Origin: a virus
Taxonomy: Duplodnaviria; Caudoviricetes
Reading direction: 5' to 3' (one strand)
IMG/VR virus record: IMGVR_UViG_3300026549_000043
Location: 1-64,000 of that record
DNA length: 64,000 nucleotides
Shown here: positions 1 through 64,000 of the stretch, in pieces
Numbering within the stretch: the first letter of the stretch is position 1
Layout of the letters: each line of letters opens with the position of its first letter
Notes under the pieces: generated by a model
The model's database searches: none
The model's input: only the letters and a program-made list of their open reading frames with translations
Told to the model about the DNA's origin: nothing
Program-made: the position numbers and the translations under genes

Positions 1-80
1 AAGCTATGATTGTGATATAGTCTAATCTATATGGTGACATATAGAAAACAAATGGAAACGATTTGTTTGTAATATAAATG
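1..80 (+). mobile_element. 3' end of a group I intron in the major capsid gene
   Basis: S element GATATAGTCT at 14-23, followed by P9-type hairpins (ctatatg/catatag, acaaat/atttgt) and a terminal ...ATAAATG resembling the ...ATAAACG end of the second intron. The capsid frame resumes right after. The 3' splice site is probably G80 (G81 possible). Confidence 0.75.
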
Positions 81-1256
81 GTTGTTAATGACATTTTCAT
101 GGTTAAGCCAATGACTTCATTCAGTGGTTATTTGACTTATATGGAATTTTCTCTTGGTACAGAAAAGGGCGGTGCTGGTGGCATTGCTGAAGCTGATCCA
201 TTCAAGAACGCTATGGCTGCCTACCGTGGTGGACAGGATGGCGCTTACACAGACCCATGGGGAGCTAACACAATTACTAATTCTCCAATCTTAGGCTTAG
301 GCAAAATGACAGAAGGCCGTGCTCGTTACACAGGTGCTGCTGTTGTTGAAACATTAGGCAGTGATGCAAAGGCTTCTTGGACTCCAGTTTTAAAGGCTTG
401 GGATATGGATGCTCTTGATTCAGAAGGCAATCCAACTGAATTAACAATTGCTGCTGGCCAGATTTCTAATGGTACAGCTGGTCATAAGGTTAAGTATATT
501 TATGACAATGAATACATCCCACAGGAAAAGTTACCAACATTAGTTGGTCATATGGCTGGTATTAATTTAACAGCTAGAGCTCGTAGAATTGCTGTTTATT
601 ATTCACAGTTTGCTGCATTCCAGAGCAAGCAGGATTATGGCATGGATTTCGAAGCTACAATCGCTCAGCAGGCTCAGGCTGAATTACAGTATGAAATCGA
701 TGGTGAAGCTGTATTATTAGTTAAGGAAGCTGCTAAGAACGTTGAAGGTTTACAGTGGGTAGATGAAGAATTAGATACAATCTCTTACTCAATGAAGGCT
801 GAAGGCTTTGCTAGAGTATTAGAACAGGCTAAGGCTGCTGTATACAAGAAGACTGGCCGTTGGATGCCTAACTGGATGTTAGTTGGCCCAGAGGTTATGC
901 CTATCTTATCATTCGTCAAGGGATTCCAGCCAGCTGCTAATGCTGTAGTAAATGGACCATACGTTGCCGGTACTGTTGCTGGCTTAAAGGTTATCGTTTC
1001 TCCAATGCTTGGTAAGGAATGCTTACTTGGTGTTTTAGGTGCTGATGGAAAGACCGCTACAGGCGTTTACGCTCCATATCTTCCTATAGTACCAACTCAG
1101 TTATTAGGTTTTGCTGATGGTACTATGTCTCAGGGTTTCTCTACAATGTATGACATGAGAATTTTAAATCCAGCTTTAATTGGTAAGATTGAAATTACTA
1201 CTGGAAATAACATGTTCTTAGGTCAGGTAGAAGTTGTAAATAACTCAGAGATTTAA
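78..1256 (+). CDS. Major capsid protein, T4 gp23-like (5' part outside window; unspliced C-terminal form)
   Basis: VVNDIFMVKPMTSFSG resembles gp23 LIAFDICGVQPM; also ARARRIAVYYS, AELQYEID and GVYAPYLP. Codon usage typical of a highly expressed gene. Confidence 0.88.
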   Translation: MVVNDIFMVKPMTSFSGYLTYMEFSLGTEKGGAGGIAEADPFKNAMAAYRGGQDGAYTDPWGANTITNSPILGLGKMTEGRARYTGAAVVETLGSDAKASWTPVLKAWDMDALDSEGNPTELTIAAGQISNGTAGHKVKYIYDNEYIPQEKLPTLVGHMAGINLTARARRIAVYYSQFAAFQSKQDYGMDFEATIAQQAQAELQYEIDGEAVLLVKEAAKNVEGLQWVDEELDTISYSMKAEGFARVLEQAKAAVYKKTGRWMPNWMLVGPEVMPILSFVKGFQPAANAVVNGPYVAGTVAGLKVIVSPMLGKECLLGVLGADGKTATGVYAPYLPIVPTQLLGFADGTMSQGFSTMYDMRILNPALIGKIEITTGNNMFLGQVEVVNNSEI

Positions 1257-1602
1257 GGTTAAAAATGTGGCTCTAGTTAGTAATAACTAGATGATAATGA
1301 GGTTAATTGCTGGAATCTCCTGAAGGTATATATACTACAAAGTAATTCGTGAGAATAAGCTTGAAGGTTTGAAAAATTATATATTATAGGACAATCAGCA
1401 GCTAAGCTTGTTTAATAAATCAATTAAACATGGTAGAGTTAAACAAGAAAGTTCAACGACTAAGGGGTAGCGCCCTGTAGGAATAAAGTTATTCCGAAAG
1501 ACCTCACGCCCTATAAGGGTGATAATATAGTCTCGTCTCTATAGAGATATAGAGCTAACATAAGTTAGTATGTAATTTAACGAATTACATAAAAGATAAA
1601 CG
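1078..1602 (+). mobile_element. Group I intron (IA-like) with a duplicate 3' exon in loop L1
   Basis: P AATTGCTGGAA 1305, Q AATCAGCAGC 1393, R GTTCAACGACTA 1451, S AATATAGTCT 1524. P3 TGAGGT(1298)/ACCTCA(1501); P7 GACTA/TAGTC. IGS ATGTGG 1265-1270 pairs with CCAT|AT at 1074-1079, placing a G-U pair at the splice site. Terminal G1602. Confidence 0.85.
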
Positions 1603-1778
1603 ATATGCCAATCGTTCCAACTCAGTTATTAGGTTTCGCTGATGGCACAATGAGCCAGGGCTTCTCAACCTTATATGATATGAAGATCTTAAACCCAGCT
1701 TTAATTGGTAAGATCGAAATCGTAGAAGGCAACAACATGTTCTTAGGACAGGTTGAAGTAATCGACTCAAGCATCTAG
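1603..1778 (+). CDS. Capsid 3' exon (spliced C-terminus YMPIVPTQLLGFADG...EVIDSSI)
   Basis: Joining T1077 to A1603 restores TAT-ATG-CCA in frame. The 57 aa are nearly identical to 1080-1256, and a terminator follows. Confidence 0.85.
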
Positions 1779-1800
1779 TAATTAAAAAAGATTAATTTTT

Positions 1801-1827
1801 AGAGGAATCATAAGATTCCTCTTTTTT
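1801..1827 (+). terminator. Intrinsic terminator after the capsid gene
   Basis: AGAGGAATC-ATAA-GATTCCTCT followed by a T run. Confidence 0.85.
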
Positions 1828-1829
1828 AT

Positions 1830-1861
1830 TAGTTTATTTATATTGTTGTTTTATATATAAT
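1830..1861 (+). promoter_or_regulatory. Early sigma70-like promoter (TAGTTTA...N17...TATAAT family)
   Basis: The same architecture recurs at 26618, 28865, 39981, 43948, 47051, 49791 and 62405. Confidence 0.7.
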
Positions 1862-1888
1862 AATAATGTAAATAAAGAGGAAAATTTT

Positions 1889-2527
1889 ATGGAATATAAC
1901 TATTTCGAATTAGTTACTAAATCATATCCAATTATCAAAAATAAAGGATATATTAAAGGTGAAACAACAAATTATATTAAAGATAATTATAATAATTTAT
2001 CAGAGAAAACTTCATTTGTAGAAGTATCTGATTTTTCAAATTGGATAGAAAATAAATATAACGAAAAAAATTCTGATTATTTAAGATCATTATTAGAATT
2101 AAGGAAGAATAAAGTAGTAAAAGATTATCAATTAAATTTATTATTATCTGGCCTAGACCTTTATTTTAAAGATCTAAAAGCTCAGGAAGAAAGAGAGAAT
2201 AGTCCTTCAACATATGTTGGAAATATTGGAGATAAGATAGAATTTATTGTAAAAGATTTTAAGTTATTAACTTCAAGATCTTATGGATATGGCTGGAGCT
2301 CTAATTACTATAGCTTTTATCGAATTGTTGGTACTGATAATAATATTTATCTTTGGGGCACTAGTCTTGAAGGTATCAAAGAAGGTAGTATTATTAGAGC
2401 TACCGTAAAAGATCACAAAGATTATAAAGGTGAAAAACAAACAGTAGTTACTAGAGGAAAAATTATTAATAATCTAGAACCAGAAGATGATTTTATAGAT
2501 AGTGAATTATTAAGAGGAATTTATTAA
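1889..2527 (+). CDS. Hypothetical protein with a probable C-terminal OB fold
   Basis: SD GAGAGG. YVGNIGDK...ATVKDHKDYKGEKQTVVTR is a common phage OB-like pattern. Confidence 0.6.
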   Translation: MEYNYFELVTKSYPIIKNKGYIKGETTNYIKDNYNNLSEKTSFVEVSDFSNWIENKYNEKNSDYLRSLLELRKNKVVKDYQLNLLLSGLDLYFKDLKAQEERENSPSTYVGNIGDKIEFIVKDFKLLTSRSYGYGWSSNYYSFYRIVGTDNNIYLWGTSLEGIKEGSIIRATVKDHKDYKGEKQTVVTRGKIINNLEPEDDFIDSELLRGIY

Positions 2528-2550
2528 ATGAGCAGAACTGCTCATTTTTT
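2526..2550 (+). terminator. Intrinsic terminator
   Basis: ATGAGCAG-AA-CTGCTCAT followed by a T run. Confidence 0.7.
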
Positions 2551-2575
2551 ATTGTATCTTATTTTTGATTTAATT

Positions 2576-2596
2576 TTGCTAAATTAAATATAATAA
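2576..2596 (+). promoter_or_regulatory. Putative late promoter TTGCTAAATTAAATATAATAA
   Basis: Identical 21-mer at 5519-5539; the TTGCTAAATT core also occurs at 46829 and 60845, each shortly upstream of a gene start. Confidence 0.6.
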
Positions 2597-2607
2597 GGTA
2601 TTTTTGT

Positions 2608-4758
2608 ATGTCAAAATTATTATTAGAGAAAACTAGAAGAGAATTAATCAATCAATCAAAGGCTGCCGCCCCCGTAAAATCTTATGGTACTACTAGATAT
2701 GAAAGAAAAAATAAACAGCATATCTATAATAGTATTACTAATTTTAATAAGATTGATATGAATGCTTTATTCCAAGGTAATATGCTATCCTTTAAAGTGC
2801 CTGTTCATGGAGAAACAGATAATTATGAAGTTGAAGTACTTTTTGAGGGAATCTGTGATGGAATAAAACGTGAAGTAAAACGTAATAAAAATAAATTTGA
2901 ATATAAATGTGTTTATAGAGCATTAATCGATTCCATTAATAAACAAGATATTTATATTTCATGCTCATGCCCTGATTGATGTTTAGAAGGAAGCACCAAA
3001 ATAAAACTTTTAAATGGTGAAGTTTATACTGTAGAAGAATTAAAAGATAAATTTGATAAGGGCGAAGACCTTTGGGTATATTCAACCGATTCTAATGGTG
3101 ATTTTAAACCTGGACATGTTAATGATGTGTGGGTCAGTGGTTACACTACTGAGTTAGTAAAGGTTACATTAGACAATGGAGAAGAAATTTTAACAACTCC
3201 TAATCATAAATACATGCTTAGAGATGGATCGTATCTTGAAGCAGAAAAACTACAAAGTGGTCAATCTTTAATGCCTCTTTATTTTAGAGATACTAATGGG
3301 TATGAAAATGTAAAATTAAATTCTAAGAAACAGACTTCTTATTTTAGTGTTTACAAATTAGTTGCCAATGAACTATTAAAAGAAGAGATAGATAGTGCCA
3401 AGATAAGAAGTGGTGAAGAAGTTATTGCAATTCATCATATTGATTTTAATAAAAAGAATAATTATCCATCTAATTTAAAACCTATGGGTGTCCAAGAACA
3501 TTATAAATATCATTATGAACATGTTAAAGAATCTGGCGTATTGGATAAATGGATAAAGGCTGGTCAGGAACATAATAGGAAAGTGAAGGATCACTCAACT
3601 GAGGGGTATAAAATCCAAGCTAAGGTCATGTATGATGCCTTGTGGAGTGACAATGGCTACTATTCAAATAGAACACAAGAAGAAATAGATAGAGACTTTA
3701 CTGTTCACAGCAATGCAACAAAATCTGCCTGGGTAAGAGGCTGTTATAATACAGAGGCATTTAATAATGCATCAAAACAGAGGGGTGTTAATTTACATAC
3801 TCCTGAGGTTGAAGCCTTAGCTTTACAGGGTATCAGAAATCACTATAACAACTTATCTGACGAGGAAAGAACTAAAATTTCAAATAGAAATAAAGTAAAT
3901 AGTAAGACCGGCTGGCAAAATAACAGAGATAGTTATATGAAGAGTGAAAAATTTATGACCGCTAGGAAACATGGCTTTGATACTGTTCATACTGAAGAAA
4001 ATTTGTTAAAATCTAAAAAAAGTAGATTAGAAAAATATGGGAATGAAAACTATAATAACCCTCAAAAAATGAAAGTGTCTCGTTGTTTAAGAAATTTAAA
4101 AGAATTAATTGAAAAGAATATACCATTAACAGAAGAAAATTTCTATGCAAACAGAAGAAATGGAGACCCTCATTGAAGTAAAGTTTTTTCATCATTTAAT
4201 TCTATGTTAGAATACTTTGGTTTAAATGCTTATAATCATAAAGTAAAGAGTGTAGAATTTATTAAGTATGAAAACCCTATTCCTGTTTATGATTTATCAG
4301 TAGAAAAATGGAATAATTTTTATATCAATGCAGGAGTTATACTCCATAATTGCTATAGATTCTCTTACTGGGCTACTAAAGATAGATATAATGGTGGAAG
4401 ACCAGAGGTTAGAGTAGCAGATATTACTAACCCTAATAATAATCAGGGTGCTGGGTGTAAACATACCATTGCTGTTCTTTATAATTTGGATTGGGCTATG
4501 AAGCTAGCTACTAGTATTTCAAATTATGTTGAATATATGCAAGAAAATTATGAGGATAAATTTAAAAGATTAATTTTTCCAGCAATTTTTGATATTTCTT
4601 ATGATGAATATATTTCTGATGAGGTAGATGATGAATTGGCTAATTCAATGGATAATGAAGAAGACGTTGAAGAAATAGATAAATCTATAGAAAGAAGCCT
4701 ATATAAACCAGAGGAAGAAACCGAAGAAGAAACAGAAGAAGTCACGGAGGTTGAATAA
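2608..4758 (+). CDS. SWIM zinc-finger protein interrupted by an intein (TGA=Trp at 2977 and 4174)
   Basis: Three track ORFs share one frame and are separated only by TGA. The exteins join to CSCPDW|CYRFSYWAT...GCKH (CxC...CxH SWIM pattern). Confidence 0.85.
2980..4350 (+). mobile_element. Intein with HNH homing endonuclease (457 aa)
   Basis: Starts CLEGSTKIKLLNG; block B ILTTPNH; HNH IHHIDFNKKNNYPSNL; ends VYDLSVEKWNNFYINAGVILHN followed by Cys. Confidence 0.93.
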
Positions 4759-5483
4759 TGGAATTAAAAGAATATGTAGAACAAATAAAATTTCAATTAA
4801 CTGGAGGAATATTAGAAAGTGAATTAAAAGATTCTGATATAGAAAAAATTGTTATGTTTTCTTTAAAAGAATTAAATCGATATTATGATTCTACTGCTTT
4901 AGTTATGGCTGATGCTGCTAGTTGTATTGATTTAATTTCTTTACAAGAAAATAATAATATAAAGATAAGTTCAATTTCTAATGTTTATAGGTCTGAGGCT
5001 TCAGGGGTTTCATCTGGGGATGGAGCTACTACTTCAGATCCAATGTTTATCGCTCAGTGGAATTTTGCAAATAATTATTATGGTTATAATTCTAACAATT
5101 GAGCTTTGAACTATGCAGCATATAATACCATGCAGCAGATATCTTCTACTTTTTCTACTGATTTAGATTTTAAGGAAGATCAAGCTGGTGGTAAATTATA
5201 TATTAATTTTTCTAACGGGATGCCGTCTAAAGTTACCATTGAGTATGTTCCTAAGTTAGAATCAGTTGAAGAAGTTAAAGGTGAGTATTGAACCGATATA
5301 CTATTAAGACTGTCTTTAGCTCATACTAAAATAACTCTAGGCCGAATCAGAACAAGATATACTTTAAATGATGCTATTTGGGGCCAAGATGGTGAAACCC
5401 TTCTCACTGAGGGTAATACTGATTTAACCGCCTTGCGAGAAAGGCTTCAGACTCAGGCTAATTTCACCTATCCATGTGACTAG
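4758..5483 (+). CDS. Neck / head-tail adaptor, T4 gp13-like (TGA=Trp at 5100 and 5289)
   Basis: Continuous 241-aa frame. YWTDILLRLSLAHTKITLGRIRTRY...QDGETLLTEG matches the neck-1 pattern; position after the head genes. Confidence 0.7.
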
Positions 5484-5553
5484 CCCTGAAAATTTGTATA
5501 ATTTAAATATATCGTATTTTGCTAAATTAAATATAATAATGTGGAGGTAATAA

Positions 5554-7005
5554 ATGGACACAAATTATTTAGAGGAAGCTTTCAAAAGACTCAGCTTACT
5601 TGAAGATGATTTTGATATATCTGTCGATGCTGATAAAGTAGATGAATTAAGATCATTTATTGAAGATGATGTTGATGAAGTTCCTGAAGAAGAAATCATT
5701 GATGTAAAAGCCGATGATGAAACTGAGCTCCAAGATAATTATGTTGGAAAGGTTATTCTTGAATGTGAATGCTGCCATACCAGAATCTATAAAGATAAGG
5801 AAGAAGTATTTATCGACGAAGAATCAGGCTTGGCTAATATCAATGAACCATGCCCAGTTTGTAATAATGAATTGGGTTACACTGTAATTGGAAAGATTGA
5901 ACCATTTGATTCTGATAAAGAAATTAACCCAGAAGAAGATGAAGTAGAGATTACTCCAGATGATATCGAAGTTGAAGATGAAGTAGAAATTACTCCTGAT
6001 GATGTAACTGAGGAAGAAGAAGTCGAAGTTGAAGAATCATTAGAAAATAGAATCAACAGAAAACACTTACATGAAACTAAAGATGGAGTTTGTCCACATT
6101 GTGGAAAGAAACCTTGTGAATGTGAATCATTAGAAGAATGTGATTCATTGGAAGAAGGATTCGAAGATCCATCAAAGGTTGGAGTTGATCCAGATGTTTC
6201 TGTAGAAGATGATATCAAATTAGAGACTCCTCAGGATAATCCAGTAAATGAAGACCCAGCTGTTTTAGACTTGAAGGAAGATTTTAAGGAAGTAGAGATT
6301 AAAACAGATGATCAGAAATTAGAAATGACTTCAGATGACAATGGTAAGGTAACTGTTACTACTGAGCCATTAGAAGAAGAAGTAGCTGAAGAGGAAGTAG
6401 TAGATTCAATTACTACAGAACCTGATGACGCTGAAGTTGGTCCAGAGGAAATTGTTCCTTTAGATTCTGAAGAAGAAATCGAGATTGAAAATAATTCTCC
6501 AGAGGAAGAACAGAAAGAGGAAATTCCAGAAGAAGCTGTTGAAGATAAAGTAATTTCTAGTGAAGAACCTATTGAAGACAATGGTGAAGAAGAAGCGGAA
6601 GATGAATTAGATGTCGAAGACTTCGATGAAGAATCATTCGATGATATGGGTGAATCTTATATGCGTAAGGTTTATAGCAATGTAACTGGTTATAAGACTA
6701 CTAAAATTAACGAAAGTAATGGATCAATTTTAGTTGATGGCGTAATTACTTTTGATTCTGGAGCTAAAAAGAATACTCAATTCGTATTTGAAAATGCTAC
6801 TCTTTCTAGAAGGGGTAAATTAATTTTAGAAGGATATAACAAGACATTCTCTGAAGCTAAGAAATCTTTCATCATTAGAGGATTATTAGAAGGAAAGAAA
6901 TATATTCCTGAAAGCTTTATCTATAATTATAAAGTTAAACAGTTAAATGAATCAACCAATTCTAACGAAACAGTTAGAGTATTTGGAAGAATCAAGAAGA
7001 GATAA
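5554..7005 (+). CDS. Highly acidic head-associated protein with Cys clusters (possible scaffold/core)
   Basis: Very D/E-rich, CxxC pairs, many L/I-x-E sites, late promoter motif upstream. Confidence 0.45.
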   Translation: MDTNYLEEAFKRLSLLEDDFDISVDADKVDELRSFIEDDVDEVPEEEIIDVKADDETELQDNYVGKVILECECCHTRIYKDKEEVFIDEESGLANINEPCPVCNNELGYTVIGKIEPFDSDKEINPEEDEVEITPDDIEVEDEVEITPDDVTEEEEVEVEESLENRINRKHLHETKDGVCPHCGKKPCECESLEECDSLEEGFEDPSKVGVDPDVSVEDDIKLETPQDNPVNEDPAVLDLKEDFKEVEIKTDDQKLEMTSDDNGKVTVTTEPLEEEVAEEEVVDSITTEPDDAEVGPEEIVPLDSEEEIEIENNSPEEEQKEEIPEEAVEDKVISSEEPIEDNGEEEAEDELDVEDFDEESFDDMGESYMRKVYSNVTGYKTTKINESNGSILVDGVITFDSGAKKNTQFVFENATLSRRGKLILEGYNKTFSEAKKSFIIRGLLEGKKYIPESFIYNYKVKQLNESTNSNETVRVFGRIKKR

Positions 7006-7022
7006 TTAAGGAGTTAACTATT

Positions 7023-7520
7023 ATGGCTTATAAGGGTGATTATGGTGTCTTATTAAATCATAACACAAAACTTCATCGTCGTTATTTTAATGAGATGGTT
7101 AAACTTATAGGTATTCAGGTATTATATAAGGCTCCAAAAGAAAATAAACATTATAACTTACAGTCAGAAATAGTTTCTAATTATGAGGATCCTATCAAAG
7201 TTGGATGTGTCTTTGAAGAACATTTAACACAAAGGACTGCTAAAAAATTAGGCTGGAATTCAGAATTAACCGAATCTGCTGCATTAATTCATGTACCATA
7301 TGATTTACCTGGTTTGCAAATAGGAGCCCTGTTTACAATACCAAGTGCTTATGATAATACTATGGCCAGAACATTTAGAGTTACAAAGATGTCTGCCATT
7401 ATGGTATTCCCGGCTAGTATCACATGTGAAATAGTCCCAGAATATGAAACTACTGTTGAAAAATCTGAATTAGAATTATTCAATAGTACTGATTTTAATT
7501 TATTAAATGAGGGTAACTAA
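7023..7520 (+). CDS. Head closure / neck protein (gp14-like)
   Basis: Position and RYFNEMVKLIG...KKLGW pattern. Confidence 0.5.
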   Translation: MAYKGDYGVLLNHNTKLHRRYFNEMVKLIGIQVLYKAPKENKHYNLQSEIVSNYEDPIKVGCVFEEHLTQRTAKKLGWNSELTESAALIHVPYDLPGLQIGALFTIPSAYDNTMARTFRVTKMSAIMVFPASITCEIVPEYETTVEKSELELFNSTDFNLLNEGN

Positions 7521-7521
7521 T

Positions 7522-8301
7522 ATGAAGATAACAAAATTAAATGAAGCCGATGAAAAAGATCTAGAAGCTAATAAAAAATTAGAAGCCGAATTAGATGCTG
7601 ATGAAGGATTAAGCGTAGCAGAACTTAGGAAAAAATTTAATGATAGTGATGGTATAGATACTAAAGCTACCATAGCTGAAGATATTTTAATTAAAACGCT
7701 AGGATATAAAAATGCTCTAGAATTAGGTAAGATAAGATCATTTAGAAAATCTGTCGGAGATAGTTCCTTCGCAAGGTGGATGGAATCATTTACTGTAGAA
7801 GAAGCTACTAATAAAAATAACGATTTCATTACCTTTTTAGATTATTCAATAAAAGAAAGTAATTTATTGAGAGATATCTTAAAGATTCCAAACGCTATAT
7901 TTAAATTATATAACGCCTATGTTCATGATGGAATGATTAATATAAAATCCATGTTAAATAAAATTTCTGGGGATAATAATAGTAAGAATATTATTAATAG
8001 ATATTTAACTGATGAAAAATTTTATGATTGTTCCCAAAATGAAATGATTTGGATTTTAAAAAATGTGTTATTTAATCCCGATAACATAGGAGTTCTTGAA
8101 GGTGATAAGGTTTTAACCTATAGAGAAATAAGAGATTCTTTAATTGATAAAGGAAAGATATCCGATGATTCTGATGTAAATAATGTTATTACGATTAAAA
8201 ATAATGATACTTCTAAATTAAGTGATAATCAAATACAAGCTCTTTTAAAAAGTATAGCCTCAACTGAAAAGGGTAAAAATGCAATTAACAATTTCAAATA
8301 A
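7522..8301 (+). CDS. Hypothetical, possible internal head protein
   Basis: Start after SD GAGG; N-terminus MKITKLNE. Confidence 0.45.
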   Translation: MKITKLNEADEKDLEANKKLEAELDADEGLSVAELRKKFNDSDGIDTKATIAEDILIKTLGYKNALELGKIRSFRKSVGDSSFARWMESFTVEEATNKNNDFITFLDYSIKESNLLRDILKIPNAIFKLYNAYVHDGMINIKSMLNKISGDNNSKNIINRYLTDEKFYDCSQNEMIWILKNVLFNPDNIGVLEGDKVLTYREIRDSLIDKGKISDDSDVNNVITIKNNDTSKLSDNQIQALLKSIASTEKGKNAINNFK

Positions 8302-8662
8302 TTCTTTAGATAATATTGATACTTTTATTTATTCTTATTTACCTGGCTATATTAAAAAGCTATTTGAAATATCGGTTGATAAAAAAAGATTTAAGCCCTT
8401 TGATAGAGAATATAAAATAAATTCATATTCTTTATTGAAAAAGGCCTTGAACAGTTTAATTATTTCTAAAAATGGAAATAATCAATATATTATTAAAACT
8501 AATAATATAATTAAAGTAAATAATCTAACATTAGATTATTATCTAAGATTAATAAATTATGGTACTAGAGAAATTAAGGGTTATCCTCTAATATCAGAAT
8601 TATTTAATTATATAAAAGATAACATAAACAAAATTTATAAGGAGTGAGACGGTGGCAATTAG
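8279..8662 (+). CDS. Hypothetical virion-module protein (TGA at 8645 read through to TAG)
   Basis: LINYGTREIKG motif; readthrough overlaps the next start. Confidence 0.5.
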
Positions 8663-9272
8663 ATATTATGATCAAGCATTAGTTGATAAAGTTAAATCTT
8701 GGGTAAAAGATCCTAATTTAACTATATTATCTCCATCAGATTCCACTCGATTCTTTCAAATGAGGGCTGACCAATTAGATGATAAACCCTTAAAATTACC
8801 GTTGATTGCTATTTCTAGGGATAGTGAAATGGAAATAATATCTACTACTAAAAAATCTCTCTCATATGATGCAGGCCATTTAACCAATGATGTAAATGAT
8901 CATAACAGGTCAACGGCTGAAGTCTCTAAGGTATTAAATGCTATACCGATTAAATTATCTTATCAGCTAGACATTTATACGAAGTACTTTGCAGAAGCTG
9001 ATGAGTATGTAAGAAACTTTATATTTAATTTTATTAATTACCCTAGAATTAATATAGAGATACCCTACAATGATGCAAAGGTACTTCACAATTCTACTAT
9101 ATTATTAGAATCTTCTGTATCTGATAGCTCAGATATACCTGAAAGATTAATATCTGGACAATTCACTAGAATGACACTTAGATTAACTATTGATGATGCT
9201 TATCTGTTCAGTGTACCATTCATGGATAATTGGAAGGTAGAAGAAGGTTCAATAGAAGTTTTAGAAAACTAG
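8652..9272 (+). CDS. Tail terminator / completion protein (gp15-like)
   Basis: LPLIAISR and IPIKLSYQLDIYTK motifs; directly before the sheath gene. Confidence 0.6.
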   Translation: MAIRYYDQALVDKVKSWVKDPNLTILSPSDSTRFFQMRADQLDDKPLKLPLIAISRDSEMEIISTTKKSLSYDAGHLTNDVNDHNRSTAEVSKVLNAIPIKLSYQLDIYTKYFAEADEYVRNFIFNFINYPRINIEIPYNDAKVLHNSTILLESSVSDSSDIPERLISGQFTRMTLRLTIDDAYLFSVPFMDNWKVEEGSIEVLEN

Positions 9273-9288
9273 GAAGGAAAAAATATTA

Positions 9289-10560
9289 ATGCCAAAAATT
9301 ACGATCAAAGAACAAGAACGAGTTAGATTTAATTCCTTTGATGCCACAGATAACGTTGTATTGGTTCCACTTATGTATCTAGATACTGAGGATACTACTT
9401 CTAGACCTGTTAAAAAGATTGAATTATATGAAAGATTAACTGATTTTATCAATGATGTTGGTAGTGCTCCAAAAACAGGTGACGAAGTAGATAATACCTA
9501 TTATTTTATCTGTGAATTATTAAATCAGGGATTAAAAGTTTTAGTAAAGAGATGGCCATTGTCAACTGCATCAGGAGCTGGAACAGTAATTGAACAGTTT
9601 ACTGCTGCTGTTAATGGTTCAGCTGCTACCTCAGAAGCAGAAGCTGTTGCCGGTATTTTTACTGGCTTTGAGGATAAGAATTTATATAATATTAAATTCA
9701 TTACAGTTGGTGCTTTAGGAAACGGATATAATTTTAGATCGATCCTTTTAGCCTTGGCTGCAACCAGGGGTGACTGTATCGCTGTCTTAGATTTACCAAA
9801 TAACTATGACCAAGCTGCTATTTTATCAATGCCAAGTATTGGTGAGAAAGGCTTATATGGTACTTGTGTATGGCCATCATGCTATTTTAATTTATCAAAT
9901 TTTGCTAATTCTCGTACTGAAGCTGATGGCTTAAAGAGTATTGAAATGCCAGCATCTTTAGCTTACTTAGCTGCATTTGGAAGTAGCATTCAAACAAATG
10001 CTGACTGGTTTGCTGTATCTGGAGCAATTAGAGGTGTTATTCCAGATTTAGTAGCTCCTAAGTTTGAAGTTGGTGAAAGATTTATGCATGTACTTCAGGG
10101 TGATTCATTACCTGAAGGCGGAGATTCACCATTAGAAGTTAGAGTTAACCCAATCATGAATGCCGGTTCATATGGATATAGAATTTGGGGTAATAGAACT
10201 GCTTCAAGTGCTAGCACTGGTGCTGTTGGTGTTCAGGACTTTAGATTTAGAGATTTCTTAAATATTAGAGTTCTATTATGTGATATTAAGAAACAAATTT
10301 ATCATGCTGCCATGAGAACAACCTTTGAACCTAATGATGATATTACTTGGGTTAACTTCAAGAAATTATGTAATACATTATTAGATCAGATGCAGTCTGG
10401 TAGAGGTATTACATGGTATTCTTGGAGAAAGGTTGAAACTGATAAGAAGGCTACAATTAAGGCTGTTTTATCAATTAGACCAATCGAAGCTGTTGAATAC
10501 TTTGATATTACAATTAACTTAACTGATGAAGAAGTTGAGTTTGAAGAAGAATCTATTTAA
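9289..10560 (+). CDS. Contractile tail sheath protein
   Basis: RGDCIAVLD, VNPI...IWGNRT, FLNIRVLL, FEPNDDITW, RPIEAVEYFDI. Confidence 0.92.
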   Translation: MPKITIKEQERVRFNSFDATDNVVLVPLMYLDTEDTTSRPVKKIELYERLTDFINDVGSAPKTGDEVDNTYYFICELLNQGLKVLVKRWPLSTASGAGTVIEQFTAAVNGSAATSEAEAVAGIFTGFEDKNLYNIKFITVGALGNGYNFRSILLALAATRGDCIAVLDLPNNYDQAAILSMPSIGEKGLYGTCVWPSCYFNLSNFANSRTEADGLKSIEMPASLAYLAAFGSSIQTNADWFAVSGAIRGVIPDLVAPKFEVGERFMHVLQGDSLPEGGDSPLEVRVNPIMNAGSYGYRIWGNRTASSASTGAVGVQDFRFRDFLNIRVLLCDIKKQIYHAAMRTTFEPNDDITWVNFKKLCNTLLDQMQSGRGITWYSWRKVETDKKATIKAVLSIRPIEAVEYFDITINLTDEEVEFEEESI

Positions 10561-10573
10561 GGGAGGATAAAAT

Positions 10574-11140
10574 ATGTCAGAATTTGGAACATATCATTTA
10601 GCGGATAACCCTACCGTTTATCAGCCTGTTAGACAAAATAACTTTAGATTTATTGTTTCAGGCTTGGATAATTTATTAAGAGTCGGTGAAGATCCAGAAA
10701 GTACTACTTCATATATTACTAATGCTCAGGAAGTATTAGATTTCTCAGTAGTATCTTTTAACCCACCACACTTCTCTCAGGGAGAAATTGAAGTTAAGCG
10801 TGGAAATAGTACCGTATACTATGCTAGTACTCCAACTTTCTCAGATAATCAGTTAGTTATTAATGACTTCGTTGGAGCTGATGGAAAATCTGTCTTATTA
10901 GCTTGGCAGTCATTATCTTATAATGTAATTGATGATACTATTCCTAGTTCAGATAAATACAAGGTAGATGCTACCGTATTAGAATATTTACCTGATAATA
11001 CTTTAGTCCGTTACTGGGATTTAAAGGGTTGCTGGGTAAAAGGAATTTCTGAAGTTGAATGGAATAATGAAAGTTCAGGAAAGAAGACTGTAACTGCTAC
11101 AATTAGATTTGATAGAGCAATCCCTCATTTACCAGATTAA
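10574..11140 (+). CDS. Tail tube protein (gp19-like)
   Basis: PVRQNNFRF, WDLKGCW and TIRFDRA motifs; follows the sheath gene. Confidence 0.85.
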   Translation: MSEFGTYHLADNPTVYQPVRQNNFRFIVSGLDNLLRVGEDPESTTSYITNAQEVLDFSVVSFNPPHFSQGEIEVKRGNSTVYYASTPTFSDNQLVINDFVGADGKSVLLAWQSLSYNVIDDTIPSSDKYKVDATVLEYLPDNTLVRYWDLKGCWVKGISEVEWNNESSGKKTVTATIRFDRAIPHLPD

Positions 11141-11183
11141 TATATAATATTGTATTATATATTATTCGAGGAGGCTTTGCATT

Positions 11184-11936
11184 ATGAATAATATTACTAT
11201 TCAAGAAGAATATAGTTTACCATCAAAAGGCTTGCTCTATGGTAAGCCTTTTGATCCAACGGTAAAATTAAGAAGTATGACTGTAGCTGAAGAGATGAAA
11301 AGATTAACAGCTACTGAAAATCCATATAAGACTATGGCCGAAATTATTGAAGATTGTTTAATTACTAAGCTTCCAGTTTCGGTATACGACTTATGTATTG
11401 GAGATTACCAATATTTATTACATAAATTAAGAGTAGTTACTTATGGCCCAGAATATAGAGTTTCTGTAGCATGCCCTTTCTGTGGTAGTATTTTCGACCA
11501 AACAATAAATTTAGATGATTTAAAGGTTAGTTACTTTTCAGAAGATTTATTAAAGGATTTAACCATAAACCTTCCTTCAACGGGAAAAACTGTAGAAATT
11601 GGTTTCCAGACTCCAAGAGATTTAGATAATATTGAAAAAAAGAAGAAGGAAATGAAAAGACAATTCCCAGATATGAAGGAAGACCCTACGATTCTTTTAA
11701 ATCTAGAAAGTATTATTAAAACCATAGATGGTCAACCAGTTAATCCTGCTACCATAAGAAATACTATTAAGAAGATGCCATTAAAAGATTCTACCTTAAT
11801 TTTACAAAGAGCTGAAAAATTAAATAGTAAGGTTGGTGTTGACGTTAATATTGTGGCTACTTGTACTGAATGTGGTCATGATGTTAACACAATATTTCGC
11901 TTCACAAGTGAATTTTTTAGACCCGAAATTGACTAA
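11184..11936 (+). CDS. Tail / baseplate hub assembly chaperone (T4 gp26-like)
   Basis: LPSKG, MTVAEE, GDYQYLLHKLR, CPFC, C-terminal FF. Confidence 0.75.
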   Translation: MNNITIQEEYSLPSKGLLYGKPFDPTVKLRSMTVAEEMKRLTATENPYKTMAEIIEDCLITKLPVSVYDLCIGDYQYLLHKLRVVTYGPEYRVSVACPFCGSIFDQTINLDDLKVSYFSEDLLKDLTINLPSTGKTVEIGFQTPRDLDNIEKKKKEMKRQFPDMKEDPTILLNLESIIKTIDGQPVNPATIRNTIKKMPLKDSTLILQRAEKLNSKVGVDVNIVATCTECGHDVNTIFRFTSEFFRPEID

Positions 11937-12150
11937 TGATGGAAAGCCGTACGGCCCATTTAGATATAAAGAAATAGTCAGAGAGTGCTATTTAATTTCA
12001 AAGAACTGTAATACCTCATACACTGATCTTATGAGTATTACTCCAATAGAAAAAAATTATTTGTTGGAATTCATTACAGAAGAGTTTCAAAAAACTGAGG
12101 AACTTATGAAGAAAAACAATAATAATAATAGATTAGACTTATTTAAGTAA
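11833..12150 (+). CDS. gp51-like chaperone part; start uncertain, possibly reached by frameshift
   Basis: SYTDLMSITPIEKNYLL pattern; overlaps the previous gene in the +1 frame. Confidence 0.55.
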   Translation: MVLTLILWLLVLNVVMMLTQYFASQVNFLDPKLTNDGKPYGPFRYKEIVRECYLISKNCNTSYTDLMSITPIEKNYLLEFITEEFQKTEELMKKNNNNNRLDLFK

Positions 12151-12161
12151 AGGAGGTCATC

Positions 12162-14578
12162 ATGCCAAGTAATAAATCAAGTGAATTTAATCTTGATCAA
12201 AGAGATAAAGGTATTATTAGTGATGACCTTAAAAAGTCAAAAGAAAAAATAAAATCTCTAGAAGATTATCGAGAAAAACAACGTAAAGCCCAAAATAAAG
12301 AAGAATTAAAAGTTGTTGATCAAGCCCTAAAAAGAATTAGGGAAGAGCAAAAAAAGTTAAATAAAGAACTATACGATGCTAGGATTAAAGAAGCTAGAGA
12401 AGTAGCTGATATTGAGAAATCAATACAGGATCAAATCTCTGCCGAAAGAGATAAGTGGTTAGATGATTTTAATGCTGCTACTCATAAATTAAAAATAGGC
12501 GGCCAACAAATTCTTTATTTAGACGATACAACTAAGGGTAAAACTGCTAAGAAAGATTTGACGGCTTATTAAATGGATTTAAAGATTTAAAAAGTACTCT
12601 TGAAAATACCATGAATAGCTTCCTGGAAACCCAGTCAGCTATGGCTTATAATTTAAATGGTACGAGTAGATCATTAGAGGGTATTACTGATAATCTTGGT
12701 AAAGCATTAGGTGGTACTGGGTTAGTAAAACAGCAGGAAGTATATAAAAATTTACAAAACCTAGTTAATGAAGGTATTTTATATAACGTAGAGCAGAGAG
12801 CTTTCTTACAAACCATATCAGATGACCTGAATATGGTTTTTGATGCTAGTAATGGATCTTTAACTAGATTAATTAACTTACAACGAGTTGATTTATCTTC
12901 TAATAGGATGGCTATTGAAGCTTCCTTAAAAGAATTCTTAAATCAAAACTTTGAAACTAGTCAATATATCAAAGACGGATTTGCTAATGTTTCTAACGCC
13001 TTATTAGAAGCTCAGTCTATAATGAACGTCCAGAGTGGAATTAATCTTGAAGCTGTAGTACAACAGTGGATGGGTTCGTTATCTAGCGTTGGTATGAGTC
13101 AATCAACCATTGATGCTTTAGCTACTGCAATTGGCCAATTAGGTTCTGGAAATATTTCAGCCTTATCAGGAAGTAACATGCAAAACTTATTAGTCATGGG
13201 TGCTGCCAGGTCAGGACAATCTTATGCTCAGATGCTAACTGAAGGTTTAACTGGAGAATCAGTAAATGAATTAATGCGTGGTATTGTTGGCTATATCCAA
13301 GAAATTGGTGAAAGTACAAGTAACGTTGTTAGATCTGAATATGGAAGAATTTTTGGATTAAATGTTTCAGATATTGTAGCTGCTTCACAGGTTGGAAATG
13401 TAACTGAGAATGGAGTTATAACCGATGATATTAGTAGATTATTAGGTAGAATGAATGATTATGTTTATTCTACTCAACAAATTAATAATACCATTGAAAA
13501 TTTCATGTATGACTGGGCTACAGGTGTAGCTTCTAACAGAGATACTTATACTATGTACCGAATGACCGATATGCTAGGCAGTGTTGCTTCCCAGTTCGTA
13601 GGCGGTATGACCCTAGGAGTTAATTTCTTAGGTAATCAAATTACTACTGAGCTTGGCCCAATTTTAAGTGCAGCCCCATTAATAGCTACATTACCAAGTT
13701 TAATGGATTCTATTAACAATCTTGGTCCTAATATTGGAGAAACTTTAGATAATGCCTTTGGTGATACTTTCATTGGTAAGGGTATATCAAAATTAGTTAA
13801 TGAAAATACTCAGGGAATTTTTTCTGATGGTACCAACACGGTTGGTGCTAGAAGAGTTACTGGAGCTAATAGAATTTTCAATTTATTAGGTAACGGGCAA
13901 GATAGATCTCAATATATTAGAAGTACTGGATTACTTGGTGGGTTTACTAGAACTTCAGGTATAGAAAATTCTGGGGCTATGATTATTGGAAATACCAATG
14001 TTTCAGATATAGCTAGAAGTGCTAAAACTAGTGCTACAGATTTTGCTACTGAAAATTTAATTGATCAACCAGAAGAATACTATGATACAACTGATTTATA
14101 TAAGTTATTATCTTCAAGCCCAGATGGTCAAGAATGGCTATATGCATCTGATACTCATAAGTTATTAACTAATATTTATAGCAGTGGTGAGTCTAACTTA
14201 CATGGGGAATTAACTTCAATTAATTCTACTTTAAATGGATCAATCCATGAAATGTTAAATACTATTAATGATAGTATTTTATCATTACCTCAATATGAAT
14301 ATTCAACCTATTCAAAGATTGTAGCCTCAGCTAATACGGTTACAATCGGAAATGATTTGTCTTATGTTTCTGATGTAATGACTTTGTCTGCTATGAATAT
14401 TCAAAATATTTATAATTTATTATTCTCAACATTCATCGAAGGTGCTGGTGCCTATAAAGAATTAAGTACTGAAGGCTTTGGATCTAATGATACCAATAGA
14501 GCTGCTTTAGGCTGAGGGTTCAATCCTAATACTTCGGAAATAGGCTTAGTTCCTTCAACACAATCACAAGGCTTATAA
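12162..14578 (+). CDS. Tape measure protein (frame break near 12550; TGA=Trp at 14513)
   Basis: Coiled-coil N-part, then an A/G/S/L-rich helical region; canonical position after the chaperones; the downstream frame is open back to ~12552. Confidence 0.7.
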
Positions 14579-14592
14579 GGAGGTTAAATTAG

Positions 14593-15795
14593 ATGTATTA
14601 TAAATTTAATGAAACCAACATAGCTACTGGATATATTAAGGAACTATTAAAGGAATTTAATTTACCAATATATAAAGTATATACCGGTGATGTAAATAAT
14701 CCAGATGAAATAATATATCCAGGGAGATTTTATATAAATAAAAATAATATCTATGTAGGAGATAATTCTACCGAATCTCCTTCCTTAATAGAAGTAAATA
14801 AATATATTTATAATAGAAAACAAATTAATATTACTAAAAATTTAGTTATTAAATCATCTATATATGATTCATATACCCATACTTATTTAGGTAATTATTT
14901 AAGATTTTTAAGAGATTATAATAAAATTAATTTAATGCCTTTATATAATTGTTTTAACACTGAGACTTTAAATGGAGTTAATTTTTATATCACTACTAAA
15001 CTTGGGAATACTTTTGAAGTAAATACTAATAATAGTTCATATAATTATTATTTAGTCCCGATTAAATTTAATGAACAATATACAATTGCAATAGATTCTC
15101 CTACTAATTATGAAATCTGTTGTTTAATACATTCAACTTCAGAAATAACTGACTTATCTAAAGAATTAATGGCTAATACCTATACTAAAATTCCAGGGTC
15201 ACAGTTTAGTTCACCATATTTATATTCCACTGATTTTGATGCCAGTAAATATTGGCCTTTTGAAAATAACTTAAGGTTATTAATTAAACTCCCAAAGATT
15301 ATTGGTGATACTACAATAACAGTACTTGAGGGTAATTATACAGCTGGTGTAAAATGTCAGAATTCTATCATAGGCGAAATGGCCATTGATGATAAAAATT
15401 CTGTAGGAGTTTATCCTACTAGATTATCTTTATTAGAAGTTAATGATAAAGTATCATACCCATTTGCGGATAGGTTAATAGAATATTTAACTAATAATGC
15501 TATTATACCACAGGATCAAATAACAGATAATATTGGTAGACTTCAACAGGCTGTATATCGAAATACCTATTTTAAGGGAATATATGACCTATGAGGACCA
15601 TCACTTAAAAAAGAAATTTTTTATCAATTAAATAATCCAAGTGATAAGCGAGTAAGTTATGAAATTAAATCAGTAACATCAGATGAAACATACATTGCTA
15701 ATAACTCTAAAATAAAGTATTTAGATTTAAAGAATGATCTATTATCTTATGGGGATAAAGACGCTGAAACATTCTTAGGGGTATTGAGATGGTAG
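14593..15795 (+). CDS. Baseplate-module hypothetical protein (TGA=Trp at 15592)
   Basis: Readthrough fills the gap and overlaps the next start. Confidence 0.6.
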
Positions 15796-16592
15796 AACGT
15801 GCTAAATTAATAGATAATTATATATATTTTTATCACCTAGAAAAATTCTGTGTATTACCATTATACCCAGAATCAATTTCTGATACTTTAAATAGTACCT
15901 TCGTGCCTACTAATGCATTGTCTAGATCAGCTCCAGTATATACTTATTCTAATTCTGGTCCAAGATCAGTTCAGATATCTTTAAAGTTACATCGAGATAT
16001 GATGAATGATGTAAATACCAATGTTAGTAATTTAGATTCTAGAGTAGTAGAATTCAGGAATGAATACTATGACAATCGTGATGAAGATTATATTGATATT
16101 TTGATTAAATATTTACAAAGTGTAGCATTACCAAAATATCAAATTTATAACTCAGGATCTAAAGCAGTAATTCCTCCAATGATAGCCCTAAGATTTGGAA
16201 ATGATATTTTCATTAAAGGTGTAGTCAATGGTGGTATAACTGTTACCTATGAAAAGCCAATATTAGTAGGCAATAAATATGCTATTGCCAACATTAGTTT
16301 TAACGTTACTGAAACTGACCCATATGATGCAGTCAGCGTGGTTCAAACTGGATCATTTAGAGGAGTTTCAAGTACATTTAAAAATGGAATTTATAAGAGT
16401 GAATCTAGTACCCTCGGAGGATCTACTTCAGAAAATGGAAATCATCGTGGTGTATCAGGTTCTGGCAGTAGAGACTCACTAAGTAAATCAAATAATGAAA
16501 GAACTAATTTAAATGAAAATGGTAATTTATTAACTTACCTTAAAGAACCAGATCTAGATTTTGTATTTGGCGGAGTTAAAAGGAGGAGGTAG
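15789..16592 (+). CDS. Tail tube initiator / baseplate protein
   Basis: LSRSAPVYTYSNSGPR, PPMIALRFG, IKGVV. Confidence 0.6.
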   Translation: MVERAKLIDNYIYFYHLEKFCVLPLYPESISDTLNSTFVPTNALSRSAPVYTYSNSGPRSVQISLKLHRDMMNDVNTNVSNLDSRVVEFRNEYYDNRDEDYIDILIKYLQSVALPKYQIYNSGSKAVIPPMIALRFGNDIFIKGVVNGGITVTYEKPILVGNKYAIANISFNVTETDPYDAVSVVQTGSFRGVSSTFKNGIYKSESSTLGGSTSENGNHRGVSGSGSRDSLSKSNNERTNLNENGNLLTYLKEPDLDFVFGGVKRRR

Positions 16593-16594
16593 TT

Positions 16595-16912
16595 ATGGAA
16601 GTTTTAACTGATAAATCAATAAAAACCTATGACTATACCTCCAGGTATGCTCCTTTCCCATTCTATTTTAATAACGAAGATAATAAATATGTTTATGGAT
16701 TGACCAGCCAATTAAGTTTAAATACAGAATATACTATTCATATGGTCAAGGACACCGATACCCTTGATTATTTAGCTTATTACTATTATGGTAGGCCTGA
16801 TTTATTCTGGGTTATTGCTGACTTCAATCGTATTCAAGACCCATACATAAAATTATCTGATAAATTTAATTTTATATACATCCCATCGCTTTCAGGGGTA
16901 AGATATATTTAA
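16595..16912 (+). CDS. LysM-like baseplate wedge protein (gp53/gpX-like)
   Basis: DTLDYLAYYYYGRPDLFWVIADFN. Confidence 0.8.
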   Translation: MEVLTDKSIKTYDYTSRYAPFPFYFNNEDNKYVYGLTSQLSLNTEYTIHMVKDTDTLDYLAYYYYGRPDLFWVIADFNRIQDPYIKLSDKFNFIYIPSLSGVRYI

Positions 16913-16913
16913 T

Positions 16914-18230
16914 ATGGCTCAAATTATACAAGAAGTACCTGATGTATCTAGATCTAAAACTAGTAATAGAAATAGGATTGGTTCTCTAATTTCTAATACC
17001 TCCAGAGTAGAAGCTCCATTTATAAGAGTTAAAATAGGTGGCTATACCTTTGGTGTTTATGAAGAAAGAGAAACTACTATTGGAAATAATGGGATGTATA
17101 AAAATGTTTCAGCTAAGTACCCGAATTTTGTTCAATCGCTTGAAATAAAAAAGATTAATGGAACAGTCAATCAATATACCTTGGGAATATCTTATCCAGT
17201 AGCATATAATGATGACCCTAATTTCTTTGAAAAGCTTTTTAGTTCAATTTCACAAACTAGATTAATCAGTATTGATTATGGTGATTTTTCTTTACCTGAA
17301 TATATTTATAAAGAAGAAGAAGCTATTATAACTGACGTGTCTACTTCTTTCAATATGCAAAACACTGTGATTAATTATACTATTAAAGCTACCAGTACTG
17401 CCAGTTTAACCTTAAGTGGTTGTTATACTTTAGGAAATGTAACAACAAAACCAAGTGATGAAATAAAAAGAATTTTATATGATCCAGAATATCATCTAGT
17501 AGATGTTTTTGTTGGAATGAAAGATCGTAGCCTGGTAGAACAATCTGGATTAATTGCTTCTGATGATAAAATAGTTCATATCCCTACATGTACTAATATT
17601 TCTGTTTTAGATTATATTGCTTTATTAGTTTCATATATGACTCCAGCAGGAAGTCCTGGTACAAGTGCTATAAAAAGTAATGTATATTCTTTAACTACTA
17701 TGGAAGATACTTCAGGTGTTTATGGTGGACCATATTTTATGGTACAAAAAATCCAAAGTTCTACTAATACTTTAAATAAGTTATGTACTTATGAAATAGA
17801 TATTGGATATCAAACGGCCAATATCGTAACTAGCTTTAGTTTAAAAAATAGTAGTAACTGGTCAATTTATTATAATTATAATAATTCCTTAGGTAATTCT
17901 GATTATATTAAAAGAATTAATTCTAATGGAGAATTGGATTATGAATTCTCACCTCTTATTACTGGCACTAGGTTTGATTTAAATGAATCAGATAAATCTT
18001 GGTGAACTAAAGTAACAGAATTTCCAGTACAGGCTACTATAAATATTAAAGGATTATTAAAACCTGCTATCTTAATGAATTATGTAAAATTAAATGTGTG
18101 GTTCTATGGTCATAAGCATAATTCATCTGGTTATTATATTATAACTGGTCAAACTGACCGAATAGACTATGGTGGTTATAGAACAACTCTTGAATTAACC
18201 AGAGTAGCACCTGATGAGGAGATGTTATAA
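16914..18230 (+). CDS. Baseplate hub protein (TGA=Trp at 18003)
   Basis: Readthrough adds ATINIKG...SGYYIITGQTDRID..GYRTTLEL, a typical hub C-terminus, and ends in a TAATG overlap. Confidence 0.75.
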
Positions 18231-18649
18231 TGATATTAAAAGGGTATATAAAATCACTACCTAAAAATGGTACTAATATATTTAGAGTTAGAATACCATT
18301 TCTGGAAGATAATACAAGTAGAGAAATGGTCTTCGATGCTTTACTATGTAATCAACCAGGTGAATATCAAGGCTATGAAGTGGGAGACTGTGTCTTTGTA
18401 ATTTTTGAAAACGATAAATTAAACACTCCTGTAATAATGGGTAAATTATATATTGAAGATAGTAAATATTCTAAATCACATCATATTGTTAATAACCTAG
18501 ATGTTAATGGTACTGTAAATTTACCAGATAATACCACTATAGGTGGGTATTCTATAAATGATATTTTCCAGTTACAACAAGCTTCTTATATGGCTAATAA
18601 TCGTGAAGATATTCCATATAATTATGAACTTGTTGGCACTTGGTCTTAA
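18230..18649 (+). CDS. Baseplate spike (gp5/gpV OB fold)
   Basis: FRVRIP, VGDCVFVIFE, PVIMGKL. Confidence 0.75.
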   Translation: MILKGYIKSLPKNGTNIFRVRIPFLEDNTSREMVFDALLCNQPGEYQGYEVGDCVFVIFENDKLNTPVIMGKLYIEDSKYSKSHHIVNNLDVNGTVNLPDNTTIGGYSINDIFQLQQASYMANNREDIPYNYELVGTWS

Positions 18650-18663
18650 GGTGGTAGATTATA

Positions 18664-19032
18664 ATGAGATCAATAAAATTTCCAGATATTTTTAATAGAA
18701 CTACAACTAACATATCAAAAGACTACTATGCTACATTACAAAATTTAAAGATGTTATTATATTCAAATAAGGGTGAATTATTTGGAGATCCTTATTTTGG
18801 GTCTAATTTAAAAAAATATTTATATGATCAAAATGATGTTATATTAAGAGATATTTTAATTGATGATATATACACGGCTATTACTACTTTCATGCCACAA
18901 ATTTATATTGAAAGAAATAACATTACAATAAAAAGTGAAGATAACAAAGTTATTATAAATATAGTAGCTTTAAATAGAGCTAATTATCAAACTGATTTAT
19001 ATAGCTTGGTTTTATTAGATACTATTGTTTAA
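18664..19032 (+). CDS. gp25-like baseplate wedge / sheath initiator
   Basis: LYSNKGELFGDPYFGSNL. Confidence 0.85.
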   Translation: MRSIKFPDIFNRTTTNISKDYYATLQNLKMLLYSNKGELFGDPYFGSNLKKYLYDQNDVILRDILIDDIYTAITTFMPQIYIERNNITIKSEDNKVIINIVALNRANYQTDLYSLVLLDTIV

Positions 19033-19065
19033 TGTATATTATTTATTATGGAGGGTAAATAAAAA

Positions 19066-22000
19066 ATGATTAATGATAACGATATCCAATTATCTAAAAT
19101 GTCATTTACAGATAAAGACTTTGCTTCCCTTTACCCAGATTTATTAGATTTGGCTAGACAGCTTACTAATGAATGGGATCCTAGTCAATCAACTAATGAA
19201 TCAGATCCAGGAGTAGTTTTATTAAAAGAGGGTGCATTTATTGCTGACCACAATAATTATAATATTGATAAAAATATTTTGGAAGCTTTTTTACCTTCTG
19301 CTACACAGGATAGATCAGTACGAAATATTACTGAAATGAATGGTTACACTCCAAGATACTATGTGTCTGCGGTTGGAGATGTAACAATTACTTATAAACC
19401 AGAAGATGAAACTAATGTTAATGGTTTCATCATCCCGGCCTTCACCTTAGTAGCTACGAATAAAAATGAAGACGTAGCTTATACTCAAATTAGTAACTTA
19501 ACTATAAATAGACCAGGAGTTCCTTCTTCATGTAGATTTATGGAGGGTACTCTTAATACTTTAAAAATCAATGGTACTGACCAGATCTTACTTGAAAATA
19601 TTGATGAAAATAATAGATTATATTTACCTAATATTTATATTCCACAGAATGGTATTTTTGTTAAAAACTATGGTAGTAACGACAGTGACCTATGGGTTAG
19701 AAATAATTATTTATTAACACAACCACTAGGTTCAAAGATTTATAAATTTGACTTTGATTCAAGTGTAAATTTACCATACATTGAATTTCCTACAGATATT
19801 GTAAATATCATCGAAAATGGTTTATCTATTAGATATATTTCTACTACAGGTGTAAATGGTAATATTAAGAGTAATGAATTAATAAAGATTCAAACTCCAA
19901 AAGAATATGTTACTACAGAAGGGTATAATATAAAAGTTAGTGAAGATTTTGAGATATCCAATCAATCTTCTATCTTTAATGGTAAAAACCCTGAAACTAT
20001 AAATGAAATGTATAGATCATTTAAAAAGGTAGTTGGTACTTTTGATACCTTAGTAACTACAAAGGACTATACTAATGCCATTTTTAATTTTGAGGATGAA
20101 TATAATAATCCAATCATTTCTAATGATGTAGTTACTGATATTAGAAATGATTATAACTATTCAGCTAATGTTATTACATTTGACCAGTATGGTGAATATT
20201 TTGAAAATGTAAGTCTTAATTCCTTAACTTACCATTTTGTATTAAATGAGAGCGAAGCTTCAAATGAAGGAGATATCTGGTTCAACGGTACTGGGTATTC
20301 AGTAATAAAGAATGGTGTAGAGACTCCATTAACTTCATTATCATATAAGGATTTTTCAACTGCCAGTGAGGCTATGACTCCTTATGATTTATGCATTCAT
20401 GCATTGAAAGCATTTAGCATGAGTGATTATTTGGCTTCAGATCCAAGCTATGCAATTAAGAAATCTTTTGAACCTGCTGATATTCCAACAATGAAGGAAA
20501 TAAAGACTTCTTTAGGTGAATTAAAATGTATTAATCATACTTTTAAAGATATTGAGTCTGACGATGTTTATTACTTTAAAAATTACGTACCTTTATATGT
20601 TACAGTAACCCCATATTCAAAGGTAACTGAAAAAGAGAAAAATGAAATTTTCCAAAATTTATATAAAGCCATTTCTTCAAATTTTAACGCTAGAATGGTA
20701 GAATTTGGTGAAGAATTAAATTATGATGAAGTCTTAGATGTATTAAATAATGCTGACGACCGTATTAAGAGTATTAGATTAGAAGATTTTGAATATAGAC
20801 CAGTAGCTGTAAAATATAATCCGAATGTAATTACTGGTGATGAAATTACTGAATATGATGTTTATAGTACTACCAATTCAGAAATTTTAGTTGATTTAGT
20901 AGCTAAAAACGTTTTAGCTGGAAGATTATGTTTATTTAATATCGATGAAAATTATGATTATAAATATGGTCAACAGGATTTACAAACATTCCCAGATATT
21001 ATTAATATTGAGACTCAGTCAGTAATTCCTTCTAGCAGTGGCAGTGGTGGTGCTACAACTGAAACTAAGACTACTGGTGTAGAATTCTCAGGCGAAGAAA
21101 CTTCTGAAGGAAAATGGGGAGTTGAACTAAGAATCCCTGAAGCTACTTCTAGTAATACTTTCACTGTATCTAATGGTAGTAGTAAAAAATTACCAGTGGG
21201 AATGACCTTACAGGTTACACCTGTTAGATACTTTAATAATGATTTAACTAACTATACTCCTATTGATAGTGAGCAATTATATTTTACTAATAACATAAAT
21301 AATGACTATGTAAGAATTTATAATAATAATGTTTCAGGTAATACTGGTAACTGAACCTTTAGTACTTCTAATCCAAGGGTAGTACCAAGTGGAGCTCTGT
21401 CTATTGATGTTTCTGAAGTAGTCAATCAAATTGATGGTGGAAGTATTAACCATGTTGTTCAACAGAATGAATATGTACAGATAGCTTACCCTAATTATTA
21501 CTCTACTAAAATATACCCAGTATACTGTTATTATAGATATTATTTAGGCGGAGCTCAAAGTGATACTGATTTAAATAATCATGTAGTAAAGGCCAACACT
21601 GACTATAGGTTAAAATCTGGTGAATATTTAATAATGTTATATACTAAGGATGATCAAATCCAAGTTGATAAATATGGCCCAGGTGATACAATCAGAACAT
21701 CATTTGATATGAAGTATACTGATTCTTCTACAGGAACTAAGGTAGAAAAAACTTATACAAATGAAGTTGGAGCCCAGATTTCAGGTCAGTTCCTGGCTTT
21801 ATCTGCTAGCCAGCAAATAGAAATAAGAGAATTATTAGAAACCACTTTAAATAATATTAGTACTCCTTGTTTCTGGATAACAAATAATCCTGGAAATATT
21901 TTATTTGAAGAGAACCAAAGATCAGTTATTTTAGATTCAGGTGAATATTTCATCTATAGTAACCTCTCATATGATTCAATGGTAATCTTAGGAGCTGGAA

Positions 22001-23346
22001 CTAAATTAACAAGATCTAGCAATGATAATACCCAGTGGGCTTTAGGTAATACTAATGTAACTATAACTTCAATAAATGAAGAAGGTTATTCAGCTGGAAT
22101 TACTTGGGTTAATAAAGATTTCTCTGGTGAGGGTAATGCCTTTAAAATTCAGGAAATGAATATTGTTACTTTAGGTCCTGATGATAAATTAATTATTTCA
22201 GGTGATGTAGATGATATTACTAATGAATGGCAAACTTTACCAAAGACTCCAGCCGGTGGTGATGATTTAGTTATAACTTATATTATTGGAGATTCATCTA
22301 CTACTTTAAAATATAATGGCACTTTCAATTATGAAATTAGAAGCAGACTTGATATTTCATTAAATGATTTACAGGCACAGACTCTAGGTAATAATCAATC
22401 AGTTACCATTGAATATTTAAATGCTTCGGGAGAAAAACAAACTACAACGATTCAAAATTCTTCAGGTAACAATGTTACTATTCAGTCATCAACCAACTTA
22501 GAATTAATCGGTGATAATTCTATCGATTTATCCTTATATTCAAATAATAATATTCCAGTTGGTTTAATGTCATATACTGAAACATCACCAACCATTACTA
22601 TTGGTTCTGAAACCCAGGAACTAGAAGATGTTAATGGAAGTTATAGAGTTAATATTTCAGGTGATGATGGTGAGCTAGATTTTCCTTTCGGATATAATGT
22701 TACTTTTAATGATCTAAGTGAAACATATAAGCAATATATTTTACCTGTATTCTTACTAAGAGATAAAGACCCTGAAGACCCACAGTCTACAGCTGGACAG
22801 ATAACTGTACAAATTTATAATGGAGATACTCCAATTAATTTTATTGATTATAATTCAACAAGCCCAGCTACTTCTATGGCTCTTACTGATACTAATATGT
22901 ATTTATTATCACCAGTACTAGTACCTAATAGTAATCCGGGTAATGTAGAACAAACTTCAGGCTCTCAAACAATTAATACTAATTTAACCTTAAAAATTAC
23001 TTGGAGTAGTAGACCAACTAATACTGAGGCAATAGTAATTTATAATCCAATGGTTATTGATGGAATAAATTCTAATTTATCTTTTGTAACTTTAAATTCT
23101 GTTTTAAATAGAATTAACGAGATTGTTTCTAACTCTAATAAACCAGATATAAAGCCTTATTATATACATAAGCCTGATAGTGATATGGCTATCCAGGATG
23201 AGGATATTACAAATCCTAATATTTTCTGGGATAAAAACAATGTTGCAAATATTATTACCATCCCTCAAATTGATTTAGAAAATTCTAACTTTGAAATCTT
23301 AAAATCAATGGATCTTACTTTAAGAAGAAATTCTAGAGAGGCTTAA
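19066..23346 (+). CDS. Baseplate wedge protein, gp6/J-like, 1426 aa (TGA=Trp at 21352)
   Basis: FTDKDF, ESDPGVVL, LVTTKDY; two track ORFs are in frame with only a TGA between them. Confidence 0.8.
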
Positions 23347-23347
23347 T

Positions 23348-24004
23348 ATGATAGATGTTATAAAACAAACTCCATATGAATACAGTAAACAATCTAGAGA
23401 TTATCAAAAATTGGCTAGAATATATACAATTTTATATAATTTATGTAAAATGTATATAGATAATATGGATGTTTGGGGCCCTGATATTGATAATAAGTTG
23501 TCAACTTTAAGATCTAAAACATTAAATTTTGACCCTAAACATTCATGGAGTTTGGATGATTTAGATTCAGCTGTTTCTTGTTTTAAGTACATCATGATGA
23601 GGAAAGGTACTCTTCAGGCATTAAAATTCTGTTTAACTATTTTAATGAGGTCTAGGAAATTATCCGGAGTTATTGATGAATCATTAAATACCTTAATAGT
23701 GGATGGTAATTTAGTTACCGTAAGAATACCGCAGCAATTAGCAAGTGCTGGTGTTATAGAAGATTTGTTTGAATATTTATTACCTTCAGGTACAACTTAT
23801 AGAATAGTAGAATATGTAGAAACTACTATCCCAGATAACTTAACTTCTATGGATATTGGAGATTCTGCCGAATCAAGAACTATCAAAGAGGAAAATATGG
23901 GTATTTACATGGCATCAGGTGATGATTCTACAAATGAAGGAGCTACATGGTATAAAAATGATGTAGTTAATGTTAATTCTAATGGGGAGGAAATTAATGG
24001 ATAA
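23348..24004 (+). CDS. Baseplate wedge protein (gp7/gpI-like)
   Basis: RKGTLQAL and YLLPSG motifs. Confidence 0.6.
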   Translation: MIDVIKQTPYEYSKQSRDYQKLARIYTILYNLCKMYIDNMDVWGPDIDNKLSTLRSKTLNFDPKHSWSLDDLDSAVSCFKYIMMRKGTLQALKFCLTILMRSRKLSGVIDESLNTLIVDGNLVTVRIPQQLASAGVIEDLFEYLLPSGTTYRIVEYVETTIPDNLTSMDIGDSAESRTIKEENMGIYMASGDDSTNEGATWYKNDVVNVNSNGEEING

Positions 24005-24512
24005 AAATTTATCAATAAGAGAGGGTTCATCCCTTTATGATGGTAACGTTACTCTAGAATTGAGACATGGAAAAAGAACCTATGAGGTAATTAAAAAACA
24101 TAACCACGGAACCTTTGAATTTTTTAAATATATTTTAGAAGTAGCTGTAGGCGGTTATAACCCTGAAGACAGACCAGCCTATCTCTATTTACTCACAGGA
24201 CCAACCGGTAATGAATCGACCATAATTCCATATGGGATTCTATATGAAGCTGCTACTAGTGTAAATGATTTGGGTACTAGTGAAGAGCCAAGAGCTTCAA
24301 TAGACTTTACCTTCTTTGTCCCTGAAACTGTCTTACCTTCTGAGAGTACTTCAATAAATGGAATTCGTATATCACCCTTATCATCAAAATCATTTAATCA
24401 AACATATTATGCACAGGTAGATTTCGATTCACCTGTAACTTTATCTGCAAATACAAATCTTTACTTAACTTGAAGAATAGAATTAAGTAATAATAATAAT
24501 AGGGAGATTTAA
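23997..24512 (+). CDS. Baseplate / fibre attachment protein (TGA=Trp at 24471)
   Basis: Ends NLYLTWRIELSN...; SD GGAGG before 23997. Confidence 0.55.
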
Positions 24513-24515
24513 TTT

Positions 24516-25997
24516 ATGGGAATTCAAAGCGTAGAAATGTTTCCTTCAGCATTAAGGAAAACTAATGATAGTAAATTTACTTCAGAGAGAAATATTACTG
24601 GAATAATTAGAGCTGTCACCGATAATGATAGCTATATAATTAAACTAGATAACACTCAAGGAATAGAATTTGTAGTACATGGATATTATTTTAATTTATC
24701 ACAAAAGTCTTTATCTGAATTAGGAAATAATTGTGTAGCTTCAATTAGATTAGACAGTTCATATAGATTAGTATCTTATTCAAATGGATCTACAACCTTA
24801 GATGATAATTCAGGGTTTAATGGATTATATCTAGGTTCTTCTCCTACTACTGGACCTGGTTATTATTCATTACAATTAACTGATTCTTCAGGTAATCCTG
24901 TTAAGGAGTCATTCTTAAAGTTAGATAGTAAGTCAGTTACCACTACAGATACTATTGAAAGTGGATCAAATTTACCTATTTCAAGTGATGCGGTCAATAG
25001 CCTAAAAACTGATTTAGAAAATAGTATCTCAAATATTAATAATACTATTGATGGCTTAGATGTTAGTGATATTGGTGGTACAGGGAAATATATTACTACT
25101 ATTTCTCAATCGAATGGTAAAATTTCAGCAGTAGCTGGAAATACTGCTACTACAAATACTGGTAATACTTTAGTATTAAGAGATTCAAACGGTAATTTTT
25201 CAGCTGGAACAATTACTGCTAATTTAACTGGTACTGCTTCTGTAGCTTCAAAATTAAATTCAGATGCCGGTTCAGCTTCTCAGCCTGTATATTTTTCTAA
25301 TGGAGTTCCTGTTTCATGCACAAGCATTGGCCTTAATTCTGCAACTGCTACTAAGGCTACTCAAGATGAATCAGGAAATAATATTAAAGCTTCATATGCA
25401 TCTTCTATTTCAATTAGCGACCATACAATTACTTTATTAAATAAAAATGGTGCAAGCTTAGGAAATGTAACTGTTCCAGATAATAATACTACCTATTCTG
25501 CTAGTACAGGTTTAAATTTAAGTGGTACTACTTTCTCACTGAAGCAGGCTTCAACAAGTGAAATTGGTGGAATTAAAACTGGTTATACTCAAAGTGGAAA
25601 AAATTATCCAGTAGCTTTAAATAGTAGTGGACAGGCATATGTTAATGTACCTTGAACTGATACTAATACTACTTATAGTTTTTCTAATAAGAATGTTACT
25701 TTATCTTGGGGTACTAAATCTACAATTGCGACTGTTGGCGGAACAGATATTACTGTTACCATGCCTGGTAATCCTAATACTGATACTAATACCTGGAGAC
25801 CGGTAGCTAATAATCTAACTACTACTGATGGTAACTATAGTTTGGCAGCACCGCAGGGAAAATGATTAAATGAAAATAAAATCTCAATAGGTGGAGCTAC
25901 AAGTAATGTGGCTTTGACTAGTAAGGTAGTAAGAAATATTATTATTCAATCTTCCCAGCCAAGTGGATCTACAGGAGATATTTGGATTAAGATTTAA
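24516..25997 (+). CDS. Tail fibre protein (TGA=Trp at 25653 and 25863)
   Basis: RDSNGNFSAGTITA, KNYPVAL...AYVNVP[W]TDTNTTY, GDIWIK. Confidence 0.8.
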
Positions 25998-26015
25998 AGA
26001 GTAGGAGATTAATTA

Positions 26016-26543
26016 ATGGCAGAATATTCATCAAGCAGTGGAAGTTATACTACAACTTTATATGTAACTGAAACTAGTGTTGGTAGTGCTAGCGACAATA
26101 ACTCTATAGTTACTTTTAGTTTAGTATTAACTAAAAATAAAGGATATGGTTTATGGCATTATGATTCTACATGTCCGTGAAGTATTAATATCAATGGTAC
26201 TTCTTATAGTGGTAAGTTTAGTTACGATTTTAGAAATTATTCATCCCTGACTCTAAAGAGCAATACTACACAATCTATACCTCATAATGCTGATGGTACT
26301 AAGAGCATCTCGGTTAGTGCTTCAGTTAATATGGATAATAGTGATTATGTTTCGACTATGAGTCCGAGTGGAACATTGACTTTAACTACTATTCTCCGTA
26401 ACCCTAGGGTTGAAGTACATAATGGAAGTGGATGGGTTTCTGGAAAACCTTATGTACATAATGGCAGTGGCTGAGTAGAAGCAAAAGAAGTATATGTACA
26501 TAATGGAAGTAACTGGGTAGCTACTACTGATAGAGGTAGTTAA
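26016..26543 (+). CDS. Tail-associated protein, DUF859-like, absent from the ORF track (TGA=Trp at 26178 and 26472)
   Basis: SD AGGAG; IPHNADGTKSI; three VHNGS(G/N)WV repeats. Confidence 0.8.
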
Positions 26544-26588
26544 AATTAGTCTATAAATACTGTGTGAGTATTTATTTAATATATATGG

Positions 26589-26618
26589 GTGAACATCTAA
26601 TAAGGTGTTCACTTTTTT
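26589..26618 (+). terminator. Terminator ending the structural operon
   Basis: GTGAACATC/GGTGTTCAC followed by a T run. Confidence 0.8.
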
Positions 26619-26684
26619 AGTTTACCAAAAATTAAAAAACTTCTATAATAATAATGTAAATAAAAGAGAGGATCTGTATATTAT

Positions 26685-26873
26685 ATGAATAAGAAATATT
26701 TAAAACCATCAATTGAAAAAGTTTTATTAATAATCTTAGTTATCCAGGCTTTATTATTATTAAACTTAGATGATTTTTCTTTAAAATCATTACCAATTAT
26801 TCTAATTAATTTAATGTTACTTTTATTTAATATCAGATTTTTATATAACCATAGTAGGAGATTAGAATTATAA
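26685..26873 (+). CDS. Small membrane protein
   Basis: Two hydrophobic segments; lies behind an early promoter. Confidence 0.5.
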   Translation: MNKKYLKPSIEKVLLIILVIQALLLLNLDDFSLKSLPIILINLMLLLFNIRFLYNHSRRLEL

Positions 26874-26874
26874 A

Positions 26875-27195
26875 ATGAATAAAGATTTAATTTTAATTAC
26901 CTGTCCGGTTTGTGGACAGCAATATTTGCCTTCAGAGATATTTTTCCCGGATGATCTTTTAGGGAAACCTACTGAAATAGTAAAGGATGATTCTGGGAGA
27001 GTTGAGTTTTTCTTAGGAGACGAACCTAATTTAACAGAAGATTATGTTTGCGATAATTGTGGGTCAAGATTGAAGATTAATGCAAATATTTCTTATAAAG
27101 TAGATCTAGTTCCAAATGAATTTGAAGAAGAATATGTCACTACATTTAAAAGACCTAAGAAATTAAAATTAGAGGAGAGCTCATTGTTTGATTAA
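26875..27195 (+). CDS. Zinc-ribbon protein
   Basis: CPVC...CDNC. Confidence 0.6.
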   Translation: MNKDLILITCPVCGQQYLPSEIFFPDDLLGKPTEIVKDDSGRVEFFLGDEPNLTEDYVCDNCGSRLKINANISYKVDLVPNEFEEEYVTTFKRPKKLKLEESSLFD

Positions 27196-28867
27196 TGTTT
27201 TTGAAAATAATAGTAAGAAAGTAGTAGGAAAGACTTCCTTATTTATTTCTTTTGATTATAACCCTAACGTATTAGAGATAATTAAAAATACTGAAGGATC
27301 AATTTATCATAAAGATTTTAAGTTTTGGGAAGTACCTTTAAATAGGTTATCTTATTTAATAGATAACCTAACCCTTCTCGATGATATTAATTTAGATTTT
27401 TTACCTGACGAAAATTTATCAGAAATAATAGAACCAGCCTTGGATTATAAAGTAAGACCATTTGATCATCAGCTAGAAGCTATAAAATGGATGATTAATA
27501 TAAAAAATGGTCTCCTTTTAGATGTCCCTGGCTTAGGTAAAACTTTAGATGTAATTTATGCCGCAGAAGAGTTAAAAGAAAAGTATAATATTGAACACTG
27601 CCTTATTATTTGTGGAATAAATACTTTAAAACAAAACTGGAAAAAAGAAATACAAAAATTCTCTAATTTGAGTTGTGTTGTCATCGGGGAGAAAGTTAAT
27701 AAAAAGGGTAATATTACTTATACTTCAGTTAGAGAAAGAGCTGAACAATTATATAATAAAATTGATGAATTTTTTGTAATTATTAATGTTGAAAGCCTGA
27801 GAGATTCTACCGTTGTAGAAGGAATTAGATGTAGTAAAAATAATTTTGATATGGTCGTCGTAGACGAAATACATAAATTGAAAGGTGCGACTACTTCTAT
27901 ACAGTCTAAAAATTTATTAAAATTATCAAAGGTAGGTAAATACCATTTTGGACTAACCGGTACTTTATTAGTAAATAATCCTCTTGATTGTTTTATTCCT
28001 TTAAAATTTATTGGGTATGAAAAATCTACATATACAAATTTTAAAAATTTTTATTGTGTAATAGAACAAAAGTTTGGCCATCAAAGTATAGCTGGTTTTA
28101 AAAATATTGATAATTTAAAAAATGAAATTGCTGAATGTTCACTTAGAAGATCTAAAGAGTTATTAAATTTACCACCAAAGTTTATTATTCCTGAATATTT
28201 AGAATTACCTGAAAGTCAACAAAAATTTTATACTGATCTTCAGAATGGTTTGGTTGAAGAAGCCGATAGAGTCAATATTAAAAATACTTCTTTACTGGGA
28301 ATGATTACTAGACTAAGACAGGCAACTACTTGCCCATCACTATTATCTTCTAAAGAATTAGTAAATATAAAAGTAGATAGAGCTTTAGATTTAGTTGAAG
28401 AAATTACTACAAATGGTAATAAGGTAATTATCTTTTCAGTTTTTAAAGAACCTTTATATCAGTTAAAAAAATTAATTAAAGACTCTTTACTTTGTACCGG
28501 GGATCAATCTGATACTGAAATAGCTGACAACATTTATAAATTCCAAAACGATGAAAGGTATAAAGTAATATTATGTACTACTTCTAAAATGGGGACTGGT
28601 ATAACTTTAACTGCAGCTAGCTATGAAATTTTCTTAGATACCCCTTGGACTTATGCTGAATTTGAACAAGCAGTTGATAGAGCTTATAGAATTGGTACTA
28701 CAAAAAATGTTATCATTTATGATTTAATCGCCAAGGATACCATTGATGAAAGAGTATTTCAATTAATAAATACTAAAAAAGATATATCTGATTATATCAT
28801 TGATAATAAGTATAACGAGACAGAAGAATTAAAATATCTTCTGGGATTAGAAAGTGGTATAAATTAG
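27188..28867 (+). CDS. SNF2-family helicase
   Basis: PGLGKT, DEIH, LTGT, QAVDRAYRIG. Confidence 0.9.
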   Translation: MINVFENNSKKVVGKTSLFISFDYNPNVLEIIKNTEGSIYHKDFKFWEVPLNRLSYLIDNLTLLDDINLDFLPDENLSEIIEPALDYKVRPFDHQLEAIKWMINIKNGLLLDVPGLGKTLDVIYAAEELKEKYNIEHCLIICGINTLKQNWKKEIQKFSNLSCVVIGEKVNKKGNITYTSVRERAEQLYNKIDEFFVIINVESLRDSTVVEGIRCSKNNFDMVVVDEIHKLKGATTSIQSKNLLKLSKVGKYHFGLTGTLLVNNPLDCFIPLKFIGYEKSTYTNFKNFYCVIEQKFGHQSIAGFKNIDNLKNEIAECSLRRSKELLNLPPKFIIPEYLELPESQQKFYTDLQNGLVEEADRVNIKNTSLLGMITRLRQATTCPSLLSSKELVNIKVDRALDLVEEITTNGNKVIIFSVFKEPLYQLKKLIKDSLLCTGDQSDTEIADNIYKFQNDERYKVILCTTSKMGTGITLTAASYEIFLDTPWTYAEFEQAVDRAYRIGTTKNVIIYDLIAKDTIDERVFQLINTKKDISDYIIDNKYNETEELKYLLGLESGIN

Positions 28868-28914
28868 TTTACACCACTTTTGTTTTGAACCTATAATTAA
28901 AATATATAAAGTAG

Positions 28915-29673
28915 GTGATTTTATTGTTAGAGGAAGTATACCGTAGTTATCGATACCTAGCCGATGAAGTTAACTGGAAAAATTACAACCAAAATGAATT
29001 ATTTTTTGAATATATCAAAAACGAAAATGATCCTCACCTTAGAGATTGTTTCTATTCTGGAATAGTATGTAGATACTGGGGATATACTGGGAAAATTTAT
29101 TTACAATGTAATAAGCATGTACCATTTGAACAATGTTATGATATACTTATTGATACTATTAATTATGTATTAGAGAAAAGAGTCTGGGAAAACCCATCTA
29201 GTAGTTTATACCAGGACTCAAAAGCTCCAGATAAAGCTTTTCATATGGTTTTAAAAAGACAACGATCAGTACTTTTATCAAATCTTACTGCATATAAAAG
29301 AAAAACTAATTTTAACACTTTAAGTATTGATGAAATTCATGATGAATATTCAGATGCAGCTGAAGGGTTATTTAATATATATTCTACCAGTGAATATGAA
29401 GGTGGATTAATAGATTTAATTCAAAGCCAAGATGACCCCTTAGATATAATCATCCTAGATAAAATATGTTTTAATGAATGGAAGTCAATTAAAAATGTTG
29501 TTAAATTAATTAAAAAATTAGATGAAAGTTCACGTGAATATTATAAGTCAAGTTATAATATTTCATCTGAAAATTATGATAAAACTATCACAAAAATAAG
29601 AGAATTACGTGAATCTAAATTAACCTTTGAGGTTAAAAAATTATTATATTTATTAAAAGATGAATTATCTTAA
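28915..29673 (+). CDS. Hypothetical, possibly sigma-factor-like
   Basis: Helical ORF; the resemblance is weak. Confidence 0.35.
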   Translation: MILLLEEVYRSYRYLADEVNWKNYNQNELFFEYIKNENDPHLRDCFYSGIVCRYWGYTGKIYLQCNKHVPFEQCYDILIDTINYVLEKRVWENPSSSLYQDSKAPDKAFHMVLKRQRSVLLSNLTAYKRKTNFNTLSIDEIHDEYSDAAEGLFNIYSTSEYEGGLIDLIQSQDDPLDIIILDKICFNEWKSIKNVVKLIKKLDESSREYYKSSYNISSENYDKTITKIRELRESKLTFEVKKLLYLLKDELS

Positions 29674-29694
29674 AGTTGAGGAGGTTAAGATATT

Positions 29695-30558
29695 TTGGAA
29701 TATAAAAGTGCTAAAAATACTTATTTCAGTATTCAAAGCTGAATGGGTAAATATTTAGATCTTAGTGGTAATGATTTAATGGTATACGCTATAATCTTTA
29801 GTATGACTCAAGATGGAGTTAATACCTTTTGGGGGAGTATAGATTATATTTGTAAATTAATCAATTCAAATAGGTCGACGGTTAGGAGAAGCTTAGAATA
29901 TTTAGTAGATAGAAAATTAATTCTAAAAGAGAAAACGAAATCAGATAAGGGCACTAATGTTTATAGAGCTAATATTGAATTAGCTGATAAAGCAGTAGAA
30001 GCTTCTATGAATGATTCTAATGAATTTAATACTGATAAGGACATGGATTCTGAGGGATCAAGGAATTTGAATGATCTAGATCCTGGAAATTCCACGATGG
30101 GTACCACCAAAATCCAAGATAATAATAAAGATAATAATATAGAAAATATTAAAGAAGAAGATAATGATTTCGAAAAAGCTTTAAAAAAATCAGACATAGA
30201 AATTTCAATTATTAAATATTTTAATAAAGTATGTGGTACCACATTTCATTTAAATCAAACTATTAAAAAGAAAATTCAAAAAATATTTTCACTTGGGTTT
30301 AACCTTGATGATATTAAACATGTAATTGATTTTAAATTCGAACAGTGGGGTGCTCATCCTTATGTTTTCCAAAACGGGATGATGAGTGATGGTTCTTTAA
30401 CCCCGACAAAGATATTAGGAGATAATTTTGAAAGCTATTTTAATGAATACCTGAAAAATTTATCTAAGGATAAGAACCAAAATTTTAAGAAAAATAAATT
30501 TGTATCAGAAGCAGTATCAGTAAAATCAAAAGAAAAAATAGATGATGAAATATTTTAG
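29695..30558 (+). CDS. Replication initiator with wHTH (TTG start; TGA=Trp at 29740)
   Basis: YFSIQS[W]M..L.LSGNDLMVYAII is a common initiator N-terminus; C-terminal IIKYFN...LTP..NFESY. Confidence 0.8.
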
Positions 30559-30615
30559 TTTAGATTAATTTAATTGATTTCATATAATAAATGTATAATA
30601 TGAGAGGTATAAATT

Positions 30616-31218
30616 ATGTTTAAGGAATTATATTTAAAAAATTCAAATATTCCTAAAAGATATTTACCTGAAATTGAGTTAAAAGCTTGTGCTGAAGATA
30701 AGCCAACATTTAGAGAGTTAAAAGAAATTAAGGAGAATATTAAAGCTTTCGTTAAATCAGGTAATAATTTATTAATTTGTTCAAATCATTGTGGAAATGG
30801 GAAAACTACTTGGAGTACTAAGTTATTAAAAGCCTATATAGAAGAAGTTCAGAAGTATTCTTACCCTGGAGATACGCCTGGTTTATTTATTAATGTTAGT
30901 AATTTTTTAAATGAAAAGAAATTATCAATTAATGATTCTACCTTGGCTGAAAAGGTTAGAAATATAGAAAAGAATATTTTATCGGCTAATTTAGTAGTGT
31001 TTGATGATATAGCAGATAAATATTTATCTGATTATGACCTTAATACTTTATATTATTGGGTTGATTATCGCACTTCTAATTTAAAATCATGTATATATAC
31101 CTCTAATCAATTACCTCAAGGTTTAGAAAAAACTTTGGGAGGTAAGTTATATTCTAGAGTAGTAGGATATAGTGATGTGAAAATATTTTATGATGGAGAT
31201 AGTAGAGGTGGTATGTAA
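30616..31218 (+). CDS. dnaC: DnaC/IstB-like helicase loader
   Basis: GNGKT, VFDDI, IYTSN, YSRV. Confidence 0.85.
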   Translation: MFKELYLKNSNIPKRYLPEIELKACAEDKPTFRELKEIKENIKAFVKSGNNLLICSNHCGNGKTTWSTKLLKAYIEEVQKYSYPGDTPGLFINVSNFLNEKKLSINDSTLAEKVRNIEKNILSANLVVFDDIADKYLSDYDLNTLYYWVDYRTSNLKSCIYTSNQLPQGLEKTLGGKLYSRVVGYSDVKIFYDGDSRGGM

Positions 31219-32498
31219 TGTTAACTCAGATACAGATAATTAATTTAATTTTATCTACTGGGGATTATTCTTTCATCTTAGATAATAATTTGAGTTCAGA
31301 TTACTTCCCAGATTTAAGAAAAGAATTTAATTTTATTAATAAACATTATTTCACATATAATCAGGTACCGGATCAGGCTACTTTTTTAAAAAATTTCCCT
31401 GAATTCGAAATTATCCAGGTCAATGAATCTGAAGAATATTTATTAAATGAAATTTATAGAGAACATAACGAAAAGTTTTTGGTATCCACCTTTAATAAAA
31501 TTAGAGGATTATTAATGGATGGTAAAACTGATGAAGCTATGAATTTATTATCTTCATCAGCTGATAATGCTATTAGTAATAAAAAGATGGATGCTATTGA
31601 CATTTTGTCTGATGTTTCAAGATACGATTCATATATTGAAAAATGTCATGACTTTAATAAGTATTATGTTACTACCGGGTTTAGAGAATTAGATATGGCT
31701 CTAGGCGGAGGCATTGATAGGCAGAATTCATACTTTGTAATTTCAGCTAGAGCAGGAATTGGTAAGACTTTAATCATGGTTAAATTTGCTGCAGCAGCAG
31801 TTAAGGCTGGATTAAAGGTTGGAATGTATGAAGGTGAAATGACTGTTGATAAGATAGCCGGTAGATATGATACCTTAGTATCTCATATCTCTAATTCAGC
31901 AATCACTCATGGTAATATTGGAATTTCTAATATGTATAAATCATATTTAGATAATCTTTCTAGTTCTGGACAAAAGGGTAAATTTTATATTTTAACCAGA
32001 GATATGGTTCCAGATAATAAAGTAACAGTAAATACCTTAAGAAGCTTTGTTGAGAAGTATGATTTAGATATGTTATTTGTTGACCAGTTAAGTTTATTAG
32101 ATACTGATAGCCATTATAGACAATCATTTGAACAAATGGCTGAAATTAGTAAAGCTTTGAAAAATTTACAGGTTCAAAAAAGAATCCCAATCGTAGTAGC
32201 CTCACAACAGAATAGATCGTCCTTAGAAAATAACGAGTTAGCTGGGACTCAGAACTTAAGTTTATCAGATAGAATTGGGCAGGATGCTACTGAAGTTATT
32301 TTCCTATCCAAAAATGATAATCTAATGAAAATTAACATTGCTAAAGCTAGAGATGGTTATACAAAGAATCTTTTATCCTATGTAGTAAATTTTGATACCG
32401 GTACATTTGAATATGCTCCAGAGGAAGATGAAGAAGAAAGTGAAGCTGAATCAAATAAACAAGATAATAATAAAAATTTAGGTGAAAGAGTATTCTAA
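31218..32498 (+). CDS. dnaB: Replicative helicase
   Basis: TGFRELD, ARAGIGKT, FVDQLSL, SQQNR, IGQDA, KARDG. Confidence 0.92.
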   Translation: MLTQIQIINLILSTGDYSFILDNNLSSDYFPDLRKEFNFINKHYFTYNQVPDQATFLKNFPEFEIIQVNESEEYLLNEIYREHNEKFLVSTFNKIRGLLMDGKTDEAMNLLSSSADNAISNKKMDAIDILSDVSRYDSYIEKCHDFNKYYVTTGFRELDMALGGGIDRQNSYFVISARAGIGKTLIMVKFAAAAVKAGLKVGMYEGEMTVDKIAGRYDTLVSHISNSAITHGNIGISNMYKSYLDNLSSSGQKGKFYILTRDMVPDNKVTVNTLRSFVEKYDLDMLFVDQLSLLDTDSHYRQSFEQMAEISKALKNLQVQKRIPIVVASQQNRSSLENNELAGTQNLSLSDRIGQDATEVIFLSKNDNLMKINIAKARDGYTKNLLSYVVNFDTGTFEYAPEEDEEESEAESNKQDNNKNLGERVF

Positions 32499-33457
32499 TG
32501 TCAGAAATTATAATAAGAGATAAAGTTTTAGAAGTTGATATATTTGAAGCTTTACAAAAAGTTAAATCCCAAATATATAATGGTAAATTAAATAATATTA
32601 GATTAATCGGTGATAGTATTTCTGTCCCATGTCCATTTCATAAAGATGGACTTGAAAGACACAACTCATGCACTATTAATTGTGGAGATAGTTCTGAAAT
32701 ACCACCTGGTACATTTCATTGCTTTACTTGCTCAGAGTCAGGTGGGTTAGATAAATTTATTGGAGCATGCTTTGATAAAGATAAATACTTTGGAGAACAG
32801 TGGTTATTAGAAAATTATTCTTATAATTTACTTAAAAAGAGTTTAGATCTACCGCCAATAGATTTAACTCAACAAACCAAAGAAAAAAAGTATTTAGATG
32901 AATCTATCTTAGATGGATTTTCAGATTACCATCCTTATATGAGTAAACGAAAACTATCTGACGAAGTTATAAAAAAGTTCGATATTAAATATGACCCTTT
33001 AAGTAAATGTTTAGTATTCCCAGTTAGAGATCTTAATGGTAAAATTTCATTTTTAACCCGAAGGTCTACCGAAGGAAAAAAATTCATCATTGGCAAGGGT
33101 GCAGATAAATCTGTAATATATCTTCTGTATAATATTATTAAAGAAAATATTTCAGAAGTTATTGTTTGTGAGAGTCAAATCAATGCCTTGACTTGTTGGT
33201 CTTATGGTTACCCAGCTATAGCTTTGTTAGGAGCCGGTACAACTGAAGACCAAATTAAATCATTAAATAATACCAATATAAAAAGATATATTCTTTGTTA
33301 CGATGGTGATTACGCTGGAAGAAAAGGGGCCTATAGATTTAAAAAATTAATTAGAAAAGATGTATTCGTTGATGAAATAAAACTTCCTGAAGGGAAGGAT
33401 ATAAATGATTTAACCAAAGAAGAATTTGATAATTTAGTTTACGAATTACCTTTATAG
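32498..33457 (+). CDS. dnaG: DNA primase
   Basis: CPFH...HCFTC zinc finger; TOPRIM VCES...YDGD..G; KDIND. Confidence 0.9.
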   Translation: MSEIIIRDKVLEVDIFEALQKVKSQIYNGKLNNIRLIGDSISVPCPFHKDGLERHNSCTINCGDSSEIPPGTFHCFTCSESGGLDKFIGACFDKDKYFGEQWLLENYSYNLLKKSLDLPPIDLTQQTKEKKYLDESILDGFSDYHPYMSKRKLSDEVIKKFDIKYDPLSKCLVFPVRDLNGKISFLTRRSTEGKKFIIGKGADKSVIYLLYNIIKENISEVIVCESQINALTCWSYGYPAIALLGAGTTEDQIKSLNNTNIKRYILCYDGDYAGRKGAYRFKKLIRKDVFVDEIKLPEGKDINDLTKEEFDNLVYELPL

Positions 33458-33532
33458 GTGATATAGTATTAATATAGAAAAAGGTTAGAGCCGCCTGAAA
33501 AGTTAGGCTCACATTGAAAGGAAGGTATTATA

Positions 33533-34222
33533 ATGCCGTATATTAGTAGAGAAGAATTTTTAAAAAGACAGAAGGAAAGACAGGAAAGATCTAATAATTT
33601 TCAGAATTCAGGCCCAAGAGTTAGTTATTTTTCATTAAAAAATGATGGAGATGAAGCCGTTGTAAGATTTGCTTACACTTCACCTGAAGAACTTTATAAT
33701 GATATTTTCCCAACACATCAGACTACCATTGATGGAAAGTTCAGAAGAGTAAAATGCTTAAGAGAAAGTTATAACTCTCCAATTAAGGACTGCCCAATGT
33801 GTGCTGCAGGAATTCCAGTAAGTGAAAGATTTTATATTAGATTAGTAGAATATACTATGAATGATGCTGGAGATATTGAATTAACACCTAAGGTTTGGGA
33901 AAGACCAACTAGTTATGTATCAACCTTAAATGATTTCTTTGATGAATATGGAGATATCTCTGAAATGGTATTCAAGGTTAAGAGATCAGGTGAGAAGGGA
34001 TCTTTACAGACTACATATTCAATTTTACCAGCAAATCAGAAGATCTATAATGAAAGTTTATACCCAGTAGATTTCTCTGCATTTAAAGAATATTCTGTAG
34101 TAGGTAATGCTTTAACAGAAAAAGATGCTGATGGCATGTTAGAATTATTAGGAAACACTAAGGATTCTAAAGAAGAACCAGCTGAAGTAATTACTGCTAC
34201 ACCAAGAAGAGTAACTTATTAA
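33533..34222 (+). CDS. Single-stranded DNA-binding protein (gp32-like)
   Basis: FSLKNDGDEAVVRF, C...CPMC, KVKRSG..TTY. Confidence 0.75.
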   Translation: MPYISREEFLKRQKERQERSNNFQNSGPRVSYFSLKNDGDEAVVRFAYTSPEELYNDIFPTHQTTIDGKFRRVKCLRESYNSPIKDCPMCAAGIPVSERFYIRLVEYTMNDAGDIELTPKVWERPTSYVSTLNDFFDEYGDISEMVFKVKRSGEKGSLQTTYSILPANQKIYNESLYPVDFSAFKEYSVVGNALTEKDADGMLELLGNTKDSKEEPAEVITATPRRVTY

Positions 34223-34248
34223 AAAAGACCTAACGGTCTTTTTTTTTT
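34221..34248 (+). terminator. Intrinsic terminator
   Basis: AAAAAAGACC-TAAC-GGTCTTTTTT. Confidence 0.8.
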
Positions 34249-34305
34249 AGTTTACATAAACTGTATAAATATGTTAGTATTAATATACTAAAAGAGGGTA
34301 TTTAA

Positions 34306-37047
34306 ATGGAAAAAATTATTCAACAAAGTCTTTTTGGTGCAAATTTTGACATTATTTTAAATAATGATAAAACTGATAAGATAATAAAAAAATTAAAGAA
34401 ACCAAAAGATCTATCTGAAGTTAGTACAGATAAATTCTTGAAGTCTAAAAATATTTCTATTGGGGAGAAGATAAAAAGAGTTACTGAAGACGTCAACCGT
34501 ATCTTGGGTAATTATAAAAATGATACTATAGTAATTAAGTCTGAAGATGAATTAAAAAATTATATCGATAAGGCTATTTCTAATGGAGTTATTTCAGTCG
34601 ATACAGAAACAAATAATTCTTTAGACCCTTTAACATGTAAGATTATGGGTTTATGTATATATACTCCAGGTGAAAAGAACGCTTATGTACCAGTTAATCA
34701 TATTAATTTAAATACTAAAGAGAAATTACCAAATCAGGTAACTGAAGAAGAAATCAATCACCAGTTAACTAGATTATTAGAAAATAAAACAAAATGTATA
34801 TTTCATAATGGTAAATTTGATTACATGGTAATTTATTATACTTGTGGGGTTAAACTACCAATTGATTGGGATACGATGATAGGCTCACAGATCTTAAATG
34901 AAAATGAACCAGCCGGATTGAAATATCAATATAAGAATAAAATTAACCCGGATCAAGATAAATATTCAATCGAACACCTATTCCAGGGTATGGAATATGC
35001 AATTTTTGATCCAGAATTATTTGCATTATATGCAGCCACTGATGCCTATATGACTTATAAATTATATGAATATCAAAAGAAAGAATTTGAAAAGAATGGC
35101 AATGAAAGACTATATAATCTATTTCTTAATATTGAGATGCCTGTAGTAACGGTTACTGCAGAAATGGAATCTAGAGGAATCGCCGTAGATAAAGAATTTG
35201 CTAAAAGACTTAGTACAAAATTCCATAAAAAACTAGATAATTTAAATGAGGTTATTAGTAAAGAAATGGAAAAATATCAAGATACTATTAATGAATGGAG
35301 ATTGTCAGTCGAAGCCAATAGGCATGAAGTTAAAAATGGTAAAACTCAAAAATCTTTAAGTGAAAAATTATCAGACCCGGTAGAACTTACATCGGCCACT
35401 CAATTAGGTATTCTATTATATGATGTTTTAAGAGTATTAAAAGTTGGAAGCGATGGCAAGAAAACTACCGATGAAGCTACATTATTATCTATAAAAGATA
35501 CTTTGCCATTAGCTTCTCTAATCTTAAAAAAGAGGGAATACGAAAAATATTTAGGAACTTATATTGATGTGTTGCCTACATATTGTAACCCTAGAGATGG
35601 CCGAGTACATGCTCACTTTAATCAATTAGGTAGAGAAGATAGAAACGTAGTAACAGGTAGAATGTCAAGCTCTGATCCATCATTACAGGTTATCCCTGCT
35701 AGAGGTGATATTGTAACGGTTAGAATGATGTTTGTAGCTACAACTGAGTATCCCGAAATTAAACCAATTAATGACCATTATGAAGTACCAATAGAAAATG
35801 AAGTCCTATTAAAAAGCAATGAATATAAATGGTCTTCATACCTAGAACCAGGAGATATTTTAGAAAATGGTAATAAGGTGTCTAGAATTAATGTTAAAGA
35901 AAAATTAGTAGAAATTTATTATACTGGTAATAGCGAGGTACTTAAAACTCGTAGACGTTATAAACTGTGTGGTAATGACTACTCAGCTCAGGAAGTTAGA
36001 ATGTTTGCTCAGAACACACAAGATCCTTCAATGATTAATGTTTTTAAAGAAGGTAGAGACTTATATTCTGAGGTAGCTTCAATGGTTTACCATCTTCCTT
36101 ATTATGAATGTACTGAATTTAATGATAAGGGTGAATTTAATCTTGAAGGTAAACAAAGAAGAACGAAGTGTAAAAGTTTAATTCTTGGTCTTCAATATGG
36201 ACGTGGTATTAAATCAATCGCTGAACAAATTAAAGCTCATGATGGACCAGTTAATAAAGAAGATATTGCTGAAGCAAAGAAATTATCTGATGACTTCTTT
36301 ACTCACTACCCAAAGGCCAAGGAATGGATGGATAATAATAAGAAGAAGGCTCGTGAGGTTGGGTATGTAGAGGATTTATGGGGCAGACGTAGAAGATTAC
36401 CTGATGCTTCATTACCAAAATATGAATTTTCTCTATTAAATGAAAAAGAGTTATTTAATCCATTATTAAATACTCCAGTCAGAAAATTAGAAGTTGATAA
36501 AAAATTAATTAATAGATATACCGAATTGTTGGATAAAACTAAAAGTTTATCTGAAAGAGAATCTGTCATTAAATCAGCTAAAAAGGATAATCTTTCAATT
36601 AAAAGCAATTCAGGTTATATAGCTCAGGCTGAAAGGCAGGCCATCAATGCTCCAATTCAGGGTGGATCTGCCACAATGACAAAATTGGCTATGAGGAATA
36701 TGTATTATGACCAAGAATTAAAAGATTTAGATTTTCATTTATTAATTCCAGTTCATGATGAAATTATTGCTGAAGCTCCATTATGGAATATTGATAAAGC
36801 AGTTGATAGGATGGCTTACATTATGATTCACGCAGGTGAGCCTGAATGCGAAGTACAGATGAAATGTGATGGAGATTCATTCTATCGTTGGTATGAGGAT
36901 GTCTTTAAGGCCCATGTAAAGGAAGAGTTTGAAGAACATATAAAAAATGGCTTCAGCAAGGAAGAGGCAATTAAAATGGTTCAGGAAGTAAATTCTGAGT
37001 GTACCATCGAAGAAATAGAAGGGTATATCTCAGAATTAAACCTTTAG
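34306..37047 (+). CDS. polA: Family A DNA polymerase with 3'-5' exonuclease
   Basis: DTET, HNGKFD, YAATD; TGRMSS, DYSAQE, K..ILGLQYG, NAPIQG, VHDE. Confidence 0.95.
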   Translation: MEKIIQQSLFGANFDIILNNDKTDKIIKKLKKPKDLSEVSTDKFLKSKNISIGEKIKRVTEDVNRILGNYKNDTIVIKSEDELKNYIDKAISNGVISVDTETNNSLDPLTCKIMGLCIYTPGEKNAYVPVNHINLNTKEKLPNQVTEEEINHQLTRLLENKTKCIFHNGKFDYMVIYYTCGVKLPIDWDTMIGSQILNENEPAGLKYQYKNKINPDQDKYSIEHLFQGMEYAIFDPELFALYAATDAYMTYKLYEYQKKEFEKNGNERLYNLFLNIEMPVVTVTAEMESRGIAVDKEFAKRLSTKFHKKLDNLNEVISKEMEKYQDTINEWRLSVEANRHEVKNGKTQKSLSEKLSDPVELTSATQLGILLYDVLRVLKVGSDGKKTTDEATLLSIKDTLPLASLILKKREYEKYLGTYIDVLPTYCNPRDGRVHAHFNQLGREDRNVVTGRMSSSDPSLQVIPARGDIVTVRMMFVATTEYPEIKPINDHYEVPIENEVLLKSNEYKWSSYLEPGDILENGNKVSRINVKEKLVEIYYTGNSEVLKTRRRYKLCGNDYSAQEVRMFAQNTQDPSMINVFKEGRDLYSEVASMVYHLPYYECTEFNDKGEFNLEGKQRRTKCKSLILGLQYGRGIKSIAEQIKAHDGPVNKEDIAEAKKLSDDFFTHYPKAKEWMDNNKKKAREVGYVEDLWGRRRRLPDASLPKYEFSLLNEKELFNPLLNTPVRKLEVDKKLINRYTELLDKTKSLSERESVIKSAKKDNLSIKSNSGYIAQAERQAINAPIQGGSATMTKLAMRNMYYDQELKDLDFHLLIPVHDEIIAEAPLWNIDKAVDRMAYIMIHAGEPECEVQMKCDGDSFYRWYEDVFKAHVKEEFEEHIKNGFSKEEAIKMVQEVNSECTIEEIEGYISELNL

Positions 37048-37124
37048 TTTACAGAGTGATTTAATTCTATTAATATATAATTATAAAAATATTTAAGTGT
37101 CCAAGGAGGTGAGTTTTTACAGTT

Positions 37125-37626
37125 ATGAACATCGTAGTATTTGGATGTGATAACTGTGGTTAGCAAAACCACGTTATGTAATCAGTTAGCTAACTTATTA
37201 AATGAAGATGTAGATTTTACTGCAGAAGTAGTTCATAGCTTAGGCCCTAATAAATCTGTTAAGGAAATGGTTGAATTCATGGAAGGTAATCTTACTCCAG
37301 TAAATTCAACTCATACAAAAATTTTTGATAGGTTCCCAGTTATAGAAGAAAGTATTTATGGTCCCTTACTAAGAGGTGAAAATAAATTTGCTGGAGTAAT
37401 AGTAAAGAATCTTTTAGATAGAGTAGATTTATTTGTTTATTGCTATCCAGGTTTATTTACTATCCTTAATTGGGGTGATAGAGAACAGATGCCTGGGGTT
37501 AAGGATAATGTTTTTGAAATTATTGATTCATATAATAGACTGGCTGTAAAATTAAAATCTAATGGATATAATGTTAAAGAATATAATTATAGATGTGATA
37601 ATTATAAGGAGTTATTAAATGATTAA
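37125..37626 (+). pseudogene. dNMP-kinase-like P-loop protein with a frame break in Walker A
   Basis: MNIVVFGCDNCG, then TAGC, then KTT in the +1 frame; IFDRFP..E.IYG downstream. Confidence 0.6.
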
Positions 37627-37810
37627 AAAAATATCAAATGAAAATTCTATTATTTATTACTCTTTAAATAGATATAGAGATTATTTAAAGAATTTATTAG
37701 TTACTGGGAATGATGCTTTAGAATATACAGAAATATTAGATCTTTTAAAATCAACTGAAGAAGTTTTAGAAAAGTATAGAAAGTTAATCCAGGAAAAGGG
37801 TGAATATTAA
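37619..37810 (+). CDS. Hypothetical protein
   Basis: Overlaps both neighbours. Confidence 0.45.
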   Translation: MIKKISNENSIIYYSLNRYRDYLKNLLVTGNDALEYTEILDLLKSTEEVLEKYRKLIQEKGEY

Positions 37811-38441
37811 AATGAATACTTCGGATATTAAGTTTAATGGTGAAATTAAATCATTTGACGAACTCTTTAAAGCTGCTAGAGAACAATTTTTATTATATGA
37901 AAAATTAGAAGGAATAGATGACTGGGAAAAATATGATTTCTCAATTGACTGTTCAGCAGACCAGATGAAGTTTAAAGATATGATCCAGATTAGATTCATT
38001 GAAGAATTAACTGAAGCGTCTATGGCCTTAGAAGATCCACCAGAACATTTCTGGGAAGAAATAGGCGATGCTTTAAATTTCTTCTTATCAGCCTATGTTA
38101 TGTTAGGTGTAGATTTTAAAAAATTACCTGATCCACAAAAGATTCTTACTAGACATGAATATGCTATACATAAAATAAGAATTATTCATCGTGACGAATA
38201 TTCTCTGAAGGTGTATCCTATTATTGAAGATGTGGGAAGCTTATGTAATTTATTAAAAAATAGGCCTTGGTCACAAAGTAATTTTTTAGTATCGATGACT
38301 GATTTTAATCAAAGACTTGAAAAATTATGGGTTGATTTCTGGGAATTATTTAATTATATGAGAGTTAGTCCAGAGGAAGTATTTGAAATGTTTTGGAAAA
38401 AATATCAAGTAAACATTCATAGAATAGAAACGGGGTATTAA
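37800..38441 (+). CDS. MazG-like / dimeric dNTP pyrophosphohydrolase
   Basis: EELTEA...EEIGDALNFF, LKNRPW, KYQVNIHR. Confidence 0.75.
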   Translation: MNIKMNTSDIKFNGEIKSFDELFKAAREQFLLYEKLEGIDDWEKYDFSIDCSADQMKFKDMIQIRFIEELTEASMALEDPPEHFWEEIGDALNFFLSAYVMLGVDFKKLPDPQKILTRHEYAIHKIRIIHRDEYSLKVYPIIEDVGSLCNLLKNRPWSQSNFLVSMTDFNQRLEKLWVDFWELFNYMRVSPEEVFEMFWKKYQVNIHRIETGY

Positions 38442-38442
38442 A

Positions 38443-39192
38443 ATGGCTAGAATATTTAAAACAATTTATGATGCGTTAGATGAAACAGCTAGAGACTTGA
38501 AGGTTAGAAGTATTACTACTGAATGTCAAAGCTATCAGGATAAAAAGCTTGAAGGTAAGGATAGATTTGTAAAAGAATTAATTGGTGTAAATTTTGTAAT
38601 TAACAAACCTACCTTGGATAGAGAAAAAGCCATTGAATATATGTTTAAAGACCCTGAAGAATCTAAAAAGATTATTAGGTATTGTGAACAGGAAATTAAG
38701 GATAGATGTTCAGGAGAGCCATTAAATCCAGGAAATTCTTATAAAATTAGAGCTGACCTTTGGTCAAAGTTTATTGAAGGTACAGGAAAGTTTAGTTATC
38801 AGTACGCTGAAAGGCTATGGACAAATAATCAGTTTAGAAATGTCATTGAATGTTTAAGAAATGATGCTGGTACAAGACAGGCAGTATTATCAATTTGGGA
38901 TCCCGAAAAAGATATGGATTTAAAGAAATTAGGTGGTGGAAATAGAATTCCATGTAGTCTTAATTATCAATTCTTAATAAGAAATGATAGATTACATTGT
39001 ATTTATTCACTTAGATCAAATGATTTCTTTGGACATCATGCCATAGATTTGTATTGTGCTTCAGGATTAATGGAATATGTAGTAAATGAATTAAAGGATA
39101 CATATCCAGATTTAAAGGTTGGTTCATTAACTTATTTATGTGGAAGTCTTCATTCATTTGCTTGGGATATCAACCGTTGGGTTTTGTTTTAG
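38443..39192 (+). CDS. Thymidylate synthase / dCMP hydroxymethylase family enzyme
   Basis: TRQAV.SIW, RIPCS..YQF, RSNDF, GSLH; Asp at the position equivalent to E. coli ThyA Asn177. Confidence 0.85.
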   Translation: MARIFKTIYDALDETARDLKVRSITTECQSYQDKKLEGKDRFVKELIGVNFVINKPTLDREKAIEYMFKDPEESKKIIRYCEQEIKDRCSGEPLNPGNSYKIRADLWSKFIEGTGKFSYQYAERLWTNNQFRNVIECLRNDAGTRQAVLSIWDPEKDMDLKKLGGGNRIPCSLNYQFLIRNDRLHCIYSLRSNDFFGHHAIDLYCASGLMEYVVNELKDTYPDLKVGSLTYLCGSLHSFAWDINRWVLF

Positions 39193-39981
39193 ATGATTTA
39201 TTTAGAGTATAAAGATTTTGATAATTTATACCATGATTTTTCTAGATTGTTAATTAATGATTTAGAAAAATATAAAGATGATTCCTTTATCATTGGGGCT
39301 ACAGTTTATTTGAACAATGTAGTAATTAGTACACCTTCATGTGATTGCCATCTTGACATGGCAGACTTTAATTATACTAAAGTAAAGTGGACTACATTAG
39401 TAAATAAATATATTAACAAAGAAAGTTATTTTGATTTAAAAGATAGACTAGTAACTTCTACGGCTAAAACATTAACCTTCAACTTTAATATTCATATCGG
39501 AAGATCTACCGATAAAGATAAAACTAAAAACCGAGACTCATGCTTAGTAGCTTTAGTTTTTAGTAGACATGGTAATTCTGGGCCTTGGACTAATGTTAGT
39601 ATTTATTACCGAGTAACAGAAATTTTTAAAAAATTTGCTATAGATTTAATTCTATTCAATAGAATGTTCAATGACTTACCAAATCTAGAAATAAAAGAAT
39701 ATTTATTTTATATCCCGCAACCATTTTATAGTACTTTTATTTTATCTGAACTAATGGATAAATTATTTGATATTAAGGAATTTGATCAACCTGATAATTT
39801 TATTTGTTATAAGATTAATAAATTTTATGATAAATATTATGGCGAAAATGCCGTAGAATCAAATTATCATGCTATAGCTAGAAAACAAAAAATGAAGAAA
39901 GAAAACATTGTCAGAGATCCTATCCCAATAGAAAGTCTAAAGATCTTTGATGATAAATATTTAGAAGATACCTTGTGGTAA
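39193..39981 (+). CDS. Divergent thymidylate-synthase-fold paralogue
   Basis: SCLVALVFSR...YYRVTEIFKKFAIDL aligns with the catalytic region of the preceding gene. Confidence 0.55.
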   Translation: MIYLEYKDFDNLYHDFSRLLINDLEKYKDDSFIIGATVYLNNVVISTPSCDCHLDMADFNYTKVKWTTLVNKYINKESYFDLKDRLVTSTAKTLTFNFNIHIGRSTDKDKTKNRDSCLVALVFSRHGNSGPWTNVSIYYRVTEIFKKFAIDLILFNRMFNDLPNLEIKEYLFYIPQPFYSTFILSELMDKLFDIKEFDQPDNFICYKINKFYDKYYGENAVESNYHAIARKQKMKKENIVRDPIPIESLKIFDDKYLEDTLW

Positions 39982-40013
39982 AGTTTACAATAGAGTTAAA
40001 ATAATTTATAATA

Positions 40014-40478
40014 TTGTGTATAAGGAGAAAGAAAATGAATAAAGAATACCCAACCTTAAAAGTTAAATTATTATCTAATAATGCAAAATTACCGACTCGT
40101 GGAACTCCAGGTTCATCAGGTCTTGATGTATATTCACCTATTGATTTTAGTATTCCACCAAGAGGTGATTATTTAGTAGCTTTAGATTTAGCCTTTGATA
40201 TTCCCTTCGGATGGGATTTATCAGTAATGAACAAATCAGGTATATCAACAAAAAAACATTTGGATAAGGGTGCTGAACTTATCGATAGTGATTATACTGG
40301 TAATTGCCATATCCACCTATTTAATCATTCTGATAATGAAATTCACTTTAATAAAGGTGATAAACTAGCTCAATTAGTAATGAGAGAAGTTTGGATGGGT
40401 GAGATTGAAGAGGTTAAAGAAATTAGAAAAGATACTCTTAGAGGGTCGTTAGGGTTCGGGAGCACCGGTGATAAGTAA
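40014..40478 (+). CDS. dut: Trimeric dUTPase
   Basis: SGLDV, KSG, IDSDYTG, AQLV, RG..GFGSTG. Confidence 0.93.
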   Translation: MCIRRKKMNKEYPTLKVKLLSNNAKLPTRGTPGSSGLDVYSPIDFSIPPRGDYLVALDLAFDIPFGWDLSVMNKSGISTKKHLDKGAELIDSDYTGNCHIHLFNHSDNEIHFNKGDKLAQLVMREVWMGEIEEVKEIRKDTLRGSLGFGSTGDK

Positions 40479-40927
40479 TGGATAAGAAGCAATCTTATTA
40501 TATCGAATTAGCTAAGATAGCTTCTAAACAAAGTAAGGATCCACGTACTAAGGTTGGTTCTTGTATAACCAAGGATGGAAAGATTTTATCTCTAGGCTGG
40601 AATGGGCCTCCTAGGAAATTAAATGACTCTCTAGTACCATTTGATTGCAGAGATAAGACTAAACCATTAAAAGAACAAAAATATCCATATATTCTTCACT
40701 CAGAGGTCAATTCAATCTTAAACTATGCGGGTCAATTGAATGATCTGGTGGGTTCATCTTTGTATGTTACCGTATTCCCTTGTCATAATTGTGCTTTACA
40801 AATTATTCAGGCTGGAATTAAAGAGGTTTATTATCTAGAAGATTATGGTGGAGATTCTGAGAGTGACAAGATGTCTAAGTTCTTATTTGATCAATGTGGT
40901 GTAAGTTATAAAAAATTGGAGAATTAA
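40478..40927 (+). CDS. dCMP deaminase
   Basis: SKDP.TKVG, HSEVN, PCHNC. Confidence 0.9.
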   Translation: MDKKQSYYIELAKIASKQSKDPRTKVGSCITKDGKILSLGWNGPPRKLNDSLVPFDCRDKTKPLKEQKYPYILHSEVNSILNYAGQLNDLVGSSLYVTVFPCHNCALQIIQAGIKEVYYLEDYGGDSESDKMSKFLFDQCGVSYKKLEN

Positions 40928-40930
40928 TAT

Positions 40931-42058
40931 ATGATTGTAAAAACTGAAGAATTTAAAGAAGCGTGTCAGACAATTTTATTGGCATTAGATACAAAAGAAG
41001 TGTCTTTATATAATGAGGCCTTAGAATTAATCTCTAGTGGTAGTACCTTAAATTTAAATGTTACTAATAGGCAATATTATGTAACAGTAAAATTTAATCT
41101 CACTTCTCCAGTTAATTTCAAAGCAGTAGTTAAGGCTAAAACTTTCTTATCATTGGTAAGTAAAATTACTACTGAGTATATTGAATTATTAGTAGATGAT
41201 AGAGTCTTAAAGGTTAAGGCTAATGGAGAATATACTTTCCCATTAGTATTTAATAATTCCACTATGTTAGAATTACCTAAGATTAACACTGGAGTAGTAA
41301 CTAATTCTTTTTCAATTAATAGTAATATCCTTTTAAGTATACTTAATAATAATAGTAAAGAATTAATTCGTGGGGCTGAGGTATTAAAAAGTAGTAACAG
41401 TAAACAGGTACAGTCCTATTATTATGTAGATGAATTAGGGGCTATTACTTATACTACTGGAGCCTGTGTAAATTCATTCACCTTACCTTCTAGTTTAAAA
41501 ATTTTATTAGATGAAAAATCTGTTAGATTATTTAGGTTATTTAAAAATAATACTACAGTAGATTTTGAAATGAGTCAGGTAGCTTTAAATGATACTCTTA
41601 CCCAGACTGTCTTGAAGTTTAGTAATTCAATGATAGAATTAATTACTTTAATGCCAGATTCATCTATGATATCTTCTGTCCCAGCCTTAACTATTAGAGA
41701 GATGGCTAATAAGAATTACCCTTATGAAGTAGTATTAAGTAAGGATAGTTTGTTAGAGATTTTAAATAGACTAAATATCTTTAATACTGACTCTAGGTTA
41801 TTAGTCCAGGTTAGTATTTCTAATGATACTTTGACTATTTCGGGGTTAAATGGTGAATTTACTGAAACTCTTAAAACTTCAAGTGGAACATCGGTTGAGG
41901 AACCATACTCATTCTATTTAATTTTAAAGAATTTAAAATTAATTCTTGATGGATATGTAGAACAATATATTACAATGTGTTTTGGTGATAATAAGGCTAT
42001 AGCTTTTAAAAAGAATGGTGTAGTAGATATTATTCCTGAGCCTAGGGTAGTTAATTAA
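40931..42058 (+). CDS. dnaN: DNA polymerase III beta sliding clamp
   Basis: 375 aa with a three-domain clamp pattern; C-terminal IIPEPRV. Confidence 0.7.
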   Translation: MIVKTEEFKEACQTILLALDTKEVSLYNEALELISSGSTLNLNVTNRQYYVTVKFNLTSPVNFKAVVKAKTFLSLVSKITTEYIELLVDDRVLKVKANGEYTFPLVFNNSTMLELPKINTGVVTNSFSINSNILLSILNNNSKELIRGAEVLKSSNSKQVQSYYYVDELGAITYTTGACVNSFTLPSSLKILLDEKSVRLFRLFKNNTTVDFEMSQVALNDTLTQTVLKFSNSMIELITLMPDSSMISSVPALTIREMANKNYPYEVVLSKDSLLEILNRLNIFNTDSRLLVQVSISNDTLTISGLNGEFTETLKTSSGTSVEEPYSFYLILKNLKLILDGYVEQYITMCFGDNKAIAFKKNGVVDIIPEPRVVN

Positions 42059-42222
42059 TGGAAAAGAATGATAAAGAAAAAGTGATACCATCTAAGCCTG
42101 ATAAAAATGGATGGTTCAGGTGTCAGGTTTGTAATCAGATGGTAGGGAATGATAATTATTGTAAGAATTGTGGTCAGAGGTTAAAAGATGGATCTTGGAA
42201 AAAAATTCGAAGCTTTTTTTAA
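42058..42222 (+). CDS. Small zinc-ribbon protein
   Basis: CQVC...YCKNCGQRL. Confidence 0.6.
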   Translation: MEKNDKEKVIPSKPDKNGWFRCQVCNQMVGNDNYCKNCGQRLKDGSWKKIRSFF

Positions 42223-42655
42223 AAAAAATTGGATAGATACTGTACCAGAATCATTTATTTATAGATTAAATGACCAGATGTCTGGTTATATGGGTTCAAG
42301 CAATATTAGTGATTTTATTTGTTATAAAAAGCCTGAGTTATTTTTAATTGAGTGTAAGGCCCACGCCGGGAATACATTCCCCTTCTCAGCTTTTAGGCAA
42401 TATGAGGATCTTTCTCACTGATCTGACTTAGAAGGAGTTCATCCTGGAGTAATATTATGGCTATATGACCATGATGTTATCCTTTGAATACCAATAAAAA
42501 CTTTTATGAAATTAAAATCAGAAGATAAAAAATCTTTTAATATAAAATATTTAGGTAACCCAGATTATGAAAATGTTATAATTCCAACAAAGAAATTAAG
42601 GACTTTCTTGGATGGTGATTATTCAGTTTTAATAGATTATTATAAGGAGAAGTAA
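42188..42655 (+). CDS. RecU-like Holliday junction resolvase (TGA=Trp at 42419 and 42485)
   Basis: GKKFE, SDF...IECK, Q motif; readthrough ends next to the following ATG. Confidence 0.75.
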
Positions 42656-43213
42656 ATGATAAATATAGATAGGTCAAAATTAAAAGTCGAATATGATAAG
42701 ATTAAATCTTATCTTAAATATTACGATGAATATGGAGCTCCTTTAGTAGAAGAGTACTCTAAAGATTTAGATGAAAAAGTAGATGGTATAAATAATTACT
42801 TAAACCAATGTAGACAATATAATTTAGAATTTGATGTAGTATCTTTACAAAGAATAGTCATTGACCTATCTTCTACCATTTATTATACTTCTTCCAGATT
42901 GGAACAGGTTGAAATTCTGGCTGATATGGCCAAGCTATCTTATAAGGATAAATACAACGAGGCATATACTTCTAGACAGGGTGCTAGTAGGCAAGAAGAT
43001 AGAAAATATACCTCAGATCAATTAAGAGCCTTAGCCGACCAAGAAGCTGTTGAAGAAGAGTTAGTACATTTTATTTATGATCATTGTGCATCTATTTTAA
43101 AAGCTAAGATAGATGCTGCAAATGAGCTACTTAAATCATGTAGTAAATCATTGTCAGCTGAAATCACTTCAATGCAGGCAATGAATTATGTATCAAATAA
43201 GGCAGGTATGTAA
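42656..43213 (+). CDS. Helical protein, possibly a UvsY-like recombination mediator
   Basis: Coiled-coil character and gene context. Confidence 0.35.
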   Translation: MINIDRSKLKVEYDKIKSYLKYYDEYGAPLVEEYSKDLDEKVDGINNYLNQCRQYNLEFDVVSLQRIVIDLSSTIYYTSSRLEQVEILADMAKLSYKDKYNEAYTSRQGASRQEDRKYTSDQLRALADQEAVEEELVHFIYDHCASILKAKIDAANELLKSCSKSLSAEITSMQAMNYVSNKAGM

Positions 43214-43950
43214 TGAAAGTATCTTATAGTCTACTAAACGCCTTTAATGCCTGTCCATTTCAATATAAATTAAAATACATTGATAAATTACAACCAAAAG
43301 ATGATTTAAGGCCAGATAATCCCTTATTTGTTGGCACTGCTTGCCATGAAGGCATTGAAAGTAGAGATATTAATCAAGCCTTGGAAAGTTATAAATCACA
43401 TTACCCTGAATTAAATTCTGAAAATGAATTTGAAATAGAAAAATTAAAAATAGTATTACCCAAGGCTATTTCTGAAATCCCCGAGTGTGAATTATATGAA
43501 TATAAACTAGAAGCTCCAGATGAATTTGTAGGGTATATAGATGGATTAGTTAAAGTTGATGATAATACTTATGACTTATTAGATTTTAAAACTAGTAATA
43601 ACGTCTCAAGTTATAAAAATAGTGGCCAAGTTCATATTTATAAATATTATTTTGAAAGATTAACTAATAATAAAGTTAGAGACTTATATTATGTATTTAT
43701 TCCTAAAGCTGATGAAAAATTAAATGAGAGTCTATCTAATAAAGAAAAGATATTAGAAGATTTAAAAAAGAAAGAAATTCATTTTGAAAAAATACCTTTT
43801 GATAAACAACAGGTAAATTATTTCTTTGCTAGAAAATCAATACTTGAGAAATCTAAAACCTTTAATAAAAGATATTCTTCTAAATGCAATTGGTGCCCTT
43901 TTAAAAAGTTTTGCAAATCAAATGGTTTAGATAAAAGCGAGCTGAAATAG
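43213..43950 (+). CDS. PD-(D/E)XK Cas4/AddB-like exonuclease
   Basis: SYS..CP, G...H, GYID...DFKT, Q..IY, C.WCPF...C. Confidence 0.85.
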   Translation: MKVSYSLLNAFNACPFQYKLKYIDKLQPKDDLRPDNPLFVGTACHEGIESRDINQALESYKSHYPELNSENEFEIEKLKIVLPKAISEIPECELYEYKLEAPDEFVGYIDGLVKVDDNTYDLLDFKTSNNVSSYKNSGQVHIYKYYFERLTNNKVRDLYYVFIPKADEKLNESLSNKEKILEDLKKKEIHFEKIPFDKQQVNYFFARKSILEKSKTFNKRYSSKCNWCPFKKFCKSNGLDKSELK

Positions 43951-44015
43951 TTTATTTCAGCTTTTATTTATTTTATAATAATAATGTAAATAAATAAAAG
44001 AGAGGTAAAGAAAAT

Positions 44016-44267
44016 ATGGTAAATCATGAATATTGGTTAGAAATATTTCCAAACGAAATAGCAAGCCACCCTTGGAAGGTATTAGTAACTGAGACTAGAA
44101 ATTATACCACAGTTGAAAATGTACTTTTAAGAACTGACCAAGAAGTTATAGATAAGGTAAGATCTTATCTTAGAAGATATGGTAAAGAGAATATAAAAAT
44201 TGGTGAACATGTATATTATGTAGGACCAAGATTTAAAAAAGAAATGTTATTAAATTTTGAGGAGTAA
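44016..44267 (+). CDS. Hypothetical early protein
   Basis: Early promoter and SD upstream. Confidence 0.5.
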   Translation: MVNHEYWLEIFPNEIASHPWKVLVTETRNYTTVENVLLRTDQEVIDKVRSYLRRYGKENIKIGEHVYYVGPRFKKEMLLNFEE

Positions 44268-44916
44268 TGTAATGGATGAAAAAGAATTAACTCTTAAGGC
44301 CAATGAAAATAAGAAATTATTTATTGAAGCTTTATCAAAGGTCAATCGTAGTGGTATACCTGAATTATTAGACTACCTTGAATCAACTGACTTTTACATC
44401 GCTCCAGCTAGTACAAAATATCATTGTAATTTTTACGGAGGTTTATGTGAACATTCTTTGAATGTATACCGAAACATTTTAAAATTAAATAATGAATTTA
44501 ATTTAAATATTAATAATGACTCTTTAGTATTAGTGTCTCTTCTGCATGATATTTCAAAGGTAAATTTTTATGAAAAATATTTTCAGAATAAGAAGTTATA
44601 TTCACCATCAGGAAGTAAATATGACGATGGCGGTAGATACGATTGGGTTAGTGTAGAATCCTATAGAATTAAAGAACCTGAATTACGTTTTGTATCTGGT
44701 GAGCATGGATTTAATTCTTATATGATTATTAAGGATTTTATTGAATTAAACAATGAAGAAATATCAGCTATAGTTAATCATCATCTAGGCATGGACAATG
44801 GGTTCTGCTTTAAAGATATGAATGAAGTATGTGATAGATATCCTATAGTTACACTTCTTCATTTGGCTGACATGTGTAGTGTATACTTTACTGAGAATAA
44901 AACCTATCATGAATAA
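44257..44916 (+). CDS. HD-domain hydrolase
   Basis: APAS..YH...GGL.EHS, LLHD..K, H, LAD. Confidence 0.85.
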   Translation: MRSNVMDEKELTLKANENKKLFIEALSKVNRSGIPELLDYLESTDFYIAPASTKYHCNFYGGLCEHSLNVYRNILKLNNEFNLNINNDSLVLVSLLHDISKVNFYEKYFQNKKLYSPSGSKYDDGGRYDWVSVESYRIKEPELRFVSGEHGFNSYMIIKDFIELNNEEISAIVNHHLGMDNGFCFKDMNEVCDRYPIVTLLHLADMCSVYFTENKTYHE

Positions 44917-45265
44917 AATTTTATATAATGAATTAAATAAAGTTACGGCTACTAAAATAGATTTTAAACCAGGAGATACTAAGATCTTTATACCAAGAAG
45001 TATAAAGATCTTAAATACTTCTTTGAAAAAAGGCGAAGTATATAGGATAAAATTAAAAAGTTTTATTCTAAATCCATCATCAGGTTCTACCTTAGCTTCT
45101 AATTGGAATAATGGTATCATTCCTAAGTATTCTGAATATTTAGTAGAAATTCTAGATGGGATGGCCAATATGATTAAAGTTAAGGGCGTAGCAGTTGATG
45201 ATGAGACCAGTTTATTTATAGGGTGGTTACCTATGGATGGATTTGAAACTTTATCTAAAGAATAG
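44879..45265 (+). CDS. Hypothetical protein
   Basis: ORF in operon. Confidence 0.45.
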   Translation: MYTLLRIKPIMNKILYNELNKVTATKIDFKPGDTKIFIPRSIKILNTSLKKGEVYRIKLKSFILNPSSGSTLASNWNNGIIPKYSEYLVEILDGMANMIKVKGVAVDDETSLFIGWLPMDGFETLSKE

Positions 45266-45313
45266 TTTAAATTTATTAAAAGTTATCCTATTATAATTAA
45301 GTGAGGTAAATAA

Positions 45314-45496
45314 ATGAGATTCTATGTTTTATTTAATAAAAACAAAATGTTATTTTTTAATTCTGTTTTTGAATCTGAGAGAAAAGCTTTAGAATTAGAA
45401 AAAAATCCAAAGATTTATTATTTAGAATATGGAATTGTTAATTACGATGGTTGGATAAATTCCATTATAGCAGTACTTAAATGTGAGGAGAATTAA
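45314..45496 (+). CDS. Hypothetical protein
   Basis: SD GAGGT. Confidence 0.4.
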   Translation: MRFYVLFNKNKMLFFNSVFESERKALELEKNPKIYYLEYGIVNYDGWINSIIAVLKCEEN

Positions 45497-46506
45497 TGAG
45501 CATTTCTTTATCAATTAAATATAGGCCAACTGATTTTGATCAAGTTGTTTTCCAAGAGCCTGTGATTAAAATTTTAAATCAACAGATACAAACAAATTCC
45601 TTTGTAAATTGTTATATGTTTGTGGGACCATCTGGTTGTGGGAAGACTACTATGGCTAGAATTATGGCAAATAAAATAAATAAAGGACTAGGGAGTCCAA
45701 TTGAAATCGACGCTGCTAGTAATAATGGTGTTGATAATGTAAGATTGATTATAGAACAAGCCGATCAAAGATCTCTTGATTCTGAATATAAAATCTACAT
45801 TATCGATGAATGTCATATGCTTACTACTCAGGCCTGGAGTGCTTTATTAAAGTTAATTGAAGAGCCTCCAAAGTATACTATTTTTATGTTCTGTACTACT
45901 GAAATCCAAAAGGTACCTGAAACTATAAAAAATAGATGCCAGCAGTTTAAGCTAAAGAGAATACCTCTTAATCTGATAAAAGATAGACTAGAACATATTT
46001 GTAAAATAGAGAAAATAAATTATTCAGATGAAGGACTAGACCAGATATCTAAATTATCTCTGGGAAGTATGAGGCAAGCTATTTCTTATTTAGATAAGTG
46101 CAAGGATTATTCTGATAAAGTAGACCTTGAAAATACTTTGCAGGTCTTAGGTAATTTCAGTTACGATATTTATTTTAGATTAATAAATGCTATTATTGAT
46201 AAGAATAAGAATGAGATTATTACAGTAATTGAAACTTTATATAATAATGGTGATGATTTAAAATTATTTATAGATTTATTATTAGATTTTACATTAGATT
46301 TAACTAAGTTTATTATTTTTAAATCATATGATATTATTAAAATACCTCAAACGTATAAGAAAGAAATAGAATATACAATCAACGTAGAAAATCCAGGAAA
46401 ATATTATAATCATTTGATTGATAAAATTCTAGAATTAAAACAATTAATTAAAAATGATACCCTGGATAAAACTTCAATTGAAGTATTTCTATTATCAAGA
46501 ATTTAA
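45496..46506 (+). CDS. dnaX: Clamp loader gamma/tau subunit
   Basis: KYRP, GPSGCGKT, EIDAASNNGVD, IIDECHML, EEPP. Confidence 0.93.
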   Translation: MSISLSIKYRPTDFDQVVFQEPVIKILNQQIQTNSFVNCYMFVGPSGCGKTTMARIMANKINKGLGSPIEIDAASNNGVDNVRLIIEQADQRSLDSEYKIYIIDECHMLTTQAWSALLKLIEEPPKYTIFMFCTTEIQKVPETIKNRCQQFKLKRIPLNLIKDRLEHICKIEKINYSDEGLDQISKLSLGSMRQAISYLDKCKDYSDKVDLENTLQVLGNFSYDIYFRLINAIIDKNKNEIITVIETLYNNGDDLKLFIDLLLDFTLDLTKFIIFKSYDIIKIPQTYKKEIEYTINVENPGKYYNHLIDKILELKQLIKNDTLDKTSIEVFLLSRI

Positions 46507-46520
46507 AGGAGTTGATTTAA

Positions 46521-46802
46521 ATGGCTGAATTTCGTAATTGTGAAGAATATGTATTAAATTTATTAAATGAATCTCAGAATGAAGTAGCCCACCAGGAAGA
46601 AGTTATTAGAGAACTTAATCAGAGGCTTGGTGAAATAATGGAATCTTTCCAGAAATTAAAAGATTTAATAGTTAGAAATAGTTCTTATCACGAAGGAATA
46701 AATTTTAACAGTTATATTTCATTTAACTCTTTAATTGAAGGATGGGATCCAGATTTCGATGAAATAATTAGGCTGGTACCTAAAATTCCTCAACCAAAAT
46801 AA
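46521..46802 (+). CDS. Hypothetical protein
   Basis: SD AAGGAG. Confidence 0.5.
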   Translation: MAEFRNCEEYVLNLLNESQNEVAHQEEVIRELNQRLGEIMESFQKLKDLIVRNSSYHEGINFNSYISFNSLIEGWDPDFDEIIRLVPKIPQPK

Positions 46803-46858
46803 TAGGTATTTTCGTTAATCTCCAGTTGTTGCTAAATTTAAAATAAGGAGATTATACT

Positions 46859-47053
46859 ATGAAAATTAAAGATTTATTCGAGTTGGTAGATGGTCTACCT
46901 AATTACATAAACGTTATCACTGATAAAGAAGATCATTTATATATTGGAGCTTATTCTAAAGCCCCAGAAGAAATAAAAGAATTAAAATTTACAAAAGCTA
47001 TATTAAATTATGATTCATGGGTAATTGTGGATCAAATATTATTCTATATTTAG
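46859..47053 (+). CDS. Hypothetical protein
   Basis: Late-type promoter motif and SD upstream. Confidence 0.45.
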   Translation: MKIKDLFELVDGLPNYINVITDKEDHLYIGAYSKAPEEIKELKFTKAILNYDSWVIVDQILFYI

Positions 47054-47099
47054 TTTATATTTTACATTCCATAATGTATAATAATAATGTAATCAAAAA

Positions 47100-47360
47100 A
47101 AAGATGGGTCAAACTCTTCGGAGTCATTTATGAGGTAATCATATATCACATAACTGTAAGGTAATGCAGAAAACAAAGGTTTTAGAGGTGTGTCAAAATC
47201 TGGGGATAACAGTTTGTAATATGATTACATTTACAGGTACGAGTCTTCCTTGTCTAAACATTAGGCCGTGACCTTAAAGGAAATGCTACCCTGAGTTGCA
47301 ATATGGAAACTCTAAAGCTAGTGTGGCCACACGATCAGTTAGATCTCTGAATAAAAGATC
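47100..47360 (+). ncRNA. Structured non-coding leader RNA, unidentified
   Basis: cUUCGg hairpin 47113-47124; GTAATCATAT(47135)/ATATGATTAC(47219) rod; follows the promoter at 47051. Confidence 0.45.
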
Positions 47361-47365
47361 AACAT

Positions 47366-47463
47366 ACCTCGGTCTTACTGTCCGGTGACAGGAACGGTCT
47401 TCAAAATCGTAGGACACGGGTCCAACCGTGTTTATGAGGGCTCGACACCTTCCCGAGGTGCCA
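47366..47463 (+). tRNA. tRNA with UCA anticodon (UGA reader), tRNA-Sec-like scaffold, 7/5 fold
   Basis: ACCTCGG/CCGAGGT acceptor, G73-CCA; D arm CTGTC-CGGT-GACAG; anticodon loop CT-TCA-AA; 8-bp variable arm; T arm GAGGG/CCTTC. Confidence 0.85.
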
Positions 47464-47466
47464 TTT

Positions 47467-47541
47467 AGATCTTTGGTGTAATGGTAGCACAGCAGTCTCC
47501 AAAACTGTTAGGTGTGGGTTCAAGTCCTACAGGGTCTGCCA
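47467..47541 (+). tRNA. tRNA-Trp(CCA)
   Basis: Cloverleaf; anticodon CCA 47499-47501; GTTCAAGT T loop; GCCA end. Confidence 0.92.
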
Positions 47542-47544
47542 GTT

Positions 47545-48203
47545 TACTCTCACCATACACTGAACGTATGCGTAATAAAGGTTCTACACCGTTCCTAACG
47601 GGTAAATCCTAGCGAAAGCTAAAAACGGTGTTTTCTTTGACAATAAATCTGCAATATGGACTATGACAGGTACCACTTAAAAGTCATAGAGAGACTCACT
47701 GGACAGAAAACCAGTCTGACGACAGAACGTCAGAGACAAATACCACCAAAATAGGAATAGTAAATGGTTTGCAAGTATAGAGTCTAAGCAGATTTAGAAT
47801 AAACCGCAGGAAGTGTGTAGCGGTATAGTAAGTGTCAAACATCTTCTGGTAGGGTGCAGACTCATAACAAAGAATCAGCCACTATCGTCGAATCCTATAG
47901 CCCATGGCTCTAATGGACTATGCGTGAAAGCCTGAAAAGGATAAAAAGAGCCTGAAACGCTAGGTAAAAATGAAGGTATAGGCATCGAGCCAACATTCAA
48001 TTAGTTGCCAAGACCTTAAGAAATGTTAGAGGTCTGAAATCTCAAGATAAAACTGGTGGTGCAGCCTTGAGTAAGTAATGCGAAACGTGCCTTCTGGGGC
48101 TTGCATTGTGCAAGCGACCACCAATAGGGCGGGTGGTAAAACATAGGCCGACTTCCTTGCTTAGAACGCTGAACGTAGGCGTGGATGAAGAAAGACTAAG
48201 TAA
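47545..48203 (+). ncRNA. Large ornate structured RNA candidate A (~650 nt)
   Basis: Nested stems ACACCGTT/AACGGTGT, TTTGACA/TGTCAAA, TAAATCTGC/GCAGATTTA, CTATGAC/GTCATAG, CCTATA/TATAGG, GGCTCT/AGAGCC; GAAA tetraloops; GC-richer and non-coding. Confidence 0.65.
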
Positions 48204-48288
48204 CTTAACAGTGGTGGAATAGGTAGACACTGGGCAATGGTCGACTTGTCGAAGGAAATTATAAGGTGCAAATCCTTATCTGTTAAGA
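48204..48288 (+). ncRNA. tRNA-Leu-like element lacking a normal anticodon arm
   Basis: CTTAACAG/CTGTTAAG stem; Leu-type D arm GTGGAATAGGTAGACAC; T arm ATAAGG-TGCAAAT-CCTTAT. Confidence 0.6.
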
Positions 48289-48377
48289 TAGCTTACGAGT
48301 AACAAATAAACAAACTAGCCGTGGCGAGCTAGGTCGGTGAATATCGACTACAAGTGGTTCGACCCCACCGTAAGCTA
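48289..48377 (+). ncRNA. tRNA-like element with 8/4 (or 9/4) fold and no D stem
   Basis: (T)AGCTTACG/CGTAAGCT(A); T arm GTGG-TTCGACC-CCAC; CTAGC/GCTAG arm with an 8-nt loop; 6-bp variable arm. Confidence 0.6.
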
Positions 48378-48384
48378 TATCATA

Positions 48385-48875
48385 CGTCAGGAGATGTTGA
48401 TTTAAGTCCAACCACTCAGACTGGTTAGAGCCTGAACGAGTGTAGTTTAAGAAAAATCCTGACAAAGTGTTGGTAGACAAGCATTAAAAGTCACTAAGAC
48501 AATAGGAGCTGCGTACATGGTTAAATTGGTGGGTAAGACACCCATACCACAGCAGATGCGTGTGATTGAAACTGCACACCCAACACTATTTCGTTTGGCA
48601 GTGTTCGAGAATAACTGCACACAAAGGGTTCACGATGGTACCTTACTTCACAACCTAGAGCAGTAAAGAAATGCCACAATAGGGCAAAGTAAAGAGACTA
48701 AAGGTAAATCGTTGTAAAAATGGTGATGAAATTGTTGCTCGTCTACGCGCGTAGAAAGAGTATCAGGAGCGTTTAGGCGTTCCTTGCAGTAGCAAATGGC
48801 CTCACGTACAGTACAGTTGGTCAACAGGTAGTAATGGTGCTGCCTGACCAGTGTTGGTTAGCAAAGCTGTACTTT
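48385..48875 (+). ncRNA. Large structured RNA candidate B (~490 nt)
   Basis: Stems GTCAGGA/TCCTGAC, AGTGTTGG/CCAACACT, AGGAGCG/CGTTCCT, AGTACAG/CTGTACT, CAGGTAGTA/TGCTGCCTG. Confidence 0.6.
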
Positions 48876-48880
48876 AACAT

Positions 48881-48951
48881 TTCTCCGTCGTCTAATGGCA
48901 GGACATCTCACTTTGACTGAGACAATAGTTGTTCAACTCAACTCGGAGAAG
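48881..48951 (+). tRNA. tRNA-Gln(UUG)
   Basis: TTCTCCG/CGGAGAA; TCTCA-CTTTGAC-TGAGA; no encoded CCA. Confidence 0.85.
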
Positions 48952-48952
48952 C

Positions 48953-49026
48953 GCCGGATTAGTATAAAAGTATTACACCTGTCTTGTAAACAGGATAAAG
49001 CGGGGCAGTACCGTTATCCGGCCCCA
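48953..49026 (+). tRNA. tRNA-Thr(UGU)
   Basis: GCCGGAT/ATCCGGC, CCA; CCTGT-CTTGTAA-ACAGG; atypical T loop GGCAGTA. Confidence 0.8.
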
Positions 49027-49045
49027 CTAGAAAAGGAGATTCACT

Positions 49046-49255
49046 ATTAAAGACAAGATTAGAGTATCTGGCACAATCATAGATGTCTTGCCAGGAGATA
49101 AGTTCAAGATTCTTTTATCTAATGAGAGTGAAGTCATTGGGTATTTGTCTGGTAAGATAAGAAAGAATAGGATTAAAATTGTTGAAGGAGATTCTGTAGA
49201 CATAGAATTGTCTATTTATGACTTGTCTAAAGGTAGAATAGTATATAGGAATTAA
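49046..49255 (+). CDS. infA: Translation initiation factor IF-1 (ATT start; absent from the ORF track)
   Basis: KDKIRVSGTIIDVLPGDKFKILL...LSGKIRKNRIKIVEGDSVDIELSIYDLSKGRIVYR; SD AAGGAG 7 nt before ATT. Confidence 0.92.
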   Translation: MKDKIRVSGTIIDVLPGDKFKILLSNESEVIGYLSGKIRKNRIKIVEGDSVDIELSIYDLSKGRIVYRN

Positions 49256-49257
49256 AT

Positions 49258-49500
49258 ATGGAAAAATTAGGGATAGATTTAATTAATAAGGTTACGGAGT
49301 TTATAGATGATTCAGATGATGACGAAGCCGTTGAATTAGTTTCTACTTTATATATGATGTTGGTAGAAGTATCTAGTTCAGCTACGATTCTTACTGTTGA
49401 AAATAGACTTTTAAACCGAGAACTCGAAGATTATTATGATGAAGAAGAAATTAATGAATTAAATGAAAAGATTAAATCCGATAGTAACTTAGTTTCATAA
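49258..49500 (+). CDS. Hypothetical acidic protein
   Basis: ORF in operon. Confidence 0.45.
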   Translation: MEKLGIDLINKVTEFIDDSDDDEAVELVSTLYMMLVEVSSSATILTVENRLLNRELEDYYDEEEINELNEKIKSDSNLVS

Positions 49501-49781
49501 TGGAAAATGATATTAAAGAATTTATTTTAAGAAGGTTCAACAACGATAGTAATTGGTTAAACGGTAATTGCTTATGGTTTTCATTAATTTTAAGTCTTCG
49601 TTTTCCAGGTGGGAATATATATTACCTCCCAGTAGATGGTCACTTTGTTTATGAATATAATTCAAAATACTATGATTGGTCAGGTGAAATATCTTGCCCA
49701 GAAAACAAATTAAAACTTAATGATCTGAAAGAATTAGATCCAACTTGATATAACAGATTAATCCGAGACTGTTTTTTATAA
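49500..49781 (+). CDS. Hypothetical protein with GNC...H...YD motif (TGA=Trp at 49746)
   Basis: NGNCLWF, GHFV, YYDWSG. Confidence 0.55.
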
Positions 49782-49826
49782 ATAGGGTAATAGTTTACTC
49801 TATTTTTATTTTAAGGTATAATATTT

Positions 49827-50015
49827 ATGATGGATGGATCAATAGTTAAATTTAAAGGAAAATATGGAATTATAAGAATTAAATCTAAGATTATTAATCA
49901 ATATGGTTATAAAAGTTTAAATAATGTTTATTTAGAAGATGGTAGTACTAGAATGTGTAGAGATGATGAATTAGAGGTATTAAATAATGATAGGACAAAA
50001 GAAGTTGAAGAATAA
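49827..50015 (+). CDS. Small hypothetical protein
   Basis: Lies behind the promoter at 49791. Confidence 0.4.
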   Translation: MMDGSIVKFKGKYGIIRIKSKIINQYGYKSLNNVYLEDGSTRMCRDDELEVLNNDRTKEVEE

Positions 50016-50766
50016 GATTGATACTTTTACTATTAACAATTTTCCTCACTCAGTTTTATTATTAGGCGAATATGGCTCTGAAAAAGAAGAAATCTGTGAA
50101 TATATCTCATTGAAGTTAGATATACCTACTTATGATATTACTAATCTAATCTCAGAGGAATATATTCATGATATATACTCAATGTTAAATTATGGGATTT
50201 ATATAATAAACTCTAATGAGATATCTGAGAGAGAGCAGAATATTTTATTAAAATTTTTTGAAGAGCCTAATCAATATATTTATATTATTTTATCGGCTGA
50301 AAGTAAAGCTAATTTATTAGATACTATTATCACTCGAAGTTATGAGATGAAGTTAGATAAATATTCTAAAGAAGAATTAATTCCTTTATGTAAAAATGAA
50401 TTAATCGATTTAGAACTAGAGCTAGCTAGTACTCCAGGGATGGTAGAGGAATTAAACCATTTAGATTTAAAGGCTTTAAATACTCTATGTGAAAACATAG
50501 TTAATAAATTATCGGTAGCTAACTATCAAAATACTCTTACTATAACAAATAAGATTAACTTTAAGGATGAATATGATAAATTCCCTCTGTGGGCCTTTGT
50601 TAAAGAATTAAGTAATGTTATTCTTAGATACATTTTAATCAATAACGAAATTAACCCGAACCTCTATTGGTTAATCAGTGATTTTAGAAAAAATTATATT
50701 TTCATGAATGACAAAAAAAGATATTTTGAAAATTTACTAACTAGAATGTGGTTGGAGGTTAGATAG
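49987..50766 (+). CDS. holB: Clamp loader delta-prime subunit
   Basis: MIGQ, PHSVLLLG, QNILLKFFEEP, LLDTIITRS; degenerate Walker A. Confidence 0.8.
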   Translation: MIGQKKLKNKIDTFTINNFPHSVLLLGEYGSEKEEICEYISLKLDIPTYDITNLISEEYIHDIYSMLNYGIYIINSNEISEREQNILLKFFEEPNQYIYIILSAESKANLLDTIITRSYEMKLDKYSKEELIPLCKNELIDLELELASTPGMVEELNHLDLKALNTLCENIVNKLSVANYQNTLTITNKINFKDEYDKFPLWAFVKELSNVILRYILINNEINPNLYWLISDFRKNYIFMNDKKRYFENLLTRMWLEVR

Positions 50767-50770
50767 TATA

Positions 50771-51670
50771 GTGGAAATTAGAGAATTGAAAGAAATTATA
50801 TCCAATAATTCTATTAATTTAAATCCAACGATGGTATGGCTGTTAGAAGATTATTCTAGTTGGTTTATAGCTAAGCAGTATATTAATGAGATATCAAAGA
50901 ATAAAAACTTATTAATAAGATATGTTTCTTCATTGGAAGAAATCCCTGAAGATAGTTTATTACCTGATAATCATTTATATATTTATAAAATTGAAGAATT
51001 AAAAACTTATGAATCAAAAAATAATTTAATTATTGTTTGCGAGAAAAGTAATTATAAAGAATCTATTAAGATCCCACATCTAGAGGGGTGGCAGTTTATA
51101 GATTATATAAAGACTTTAGTACCTGGAGTTAACTATAATGATCTAGAATGGTTATTAACTCAGTACGAATATACCTATGATAGAGTTACTACGGTAAGAT
51201 ATTTTAGATTTTTAAATGACATTAAAAAAATTTCAATTTTCCCTGAAGATCAGCAAGAAAAAATATTTAATGAATTATATCTTTCTGGAGAATACGATGA
51301 TGTATCAAATTTAACAATCTTTGATTTATCAAATTCTATTATGAAAAGAGACCCTAAGGTAGCTTTAGAAGTTTTAAAAGTATTCCCCTATATTGATTCA
51401 AAGCCCGACGTATGGTTATTGAGTATATTACTAAATAATTTTAAAAAAGTGATTGATATTCAATTTAATCCAGGATTCAATGCTGATGATCTAGGGCTTT
51501 CAGATAAACAGTACTATGCTGTAAAGAAAAATAATGTTGGTGTATATTCTAATGATAGGTTAATATCAATATATGAGATGTTAACCAATTGTGAATTTTT
51601 ATATAAATTTGGTGGACTATCTACTAACCAATTAGTAGATTATATGATTTGTAAAATCTTTGGTGAATAG
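50771..51670 (+). CDS. holA: Clamp loader delta subunit
   Basis: NDIKKI, IFDLSNSI and C-terminal collar pattern; adjacent to holB. Confidence 0.6.
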   Translation: MEIRELKEIISNNSINLNPTMVWLLEDYSSWFIAKQYINEISKNKNLLIRYVSSLEEIPEDSLLPDNHLYIYKIEELKTYESKNNLIIVCEKSNYKESIKIPHLEGWQFIDYIKTLVPGVNYNDLEWLLTQYEYTYDRVTTVRYFRFLNDIKKISIFPEDQQEKIFNELYLSGEYDDVSNLTIFDLSNSIMKRDPKVALEVLKVFPYIDSKPDVWLLSILLNNFKKVIDIQFNPGFNADDLGLSDKQYYAVKKNNVGVYSNDRLISIYEMLTNCEFLYKFGGLSTNQLVDYMICKIFGE

Positions 51671-51673
51671 GCT

Positions 51674-52711
51674 ATGAAAAAGTTTCTTATATATTCTGAT
51701 TGTCATTTTTCACAATATTCTAGTATTGTAAGGTCTATGGGTAATAAATATTCTAAAAGGCTACACAACTTAATAAATTCTATCTCTTGGGCTGAACATC
51801 TAGCTGATGAATTAAATTGTGATGGAGTAATTAACCTGGGTGATTTTTTTGATAGGCCGGAATTGAACTCAATGGAAATTACAGCTTTACAAGATGTTTA
51901 TTTCAGTGATAAACCGCATATTATTCTAACCGGAAACCATGATGCAAATATATCTAATTTAGAATTTTCATCTGTTCAGATATTTAAATCCATGAGGGCT
52001 GAAATTATTACTGATATAACTAAAAAACCTATTAATGATAAAGTAGACTTTTATTTTATTCCATATTTAACTGAGGATAAAAAGATATCATTAAATGATT
52101 TAGCTTCAGGAAACAAAAAGAAAGTAATATTAACTCATAATGAAATATCTGGTATCAGGTATGGAAAATTTATTTCTCAATCAGGATTTAATATTAATGA
52201 CATATTAGATAATTGTACATTATTTTTGAATGGTCATTTACATAACGGGGGTATCATTGAAAATAAAATCATTTTGGTGGGTAATTTAACCGGGCAGAAT
52301 TTTAATGAAGACGCTACTAGGTATGATCATTATGCTTATGTTATGACCATTGGTGATGATGGATCTATTACTTTAGACCCATATATAAATCCACATGCTT
52401 TTAATTTTTATAAAATTTATATAAATAAAAAAGAAGATTTAAACATCTTGAATAATCTAAAAAATAATTCAGTATTATCAATCTCATGTAATAATAGATT
52501 AGTTACCGATGTCAACAAATTGTTAAATAACAATCCAAAGGTAGTAGAATATAGGTTAGTTACAATCTACAGTACTTTAAATCCAGAAAAAGAAGAATTG
52601 GTAGATTTTAAAGTAAGCGACCATTTACAACAATTTATTGATTATGTTCAAACAAAGATTTCTCCTTCAGATATTTTATCAGAAGAATTAGCCAAACTTA
52701 GCAGTATGTAA
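51674..52711 (+). CDS. sbcD: SbcD/Mre11 nuclease
   Basis: SDCH, LGDFFD, GNHD, GHLH. Confidence 0.9.
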   Translation: MKKFLIYSDCHFSQYSSIVRSMGNKYSKRLHNLINSISWAEHLADELNCDGVINLGDFFDRPELNSMEITALQDVYFSDKPHIILTGNHDANISNLEFSSVQIFKSMRAEIITDITKKPINDKVDFYFIPYLTEDKKISLNDLASGNKKKVILTHNEISGIRYGKFISQSGFNINDILDNCTLFLNGHLHNGGIIENKIILVGNLTGQNFNEDATRYDHYAYVMTIGDDGSITLDPYINPHAFNFYKIYINKKEDLNILNNLKNNSVLSISCNNRLVTDVNKLLNNNPKVVEYRLVTIYSTLNPEKEELVDFKVSDHLQQFIDYVQTKISPSDILSEELAKLSSM

Positions 52712-52716
52712 GGTAG

Positions 52717-54597
52717 GTGATACTTATTAATTTAATTTTTTCAAAAGTAAAATTACATAATTTCTTTTCTTTCTCAGATGTAGAATTAAATTTAAATGAT
52801 ATGGGATTTACTTTAGTAGAAGGTAGAAATTATTGTAAATTAGATAACGCCTACTCAAATGGGTCTGGGAAATCTAGTCTATTTAACGCTATATGTTTTG
52901 CTCTAACAGGTGAGACTTCTCAGGGAATATCATCAGGAGTAGAGAATATTTTTACAGACCCAGATGATTGCTGGGTAGAACTGACCTTTATGGTAGATGA
53001 TAATGAATACATTTTAAAAAGATATAAGACCCCAAAACCTGATTTAAAAATTACTATTAATGGTGAGGATAAATCTGGGAAGGGGATTAGAGAATCATCT
53101 AATTTACTTTCAACTTATTTACCTGATTTAAATTCTACTCTAGTTAATAGCATCATAATTTTAGGGCAGGGATTACCTAGTAGATTTACAAACAACAAAC
53201 CTTCACATCGAAAAGAGATTTTAGAGAATTTAACTAAGTCTGACTTTATGATTCAATCAATTAAGGATAAATTAGAGAAAAGACAGGAAGAATTAAAATC
53301 AAGCCTAAGGTCAAGAGAAGATAGATCTTTAATGATTAATTCTCAAAAAGAAGTATATAAAAACCAATTAACTAAATATCGTGATGAATTAGAAGAATAT
53401 GATTGTTTTGATAGTTCAGAGGGTGGAATCCAGTATCAGGTTAAGTTATTAGAAAAAGAGATAGAATATTACAATAAAAGTATTTCAGATAACGACCTAG
53501 AATATAAAGATTTATCTGAACAACTGGAAGAATTAAATTCAAAGTATAGAAGTATTTTATTAGAAAGCAATGGTCAGTTAGATATTAAACTAGGCCCAAT
53601 AGAAAATATCGAAGAGAAGAAAACTCAAGAAATAAATAACTTAAAAACAGAAATAAAGATTCTAGAAAAAGAAATTAAAAAACTAGATAGTATCAAGGAT
53701 GTATGTCCGACTTGTGGCCAAAAAATACCTAACATTAATAAGCCTGATACAACTGAGTTAAAAAATAATTTAAATAAATTAAAGGGTGATTTAGATCTCT
53801 ATGATCAAGAATATAACCGAATAAAAGATGAAAAAGAAAAAATTATAGCTGACCACAACCATTTAATCGAGGTAAATTTAGAAGAATTAAAATCTAAAAT
53901 AGATTCATATACGCTAAGATTAAAAGAATTATCTAAGGATAAAATTTCTCTCTCAAGTAAGATATCATCTACTGAATCTAAAATCCAGAAATTAGAAGAC
54001 TTAAAAAATCGATATAATAAATTACTTACTGATATTTCTGGAGTTGAAGATGTTATTAAGAAATTAAATGAAGAATCTGTAAATATTTCAGGTGAAATAT
54101 TTGATATAAATGCCCATTTAAATATTGTTCAACAAATGATAACTTTAGCTAAAAGAGAGTTTAGAGGAATATTATTATTAAATGTAATTGAATATCTAAA
54201 TAAATTAATTAAAAAATATTCTTTACAAGTTTTTAATACTGAAGAATTAAATTTTACTTTAAATGAAAATGCCGTAGATATTACTTACTGTAATAAACCT
54301 TACGAAAATCTATCTGGTGGAGAAAAACAAAAAATTGATATAATAATCCAATTAGCCTTAAGAGATGTTTTAAGTAAACAACTGGATATTAGAAGTAATT
54401 TATTAGTTTGTGATGAAATCTTTGATAATATGGATTTGATAGGATGTAATAAAATTATTGATCTTATTTCAAGTTTATCTGATATTGATAGTATATTTAT
54501 TATTTCACATCATACCCAGGATTTAGAGCTTACTAGGGATAATTCATTGGTAGTAGAAAAGTCTGAAAATGGAATTAGCCATTTAAAGTTTGTATAG
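52717..54597 (+). CDS. sbcC: SbcC/Rad50 ATPase
   Basis: NGSGKSS, CPTC hook, LSGGE, DEIFD, ISH. Confidence 0.92.
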   Translation: MILINLIFSKVKLHNFFSFSDVELNLNDMGFTLVEGRNYCKLDNAYSNGSGKSSLFNAICFALTGETSQGISSGVENIFTDPDDCWVELTFMVDDNEYILKRYKTPKPDLKITINGEDKSGKGIRESSNLLSTYLPDLNSTLVNSIIILGQGLPSRFTNNKPSHRKEILENLTKSDFMIQSIKDKLEKRQEELKSSLRSREDRSLMINSQKEVYKNQLTKYRDELEEYDCFDSSEGGIQYQVKLLEKEIEYYNKSISDNDLEYKDLSEQLEELNSKYRSILLESNGQLDIKLGPIENIEEKKTQEINNLKTEIKILEKEIKKLDSIKDVCPTCGQKIPNINKPDTTELKNNLNKLKGDLDLYDQEYNRIKDEKEKIIADHNHLIEVNLEELKSKIDSYTLRLKELSKDKISLSSKISSTESKIQKLEDLKNRYNKLLTDISGVEDVIKKLNEESVNISGEIFDINAHLNIVQQMITLAKREFRGILLLNVIEYLNKLIKKYSLQVFNTEELNFTLNENAVDITYCNKPYENLSGGEKQKIDIIIQLALRDVLSKQLDIRSNLLVCDEIFDNMDLIGCNKIIDLISSLSDIDSIFIISHHTQDLELTRDNSLVVEKSENGISHLKFV

Positions 54598-54603
54598 TAT
54601 ATT

Positions 54604-55428
54604 ATGAACCCATTATTTAAAAAGCCTAAAGACGTCCGATTTGTAGATATGGCTATATGAATTGATAACAATATTTATAAAGAAGATTGTGATATGGATA
54701 AGGCATTTACTTACATGTATTTATTGGCCTATATGTTAGCTAGTAAAGCTAAGTATTTTAATACTATTGCTGACTATGATGGCTTTGCCTATTTCTTGGC
54801 CTACTCAACTTATAGTAGGTATAAGGATCAAAGTAAGAAGCCGGTAAAATCGGTATTAAATTATATGAAATCAATTATGTATTTCAGAAAGTTAACTTAT
54901 GACCGGGAAACATTCTGTGAAGTAATAAACCCAGAATATAATACTAATTGGGATGAAAATAAATATAAAAATAGTAGAATTAATTCCTTAGAATCTCAGA
55001 ATAGAACAAATTTAATTCAATTAAGTATTCAAGACATTTTTAGTGATATACCAAAAATAATTTTTAAAAATATACCAAAGATATATTTTAGTGATAATTT
55101 AATTAAAAATAATATTTATAAATCTACCCTATTATCACTATTAAGCAGCTATACATTACCACAAGAATTTCAAATAAAATTACAGAAAAAGTTAGAAGAA
55201 AAATCAACTTTTGATGAAGCTTCTTTCTATAAAAAACATTTAACCAAGGATATAATTTTATGACATTTACCAGATTCAATGGAATCAGTAGTCAGGCTGG
55301 TTATAAATAAAACGAACCAAGACTTAATTGAATTAATTCGAGGATTATCTGATGAAATAAAGGTTACTGAATATGATTTAGATCTAATGTTTAAATCGGC
55401 TTATGAGAATTGAAATGAAGAGTCCTAA
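54604..55428 (+). CDS. Hypothetical protein (TGA=Trp at 54658, 55261 and 55411)
   Basis: Readthrough fills both flanking gaps. Confidence 0.6.
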
Positions 55429-55777
55429 TATATTAAAAGAAGAAGATTTATATAATTTAATATTGTATTCTATTTTTAAGATCAGAGAAGATCCTGAGTA
55501 TTCTGTTATTTCTGAATTAATATACATTCTAGGTAAAGATGGGTTATTAAATTTATGTTCTTCTTTGGGTGGCTGTACTATTAAAATACCTACTATTTTA
55601 GAATTAAAGGTTTTTACTAATGCATTACTAATTTATTATTATTCAATTACTGAAAATAAGTCATTTAATGAATCATTTAAAAAATTAGAAATAGATCCTA
55701 ACCTAAGAAAAGATATTATCGAAGTATATAAAAAAGTAGTTGATATAGCAAATGGATACAATAAAAAATTTAATTAA
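55403..55777 (+). CDS. Mor-like transcription regulator candidate
   Basis: ILG..LLNLC..LGG.TIKIP. Confidence 0.45.
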   Translation: MRIEMKSPNILKEEDLYNLILYSIFKIREDPEYSVISELIYILGKDGLLNLCSSLGGCTIKIPTILELKVFTNALLIYYYSITENKSFNESFKKLEIDPNLRKDIIEVYKKVVDIANGYNKKFN

Positions 55778-55943
55778 GATAAGAGAAGATCTCAATTCTG
55801 TACCAGAGAAAAAGGAGTATTATTCGAATGTTTCTGAACGTTTAGATAAAATACTTAAATGATATATAAGTCAGTTAGAAATACAATATAATCAAATGTT
55901 AAATAAAAACACTAAGGATATTATGAAGGAGTTGATAAAGTAG
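55752..55943 (+). CDS. Hypothetical protein (TGA at 55860; absent from the track)
   Basis: Fills the gap and overlaps both neighbours. Confidence 0.5.
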
Positions 55944-56272
55944 TGATAGGAAATATTAAAGAAGATTTAAGTAAATTAACTACCATTGATACTCTTTATA
56001 TTGGGAGACTTTTTGAAAAAATAAATTGATGTATTTCTGACTATGTGGAAGAAGCCTCTTTAAAAGGAGATAATCTAGTAGAAGTAGATTTTGGGTTTGG
56101 GAAGTTGTTTATTTGTATTGGAGAAGATTCAGTTAAATATAGTTTTAAACCTAGTAAAGAGTTAGATGAATCGGTAATTAATACCATAGTAGATGGAAGA
56201 AATAGTCTAACTTTAAACTTAGAAAAAAATCTTTCATCAAAAATTACAAACATATATAAGGACATGTTCTAA
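55943..56272 (+). CDS. Hypothetical protein (GTG start; TGA=Trp at 56027)
   Basis: SD AAGGAG upstream; extends the track ORF. Confidence 0.55.
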
Positions 56273-56769
56273 TGGAAAATAAAGAAGAATTAATACAATC
56301 TCCAGAAGATACGGCCGGTATAGTTTCTAAGAATAATAATTTATTTACTGAATCAAATGATCTAGTTGAGAAGATAATAAATGAATCAAACCCAGATAAA
56401 TTAGAAGAATTAACAAATCTATTTAATTTAAATCAACGTAAAAAAGACATAGCTAGAATTAATAAATTATCTCAGTTATTAAATATCGTTGATACTGAGG
56501 TAGAATCCAGGTTAATTGATACTCCAGAAGGATTTAACAACGATCAGTTAATTAAGTATATGAGTACTACTCAACAAACAATTAACTCCCTTGAAGATAA
56601 TTTAAATCATAAACCATTAATTCAAATAAATAACCAGACAAATGAAATACATCTTGGTGAAGATGGACTAAACCAAGAATCTAGAAAAAAGGTCATAGAT
56701 ACTATTATGTCCATCCTTAGTAAAGATAACAAGGAAGTTATAGATATAGACTTAGATGAGGAAGAATAA
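56272..56769 (+). CDS. Hypothetical helical protein
   Basis: TAATG coupling. Confidence 0.5.
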   Translation: MENKEELIQSPEDTAGIVSKNNNLFTESNDLVEKIINESNPDKLEELTNLFNLNQRKKDIARINKLSQLLNIVDTEVESRLIDTPEGFNNDQLIKYMSTTQQTINSLEDNLNHKPLIQINNQTNEIHLGEDGLNQESRKKVIDTIMSILSKDNKEVIDIDLDEEE

Positions 56770-56773
56770 TTAG

Positions 56774-57118
56774 ATGTCAAAAAGAGATTTAGAAAAATAT
56801 TTAATTTCAGTACAAAAACAAAGAGATGAAATGTTAAAGGCAGTTAATGAAGCTAATGAATTACTAATTAAAGGGAATATTTCATCTGAACAAGCTAACT
56901 CAATACAATCTTATTTTAATCAATTAGAGGTTAACTATCAAAGAATATTATATTGTAGATATTTGTATAATCTTCCGCCTAAATTTATTCAGAAGCTTCA
57001 AAAGAAAAAGATTGAAAAAGAGTTAAAGAAATATGTAGATAATAAGGCCGATGAAGAATCAGTTAAGAAAGAAAACCAGGAATGCTTAGATAAAGTTAAG
57101 GAGGAAATTAATGGATAA
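56774..57118 (+). CDS. Hypothetical protein
   Basis: ORF in operon. Confidence 0.5.
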   Translation: MSKRDLEKYLISVQKQRDEMLKAVNEANELLIKGNISSEQANSIQSYFNQLEVNYQRILYCRYLYNLPPKFIQKLQKKKIEKELKKYVDNKADEESVKKENQECLDKVKEEING

Positions 57119-57377
57119 AGAAGAATTTATTAATTCATTAGATATACCATTTAAAGGTGAATGGAAAGGGAATGACTTCGTAATTAATCTAACAAACAGT
57201 GATGACTTTTCAACAGTATATAATATTATATCAAACAATCCAGAAATATCAATGGAAGATAATTCTATTACTACTACTAACAATTCACTATTTACATTCT
57301 TTAAAGATGAATTTGAGATTAGATTAACTGCCGATTTTAATAGAGATATTTATAAACTTACTGTGGGAGATAGATAA
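57111..57377 (+). CDS. Hypothetical protein
   Basis: SD AGGAGG. Confidence 0.5.
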   Translation: MDKEEFINSLDIPFKGEWKGNDFVINLTNSDDFSTVYNIISNNPEISMEDNSITTTNNSLFTFFKDEFEIRLTADFNRDIYKLTVGDR

Positions 57378-57379
57378 AT

Positions 57380-58093
57380 ATGGTAAAAGACATATTGGTT
57401 TCAGACCTTTTAAATGAAAGGGCTATGGAGTGGGATGTTAAGAAGGATTCAGAATTAACTAATACTATCCTTAGAGACTTGGTTGATACTCTAGAAGCTA
57501 ACCCAGATAGATTATATTTATGTGCTAATGAAATCGGATATACTGAGAGAGCTTTTATTTTAAAGTTTAGTGATGATTGAAAAGCTTTCATGAACCCAAT
57601 CTTCCAGGTAAAGGATAATCTAAAATTAGTTAGAGAATATAATCCTATAGATAAAAAACAATATATTATTCCTAGATATACCGATGTGACTATATGCTAT
57701 CAAAATTCCATGGGTAAAGTTGAAGCTGTAAAATTTAATGATTCAGCATCAGCTATAGTGTCTCATGCAATGGATGTTTTGGAAGGGTTACAAACTTCTG
57801 ATTATGGATTAGAAGTCGTTGAGGAATTTGATACCGCTTCGCCAGAAGAACAGGCCCAGGTATTGAATGAATATTTAAAATCTTTAAATAAATTTAAAGA
57901 AGATTTGGATTCTGATTTAAGTAATTCTGATGAGGAAACTAAAAAAGAATGGGATGGCTTTAAATTTATGAAAGCCGTTTCGGATGGAAAGGTAGAATTA
58001 TATAAGCCAGAAAATAAATCTCCAATAATAAATAGAAAACAAAGAAGATTTTTTGAAAAATTGGCTAAAAAATTTAGAAGGAGAAAAAGATAA
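57380..58093 (+). CDS. Peptide deformylase-fold protein with degenerate active site (TGA=Trp at 57578)
   Basis: LCANEIG...F[M]NP...IPRYTDV.I.YQ..G...A.IVSHAMDVLEG. Confidence 0.7.
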
Positions 58094-58467
58094 TGAAATT
58101 AGTTAGAGCTACCAACGAGAGCTTAAGAAAAAGAGTTAAGATTAAAGAATTAGGAAGACTTGCTAAAGAAGGCGAAGAGTTTAAGGTTGAAGATGATAGA
58201 ATACCTACATTAACTGGAGATAATAGATTTCATGCTGCATTTGTAGTAGTAGTTAAGGATTTAGGGGCAGAAGAAGTTAAACCAGAAACAGTTGATATCC
58301 CATCAGTTGAAGAAAAAACATCAGATGATACAGAACCTGAAATTTTTGTTATCAATCCAGGTGAAGAGCCAATTAAGGTGGATGAAAATCTCCAGCCAAT
58401 TGAAACTCCATCTGAAGAAAAACCTAAAAAGCGTAGATCAAAGAAGAAAGATAAGGTGGAAGAATAA
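58093..58467 (+). CDS. Hypothetical protein
   Basis: TAATG coupling. Confidence 0.5.
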   Translation: MKLVRATNESLRKRVKIKELGRLAKEGEEFKVEDDRIPTLTGDNRFHAAFVVVVKDLGAEEVKPETVDIPSVEEKTSDDTEPEIFVINPGEEPIKVDENLQPIETPSEEKPKKRRSKKKDKVEE

Positions 58468-58470
58468 TTT

Positions 58471-58689
58471 ATGGATGAATTAAGAGCTTATTCTAAAGAA
58501 GATTTTGGTGATTTGGCAGGAATCTTAGCCAGAAGCGGTTATAGATTTCTTAGCTGGGCTGAATTAGACCGTTCAAATAATATTATCTATGTGGTTAAGC
58601 TTAACCCAGTTTTAGAACAGCCTAAGCCTGAAACTCCTAAGCAAGTATTAAATGAAGAATTAGAAAATGAGAACGGAAGTCAGGAATAG
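58471..58689 (+). CDS. Hypothetical protein
   Basis: ORF in operon. Confidence 0.45.
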   Translation: MDELRAYSKEDFGDLAGILARSGYRFLSWAELDRSNNIIYVVKLNPVLEQPKPETPKQVLNEELENENGSQE

Positions 58690-58867
58690 CAAAAATATGT
58701 TAATCGGGTGGACCACCGATTACTCAGATTCCGTACAAGCTAGTCATATAAACAAGGGTTATGTTGGAAAATATGTAAAAAGTTCCAACATAACTTTTGA
58801 TAAACAGGGTAAAATATTTTGCTATGGAGACGGGACTCAATGTTTAGTTCGACTGGCAGATAAATAA
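58667..58867 (+). CDS. Hypothetical protein
   Basis: ORF in operon. Confidence 0.45.
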   Translation: MRTEVRNSKNMLIGWTTDYSDSVQASHINKGYVGKYVKSSNITFDKQGKIFCYGDGTQCLVRLADK

Positions 58868-58881
58868 ACGAAGGAGTTTTT

Positions 58882-59097
58882 ATGTTAAAAGTATATAGTA
58901 CTAATTGTCCTAAATGTAAAATTTTAGAGAAAAAATTAAATTCAATGGACAAAGAATATGAATTAATAAATGACCCAGATGCGGTCTATGAGGCTTCAGA
59001 AAAATATGATATTAAGGAAGCTCCCTTTGTAGTAAATGGAGATCACTTATATAATTTTTCTGCTGCTATCAAAGCATTATCTTCAGGAGAAATTTAA
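58882..59097 (+). CDS. Glutaredoxin/NrdH-like redoxin
   Basis: YSTNCPKC, EAPFV; directly upstream of nrdD. Confidence 0.85.
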   Translation: MLKVYSTNCPKCKILEKKLNSMDKEYELINDPDAVYEASEKYDIKEAPFVVNGDHLYNFSAAIKALSSGEI

Positions 59098-59099
59098 TT

Positions 59100-60851
59100 A
59101 TGGAAATAACACTTTGTTTGAATAAAGATTTCGAAAGAACGCTTGAAATGCTTAGAGATAAGTATGGTGAAGATTTTGAATACTTCAGTGGTATACATCC
59201 AACTCAGTTAGATTATTCAGAATTTTTATCAAATTTCGTAAAGAATGATACATTGGCCGATACAACCGTAGACCCTAACGCTAATGCTTCTCATAAAGAT
59301 ATTAGATCATATATGACTGAAAAAGGTAAAGCATCAGATAAGTTATTTGGATTAAATAAAATCTTTTTAGAGATTAAAAAGAGGTGGGGTTTAAAGACTG
59401 CACGTCAATGGCTTGAACAAGAGTATTCAAAAGGATTCTATTTGAATGATTCTACCTCTGCTAGCTATATCCCTTACTGCTGGGCTAATGATTTAACTAG
59501 ATTAGCTACAGAAGGACTATTCTTCTTATCTAATTATAATCATCAGCCACCTAAGCATTTAACTACATATTTTGATGATGTAATTGAATTTACTTCATTC
59601 CTCAGTAATAGACAATCAGGAGCTGTAGGTCTCCCTAATGTTATAATTTGGGCTTATTATTTTTGGAAGCATGACTGTGAAAATGGATATTTCTTAAAGG
59701 ATCCAGATACATATTTAAGACAGAATTTCCAAAAATTTATTTATAGATTAAATCAACCATTTATGAGAATAGATCAGTGTGCTTTTACAAACGTATCTAT
59801 TTTCGATAGACCTTACTTAGAAGAATTATTCGGCGGAGTAGAATTCCCAGACGGTAGCTTTGCCATTGACCAGATTGAAGAATTAGTTAAAGCACAAAAG
59901 GTCTTTATGGAAGTTGTAGCAGATATCCGTAAAGAAAATATGTTTACCTTTCCTATTATAACATTTTCCATTTTGTACAAGGATGGAGAATTTAAAGACC
60001 AAGAATTCGCAAGATGGGCATGTGCTCATAATATGCAATGGAGTGATAGCAATTTCTTCTGCTCAGATAATGTGGGGGTATTAAGTAATTGCTGTAGATT
60101 ATTAAGTGATACATCAAAATTGGACGCATTTATTAATTCTATTGGTGGTACAGCTCTTTCAGTAGGATCATGTAGAGTAAGCACAATTAACTTGGTTAGA
60201 ATAGCTTATGAAGCATTTGAGTATAATAAACCAAATGAAGTTCCATTAAAGAGGGCTAGATCTAAGTATCTTAAAATTCTTCGTGACCGAGTAGAATTAG
60301 ATTGTAAGGCCTTATTATCAATGAGACATATCCTTAAGAGAAATATTGAAAAGGGATTGTTACCTAATTACCAAGATGGTGCATTAGAATTAGATAAGCA
60401 GTTCTGTACTATTGGTGGTATTGGAATGTATGAAGTAATGGATATGTTTGGGTTGATCAATACTGATGAATTTGGTAATAAATCTTATTCTGATGAAGCT
60501 GTTGAATTTGCTACAGAAATTTTGGATTTAATGAATGAGGTTAAGGATACATTCTTTGAAAGAAATAATATCGAAAAGAAAGACCAGTTCTCATTTAACA
60601 TTGAATTTATCCCAGCAGAAAATGCAGCAGGAATTTTATGTCAAGCTGATAATCTCTTATTTAGAGACGGAAGTTGTGATTACACAACATATGATTACAG
60701 GTTTAGTATTAATGGTAAGAATTATTTAATAAAATCAAGAGATACTGTAAAAGTAAATATATCAGGTAAGATAAAAGAAGTTAGTGCAAAAGAAGCATTT
60801 GACAATGACTACGATTTAGTTGAAGAATATTTAGATAAGTTTTGTTGCTAA
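59100..60851 (+). CDS. nrdD: Class III ribonucleotide reductase, N-terminal fragment
   Basis: PYC, QSGA, FTFP, SNCCRL, GSCRVSTIN, IPAE. Confidence 0.9.
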   Translation: MEITLCLNKDFERTLEMLRDKYGEDFEYFSGIHPTQLDYSEFLSNFVKNDTLADTTVDPNANASHKDIRSYMTEKGKASDKLFGLNKIFLEIKKRWGLKTARQWLEQEYSKGFYLNDSTSASYIPYCWANDLTRLATEGLFFLSNYNHQPPKHLTTYFDDVIEFTSFLSNRQSGAVGLPNVIIWAYYFWKHDCENGYFLKDPDTYLRQNFQKFIYRLNQPFMRIDQCAFTNVSIFDRPYLEELFGGVEFPDGSFAIDQIEELVKAQKVFMEVVADIRKENMFTFPIITFSILYKDGEFKDQEFARWACAHNMQWSDSNFFCSDNVGVLSNCCRLLSDTSKLDAFINSIGGTALSVGSCRVSTINLVRIAYEAFEYNKPNEVPLKRARSKYLKILRDRVELDCKALLSMRHILKRNIEKGLLPNYQDGALELDKQFCTIGGIGMYEVMDMFGLINTDEFGNKSYSDEAVEFATEILDLMNEVKDTFFERNNIEKKDQFSFNIEFIPAENAAGILCQADNLLFRDGSCDYTTYDYRFSINGKNYLIKSRDTVKVNISGKIKEVSAKEAFDNDYDLVEEYLDKFCC

Positions 60852-60874
60852 ATTTAATATATAAAATGTCAATA

Positions 60875-60915
60875 CCTAGTCTGGTGCTGGCCGGCCCGCT
60901 GGGTATCAGACTAGG
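60875..60915 (+). promoter_or_regulatory. Hairpin overlapping the endonuclease Shine-Dalgarno
   Basis: CCTAGTCTGGTGCT/GGTATCAGACTAGG pairs into AGGAGG. Confidence 0.7.
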
Positions 60916-60927
60916 AGGAGACTTTTT

Positions 60928-61776
60928 ATGGGTAAAATTTATACTTATATTCATAAAGGTCAACAGAATAGTAAATGTAAAACAGTTGACCTTTGTTTAT
61001 TTCTTAATGATGGATGAGAACTTGGTTGACCAAATATTCATGATCACATGGTTAAAATGAGTAAGAAAGCCGCTGAAAAATTAAGTGATTTGAAAGAAAA
61101 TAATTATGAAGATTATGTAAAATTCCAAGAAAATAAAAGTAAAAATGTGTCTAAAGGTTTACTTAAATTTTGATCAGATGTTGCAGATAAAGAGTATATA
61201 AAAAATCGTGAGGAAAAGAAGCAAGAATCGAGAGATAATTGAACACCTGAAGAGCGTGAATTATATCATAATAGGATGTCTGAATCAGCCAAAAGGGATA
61301 GGGCAAATACATCCCAAGAAGAGTATCATAGAAGAAGTGTTTTAGCTACTGAAACGAAGAAGAGAAACGGTACTATGAACACATCATCCTATGAAAATAT
61401 TACATATGATTTATTAAGAACAATTTATGGTGATGATGATATCATCTATGATGATTATGTAGATGATAGATACTCAACAAAATGCGATTTCTATATCAAA
61501 TCATTAGATATATTTATTGAATTAAATATTCATCCATCTCATAATAATCACCCGTTTGATGAGAATAATGCGGATGATTTAAGTTTAGTAGAAGAATTAA
61601 AATCTAAAGGTGATAAATGATCGAACATGATTTTAGATGTTTGATGTAGACGTGATGTCGAGAAATTCAATCAAGCTAAAGATAATAAATTGAATTATAT
61701 CTTAGTGTATCCAAATAACTTTGATAATTTTATACTCGCAATAAAGGAGAATAGAATATGAGATTTAGTGAAATAA
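60928..61776 (+). mobile_element. Free-standing Vsr/EDxHD-like homing endonuclease splitting nrdD (6 internal TGA)
   Basis: SD AGGAGG; SSYE...CDFYIKSLDIFIELN...H...[W]..RD.EK...AK...LNY. May instead stop at TGA 61761. Confidence 0.8.
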
Positions 61777-62216
61777 ATAGTTTATGTGTCAGAGAAGATA
61801 AGCATGAGTATTATATAGAGTCTAATCAATGGATCCCATTAATGGAAAAGTGTACTATCCAAGAAAAGTGTAGATTAGGTAATTTATTTGATAAAAAGTG
61901 TGGCGGTGGATGCATCGCTCATATTAATATCGAAGGAAGATTCCCTAATGAAGAAATGGCTTGGGATATGTTAAATTATGTAGCTAGTCAGGGTGTAATT
62001 TATTTTGCCTTTAATACCAAGATTAATGTCTGTGAAGATAAGCATGCTTCTATTGGTACTACTGTATGTCCACATTGTGGTAAACCAATTGTTGATAAAT
62101 ATACCAGAGTAGTGGGGTTCTATACACCACTATCATCATATCAGGCGATAAGGAAAAGAGAAGCTACTGCCAGGAAATGGTATAATGTTTTAGAAAAAGA
62201 ATCAATGTTCAGCTAA
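61758..62216 (+). CDS. nrdD: Class III ribonucleotide reductase, C-terminal glycyl-radical fragment
   Basis: Own SD AAGGAG; SNQWIPL, GGG.I.H, C..H...CPHCG, TRVVGF. Confidence 0.9.
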   Translation: MRFSEINSLCVREDKHEYYIESNQWIPLMEKCTIQEKCRLGNLFDKKCGGGCIAHINIEGRFPNEEMAWDMLNYVASQGVIYFAFNTKINVCEDKHASIGTTVCPHCGKPIVDKYTRVVGFYTPLSSYQAIRKREATARKWYNVLEKESMFS

Positions 62217-62254
62217 AGTAATTGTTATAAGTTAACAATGTATACTATAATTAT

Positions 62255-62279
62255 AAAGGCAGGTATATCTGCCTTTTTT
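62255..62279 (+). terminator. Intrinsic terminator
   Basis: AAAGGCAGG/TCTGCCTTT followed by a T run. Confidence 0.75.
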
Positions 62280-62469
62280 AGTATAAGCTAAAGTATAAAA
62301 TTACTACAACAAGAGGTAATTGAGCTATTTTTAGTGACTTTTTAATTTTATCTTACATAACTAGGAATAAAAAAGAAGAAACCGAAGAAAATGAAGACAG
62401 TAATTAGTTTACTGTCTTTTTTATTTTGAGATATAATAATAATGTAAAAAATCAATAAGGGTTAAGTAT

Positions 62470-62700
62470 ATGAGGAAAAAAAGCTTAAGTACTAATATTT
62501 ACAAGATAAAAGAATTATTATCAAAATATATCAAAGAGGGTGATTATATTATTGAAGACAATTCAAGGTATAATTCCATTAATGATTTATTATCTTCTTG
62601 GTATATTGAGTGTATAATAGATGAAGAATTAACTCCTAAGGGAGAAAAAGTAATATATGGATTACCAGCGGTAAAAGGCAATGAAGATAGTATTAAATAA
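62470..62700 (+). CDS. Hypothetical early protein
   Basis: Lies behind the promoter at 62405. Confidence 0.45.
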   Translation: MRKKSLSTNIYKIKELLSKYIKEGDYIIEDNSRYNSINDLLSSWYIECIIDEELTPKGEKVIYGLPAVKGNEDSIK

Positions 62701-62950
62701 AGATTATGGTGGATTTTCTGTTTCAGATTATGTGAGAGATGCTTTAGATCTTGAAGATAATTATTCTGTTGACCGTAAAGATCCAAGATTAATAAAATTA
62801 ATCGAAGATTTTCCTGATAGATGTGATGGTACTTTTGCTACTTTAAGAATAGTAGAAATACCAGACGAAGCTACCGATTATTATATTATGGATTATGATG
62901 GCATAGAAACTATTATCTATGTAATAAATGGTAAGCTTTATTTTAAATAA
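62681..62950 (+). CDS. Conserved phage hypothetical protein
   Basis: KIVLN..YGGFS.S, R.DP.L, DYDG.E. Confidence 0.65.
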   Translation: MKIVLNKDYGGFSVSDYVRDALDLEDNYSVDRKDPRLIKLIEDFPDRCDGTFATLRIVEIPDEATDYYIMDYDGIETIIYVINGKLYFK

Positions 62951-63129
62951 GGCTAGGTGATTAAAATATTTTTAACTAATTCATTAAAATGGTGTTTAAT
63001 AATTTTGATTAGTATTATTTTATGTTTTATCTCTATAGGGGTAATAATAACTTTATTCCACCCGGAGCCAATAAAGGATGAAATAGAAGAAGCATTAGAA
63101 GAAATTACTAGAAAGAAGAGGAAAAAGAA

Positions 63130-63312
63130 ATGAGTTACTACAGCAAAAGATACTTAAAAGAAAAATGGGAACCTTTAAAGTGGGATATGGAAGAAATTCT
63201 TTTAAACAATGATGATGATGACCGCATTGATGAAGAAAAGGTTAAGAGAGTTAGAAATGCAATGAACTACTACATTGATGCTATTAAGAAGGAGATAAAT
63301 AAGTGAGACTAA
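63130..63312 (+). CDS. Small hypothetical protein (ends at TGA 63306 or TAA 63312)
   Basis: ATGA and GTGA overlaps with its neighbours. Confidence 0.4.
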
Positions 63313-63602
63313 TTGATGGAGATAATTTAAAGGATGAAATTCTGGGGATAATCTTCGAAAGAGGGCAGGAATCTAGTAAATATGAAAATATGATAGAAAT
63401 TGGAGCCATGAGGTATTCTGATGTTGAATATGAAAATGGTATTGATGATGGCCTAGAAATCTGTTACAGTAAGATAGATTCAGAACCAACTATTAAGGCT
63501 ATATCTCTTAATTGGATAAATAATTATAAAAATACTTCAGGGCCAATAACTAAATATATTTTAAATCGAATGATTAAAGACTGGGATAGTATTCATGGTT
63601 AA
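63303..63602 (+). CDS. Hypothetical protein, MRLID family
   Basis: MRLIDGD...PTIKAI..W; paralogue at 63781. Confidence 0.55.
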   Translation: MRLIDGDNLKDEILGIIFERGQESSKYENMIEIGAMRYSDVEYENGIDDGLEICYSKIDSEPTIKAISLNWINNYKNTSGPITKYILNRMIKDWDSIHG

Positions 63603-63780
63603 ATGCATTGAATGTCCATATTTAAAAACTAAAATTAATAAAATTGGCATAGTATATACAAATTGTGTTTATTCAAATGGAAAAAAGACTTTATATATTT
63701 ATAATATAGATACTAATAAAGAAGCTCTGCCTAAAAATTGTCCTTTATTAAAAAATATTAGTGATAGTGGGGTAATATAA
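63595..63780 (+). CDS. Small Cys-containing hypothetical protein
   Basis: CIECP...C...PKNCPL. Confidence 0.5.
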   Translation: MVKCIECPYLKTKINKIGIVYTNCVYSNGKKTLYIYNIDTNKEALPKNCPLLKNISDSGVI

Positions 63781-63939
63781 ATGAGGCTAATCGATTCTGA
63801 TAAACTAATAGTTGAAGTAGTTCACAGCGGTAATATTGTCTGTCTACCGCATATTTCATTAGAACAATTAAATACTGCACCAGTAATAAAGGCAATCCCT
63901 ATCGAGTGGATAAAAGATGTTTGGTTAAAAAGGCTTTAG
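63781..63939 (+). CDS. Hypothetical protein, MRLID family
   Basis: MRLIDSD...APVIKAIPIEWI. Confidence 0.5.
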   Translation: MRLIDSDKLIVEVVHSGNIVCLPHISLEQLNTAPVIKAIPIEWIKDVWLKRL

Positions 63940-64000
63940 AAGAAGTTACTTCTAAGAAGAAAAGGAAGGGGAAATAATTTCTCCTTCTTTTAGTTTATTT

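Follow-up and report, generated by a model that had tools for sequence, protein, structure and literature searches.

Two questions are raised by the capsid locus described here: (i) which of two versions of the end of the gene is the native one and (ii) what the other version is doing inside a group I intron. The window, a stretch of 64,000 nucleotides of phage DNA that was analysed as a whole, comes from a rumen phage and contains a Gp23-like main capsid gene (Pfam PF07068, Gp23, E 1e-20) whose last 57–58 codons occur twice, as C1 (1078–1256, stop TAA) and as C2 (1603–1778, stop TAG). The two copies are 78% identical as DNA and ~86% identical as protein, and the reading frame is undisrupted throughout their alignment. 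A group I core lies between them, matched by the Rfam covariance model RF00028 at 1251–1554 (78.7 bits, E 3.6e-20, model positions 1–253), above the gathering score of 50 bits for that model. A first-pass annotation of this DNA had described a duplicated capsid end separated by a complete group I core, and both the C1/C2 alignment and this Infernal-type search bear that description out. The features of the region are as follows.

1–77, + strand: 3′ end of another group I intron of this capsid gene, lying upstream of E1 (nhmmer intron-core profile match at 2–44)
78–1077, + strand: capsid exon E1, Gp23-like (PF07068; gene extends upstream in contig L003; 100% identical to contig L001)
1074–1079, + strand: 5′ strand of P1, CCAU|AU, pairing with 1265–1270; putative 5′ splice site after U1077, the same site as in normal introns of relatives
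1078–1256, + strand: C1, in-frame surrogate of the last 58 codons plus TAA (1254–1256), inside the P1 loop (alignment, translation)
1257–1264, + strand: spacer from the C1 stop to the internal guide sequence (sequence)
1265–1270, + strand: internal guide sequence AUGUGG, the 3′ strand of P1; its AU can also pair with the AU of the 3′ exon as a 2-bp P10
1271–1601, + strand: ribozyme core (Rfam alignment; helix tables with compensatory changes)
Core helices, + strand: P2 1273–1290; P3 1299–1303/1501–1505; P4 1308–1313/1395–1400
Core helices, + strand: P5 1318–1320/1389–1391; P6 1407–1447 (in relatives, an endonuclease gene is inserted near 1420)
Core helices, + strand: P7 1458–1462/1528–1532; P7.1 1464–1476; P7.2 1480–1495; P8 1507–1521
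Core helices, + strand: P9 1537–1554; P9.1 1555–1568; P9.2 1571–1589
1602, + strand: terminal G (omega G), with the 3′ splice site directly after it (exact boundary of L001 identity)
1603–1778, + strand: C2, native 3′ exon, AT plus 57 codons plus TAG (100% identity with intron-less L001; capsid-like codon usage)
1801–1828, + strand: terminator-like hairpin and T run after C2

The first question is answered most directly by an intron-less allele. Contig L001 is 100% identical to the window over 78–1077 and 1603–1787 and joins the two segments directly, so that the inserted unit is exactly 1078–1602 and C2 is the native ending. The first-pass annotation had also taken the second copy to be native, on the basis of codon usage; L001 is the stronger evidence. 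The last base of E1, T1077, is the first base of a Tyr codon, and the insertion falls between bases 1 and 2 of Tyr334. The ATG at position 78 is probably not the true start of the gene.

The pairing of CCAU|AU with AUGUGG, as predicted from sequence, would place a U1077-G1267 wobble at the 5′ splice site. The 3′ exon begins AT ATG after G1602, and the AAACG that precedes the 3′ splice site is conserved in relatives. A 6-bp P1 match is weak by itself ([CU][CU]AUAU is found 4 times in 1264 nt), but the splice boundaries are fixed independently of it, by the direct joining of 1077 to 1603 in L001 and by homologous introns inserted at this site in other relatives. P1 contains only 4 exon base pairs, and its strands lie 187 nt apart across translated sequence. 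A local P1 aligned by Rfam (1255–1261 with 1268–1274) has one mismatch and three G-U pairs and would put the splice site after the stop codon; it was rejected in favor of the splice site common to the homologous introns.

Those homologous introns are found in L030, L031, L042 and L044, inserted at the same CCAU| site and lacking C1. Together with the L001 boundary, they support the earlier placement of the intron at 1078–1602 with the first copy inside the P1 loop. This loop is 28–35 nt long in the ordinary introns of relatives and 170–189 nt long in the C1 forms, and in all members of the family the exon frame stops 6–15 nt before GUGG (in the window, at a TAA lying 8 nt before the guide sequence AUGUGG). 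The C1 form of L041 scores 77.7 bits against RF00028 and normal forms score 76.7 and 73.6 bits. As judged from this comparison, the C1 intron is derived from a normal intron whose loop acquired C1. P7 is separated from the 3′ strand of P3 by two extra hairpins, P7.1 and P7.2, of which P7.2 shows compensatory changes, and by inspection rather than by a subgroup-specific model the intron appears to be subgroup-IA-like.

A full capsid protein is encoded by either RNA, as had been claimed: translation of the unspliced frame gives APY-LPIV... and that of the spliced frame gives APY-MPIV.... The two products differ mainly in their last 20 residues. The surrogate of 58 codons makes up ~15% of the capsid protein, is demonstrably derived from a capsid gene and is a mosaic with a host-matched tail. 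Every cassette opens C1 with a Leu codon (CTT or CTC) in place of the ATG of native genes, and the Met thereby replaced shows no variation in 103 of 120 capsid clusters. Only one terminator-like site was seen, following C2, and none follows C1.

The same layout occurs in contigs L002, L003, L038, L039/L040, L041, L046, L047 and L048, and six or more diverged phage lineages carry the combination of C1 and ribozyme. No frameshifted or stop-containing C1 copy is present in an otherwise intact cassette in 10 contigs, and nine of the C1-bearing contigs extend as far as C2, none of them with a damaged copy. Thus relatives share the layout, which the first-pass annotation had suggested looking for, and C2 has not decayed in them. 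The hosts of the window's own group carry almost the same cassette, pointing to a recent invasion, and in that group an undamaged C2 is little evidence of selection. Most relatives lack the intron and have one ending only, among them L001, whose E1 is identical; L045 also lacks the intron, its ending is of the Leu type and it has a terminator of its own. Orphan 57-codon ORFs of the C2 type number 62 in public data, many of them marking ordinary introns at the capsid hot-spot. Exact-pattern scans for further examples gave none that was new among viral contigs and one among metagenome contigs, and a cultured-phage database returned only short matches to the P3–P6 core and capsid proteins of less than 30% identity. 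Literature searches turned up no account of such an arrangement within a phage intron. The upstream intron ending at position 77 has complete homologs in both L001 and L002, each just 5′ of the VVNDIF exon. Motif, blastn and nhmmer searches of the 140-kb genome placed introns only in the capsid gene and revealed no second exon-carrying intron.

P1 has been maintained in this family. In all C1 forms the +1 base of the intron makes an A-U pair with the base just 5′ of GUGG, with U-A in its place in L030, L031 and L044, and G-C in L042; across 10 introns at the capsid site, GUGG is conserved and this pair covaries. Helices P2, P3, P6, P7.2, P8 and P9.2 carry 8–17 compensatory double changes per relative, and P4 and P7 are invariant. 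Since such changes relative to the window are also found among C1-bearing lineages (8 in L041, 14 in L039), the ribozyme has been under selection after C1 was captured.

C1 itself varies between lineages with dN/dS of ~0.10–0.17 at dS of ~0.9–1.5, and its frame is open in at least six lineages. The C1 of L038 contains an in-frame indel, and the variable tails of C1 match the C2 tail of each host, though C1 and C2 DNA are only 71–78% identical. The open frame, dN/dS, in-frame indel and host-matched tails indicate that C1 is functional at the protein level. Gene-conversion patches between C1 and C2 (ATCAAT in L003, 15 nt in L039) could mimic selection on C1. The first-pass annotation had held that both copies look selected; that view gains from the dN/dS values, the matched tails and the compensatory ribozyme changes in relatives, but its own argument, that the copies differ mostly at synonymous sites, is insufficient, as the divergence could predate capture. 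Over the first 52 codons, nucleotide identity is 78%, with differences at 23.5 of 33.3 synonymous and 10.5 of 122.7 non-synonymous sites (dS ~2.1, dN 0.09). The proportion of differing synonymous sites (pS) between C1 and C2 is 0.68–0.77 within genomes and reaches 0.99 between genomes. Deliberate synonymous recoding of C1 is not required by the C1–C2 divergence alone, since a comparison of L005 with the C2 of L003 yields similar dN and dS; values of pS above 0.8 across genomes may keep the idea alive. In trees of the short C segments, which are poorly resolved, C1 heads cluster apart from host C2, and a single origin of all Leu-type heads has a p-AU of 0.36.

Codon usage separates the two copies when it is expressed as a likelihood ratio of capsid (MCP) to background codon frequencies. 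Mean log2(f_MCP/f_background) is 0.61 for C2, −0.03 for C1 and 0.34–0.66 for windows of the upstream exon, and C1 lies ~0.6 log2 units below its own C2 in four of four genomes tested. This measure replaced a count of C-ending codons, which did not separate C1 from E1 (0.45 versus 0.41); with it, the contrast in codon usage noted at the outset holds. C1 is probably translated less than C2.

Both forms of the message are represented in RNA. A contig from a sheep-rumen metatranscriptome joins 1077 exactly to 1603, and bovine RNA contigs include the unspliced form at a depth of ~20 and a 52-nt junction contig at a depth of 25. Contigs from RNA runs span 1056–1632 with no differences from the window. 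DNA run X1 gave no contig across 871–1827, which is uninformative. Two or more E1 variants are present in the RNA samples and merge in an identical stretch before the branch; since alleles of the L001 type also exist, the 1077|1603 joint could stem from intron-less strains. We infer that it arises by splicing.

Evidence for mobility comes from relatives. In L003 a GIY-YIG ORF (PF01541, PF19835) of 195 aa, intact if TGA is read as Trp, lies in P6, and GIY-YIG ORFs are also found in P6 of L038, L039 and an 81-kb ENA contig; the window's own copy of the intron has no endonuclease gene. The order in L003 and L039 is E1, C1, endonuclease gene, C2. Identity between the window and L038 rises toward the intron, from 76–89% in distal E1 through 88–98% and 92–98% to 98.7–100% in the intron. 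On the strength of the intron-less allele, this gradient of flank identity and the endonuclease in relatives, we regard the C1 intron as mobile by homing. The Leu that replaces Met at the first C1 codon may protect the recreated E1–C1 junction from the endonuclease.

The locus is probably best explained as a mobile group I intron at a capsid hot-spot for which splicing is optional and failure to splice is safe. An in-frame stand-in for the entire downstream exon (58 codons plus stop) would have entered the P1 loop, and the unit of C1 and ribozyme, with or without the GIY-YIG gene in P6, would spread by homing between related rumen and gut phages. Splicing of 1077 to 1603 would yield the native protein, E1+C2. 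Translation before or without splicing would instead run from E1 into C1, stop at the TAA 8 nt before the guide and yield full-length E1+C1, which we infer assembles into capsids. C1 would thereby remove the cost of incomplete splicing in the most heavily expressed phage gene. Against such a fail-safe, ribosomes could hinder formation of P1 across the 187 nt that are translated, and E1+C1 may be less fit, the Met replaced in C1 being mostly invariant. More tentatively, as a possibility rather than a probability, endonuclease, ribozyme and surrogate exon may form a selfish module that makes capsid splicing optional and in which the surrogate is under two opposed constraints. As protein, it would have to fit each new host capsid, its tail being repeatedly converted to that of the host; as DNA, it would have to stay unlike the native exon, avoiding cleavage at the junction and recombinational loss of the intron.

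Could C1 simply be the working end of the gene, with splicing rare or absent and C2 a remnant that has yet to decay, as with the mobile ORFs of fungal mitochondria? The unspliced frame is complete, ribosomes passing from E1 into C1 would disrupt P1, purifying selection and host-matched tails mark C1, L045 could be a fixed replacement and there is a published precedent with the same order of parts (PMC3630166). Against this stand the covariation of the ribozyme helices and the P1 +1 pair among C1-bearing lineages, the C2 that is intact in every C1-bearing contig that reaches it and keeps the capsid-type codon usage that C1 lacks, the terminator after C2 rather than C1 and the exact 1077|1603 joint in RNA contigs; we consider gene-end replacement unlikely. 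A programmed pair of capsid isoforms, with splicing efficiency setting the ratio of E1+C1 to E1+C2 and both proteins needed, for example at different capsid positions, would fit the fact that no fewer than six lineages conserve the ribozyme as well as both endings, the comparable depth of the two forms in RNA contigs and the concentration of differences in the last 20 residues. Two isoforms are not required, however, since most relatives, L001 among them, manage with one ending and no intron; the cassette behaves as a selfish mobile element, and C1 tails have come to resemble the host C2 tail instead of diverging from it. We consider this reading quite unlikely.

That C1 serves the element alone, its protein being irrelevant, as a spacer or as a decoy against the endonuclease or recombinational loss, would account for the Leu codon that replaces ATG in every cassette and for the very high synonymous divergence of C1 from C2 within and between genomes. 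This is very unlikely given dN/dS of ~0.1, the open frames, the in-frame indel of L038 and the host-matched tails, which point to selection on the protein. Finally, the two ends of the genome record, which overlap within the capsid gene, share just 84% identity there, meaning that the assembly mixed strains, and the first-pass annotation had itself named a chimera of two strains as a possible refutation. That explanation is almost certainly wrong: the layout is shared by 10 or more independent contigs that come from various samples and assemblers, and single contigs from RNA runs cross 1056–1632 without differences.

The splicing-optional intron that we favor can be compared with several known systems. 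Mobile group I introns of the T4 td, nrdB and nrdD type have an in-frame stop just inside the intron, and one of their peripheral loops houses the gene for a homing endonuclease. The family described here resembles them in its subgroup-IA-like core with P7.1 and P7.2, in the GIY-YIG gene in P6, in its intron-less alleles and flank co-conversion and in an exon frame that ends shortly before the guide. It differs in that a P1 loop of 28–35 nt has been replaced by 170–189 nt coding for the rest of the host protein, so that the unspliced message is not truncated. In the cob and cox1 genes of yeast mitochondria, group I introns contain ORFs fused in frame to the upstream exon that encode maturases or endonucleases; there, as here, the reading frame of the 5′ exon is translated on past the splice site and into an intron loop, but C1 encodes the remainder of the host protein. 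The surface-layer gene of Clostridium tetani contains a group II intron with alternative 5′ splice sites, likewise a bacterial self-splicing intron that gives more than one protein isoform from a locus. That intron belongs to group II and gives several spliced products, none of them an unspliced product completed by an intron-borne copy of an exon. Phage self-splicing introns are usually thought to be tolerated only through efficient splicing.

Parallels in arrangement come from fungal mitochondria, where mobile endonuclease ORFs import a foreign end for a gene, in atp6 of Allomyces macrogynus and in atp6, atp9, cox2 and nad3 of Glomus (PMC3630166). Like the present locus, these consist of a gene body, a C-terminus inserted in frame, an endonuclease gene and a displaced native C-terminus, and the inserted and native copies are similar as protein and diverged as DNA, the insert having been acquired horizontally. 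In Glomus atp6 and cox2 the native end is absent from the mRNA (PMC3630166). Here the host is a phage rather than an organelle, and an intact ribozyme encloses both the endonuclease gene and the inserted end, its splice sites on either side of them allowing the native end to be restored by splicing. Permanent replacement without splicing back, which marks the fungal elements, is not what is found: the ribozyme is conserved, C2 is intact with capsid codons and the joint occurs in RNA.

The locus thus connects phage introns with the elements that replace gene ends in fungal mitochondria. For annotation it calls for caution, as the capsid ORF called in such DNA could be the back-up, the native end then standing by itself as an orphan ORF of 57 codons. 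For the ribozyme, it indicates that a translated P1 loop of ~180 nt is compatible with long-term retention. For the phages that carry it, it would be a natural intron that escapes dependence on splicing by carrying the rest of its host gene, and a testable case of a selfish element lowering its cost where truncated products could poison assembly.

The ORF at 78–1256 encodes a Gp23-like major capsid protein (Pfam PF07068, E 1e-20), and its ending is present twice, as the first-pass annotation had described:

78–1077, capsid exon E1
1078–1256, C1, the intron-borne ending (final 58 codons of the ORF at 1080–1253, stop at 1254–1256)
1603–1778, C2, the downstream ending (second copy at 1605–1775, stop at 1776–1778)
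1801–1828, terminator-like hairpin 3′ of C2, the only such hairpin in 900–2000

Over their first 52 codons, C1 and C2 share 78% DNA identity, with differences at 23.5 of 33.3 synonymous and 10.5 of 122.7 non-synonymous sites. The viral contig L001 is 100% identical to positions 78–1077 and 1603–1787, with the two segments directly joined. Since the insert relative to this intron-less allele is exactly 1078–1602, starting after U1077 and ending with G1602, C2 is by comparison the native ending.

A complete group I intron core lies between the two copies (RF00028 at 1251–1554, 78.7 bits, threshold 50) and is subgroup-IA-like by inspection and comparison, with P2–P9 and P7.1, P7.2, P9.1 and P9.2. 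In the predicted P1, CCAU|AU (1074–1079) pairs with AUGUGG (1265–1270), with a U-G wobble at the splice site; this 6-bp match is not significant alone, as four such sites occur in 1264 nt. The splice-site position is fixed by homology to four introns that lack C1 (L030, L031, L042 and L044) and occupy the identical CCAU| position with a GUGG guide. Their P1 loops have ordinary lengths of 28–35 nt; the window P1 loop is 189 nt and is made up of C1. The L001 joint and the shared CCAU| site thus bear out the anatomy first proposed, with C1 inside the P1 loop of an insert at 1078–1602, and the overall reading of an intron carrying a copy of its own 3′ exon, so that spliced and unspliced mRNA both code for a full capsid protein, is supported. 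The capsid gene contains three group I introns, and the window begins within the second; the loci concerned are window 1–77 and positions 137306–137566 and 138514–138771 of the ~140-kb genome record containing the window (G000). A profile scan of this whole record found no introns outside the capsid gene.

The same layout is present in related contigs L002, L003, L038, L039/L040, L041, L046, L047 and L048 and, judged from gene layout only, in an 81-kb ENA contig. The shared order is E1, a Tyr codon split after base 1, C1 opening with Leu, a stop, 6–15 nt, (A)U-GUGG, the ribozyme, ...AAACG|A(T/C) ATG and C2. Cassette-bearing contigs represent at least six lineages, with E1 identity as low as ~73%. 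Among 120 capsid protein clusters, the residue following Tyr is Leu in nine and Met in 103. Where the two ends of the record overlap in the capsid gene (G000 138728–139874 against window 1–1168), their identity is just 84%; G000 is therefore circularly permuted and changes strain within the assembly. Its end copy of the capsid gene also continues into a C1-type ending. At the locus itself, the independent contigs, together with RNA-run contigs that cover 1056–1632 with zero differences from the window, establish that the layout is not an artefact.

Several independent comparative signals indicate that the ribozyme is still used. Helix pairing is preserved among C1-bearing lineages: relative to the window, compensatory double changes number 8 in L041 and 14 in L039, with P4 and P7 invariant. 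Intron base +1 covaries with the base 5′ of GUGG (A-U in all C1 forms, U-A in L030, L031 and L044, G-C in L042), the Tyr codon dictating A at +1 in the C1 forms. At 77.7 bits, a C1 form scores as well in Rfam as normal forms do (76.7 and 73.6). Nine C1-bearing contigs extend as far as C2 (the window, L003, the 81-kb contig, L039/L040, L041, L046, L047 and L048), and each has it intact. The 3′ exon of L003 and L039 opens with AC in place of AT; splicing would there give TAC, which still encodes Tyr. Codon adaptation of C2 exceeds that of the same genome's C1 by ~0.6 log2 units in four of four genomes tested; window C2 scores 0.61, and E1 windows score 0.34–0.66.

RNA data bear on the 1077/1603 junction. 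A sheep-rumen metatranscriptome contains a 576-nt contig in which 671–1077 is directly joined to 1603–1771, along with cassette contigs in the same run. In a bovine metatranscriptome, a 52-nt junction contig, in which E1 (1056–1077) is followed by 30 nt from the start of C2, has a depth of 25, with the unspliced contig at ~20 and C2 at 48; since a neighbouring gene is only ~8 deep, this signal looks like expression, not DNA carry-over. The exact joint is therefore present in RNA contigs, but it could come from intron-less alleles. Because such alleles exist and the RNA data hold two E1 variants, the contigs are consistent with splicing without proving it.

C1 shows the marks of a coding sequence. 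Between diverged lineages dS is ~0.9–1.5 and dN ~0.10–0.18, none of ten copies has a stop or frameshift, and a 3-nt insertion in the L038 copy is in frame. The variable last 20 residues match C2 of the same genome, being identical in L046 and near-identical in L047 and L039; the tails of L003 and L038 agree with their own C2 at single positions. The conserved head has 63–83% DNA identity to C2 and tends to group with other C1 heads; this label was clustered in 500 of 500 shuffles, but a single origin is neither demonstrated nor rejected. Part of the C1/C2 sharing is patchy gene conversion. The simplest reading makes C1 a mosaic surrogate whose head is specific to the cassette and whose tail has repeatedly been matched to that of the host, and this implies that protein made from unspliced RNA matters. 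The lower codon adaptation of C1 (−0.13 to 0.03) suggests that ribosomes read it less often than they read E1 and C2, which fits a back-up role.

We propose that ribosomes translate E1 past the 5′ splice site and, on unspliced RNA, would continue through C1 to the TAA, which precedes the guide by 8 nt. Formation of P1 would instead lead to excision of the intron, including C1, and joining of E1 to C2. Normal members of the intron family have a stop at the same place, 7–11 nt before GUGG, and in all members with or without C1 (window 1254–1270, L030, L031, L039, L041, L042, L044, L046–L048) the exon frame stops 6–15 nt before GUGG; a terminating ribosome would cover or adjoin the guide sequence. 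The cassette may most simply have arisen by one illegitimate join, possibly at the shared TAA, between the 3′ end of a capsid gene without the intron and the P1 loop of an allele that carried it, the AU beside GUGG then being retained for pairing with the AU of the Tyr codon. The first codon of C1 is CTT or CTC instead of ATG in every cassette, a change that may shield the recreated E1–C1 junction from the endonuclease. In contig L045, a Leu-type ending (APW-LPII..., 3372–3575) occurs without an intron and with a terminator hairpin immediately after its stop; candidate explanations are a surrogate that became fixed, an allele immune to the endonuclease and a lineage of the type that gave rise to C1.

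A GIY-YIG endonuclease gene lies in P6, near window position 1420, in L003, L038, L039 and the 81-kb contig; its 195-aa ORF is intact provided that TGA encodes Trp. The window copy has cleanly lost the gene, and L031 retains a remnant of 14 codons in P6 (4030–4085, read by eye). Identity between the window and L038 rises from 76% in distal E1 to 88% in mid E1 and 95% adjoining the site; for C1 it is 93% and for the intron 98.7%. The window–L002 and window–L003 pairs show the same gradient. This is the signature expected of homing with co-conversion, by which the intron is judged mobile. The endonuclease gene of the normal intron in L030 (5900–6551, read by eye) carries in-frame TAG in place of the Gln of relatives, along with an apparent frameshift; this could reflect TAG recoding or decay.

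In-frame TGA occurs at the Trp positions of homologues in the intron endonuclease genes of L003 (1611–2198) and L039 (2779–3366). A tRNA-like gene at window 47366–47459, which has a UCA anticodon and an extended variable arm, lies directly upstream of tRNA-Trp(CCA); its Rfam tRNA-Sec score of 39 bits falls short of the threshold, and it is not called by ARAGORN. Together these features suggest that phages of this group decode TGA as a sense codon. At window 2608–4176, an ORF ends CSCPD, followed by TGA and CLEGSTK, and the ORF at 3127–4176 has a weak intein-splicing-domain match (31.5 bits, cut-off 35.8); the region looks like a candidate intein in a SWIM-type zinc-finger gene requiring TGA read-through.

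GIY-YIG genes are common to known phage subgroup-IA introns and this family, and in-frame stops just inside introns are likewise an already-known trait. Fungal mitochondrial mobile ORFs import a foreign C-terminus that displaces the native one (PMC3630166), whereas here the surrogate lies within the P1 loop of an intact ribozyme and splicing would restore the native end. The individual parts are thus known; a conserved, intact ribozyme with a surrogate exon in its P1 loop did not turn up in the literature searched, and the combination is new to that extent. In a public protein collection, the Tyr|Met site is represented by 62 orphan ORFs of 41–100 aa, most beginning MPIVPTQLLGF. By this count the site is a widespread insertion hot-spot of this capsid family, and annotations routinely present the native last exon as a small gene of its own.

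Follow-up and report, generated by a model that had tools for sequence, protein, structure and literature searches.

In-frame TGA in a ruminant-gut myovirus is most likely read as tryptophan by a phage-encoded tRNA(UCA)

Introduction

The first 64 kb of the 140-kb genome of an uncultured myovirus from ruminant guts (GC 31%, from an 83%-complete record) contain reading frames that run through TGA codons, which raises the question of what these codons specify, what decodes them, and whether their uneven placement controls the genes that carry them. This whole 64,000-nucleotide stretch is called the window below. A preliminary description of it had proposed a recent or conditional recoding of TGA to tryptophan, in which one or two TGAs gate individual genes. 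That interpretation is partly upheld: TGA is a minority Trp codon that core genes avoid, but neither recent origin nor gating as it was put forward is supported. We consider the best explanation as a whole, with a probability of about 0.8, to be that a suppressor tRNA(UCA) encoded by the phage inserts tryptophan at UGA in a host most likely using the standard code. Recoding of TGA to Trp is a known habit of some gut phages; the present phage is of the known stop-codon-recoded kind and looks Agate-like.

Results

In-frame TGA codons and the genes that carry them

The genes of the window with TGA codons are as follows.

2608–4758, plus strand: virion-module ORF with an intein carrying an HNH endonuclease (Intein_splicing, residues 134–581); TGA 2977, 4174
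4758–5483, plus strand: head-tail adaptor-like gene; TGA 5100, 5289, both kept in contig L129
12611–26543, plus strand: tail, baseplate and fibre genes with one or two TGAs each; in-frame TGA 14513, 15592, 18003, 21352, 24471, 25653, 25863, 26178, 26472
29695–30558, plus strand: replication initiator gene; TGA 29740
42188–42655, plus strand: Holliday-junction resolvase gene (PHROG 843); TGA 42419, 42485, and 2 TGG
45481–46506, plus strand: clamp loader gene (PHROG 5846); TGA is the second codon (45484)
49500–49781, plus strand: small ORF (PHROG 4814); TGA 49746
54604–55428, plus strand: sigma-region-2-like ORF of 274 aa; TGA 54658, 55261, 55411, and one TGG
55943–56272, plus strand: ORF; TGA 56027
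57380–58093, plus strand: peptide-deformylase-like gene; TGA 57578
60928–61776, plus strand: endonuclease-like ORF splitting nrdD; six internal TGAs (61015, 61027, 61171, 61240, 61618, 61642), no TGG
62957–63312, plus strand: two small ORFs with ATGA/GTGA start overlap behind a Shine-Dalgarno (SD) motif; TGA 63131 and 63304 are probable stops

All internal TGAs in this list other than 45484 and 55411 had been named in the preliminary description, and each of these proved to be an in-frame TGA in a plus-strand ORF open under table 4. The full list for the window held 39 in-frame TGAs. Five of them (47131–47561) were dropped as artefacts of ORFs overlying tRNA genes, and four at gene ends (8645, 61759, 63131 and 63304) may be stops, which leaves the roughly 30 codons counted earlier. 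Re-calling genes with table 4, as had been proposed, brought coding density to 0.939, up from 0.873, and lengthened the average ORF from 217 to 244 aa, and TGA occurs 2.1 times per 1000 codons in frame vs 37.6 in the other two frames. Over the genome, 38 of 168 genes (~23%) carry an in-frame TGA.

The codons recur in independent material. Contig L129, 97% identical, keeps TGAs 5100, 5289 and 8645, and contigs from two RNA-library runs are identical across the TGA sites in 42000–61999. A bovine DNA run of 2025 has A>G at 42487, by which TGA 42485 becomes TGG in a strain variant.

TGA columns in relatives point to tryptophan

For 19 TGA columns, the 103 cells in relatives hold W 41, Y 20 and F 18 against a W background of 0.7%, and Trp has the highest log-likelihood, 26 units above Phe or Tyr; a Ser, Cys or Gly signal is absent from these cells (S 1, C 0, G 0 of 103). 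This enrichment for Trp is accompanied by interchange of TGA and TGG: TGAs in relatives face TGG of the window 24 times and TGA 14 times. TGAs 14513, 15592, 18003 and 24471 face only TGG or TGA in L001–L004, and TGAs 61618 and 61642 face TGG codons of L112. Single columns agree, with TGG 9, TTT 9, TAT 3 and TGA 2 at 42485, TGG 8 and TGA 3 at 45484, and TAT, TGG and TTT at 56027; column 220 in a 142-sequence family alignment of ORF 54604–55428 holds W 80, Y 37 and F 24. The internal repeats are as previously described (VHNGSGWV with TGG, VHNGSGWV with TGA 26472, VHNGSNWV with TGG), as are VNVPwTDTNT (TGA 25653) and IQSwM (TGA 29740), and TGA 25653 aligns to W in the AYVNVPWTDTNT repeat of crAss-like phage fibres.

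A candidate UGA decoder

Two adjacent tRNA genes lie within the window.

47366–47463, plus strand: tRNA(UCA), 98 nt; anticodon UCA, loop CU-UCA-AA; presumed UGA decoder
47467–47541, plus strand: tRNA-Trp(CCA), 3 nt downstream of tRNA(UCA); called by ARAGORN, Rfam tRNA score 60.1 bits

ARAGORN made no call at tRNA(UCA), and its Rfam tRNA-Sec score of 39.3 bits lies under the gathering score of 47. The sequence folds into a cloverleaf with a 7-bp acceptor stem (A1-U72, discriminator G73, encoded CCA), a 5-bp D stem with a 4-nt loop, and a long variable arm of 8 bp. The stems covary around a conserved UCA anticodon loop, with 14 of 30 pairs changed on both sides and 98.8% of cells paired. An ortholog is found in L007 (78 bits), L006 has tRNA(tca) plus tRNA-Trp(cca) by ARAGORN, and L009, a phage recoded from TAG to Gln, carries a tRNA(CUA) on the same scaffold. 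tRNA(UCA) is most likely the UGA decoder, and because it shares A1-U72 and G73 with bacterial tRNA-Trp, we infer from its sequence that it is charged with Trp. No genes for RF1, RF2 or TrpRS were found in the 83%-complete record.

TGA is a minority codon avoided by core genes

TGA makes up 0.169 of the window's Trp codons and 0.145 of the genome's (15–17%), far below the AT-driven expectation, as AAA, GAA, CAA, TTA and AGA account for 0.60–0.89 of their A/G pairs; the predominance of TGG noted earlier despite the AT-rich genome is therefore confirmed. The capsid, sheath, tube, PolA, DnaB, DnaG, SbcD and SbcC genes and both NrdD parts had been correctly identified and as TGA-free, with 0 TGA vs 38 TGG (42 TGG with the helicase added). 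TGA shares do not differ between the virion module (0.176) and the replication module (0.163), nor do TGA and TGG positions along genes (p = 0.89). Unevenness among genes, also claimed before, is significant by permutation in the window (p 0.0018) and the genome (p < 5e-5), but in the window it does not outlast removal of ORF 60928–61776 (p = 0.14). Per-gene TGA shares in the window and in its relatives are correlated (rho 0.41, p 0.004), and TGA sites common to both are explained at the level of the gene, not of the site (p 0.14).

Recoding extends to relatives as distant as 0.7–1.0 substitutions per site by their clamp loaders, with TGA shares of 9–25% and, in one, the orthologous tRNA, so a recent origin is not supported. 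Because several deeply diverged lineages are recoded at similarly low shares, the low share looks, from these sequences, as if it were being maintained and were not due to shortness of time. Sister lineages keep the standard code, and one is recoded from TAG to Gln.

Some TGAs resemble stops. At start-overlap junctions 5 of 9 are [AG]TGA, all behind an SD motif; TGA 61759 of ORF 60928–61776 overlaps the ATG of NrdD-b, and in L008 a TAA stop stands opposite TGA 65400. Termination probably still takes place at a few of the TGAs in SD-ATGA junctions.

Enrichment in endonucleases, a resolvase and a sigma-like gene

Gene-specific enrichment is real in three classes, namely homing endonucleases, the resolvase and the sigma-region-2-like ORF. 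Homing endonuclease genes have 11 TGA to 1 TGG vs 53 to 379 in the rest (p 3e-9). ORF 60928–61776 received no name from Pfam or PHROG, and its putative endonuclease function is deduced from its location inside nrdD. The resolvase had been among the genes proposed to be gated, and its enrichment holds in TGA and TAG sister phages alike: homologues in L006 and L025 have 3 TGA to 1 TGG and 3 to 0, and that of L009 has 5 TAG to 2 CAR vs 8 to 91 in other L009 genes. The L006 homologue of the small ORF 49500–49781 has 4 TGA to 1 TGG.

The ORF at 54604–55428 is the recoding hot spot of its family in related phages. Across ten related loci it has 25 TGA to 5 TGG vs 37 to 226 in other ORFs (p 1e-14) and ranks first by TGA count in 8 of the 10, and in the TAG-type L187 it holds 5 TAG vs 3 in 21 other ORFs; its TGAs 54658 and 55261 had been listed previously, though the gene was not singled out. 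The protein is all-helical, and by fold comparison its N-terminal domain resembles sigma-factor region 2, the match to T4 gp55 (PDB 7d7c/7d7d chain F; rmsd 3.3 A over 91 residues) being second-best of 48,161 chains with a Z of 7.2, in a range (7.2–7.3) that the comparison tool rates middling for helical domains. Sequence or profile similarity of the ORF to T4 gp55 or sigma factors was not found, and the T4 late-promoter motif TATAAATA is not enriched in the window. The ORF lies between SbcCD (gp46/47) and nrdD, as T4 gene 55 lies between gene 47 and nrdG/nrdD; gp55 has 185 aa, and the 274-aa protein has an additional helical C-terminal domain.

Discussion

Recoded gut phages of standard-code hosts, including a TGA-to-Trp Agate clade, were described by Borges et al. 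(10.1101/2021.08.26.457843; later Nat Microbiol 2022), who model their recoding as conditional, predict that such clades infect Firmicutes or Bacteroidetes with the standard code, report ~90% recoded genes for phages of recoded hosts and find that an Agate intron endonuclease prefers TGA. The present phage shares with the Agate clade an origin in animal guts including cattle, genome size (140 kb vs 127–154 kb), low GC, TGA-to-Trp recoding in a minority of genes with a phage suppressor tRNA, the occurrence of standard-code, TGA-recoded and TAG-recoded members within one clade, virion modules scattered over the genome, a homing endonuclease within an early gene that uses TGA over TGG, and a proposed role of the recoding in delaying translation. 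The sigma-like gene and the resolvase are not mentioned as preferred targets there (10.1101/2021.08.26.457843). Unlike in the Agate phages, the replication module here is recoded per Trp codon as often as the virion module, the major virion proteins are TGA-free, and ARAGORN did not detect the suppressor tRNA, which has a long variable arm.

UGA likewise means Trp in organisms that use table 4 natively (Mycoplasmatales, Entomoplasmatales) and in the phages of these organisms, and the tandem of tRNA(UCA) and tRNA-Trp(CCA) is common to the phage and Mycoplasma capricolum. In these orders TGA is the main Trp codon and its tRNA is a normal type I tRNA-Trp; to our knowledge, RF2 is absent and TGA never ends a gene. 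Here, by contrast, the TGA share is 0.15, TGA stands at stop-like junctions and the tRNA is of type II.

An origin of the TGAs in sequencing or assembly errors, pseudogenes, frameshift sites or RNA editing is refuted for practical purposes: nothing beyond the metagenomic nature of the contig favours it, independent assemblies carry identical TGAs, the frames run on past them and remain conserved, and the RNA-library contigs, in which DNA was possibly present, read TGA and not TGG. Another decoder, or another amino acid, is unlikely. Leaky read-through by a near-cognate tRNA-Trp(CCA) of phage or host could draw on the U11-A24 pair in the D stem of the phage tRNA-Trp(CCA), the state found in the E. 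coli Hirsh UGA suppressor and in B. subtilis tRNA-Trp, but with up to six or seven TGAs per ORF it would be vanishingly productive, and the UCA loop of tRNA(UCA) is conserved amid covarying stems. Insertion of Ser or Sec by tRNA(UCA) is suggested by its type II scaffold, since tRNA-Ser and tRNA-Sec also have a long variable arm and G73, and by a phage tRNA-Ser(UGA) in L112 that resembles it. Against this, Ser fills a single cell of the TGA columns, A1-U72 plus G73 fit TrpRS identity, and the same scaffold with CUA in a TAG-to-Gln phage argues for anticodon-driven charging. Very improbable is a host that itself uses table 4, Mollicutes-like or otherwise recoded, with the phage merely following. 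All genes fit table 4 and the incomplete record has no release-factor gene, but a TGA share of 0.15 at 31% GC and a phage-owned UGA decoder speak against it, as do the predicted standard-code hosts in the literature (10.1101/2021.08.26.457843). Indirect evidence makes a standard-code host the most likely: only 23% of the genes carry TGA vs the ~90% reported for phages of recoded hosts, the close sister lineages are standard-coded or recoded from TAG to Gln, and the [AG]TGA junctions behind SD motifs and the TGA opposite a TAA resemble stop use. In this spirit the earlier notion of conditional recoding stands, with the phage's own tRNA(UCA), the minority of genes affected and the few stop-like TGAs behind it.

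The gating proposed for the neck, tape measure, hub, wedge, fibre and initiator genes is unsupported, because the number of TGAs in such a gene, one or two, would arise from a uniform chance of ~14% per Trp codon (p = 0.14 once the endonuclease ORF is left out). For the enriched genes it is a serious possibility that none is gated: TGA would then be a poorly decoded synonymous Trp codon, drifting to the AT-biased equilibrium in the lowest-expressed genes and purged elsewhere. The TGA share of the enriched genes (25/30, 11/12; ~0.8) is about the A-ending share of 0.60–0.89, so relaxed selection alone could suffice, and the lack of any bias in position, module or site beyond the gene is in keeping with this. 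Yet in the ten loci one gene reaches 83% TGA, against 14% in dozens of other ORFs that are small or uncharacterised, and TAG-recoded lineages single out the same sigma-like gene and likewise the resolvase. In T4, hairpins in early transcripts sequester the RBS and delay translation of endonuclease VII (gene 49) and of the homing endonucleases of introns, so late restriction of these classes has precedent. By analogy, the same classes would be held from early translation post-transcriptionally here, the proposed means being a codon that requires a phage tRNA in place of an RNA hairpin.

On our preferred reading, decoding of UGA by the phage tRNA would compete with host RF2 and so be costly and dependent on the amount of tRNA accumulated. 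Selection would purge TGA from the replisome and from the virion proteins made in bulk; where tail, neck and initiator genes have single TGAs, most of these would be scatter and not gates, and a handful at SD-ATGA junctions would be stop codons still, or have been until lately. Selection would tolerate or favour TGA in a few genes whose protein is required late or sparingly: the homing endonucleases, the Holliday-junction resolvase and, above all, the sigma-like protein of 54604–55428, which on its modelled fold may be a late-transcription factor.

Genome and setting

The window covers the initial 64 kb of a single IMG/VR virus record of 139,874 bp. This record has a GC content of 31% and a CheckV completeness of 83%, and its genes lie nearly all on the + strand. 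Matches to PHROG and Pfam describe a myovirus organized in two modules.

Modules of the window, from PHROG/Pfam matches
0–26.5 kb, virion module: major head protein, adaptor, sheath, tube, hub, tail and fibre proteins
26.8–64 kb, replication and nucleotide module: helicases, initiator, DnaB, primase, PolA, clamp, resolvase, clamp loader, SbcCD, deformylase-like, split NrdD

A close relative is absent from the cultured-phage collection; 14 studies of bovine, sheep and goat guts include runs with near-identical DNA, and 188 related loci were taken from IMG/VR for comparison (handles beginning with L). Neither an RF-1 domain or release factor nor a TrpRS was found in the 83%-complete record. It also gave no match to Amidase_2, Amidase_3 or Glyco_hydro_25, a result uninformative on the host cell wall. 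Contig depths in RNA libraries are higher over 46–49 kb, depths of a kind that cannot rank genes.

Amino acid read at TGA

Under table 4 the coding density shows a clear gain, from 0.873 to 0.939, and each TGA named in the preliminary description lies in frame within a table-4 ORF. The in-frame TGAs number 39 in total (5 in spurious ORFs over tRNA genes, 4 at gene ends and ~30 internal sense codons), and off-frame TGA is 18-fold commoner. The same TGAs are present in independent assemblies; the one at 42485 is replaced by TGG in one bovine strain. Internal TGA occurs in 38 of 168 genes (~23%).

Nineteen TGA columns provided 103 aligned cells other than TGA, in which W (41, against a background of 0.7%) is followed by Y (20), F (18), K (12), L (5) and few others, so that the enrichment for Trp expected of homologues in the preliminary description was found. 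Ser, Cys and Gly hardly occur, if at all. NrdD-based loci, having little in common beyond nrdD, added few columns. A substitution-based, column-weighted likelihood places Trp best, by 26 log units over Phe or Tyr, and the window has TGG opposite TGA of its relatives 24 times. In the 142-sequence alignment of the family of ORF 54604–55428, the column of TGA 55261 holds W 80, Y 37 and F 24; TGA 25653 occupies the W position of the AYVNVPWTDTNT fibre repeat in unrelated crAss-like phages, and the VHNGSGWV internal repeats are as first described. Given the Trp-enriched columns, the likelihood, the TGG codons opposite TGA and the repeats, comparative data leave the reading of TGA as Trp settled, to the extent that such data can.

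Two other readings were discarded. Table 25 (TGA as Gly, in phages of Absconditabacteria/Gracilibacteria) is ruled out by Gly in 0 of 103 cells, and selenocysteine insertion is rejected on Cys in 0 of 103 cells, an acceptor stem of 7 bp rather than 8 in the candidate decoder tRNA, and an Rfam tRNA-Sec score below the gathering score.

The presumed decoder and neighbouring tRNAs

ARAGORN reported only tRNA-Trp(CCA) and tRNA-Gln in the window and missed the presumed decoder, tRNA(UCA), which emerged from Rfam as a sub-threshold tRNA-Sec-like match at 47366–47463 with the anticodon loop CU-UCA-AA. It folds into a cloverleaf in which the acceptor stem has 7 bp (A1-U72), the D loop is short and the variable arm long, with CCA encoded and G73 as discriminator; the combination of a type II scaffold and G73 usually marks tRNA-Ser or tRNA-Sec. 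With a covariance model made from this tRNA, two related tRNAs were recovered, an ortholog in L007 (78 bits) and a tRNA with anticodon CUA in L009. Among the three sequences both sides have changed in 14 of 30 pairs, and 98.8% of cells are paired versus 40–47% with partners slid, in an alignment that was fitted to the model. In L006, the closest relative in the tRNA region, ARAGORN itself reports tRNA(tca) together with tRNA-Trp(cca). From the Trp columns, A1-U72 and G73, we infer that tRNA(UCA) carries Trp.

The tRNA(CUA) of L009 (L009:11640–11728) has the same long-variable-arm scaffold as the tRNA(UCA) of the window and, because L009 reads TAG as Gln, one tRNA scaffold appears to serve two stop-codon reassignments in close relatives. 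A contig of X4, a bovine DNA run of 2025, is otherwise ~97% identical and has roughly 296 other letters in place of the 101 bases at 47365–47465, where the window encodes tRNA(UCA), so that strains differ at the suppressor locus. Three runs, two from RNA libraries and one from DNA, have contigs that skip 26 bases between the tRNA clusters, at 48520–48547; this may reflect length variation or a collapsed repeat. Rfam also added a tRNA-Thr (anticodon UGU, 48953–49023, 43.6 bits), missed by ARAGORN and lying directly after tRNA-Gln(UUG). The phage tRNA-Trp(CCA) (47467–47541) pairs U11 with A24 in the D stem, as the E. coli Hirsh UGA suppressor and B. subtilis tRNA-Trp do, and might contribute some reading of UGA as a near-cognate codon.

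Low TGA share and the codes of relatives

TGG dominates as first described: TGA makes up 0.169 of the window's Trp codons and 0.145 of those in the genome, while five other A/G pairs are 0.60–0.89 A-ending. Such a share in an AT-rich genome speaks against a native, Mollicutes-like table 4 genome, in which TGA would be the preferred Trp codon. The recoding had also been inferred to be recent or conditional, and recency is not supported. A quick clamp-loader tree (SH-aLRT support) places the window in a five-member clade, starred for support, with L006, L007, L008 and L009 at 0.7–1.0 substitutions/site, and TGA-recoded relatives have TGA shares of 9–25%. Since such deeply diverged relatives are similarly low, recency does not explain the low share; it looks maintained, as would be expected if UGA decoding is costly.

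Relatives could not be classed by code from the gain in coding density of each locus, which was too noisy in all but L009. Within the same clade, L009 is TAG-recoded (L009:6764–8946), with TAG opposite Q 4 times, E twice and others, and is by its alignments a TAG→Gln recoded sister phage; further neighbours are standard-coded. Recoding in 23% of genes, TGA at stop-like junctions and sister lineages with other codes point indirectly to a host with the standard code. The mix of codes among neighbours is the plasticity that Borges et al. (10.1101/2021.08.26.457843) report for their Agate clade, a likeness drawn here from shared traits. The recoding was rightly observed in the preliminary description and is of a kind already known from phages.

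Possible residual stop use

TGA is over-represented near ORF ends. Start-overlap junctions (NTGN pattern) number nine, and five of them read [AG]TGA (61759, 63131, 63304, 68260 and 85938), each 6–10 nt behind a Shine-Dalgarno motif and 0–7 codons before TAA or TAG. These five and TGA 65400, which aligns with a TAA stop in the L008 orthologue, seem to be stop codons, either still in force or so until recently, and most lie where ORFs are small. The end-proximal TGAs 14513, 24471 and 26472 are sense codons by alignment or internal repeat. At genome positions 85938–85943 (L131:1938–1943) the sequence ATGATAA would form a tandem stop, the TGA overlapping the next ATG and being followed at once by TAA. 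The base at +4 does not differ between TGA and TGG (p 0.26), and within genes TGA has no 5′ or 3′ bias, its positions matching those of TGG (p 0.89).

Distribution of TGA between genes

Heterogeneity between genes is significant in a permutation test, with p 0.0018 in the window and <5e-5 in the genome. The unevenness of the preliminary description stands for the genome, where p is 0.005 without three endonuclease genes, and falls away in the window (p = 0.14) once the endonuclease-like ORF 60928–61776 (6 TGA:0 TGG) is removed. The virion and replication modules have TGA shares of 0.176 and 0.163. Because p is 0.14 without that ORF, the module shares are equal and TGA and TGG lie at like positions, single TGAs in the neck, tail, fibre and initiator genes are unremarkable and need no special explanation such as the gating once proposed for them. 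The genes listed as TGA-free do have TGA at 0 of 42 Trp codons, helicase added, a suggestive count for genes picked after the fact. In L004 (~40% protein identity) TGA is likewise missing from sheath and tube and present in the baseplate genes. Gene by gene, TGA shares in the window and in its relatives are correlated (rho 0.41, p 0.004); sharing of TGA at single sites beyond this gene-level effect is not significant (p 0.14).

Nuclease genes

Three homing-endonuclease genes of the genome have 11 TGA to 1 TGG versus 53:379 elsewhere (p 3e-9), repeating the result of Borges et al. (10.1101/2021.08.26.457843) for an Agate intron endonuclease. Preference for TGA by a homing endonuclease sited in an early gene, a trait of that clade, is seen here in the endonuclease-like ORF 60928–61776 within nrdD (6 TGA:0 TGG). 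The resolvase gene has a TGA:TGG count of 2:2 in the window, 3:1 in L006 and 3:0 in L025. The resolvase of TAG-recoded L009 has 5 TAG versus 2 CAA/CAG, and the other aligned L009 genes 8:91 (p 2e-4).

NrdD lies in two pieces (59100–60851 and 61758–62216) on either side of the TGA-rich endonuclease-like ORF, a layout found again in L112, including the ATGA overlap. In the virion module, ORF 2608–4758 contains an intein (Intein_splicing, residues 134–581) that encloses an HNH endonuclease; TGA 4174, one of the two in this ORF, lies in the intein.

A sigma-region-2-like ORF rich in recoded stops

ORF 54604–55428 (3 TGA:1 TGG) lies directly after SbcD and SbcC, a neighbourhood comparable to that of T4 gene 55, which lies between gene 47 and nrdG/nrdD. 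It belongs to a large family (665 representatives at E ≤ 1e-3) to which neither Pfam nor PHROGs gave a name in searches with 9 and with 142 members, and the ORF itself had no match in the cultured-phage collection. A structure model from a deep alignment reached pLDDT 94; when its N-terminal domain (residues 9–105) was compared with 48,161 PDB chains, sigma region 2 made up 9 of the 11 best matches at Z 5.9–7.3, where values below 8 are not decisive for helical domains. ShbA (Z 7.3) and T4 gp55 (Z 7.2, rmsd 3.3 Å over 91 residues) matched best, as they had done in outline with an initial model of lower quality. Sequence, profile and Foldseek searches returned no such likeness: hhalign found no similarity to T4 gp55 (probability 0.5%), PF04542 (Sigma70_r2) had no match in the genome and no sigma profile matched among 142 family members, Foldseek with either model found nothing in the PDB at E ≤ 0.001, and the family profile matched no PDB sequence. 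The T4 late-promoter motif TATAAATA is not enriched (33 matches versus 27.5 expected), and therefore gives no way to class genes as late.

Fifty-one loci centred on this family were fetched, ten of them TGA-type. In these ten the family ORF has 25 TGA:5 TGG versus 37:226 in all remaining ORFs of 100 aa or more (odds ratio 30, p 1e-14), or 20:4 versus 11:112 when set against conserved neighbours only, and it ranks first by TGA count in 8 of the 10. The family ORF of L162 (L162:3287–3823) has 4 TGA:0 TGG versus 0:11 elsewhere, and that of the TAG-type L187 (L187:8001–8798) has 5 TAG versus 3 in 21 other ORFs; in these relatives the sigma-like gene is almost the sole recoded gene within ~16 kb. 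Recoded members fall in several parts of the family tree (FastTree, no support check), between standard-code members. By these counts the same gene family is loaded repeatedly with recoded stops, the lineages differing in whether TGA or TAG is used. The Borges preprint (10.1101/2021.08.26.457843) mentions neither sigma nor resolvase, and a search of a literature library found no paper tying a sigma factor to recoded stops.

Discussion

In the likeliest mechanism, the phage tRNA(UCA), probably charged by the host TrpRS, would compete with RF2, which would make UGA a slow, tRNA-dependent Trp codon; abundant proteins would be purged of TGA, and a few genes would retain or favour it. The code switch may act as one master gate rather than as many small ones, with tRNA(UCA) licensing the translation of the putative sigma-like late-transcription factor (54604–55428), the resolvase and the homing endonucleases, a tentative reading to which we give a probability of about 0.35. 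Such a gate would explain why bulk late proteins can themselves do without TGA.

Relaxed selection may explain the same enrichment, since the TGA share in the enriched genes, ~0.8, equals the neutral AT-biased expectation, and from sequence alone it is not separable from a gate. Repeated, near-exclusive hits on a single gene family under TGA as well as TAG recoding favour an adaptive gate on translation of the late sigma-like factor and the nucleases over relaxed selection.

Because the recoding itself exemplifies a published phenomenon, it matters mainly for correct annotation, about 1/4 of the phage genes being split under table 11. The preferred carriers across many related phages are one uncharacterised sigma-fold-like family and nucleases, not late structural genes at large, which offers a testable input to the open question of what recoded stops serve. 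Should late transcription be driven by the sigma-like protein, the late-gene cascade would have the suppressor tRNA at its top.

Follow-up and report, generated by a model that had tools for sequence, protein, structure and literature searches.

A phage tRNA(UCA) with a CCA-loop hairpin at the variable position, a probable tryptophan-inserting decoder of UGA

How phages get a cell of standard genetic code to insert an amino acid at a stop codon is not settled. The closest described systems are the TGA-recoded gut phages (Agate, Jade; bioRxiv 10.1101/2021.08.26.457843; PMC12636597). Like the phage analysed here, they carry a UCA tRNA of their own, use TGA for tryptophan mainly in structural and lysis genes with the replication genes kept in the standard code, and are AT-rich and found in animal guts; reliance on the host tryptophanyl-tRNA synthetase (TrpRS), which we propose below, was proposed there too. 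UCA suppressors derived from tRNA-Trp and devoid of a long extra arm were charged with tryptophan in E. coli (bioRxiv 10.1101/2021.08.26.457843), and 13 of 13 tested phage tRNA(UCA) inserted tryptophan in an E. coli extract (Seki et al., PMC12636597). A detectable suppressor tRNA was present in only 35% of the TGA-recoded phages, and non-canonical ones were suspected (bioRxiv 10.1101/2021.08.26.457843). Text searches of these two reports found neither a long extra arm nor a second anticodon-like hairpin (bioRxiv 10.1101/2021.08.26.457843; PMC12636597). Two things are puzzling about these phages, namely that host synthetases which read the anticodon should accept a tRNA with a changed anticodon, and that most of the phages are without a detectable suppressor.

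Three further groups of UGA-reading or related tRNAs have to be compared. Bacterial selenocysteine tRNA (tRNA-Sec; selC; RF01852) shares with the tRNA described here the UCA anticodon in a CUUCAAA loop, the discriminator G73 and two long elements, the extra arm and the D stem with its CGGU loop. It differs in its 8/5 acceptor/T branch, while the tRNA of the phage has a 7/5 branch, A1-U72, a score below the gathering score of the model, relatives with a tRNA-Trp body and no SelA, SelB or SelD beside it. The selC D arm consists of a 6-bp stem and a 4-nt loop, compared to five standard pairs plus an A.G layer here, and the selC system serves UGAs marked by SECIS elements, whereas the client UGAs of the phage occupy Trp positions and show nothing of a site-specific recoding. 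In Mycoplasmatales and other code 4 bacteria, UGA is likewise read by a Trp tRNA with C34U, the tRNA-Trp(UCA), which is charged by TrpRS; it is an ordinary class I tRNA with a co-evolved TrpRS in organisms without RF2 (PMC13092985), whereas the phage tRNA has an extra CCA hairpin and would depend on a foreign TrpRS of a standard-code cell. Finally, the allo-tRNAs and the selC* tRNA-Cys(UCA), found while searching for tRNA-Sec, are also irregular Sec-like tRNAs with long extra arms, some of them with UCA and A1-U72 and some in phages and rumen bacteria; their branches are 8/4 or 9/3 and their identity is Ser, Ala or Cys, in contrast to the 7/5 branch, the Trp context and the sequence-conserved extra-arm loop found here (Mukai et al., PMC5389517).

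The window, i.e., the whole stretch of 64,000 nucleotides that was analysed, is the first 64 kb of one viral contig of 139,874 bp with 31% GC and a CheckV completeness of 83%. Nearly all genes of this contig lie on the plus strand. Structural and lysis genes (T4-type portal, tail sheath, terminase, collagen-like tail fibres, CHAP lysin) were found together with a replication set (DNA polymerase, helicase, SbcC, NrdD, topoisomerase II). Near-identical DNA is present in bovine-gut metagenomes from several studies, and a blastn search of positions 46000-50000 against GenBank phages gave tRNA-Trp-sized matches only and no relative of the phage. Two RNA libraries from one bovine-gut sample contained 99% of the sampled words of the region. 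In a bovine-gut RNA library, a contig over 46100-48509, which is the block of tRNA and non-coding sequence, had a word depth of 155, compared to 4-14 for most flanking contigs of the phage and 43 for the contig just downstream, i.e., about 10-30 times the depth of most flanking contigs and about 4 times that of the downstream neighbour. As assembled RNA contigs carry no information on ends, strand or level, we take this as a weak hint that the tRNA region is expressed.

The gene on the plus strand at 47366-47463 is a real tRNA of 98 nt, with a 7/5 cloverleaf, a hairpin at the variable position and the anticodon UCA. The whole cloverleaf is the minimum-energy fold of RNAfold. The fold energy by itself is unremarkable (z = -1.6), and the structure therefore rests on the covariation described below. 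The acceptor stem of 7 bp (plus strand, 47366-47372 with 47453-47459) opens with A1-U72, formed by A47366 and U47459, followed by C2-G71. The would-be eighth pair is U.C, which makes the branch 7/5; an 8/4 arrangement would also need a U.C pair, so the tRNA was rejected as an allo-tRNA of the 8/4 or 9/3 type. The D arm (plus strand, 47378-47391) is a Sec-like sub-variant by RNAfold and by the Rfam tRNA-Sec alignment, with a 5-bp stem, an A.G mismatch as its sixth layer and the 4-nt loop CGGU. The anticodon stem has 5 bp, and in its loop CUUCAAA (plus strand, 47399-47405) the UCA at 47401-47403 reads UGA. The extra hairpin (plus strand, 47412-47433), defined by fold and family conservation, has an 8-bp stem with two G.U pairs and the loop GUCCAA (47420-47425), in which a CCA triplet lies at 47422-47424. 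The T arm consists of a 5-bp stem and the loop CUCGACA, G73 is at 47460 and the terminal CCA is encoded at 47461-47463. An earlier note on this DNA had described the length, the anticodon loop, the CGGU loop, the 8-bp variable arm, the 7+5 = 12-bp branch and the combination of A1-U72 with G73, all of which were confirmed by sequence and fold, and the Rfam tRNA-Sec model aligns the tRNA in the register with tRNA-Sec that the note had drawn from selC. What it had overlooked is the variable-arm loop, which is conserved and resembles the anticodon loop of tRNA-Trp.

Downstream of the gene, at a distance of 3 nt, follows an ordinary tRNA-Trp(CCA) (plus strand, 47467-47541; ARAGORN; Rfam tRNA 60.1 bits), also as noted before. 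The two are probably co-transcribed. A tRNA-Gln(UUG) and a tRNA-Thr(UGU) lie 1.3 kb downstream of the pair. The tRNA(UCA) gene was missed by ARAGORN and stayed below the threshold of the general Rfam tRNA model. A search of the 140-kb contig with our family model R1 found no second UCA tRNA.

The phage decodes UGA as tryptophan, as its reading frames and the alignment with relatives show. Using ORFs of at least 90 codons, the in-frame run-on was found to have a median of 33 codons after ORFs ending in TGA and of 4 after those ending in TAA or TAG, and the read-through typically stops where the next gene begins. Long ORFs take up 92.7% of the contig if only TAA and TAG count as stops. In the portal gene (Pfam Portal_T4, E = 2e-46, match over residues 65-522) codon 288 is TGA and lies within a conserved motif, and 12 related IMG/VR contigs show TGG (8) or TGA (4) in this column. 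At six more TGA sites (5100, 5289, 125281, 128578, 130254 and 137883) the relatives show TGG or TGA, in agreement with the earlier claim that the TGA sites are Trp positions. The UGAs in Trp columns fall in portal, adaptor, terminase and tail genes. Two of them are located on the plus strand in gene 4758-5483, which matches the PHROG head-tail adaptor: at 5100-5102 the relatives have TGG (2), TGA (3) or, in two distant ones, R or Y, and at 5289-5291 they have TGG (2) or TGA (4). Another in-frame TGA at 21352-21354 (plus strand) joins the open frames 19066-21354 and 21634-23346 to a late gene of 1426 codons, and the 93 codons past it are open and without an ATG, GTG or TTG start.

The use of TGA is uneven. 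Contig-wide, 81 TGA versus 415 TGG were counted as Trp codons, a TGA share of about 16%, which is an upper bound. Six genes of replication and nucleotide metabolism (DNA polymerase, helicase, SbcC, NrdD, two topoisomerase genes) contain 33 TGG and no TGA, whereas in nine structural and lysis genes (portal, terminase, adaptor, tail fibre, CHAP lysin) 14 of 59 Trp codons are TGA and 45 TGG (Fisher p = 0.0016). The TGA-recoded gut phages show the same uneven pattern (bioRxiv 10.1101/2021.08.26.457843). The tRNA(UCA) gene itself sits in standard-code territory, between a TGA-free replication block and SbcC/NrdD.

Sequence and fold place the tRNA, with its unusual D arm, in a family that comprises at least 65 distinct tRNA(UCA) genes of phages. 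A first pattern, made of the anticodon loop and the T arm with nothing required between them, gave 14 loci in IMG/VR with 7 distinct sequences (8 including the window), and all 8 have UCCAA in the hairpin loop. A second pattern required UCCAA and gave 108 stretches, 65 of them distinct and past a cloverleaf filter. Because it is circular for the motif, a third pattern was run without this requirement; among its matches listed were 13 cloverleaf-like long-arm UCA tRNAs, 11 of them with UCCAA and the other 2 resembling 8/5 tRNA-Sec. The argument for conservation of UCCAA rests on these smaller unbiased sets, since the largest scan demanded the motif. Similarly, the search patterns imposed the loop CUUCAAA, and its invariance in the family is not independent. 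The base after UCCAA, which no pattern imposed, is A in 56 of the 65 members.

All 65 members have G73, and A1-U72 was found in 54. The extra-hairpin loop is a 7-nt N-UCCAA-N in 45 of them; the window tRNA with its 8-bp stem and GUCCAA is a 6-nt variant, unlike this usual form. A stem of at least 4 bp (4-8 bp) is present in 64 of 65 members versus 12% in a shuffled null, and 51 distinct stems occur. For the alignments, a MAFFT version (A1) that had misplaced the 5' ends of the long-D-stem group was replaced by a model-guided one (A4), which is biased towards the model structure, and a 150-row version (A2) contaminated by other tRNAs was left out. In the 65-member alignment 95% of the cells pair, compared to 64% in shuffles and 37-48% in slid controls, and its covariation score is 0.773 against 0.196. 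Within the extra helix, 5 of 5 modelled pairs show changes on both sides. An orthologue in a related recoded phage (L023:1501-1596) has the same architecture with both sides changed at nearly every stem pair and with compensatory changes in every stem. The family model R1 scores the window tRNA at 60.5 bits, a value which is not independent, as this sequence is part of the seed.

A plain tRNA-Trp body is found in most members; its D arm is GUGU/AAUGGUA/GCAC, and the acceptors begin AGGGG. The UCA tRNA of L076 differs from the tRNA-Trp(CCA) next to it essentially by C34U and by the inserted hairpin, and a tandem with tRNA-Trp(CCA) at a gap of 3-11 nt was seen for 4 of the 65 distinct tRNAs (L066, L074, L076, L130). 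D arms in the family grade without a break from the canonical form, a 4-bp stem and a 7-nt loop, into Sec-like forms whose stems have 5-6 bp and whose loops have 3-4 nt, and the window tRNA lies at the latter end. At the exact site of this Sec-like tRNA, a closely related phage (L094) has a Trp-bodied member; identity between its non-coding flanks and those of the window is 83-97%. Thus, Trp-bodied and Sec-like designs replace each other. The association of the tRNA with TGA recoding, for which the earlier note had asked in related phages, became visible in 30 of 53 family loci, where reading TGA as sense raises the long-ORF cover by at least 0.10 and above a TAG control. A search for TrpRS or TyrRS genes (PF00579) came back empty for the contig of the window and for all 50 phage records with a family member, of which 14 are at least 90% complete.

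Searching five related records at the DNA level with the stretch of the two tRNAs gave one weak T-arm match. The orthologue in one record (G001) was recovered only by the Rfam Sec model and later by R1; no UCA tRNA was seen in the other four (G002-G005), which are fragments of 13-60% completeness and thus uninformative on absence. When the UCCAA pattern was applied to genome contigs, the matches listed were for the most part due to chance. At least 11 distinct tRNA-like sequences remained among them after the cloverleaf filter, 3 of them family members and 8 ordinary 8/5 tRNA-Sec, which entered through the UCCAA that the pattern required. This extra-arm loop also occurs in some genuine 8/5 tRNA-Sec of Caulobacterales and Acidobacteria and is therefore not unique to the phage family. 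One family member is located on an isolate scaffold of Bacteroides neonati.

We consider it fairly probable that the tRNA is a Trp-charged, EF-Tu-type opal decoder whose extra arm offers a surrogate CCA anticodon to the TrpRS of the host. Its decoding part is well supported, and here the earlier proposal held as well, in that the tRNA is an elongator-type (7/5) decoder of UGA and the in-frame TGAs of its phage fall on Trp positions. On this best reading, tRNA(UCA) would be transcribed with tRNA-Trp(CCA) from the early or middle, TGA-free part of the genome and would be charged with tryptophan by the host TrpRS via G73, A1-U72 and the CCA loop of the extra hairpin, which would act as a surrogate for the anticodon changed to UCA. 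Charging by the host enzyme is suggested by tryptophan at the client codons and by the missing TrpRS gene in the contig and in the family-bearing records, and delivery by EF-Tu by the 12-bp acceptor/T branch. The anticodon UCA would then pair with UGA in competition with RF2, and the insertion of tryptophan would make the structural and lysis genes translatable where the host reads UGA as stop.

G73 and A1-U72 are among the identity elements of bacterial-type tRNA-Trp (PMC9976931). Comparing the window tRNA with this set, both are found, while the anticodon CCA is absent from the decoding loop, which has UCA, and is present in the loop of the extra hairpin instead. The acceptor pairs 2-4 differ from the G-C pairs preferred by the TrpRS of B. 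subtilis, and, against charging with tryptophan, a long extra arm with G73 is also read by SerRS. Resemblance to the Trp anticodon loop and conservation suggest that the extra hairpin may be a handle for the host TrpRS, the natural candidate for an enzyme that reads such a loop. Hairpin and anticodon stem begin at one junction and are similar in length. TrpRS and TyrRS approach the tRNA from the variable-loop side, so that the geometry of such a reading is conceivable. The operator of E. coli thrS is an anticodon-arm mimic recognised by ThrRS, and the idea is the same in that a hairpin copying the cognate anticodon loop is read by the anticodon-binding domain of the synthetase; that mimic lies in an mRNA and is regulatory, whereas here, by analogy, it would lie inside a tRNA and serve its own aminoacylation.

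Such a handle is possibly unneeded, because UCA suppressors without the arm are charged by the TrpRS of E. coli. As the main rival reading, it is possible, though in our view unlikely, that the tRNA is a Trp-inserting opal decoder charged via G73, A1-U72 and C35-A36 alone, and that the hairpin has no part in aminoacylation. It could then be a relic of duplication or insertion, or could act in folding, in processing, in modification, e.g., by enzymes reading A36-A37-A38 loops, or in the ribosomal performance of the tRNA against RF2. The tRNA-Trp(CCA) with inserted hairpin in L076 fits an origin by insertion or duplication, and the charging of plain tRNA-Trp-derived UCA suppressors with tryptophan in E. 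coli (10.1101/2021.08.26.457843; 13 of 13 in PMC12636597) speaks for this reading too. A relic, however, would not keep UCCAA invariant while its stem turns over in 51 distinct forms with double changes at all modelled pairs, nor would it persist on very different D-arm and acceptor backgrounds or in L094, where the remainder of the tRNA at the orthologous locus was swapped.

The earlier note had seen a tRNA-Sec scaffold, co-opted as opal suppressor and charged with either tryptophan or serine. Of these two options tryptophan proved the better one, and we regard it as very unlikely that a tRNA-Sec remodelled to 7/5 is charged by SerRS via its long arm and G73, so that UGA would mean serine or be ambiguous. 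The long D stem, the CGGU loop, the long extra arm, UCA and G73 are indeed like those of bacterial tRNA-Sec, the score on the Rfam Sec model exceeds that on the general tRNA model, and ARAGORN calls several family members tRNA-SeC. Nevertheless, the score check proposed in the note gave 39.3 bits on RF01852, below the gathering score of 47, and this score is unspecific, since an ordinary tRNA-Gly of a related phage reaches 42.8 bits. The mostly Trp-bodied relatives, the continuum of D arms and the exchange in L094 likewise leave descent from, or use of, a tRNA-Sec scaffold unsupported. Although long arm and G73 are present, the second acceptor pair is C2-G71 and not G2-C71, and C2-G71 is an anti-determinant for the SerRS of E. 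coli (PMC9976931). The client codons are conserved Trp columns in which TGA swaps with TGG, and serine would be damaging there. That no selA, selB or selD occurs in the window was correct and extends to the whole contig of 139,874 bp, in which SelA, the SelB wing and AIRS_C (SelD-type) found no match. A working selenocysteine tRNA was ruled out by the 7/5 branch, the sub-threshold Sec score, the lack of SelA, SelB and SelD in the phage contig and the UGAs at Trp columns.

Alternatively, the host itself might read UGA as tryptophan (code 4), the phage tRNA merely supplementing the supply without any recoding switch, and the AT-rich genome with its 31% GC is like that of code 4 organisms. We hold this to be highly improbable, as Borges et al. 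predict standard-code hosts for such phages (bioRxiv 10.1101/2021.08.26.457843). TGA makes up just about 16% of the Trp codons and none in the replication genes, which fits a late recoding confined to the phage. Moreover, Bacteroides, the genus with a family member on the B. neonati scaffold, uses the standard code. A non-decoding decoy that would titrate a factor reading the Trp anticodon loop (anticodon nuclease, T-box leader or TrpRS) is scarcely credible, for although the extra loop copies this anticodon loop and phage tRNA clusters counter tRNA-targeting defences of the host, all features of a translating tRNA are kept (7/5 branch, U33, 7-nt anticodon loop, T loop, CCA), the tRNA is the sole UGA reader found in a genome needing one, and its relatives co-occur with TGA recoding in other phages.

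As to the preferred reading, a Trp-charged opal decoder with a surrogate anticodon hairpin, a full-text literature search with thin coverage of subscription journals brought up no tRNA(UCA) described as having an extra arm with a CCA loop, and phage suppressor tRNAs that bear a decoy Trp anticodon arm are, as a family, apparently unpublished. We would stop just short of calling it probable that two anticodon-type hairpins in one tRNA uncouple the reading by the synthetase from the reading by the ribosome and thereby offer a modular route to code change. The real anticodon would read the stop codon, while the hairpin in the variable arm would keep the cognate anticodon as an identity handle. 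For tryptophan this combination of UCA and CCA loop was seen across many phage lineages and on several types of tRNA body. A version for glutamine, with the anticodon CUA and a CUG loop, possibly exists in three contigs (L408, L419, L437), whose tRNA(CUA) genes have a 3-bp hairpin at the variable position with the loop Y-U-CUG-A-R. The amber/Gln pattern mostly matched ordinary tRNA-Gln because of UCUAA in their D loops, and these three candidates were left after filtering.

If true, the spare cognate anticodon hairpin would answer both puzzles of the TGA-recoded phages: gene finders miss such tRNAs or mislabel them as 'tRNA-SeC', and the enzyme gets the triplet it expects. Since ARAGORN overlooks it, the type of tRNA found in the window may be among the 'missing' suppressors of the 65% of code 4 phages for which none had been detected. 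For annotation, genes of this kind are not to be named selenocysteine tRNAs, and their presence flags a phage for gene calling with code 4. The handle, if real, would add a new type to the identity elements of tRNAs and would provide a ready principle for designing suppressor tRNAs that anticodon-reading synthetases continue to accept as good substrates.

A locus orthologous to window positions 47366-47541 was found in the closely related phage contig L094 (11829-11927, minus strand), with conserved flanks on either side. The tRNA content differs, as L094 carries a single UCA tRNA with a Trp body, whereas the window carries the UCA tRNA with a Sec-like body plus the tRNA-Trp(CCA). By comparison of the two sequences, this is an exchange of tRNAs at an orthologous locus.

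The surroundings of these tRNAs form a block of approximately 2 kb (47100-49100) whose GC content (0.37-0.51) exceeds the background value of 0.30, and in which no open reading frame of at least 100 codons was found with either code 11 or code 4. Four tRNAs are located in the block, while the remaining 1.3 kb (47541-48881) carry no assigned feature. Searching 47100-49100 against Rfam at E ≤ 10 yielded no real match beyond the tRNAs, and neither GOLLD nor ROOL was matched. One of the tRNAs, tRNA-Thr(UGU) at 48953-49023 adjoining tRNA-Gln(UUG), was detected by Rfam (43.6 bits) and missed by ARAGORN. L094 shares several collinear segments with the block at 82-97% identity, separated by unalignable stretches, a pattern as in large structured RNAs. 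A tRNA-like element at 48288-48378, 96% identical in L094, folds into a terminal stem of 10 bp, an A-rich strand of 17 nt and two hairpins (z = -3.99; none of 200 shuffles equally stable). A T-arm look-alike (GUGG / UUCGACC / CCAC) is stacked on the terminal stem; CCA and a 7-nt anticodon loop are both absent.

Elsewhere in the window, the TGAs at 2977 and 4174 join three same-frame ORFs into a reading frame of 716 codons (2608-4758), the middle part of which matches HNH endonucleases. In the related phage G001, a cluster of seven tRNAs includes a tRNA-Gly(UCC) (L019:1544-1618) with C33 in place of U33 in the anticodon loop.

Among the matches listed, UCCAA in the extra-arm loop also occurs in bacterial 8/5 tRNA-Sec genes that look genuine (L246, L255, L268, L275, L283, L301, L315, L346), from Caulobacterales, other Proteobacteria and Acidobacteria. 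The phage family can therefore not be recognised by UCCAA alone; as the search pattern itself selected for UCCAA, its occurrence there may reflect chance plus descent. Three tRNA(CUA) genes of IMG/VR contigs (L408, L419, L437) combine Trp-like D arms, an A1.C72 mismatch and G73 with a 3-bp hairpin between the anticodon and T arms, the 7-nt loop of which (Y-U-CUG-A-R, a motif demanded by the search pattern) is a look-alike of the Gln anticodon loop. This hairpin may be the amber/Gln equivalent of the Trp decoy arm.

Contigs that fall in the genome bins of Parabacteroides, Gemmiger and Phoenicibacter also carry family members. A long-D-stem member, L302, is located in scaffold NZ_HG726020.1 (1.48 Mb) of the cultured Bacteroides neonati MS4, and its tRNA is identical to that of the family locus L123. 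Because its gene neighbourhood matches that in an IMG/VR contig, L302 is likely part of a prophage, which could serve as an experimental system.

Follow-up and report, generated by a model that had tools for sequence, protein, structure and literature searches.

ROOL and GOLLD are large phage RNAs that are abundant next to tRNA islands and form RNA-only cages; assemblies of this type are homo-oligomers held by intermolecular kissing loops and A-minor contacts. The tRNA cluster of phage T4 encodes two small stable RNAs, C and D (~120-140 nt), which are released by the tRNA-processing machinery. A symmetric kissing loop, with 9 nt in the loop, is known from the HIV-1 dimerisation initiation site. 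For ROOL, self-assembly through kissing loops has been described, with the 5' and 3' parts of the molecule intertwined (10.1101/2024.12.08.627333), and palindrome switching in OLE L9.3 and GOLLD L21a has been taken as support for intermolecular bridges (Kretsch et al., 10.1101/2024.12.08.627333).

We analyzed a window of 64,000 nucleotides, i.e., the first 64 kb of the IMG/VR record of an uncultured phage, which has 139,874 bases and an estimated completeness of 83% (IMG/VR). An initial annotation had likened the segment 47545-48203 (module A) to ROOL and GOLLD in size and location. This likeness stands insofar as a conserved structured non-coding RNA lies in a phage tRNA cluster; it does not extend to the covariance models, neither of which matches. 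Similar to ROOL (RF03087), module A is a large, multibranched, ORF-free phage RNA that adjoins tRNA genes (the array runs from tRNA-Trp to tRNA-Gln), and in other phages ROOL shares tRNA arrays with module D and with the cassette described below. The parts of ROOL are intertwined, whereas module A appears to be a chain of self-closed, variable domains. The features shared with GOLLD (RF02032) are the tRNA-island context, a size of 600-800 nt and more, the combination of conserved and variable parts, and a loop that switches between palindromes (L21a in GOLLD); in contrast to GOLLD, module A has no match to the model and no shared conserved 3' domain. As a non-tRNA RNA encoded in a phage tRNA operon, it can also be compared, by description alone, to the stable RNAs C and D of T4, although the locus studied here is far larger and modular. 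A loop with a 6-nt self-complementary sequence, P2a, resembles OLE L9.3, GOLLD L21a and the HIV-1 site, which makes P2a a candidate for dimerisation; the P2a loop has 15 nt, compared to 9 nt in HIV-1. The kind of object is known (a large structured phage RNA in a tRNA island), whereas the families and their modular, exchangeable build are absent from Rfam.

The RNA island and searches for known families

The G+C content of the window is low (0.25-0.33), and every long ORF is on the + strand. A 2.2-kb RNA island, which contains no ORF of note, has a G+C content of 0.39-0.44 compared to 0.25-0.30 in the surroundings, and is flanked by a clamp-loader gene and a HolB-like gene (Table 1). The segment 47545-48203 had been described as non-coding and GC-richer. 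Both statements are correct: the segment has the same elevated G+C content (0.39-0.44 versus 0.25-0.30 around it), and no + strand ORF is longer than 50 aa with translation table 11 or table 4. Hidden coding with TGA read as Trp (table 4) was rejected, since the longest + strand ORF has 50 aa. The segment had also been placed between tRNAs. This holds on the 5' side, where it follows a genuine tRNA-Trp; on the 3' side, it borders at 48204 on a tRNA-like element called neither by ARAGORN nor by Rfam, and the next true tRNA is tRNA-Gln(UUG). Both flanking tRNAs are complete.

Table 1. Coordinates of the features of the RNA island and its flanks in the window
Feature	Position	Strand	Description
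DnaX-like clamp-loader gene	45496-46506	+	5' of the island
Promoter-like sites at island head	47054-47088	+	Consensus scan, 10/12 matches; candidate operon transcript start
Sec-like tRNA, anticodon UCA	47366-47459		Upstream of tRNA-Trp; Rfam tRNA-Sec 39.3 bits, cut-off 47
tRNA-Trp(CCA)	47467-47541	+	ARAGORN; Rfam tRNA 60.1 bits; 5' boundary of the 47545-48203 RNA
Bracket hairpin	47557-47573	+	Motif CTGAACGTA(T/G)GCG; direct repeat D2; second copy 48166-48182
H1 three-way junction	47586-47631	+	8-bp closing helix, small hairpin, GAAA-capped hairpin
P2 multibranch domain	47644-47796	+	9-bp closing helix (inverted repeat I13); contains P2a and P2b
Hairpin P2a	47661-47689	+	15-nt loop with 6-nt palindrome 47669-47674; candidate kissing-loop site
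Type-1 cassette	47798-47968	+	170-200 nt structured motif; row 1 of alignment A2
P3 four-way junction	47973-48093	+	7-bp closing helix, three inner hairpins, invariant junction strands
3' hairpin cluster	48094-48203	+	Contains second bracket copy
tRNA-like element B	48204-48287	+	Inverted repeat I9; 8-bp acceptor-like stem, Leu-type D arm, T arm, no anticodon arm
tRNA-like element C	48288-48378	+	Inverted repeat I10; 10-bp acceptor-like stem, T arm, no D stem
Rest of island	48387-48880	+	D0, module D, T-loop-like hairpin and module E, up to tRNA-Gln at 48881
Domain D0	48387-48462		Closed by 6-bp helix
Module D	48466-48587		Self-closed RNA, 125-300 nt
T-loop-like hairpin	48597-48618		5-bp stem, 13-nt loop
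Module E	48626-48872		Ends before tRNA-Gln
tRNA-Gln(UUG)	48881-48952		Next true tRNA 3' of 47545-48203; ends the array
Further tRNA	48953-49023		Directly 3' of tRNA-Gln; Rfam tRNA 43.6 bits; missed by ARAGORN
HolB-like gene	49987-50766	+	3' of the island

The promoter-like sites at the head of the island have counterparts in the relatives: there is a site with 11/12 matches at the island head of L002, and a consensus-like hexamer pair upstream in L105 (related contigs are designated by our own L and G numbers). It should be noted that in the consensus scan the number of promoter-like sites in the window was not above that in shuffles. No + strand terminator was seen in the island, and the promoter-like sites at the island head, taken together with this, suggest that co-transcription with the tRNAs is probable.

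Compared to shuffled controls, the folding energy of the segment is only marginally better: the MFE has a z-score of -2.1, and none of the 20 shuffles folds as well. Because this gain is modest, the case for structure rests on covariation rather than on energy. By cmscan, no assignment of the segment to any of 4227 Rfam families, ROOL and GOLLD included, was obtained, in agreement with the initial annotation, which had left it unassigned. In a search with all 4227 families of Rfam 15 at the gathering score, only tRNAs were found in the window, and searches at E<=10 on 3-kb and 1.3-kb slices around the segment yielded nothing relevant. The ROOL model (cut-off 99.1 bits) had no match in the window and none at E<=1 in the whole 139.9-kb record; as a positive control, the same model scored 198-323 bits on seven other phage contigs (L112, L114, L115, L120, L145, L146 and L155). 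The GOLLD model, which represents the conserved 3' region (cut-off 150 bits), had no match at E<=10 in the window or in the whole record. A group I intron was considered because the relative L105 has an HNH ORF in module D; this ORF is located outside the equivalent of 47545-48203, the P3-P9 core of Intron_gpI had no match at E<=10, and the flanking tRNAs are complete, with no split exon. A group II intron was also rejected, with no Rfam match to the domain models at E<=10 and no match to the group-II-D1D4 model in the whole 139.9-kb record. BLAST searches against 50,697 GenBank phage records yielded tRNA matches only, and those against 5,426 E. coli genomes no match; the sole nhmmer match to the E. 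coli rrnB operon was a tRNA.

Domains of the RNA and their variation among relatives

Related loci were collected by way of the clamp loader, by scanning IMG/VR for DNA patterns and by one scan of the JGI metagenomes; among these loci, about 13 distinct contigs carry the RNA of 47545-48203. The RNA is framed by the two copies of the bracket motif, and a related motif is found in the leaders of L002, L003 and L094. Of the H1 closing helix, both strands are changed in L003 and L125. In L105 and L095, one inner hairpin of H1 has another sequence and 4-5 bp instead of the 3 bp of the window; in L094, 60 nt are inserted into it. The second inner hairpin retains a GNRA loop. Several GAAA tetraloops had been reported for the segment, of which we retain a single clean GAAA hairpin (47610-47621), the other GAAA strings being located in junctions. 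In relatives of the L002 type, H1 and P2 are separated by an AT-rich insert of 130 nt, which contains a promoter-like site and is flanked by short duplications.

The initial annotation had nested an inner helix, with at least four hairpins, inside an outer helix, TTTGACA (47636-47642) with TGTCAAA (47833-47839). Both strands are present in the sequence; however, as a closing helix the pairing is not conserved in L094 or L137, though both share the downstream part. The inner 9-bp helix that had been proposed, TAAATCTGC (47644-47652) with GCAGATTTA (47788-47796), is present and is supported by the relatives. The P2 architecture recurs in the MFE folds of seven relatives. L094 has the same P2 stem capped by a 2-nt loop, i.e., a clean deletion of the interior, and L137 (record G044) has a compensated helix of different sequence at the position of the P2 stem. 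Within the domain, helix P2b (47692-47697 with 47780-47785) exists in four different complementary versions among the relatives.

Adjacent self-complementary bases are unable to pair within one loop. The palindrome in the P2a loop is GGUACC in the window, L003, L105, L095 and L125; GGAUCC in L002; and GCCGGC in L126, L127, L130, L131 and L133. These are the only three variants, the position is the same throughout, and self-complementarity was kept through two changes; given the substitutions, a palindrome would by our estimate survive two such changes by chance in about 1 of 27 cases, which is suggestive. The palindrome is flanked by an A on each side, and the loop self-duplex was computed at -11 to -15 kcal/mol. 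This pattern of variation suggests that two copies of the RNA may pair with each other. The loop is also complementary over 8 nt to 48636-48643 in module E, and relatives without E have other loop palindromes. Kissing between these two sites was rejected, as the E segment is predicted to be locally paired, and L095 has the loop without that part of E.

The middle third of the segment is a cassette with a distribution of its own. A scan of IMG/VR with a pattern made from two invariant strands (GGACUAUGCGUGAA and CUGAAACGCU) found it in 21 stretches, mostly contigs of 85-290 kb, and at least 20 other phage contigs have it; no match was found among prokaryotes (one genome each of 185,579 species). 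The alignment of 15 distinct copies (A2) has 31 pairs in 7 helices, with 96.3% of the cells paired. There are compensatory changes in 15 of the 31 pairs, compared to 6.7 +/- 1.5 in shuffles; none of 500 shuffles reached 15, and slid controls gave 1-4. The copy in the window has all seven A2 helices and the invariant strands. Retention of 96% of the pairs across 15 divergent copies points to selection on the fold, and the alignments indicate that the cassette is a separately inherited, well-supported new motif. Wherever the surroundings were scanned, it is located inside tRNA arrays; a true ROOL was found on the same stretch in 3 of the 10 contigs scanned. The cassette is missing from the L002, L003 and L105 versions of the RNA, which have a 55-nt hairpin or other inserts in its place, and L094 has both the cassette and the 55-nt hairpin, in tandem. 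Since at least 20 other phage contigs have the middle third (47798-47968) alone, and relatives exchange sub-domains, the segment does not behave as a single, indivisible ornate RNA.

For P3, RNAalifold on nine sequences (alignment A1) yielded 25 pairs with 100% of the cells paired. Five pairs are changed on both sides, a number reached by 13 of 500 shuffles, with 0-2 in slid controls. One whole P3 hairpin is replaced in the L002 type. A P3 model (R1) found its own clade only, with no match in 47 other phage records searched, G044 included. The L003 type has no 3' hairpin cluster, and part of the cluster is replaced in L105. The core domains H1, P2 and P3 are known from only four or five independent lineages; thus, the covariation there is thin.

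Conservation among phages and the modules downstream

The blocks of the RNA are 82-100% identical across phages, whereas the coding flanks either reach 64-73% identity or are not alignable, and tRNA-Trp of the same relatives is 84% identical. In L105, the blocks are 83-98.5% identical (98.5% for the P3 junction), although its 10 kb of flanking genes have no similarity, even by tblastx. Judged by these comparisons, the RNA blocks are the most conserved sequence in these phages. The conservation is a mosaic, in which high-identity blocks break sharply into unrelated sequence, and the near-identity could be explained by strong selection, by recent exchange or by both. Relatives swap, delete or insert whole sub-domains, and the three core domains stay in order: each of the 11 contigs with enough upstream sequence, L105 among them, has H1, the P2 stem and P3 together and in one order. 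Pattern scans of IMG/VR and the metagenomes returned no case of H1, P2 or P3 apart from the others. Searches for wider homologues of the core, by three degenerate pattern scans of IMG/VR, one metagenome scan and a covariance model applied to 50 phage records, returned the same narrow clade only.

No tRNA, tRNA-like or T-loop element was found inside 47542-48203, whereas such elements part the modules downstream. The tRNA-like elements B and C are called as tRNAs neither by ARAGORN nor by the Rfam tRNA model. In L002, L126 and L131, longer inserts take the place of the middle of B, and C is 96% identical in L002. Element B, at 48204, is a candidate 3' processing boundary. The T-loop-like hairpin, which may be a punctuation or processing element, varies in location: it follows module D in the window and P3 in L003, and L105 has one copy after D and another after E (1590-1620 and 1995-2025). 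The first hairpin of D0 loosely recalls, by eye, helix 43 of 23S rRNA; mimicry of rRNA or of the L11 site by D0 was not supported, as nhmmer --max against E. coli rrnB matched a tRNA only.

The outer helix of module D (6-8 bp) covaries freely; the module further has a 3-bp helix that encloses an invariant loop of 12 nt and a 5-bp helix with an invariant loop of 10 nt, and both of these helices covary. Module D has no Rfam match. It occurs alone in 16 further phage contigs (within L109-L124), 3-6 nt from tRNAs, like a tRNA slot, and in prokaryote genomes it was found in one 2-kb MAG contig only. In L105 (1055-1564) and L095, its variable arm contains an ORF of 169 aa with its own Shine-Dalgarno sequence, which encodes an HNH_3/NUMOD1/NUMOD4 homing endonuclease, and this insertion parts the conserved halves of the module by ~700 nt. 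Module E was found only together with module A. L112, L114, L115, L120, L145, L146 and L155 combine a true ROOL with module D or the cassette in one tRNA array; in addition, a tmRNA is encoded in L145 and a skipping-rope RNA in L155.

One RNA or several

The reading that we prefer, and hold to be somewhat probable, is that 47545-48203 is a conserved, non-coding, structured RNA of an uncatalogued kind in a phage tRNA operon, which would act in trans as a single molecule of ~660 nt. Its chain of five or six self-folding pieces would run from a three-way junction through a multibranch domain and an inserted cassette to a four-way junction and a hairpin cluster. The RNA would be transcribed together with the tRNAs from a promoter near 47054-47088, and tRNA-processing enzymes (RNase P and RNase Z) would cut after tRNA-Trp (47541) and at element B (48204), releasing a ~660-nt RNA; element C is perhaps cut too. 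The freed RNA would pair with a second copy through the loop 47669-47674 and, by analogy with ROOL and GOLLD, might act in trans during infection, either as an RNA particle or as a decoy linked to tRNA or translation. Since its single strands are invariant and its folds preserved, the RNA may act by its shape, i.e., in a ROOL/GOLLD-like assembly or as a decoy for a host tRNA-handling factor. The co-occurrence of H1, P2 and P3 in order, and the lack of a punctuation element inside 47542-48203, argue for a single RNA of ~660 nt; conversely, the closing of every domain on itself argues against it, as does G044, where a P2-like stem and the cassette are located between two tRNAs.

The last two points lead to the possible, if doubtful, alternative that no 650-nt molecule is made and that several small stable RNAs are cut from the operon transcript: H1, the P2 domain with the cassette (~325 nt), and P3 with the hairpins, comparable to the small stable RNAs of the T4 tRNA cluster. 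A precedent for such a unit is seen in G044, where a P2-like stem followed by the cassette takes up the whole 312 nt from tRNA-Ala to tRNA-Leu, and model R1 does not find P3 in that record or in any other of the 47 phage records. The cassette is found in tRNA arrays of other phages, e.g., directly 3' of a tRNA in L145; the neighbouring module D stands alone between tRNAs in many phages; and the insert with a promoter-like site between H1 and P2 in the L002 type suggests that the domains may be separate RNAs. However, no processing signal (tRNA, tRNA-like or T-loop hairpin) was recognisable between the domains within 47542-48203; the failure of the IMG/VR and metagenome pattern scans to find the three core domains apart also counts against it. 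The opposite departure from a ~660-nt molecule, a giant RNA of ~1.34 kb (47542-48880) in which the tRNA-like elements, D and E are internal, as in GOLLD with embedded tRNAs, is improbable in our view. It would account for the colinear order of the blocks in every relative, with the array always ending at tRNA-Gln(UUG), for the restriction of E to arrays with module A, for the direct joining of A to D or E in L003 and L105, without tRNA-like elements between them, and for the presence of the entire A-D-E array in L105 amid unrelated neighbouring genes. The 8-nt complementarity between the P2a loop and 48636-48643, with other palindromes in relatives without E, would also fit; against this, the E segment is predicted to be locally paired, and L095 retains the loop without that part of E. 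There is no conserved long-range helix: the two best candidates, 48019-48031/48872-48884 and 47709-47719/48416-48426 (I3 and I5), are at chance level (~1.4 and 0.55 expected, by our estimate) and are not kept in relatives. Moreover, module D is self-closed and stands alone in 16 other phage contigs, and L002-type arrays have no E, with a real tRNA-Met in its place.

The sharp borders between near-identical and unrelated sequence, and the 92-100% identity to L105 despite unrelated flanks, could also mean that the island is a recent mosaic of selfish or neutral cassettes, spread by recombination and homing endonucleases and merely tolerated as spacers in a tRNA operon. The HNH_3/NUMOD homing endonuclease ORF inside module D of L105 and L095, and the short duplications at the L002 insert, are of the kind expected from such spread. 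Nevertheless, a mosaic without function is very unlikely: blocks that differ keep their helices by compensatory change, with invariant loops and junctions; the cassette keeps 96% of its pairs in 15 divergent copies; and indels are delimited by helices, as in the P2 stub and the H1 insertion of L094. Still less credible, to the point of being nearly dismissible, is the idea that the RNA is a divergent form of something already classified, whether ROOL, GOLLD, a group I or group II intron, RNase P RNA, tmRNA or a mimic of rRNA. The tRNA-island context, as in ROOL and GOLLD, and the homing endonuclease ORF in a loop of module D in a relative would agree with it; the searches of 1.3-3 kb at E<=10 in Rfam, those of the 139.9-kb record with the ROOL, GOLLD and group-II-D1D4 models, the complete flanking tRNAs with no split exon, and the matches limited to tRNAs (rrnB by nhmmer, phages by BLAST, none in E. 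coli) all speak against it.

If the preferred reading of a single trans-acting RNA is taken further, module A might be a third independent class of large phage RNA, in which an RNA-only homo-dimer or higher assembly forms via the kissing loop 47669-47674, the domains are tradeable and the cassette is a portable ligand- or protein-binding domain; we regard this as unlikely and put it forward only tentatively. At the level of the locus, unrelated RNA families are added to the niche of ROOL and GOLLD. The comparisons suggest that large phage RNAs can be built of separately inherited domains, traded between unrelated phages, and that the RNA domains are held far more constant than the proteins or tRNAs of these phages. 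The 170-nt cassette, with strong covariation and invariant single strands, is a good target for work on structure and partners, and the covarying palindromic loop makes self-association directly testable.

Several minor observations concern shared strings and the 5' side of the island. Strings of the type CUGAA(A)CG are present in loops or junctions of several modules (47560, 47950, 48079, 48169 and 48432) and may represent a tertiary motif common to these modules or a site for a protein. The copies of the Sec-like tRNA in L002 (8081-8179) and L094 are called tRNA-SeC by ARAGORN, and this tRNA(UCA) may serve in UGA reading in a recoded phage. The non-coding block 5' of it (47213-47365), which is 83-87% identical in L002, L126, L130 and L133, is probably another structured module; an exact 11-mer is common to this block (47297-47307) and to the P2 junction (47650-47660).
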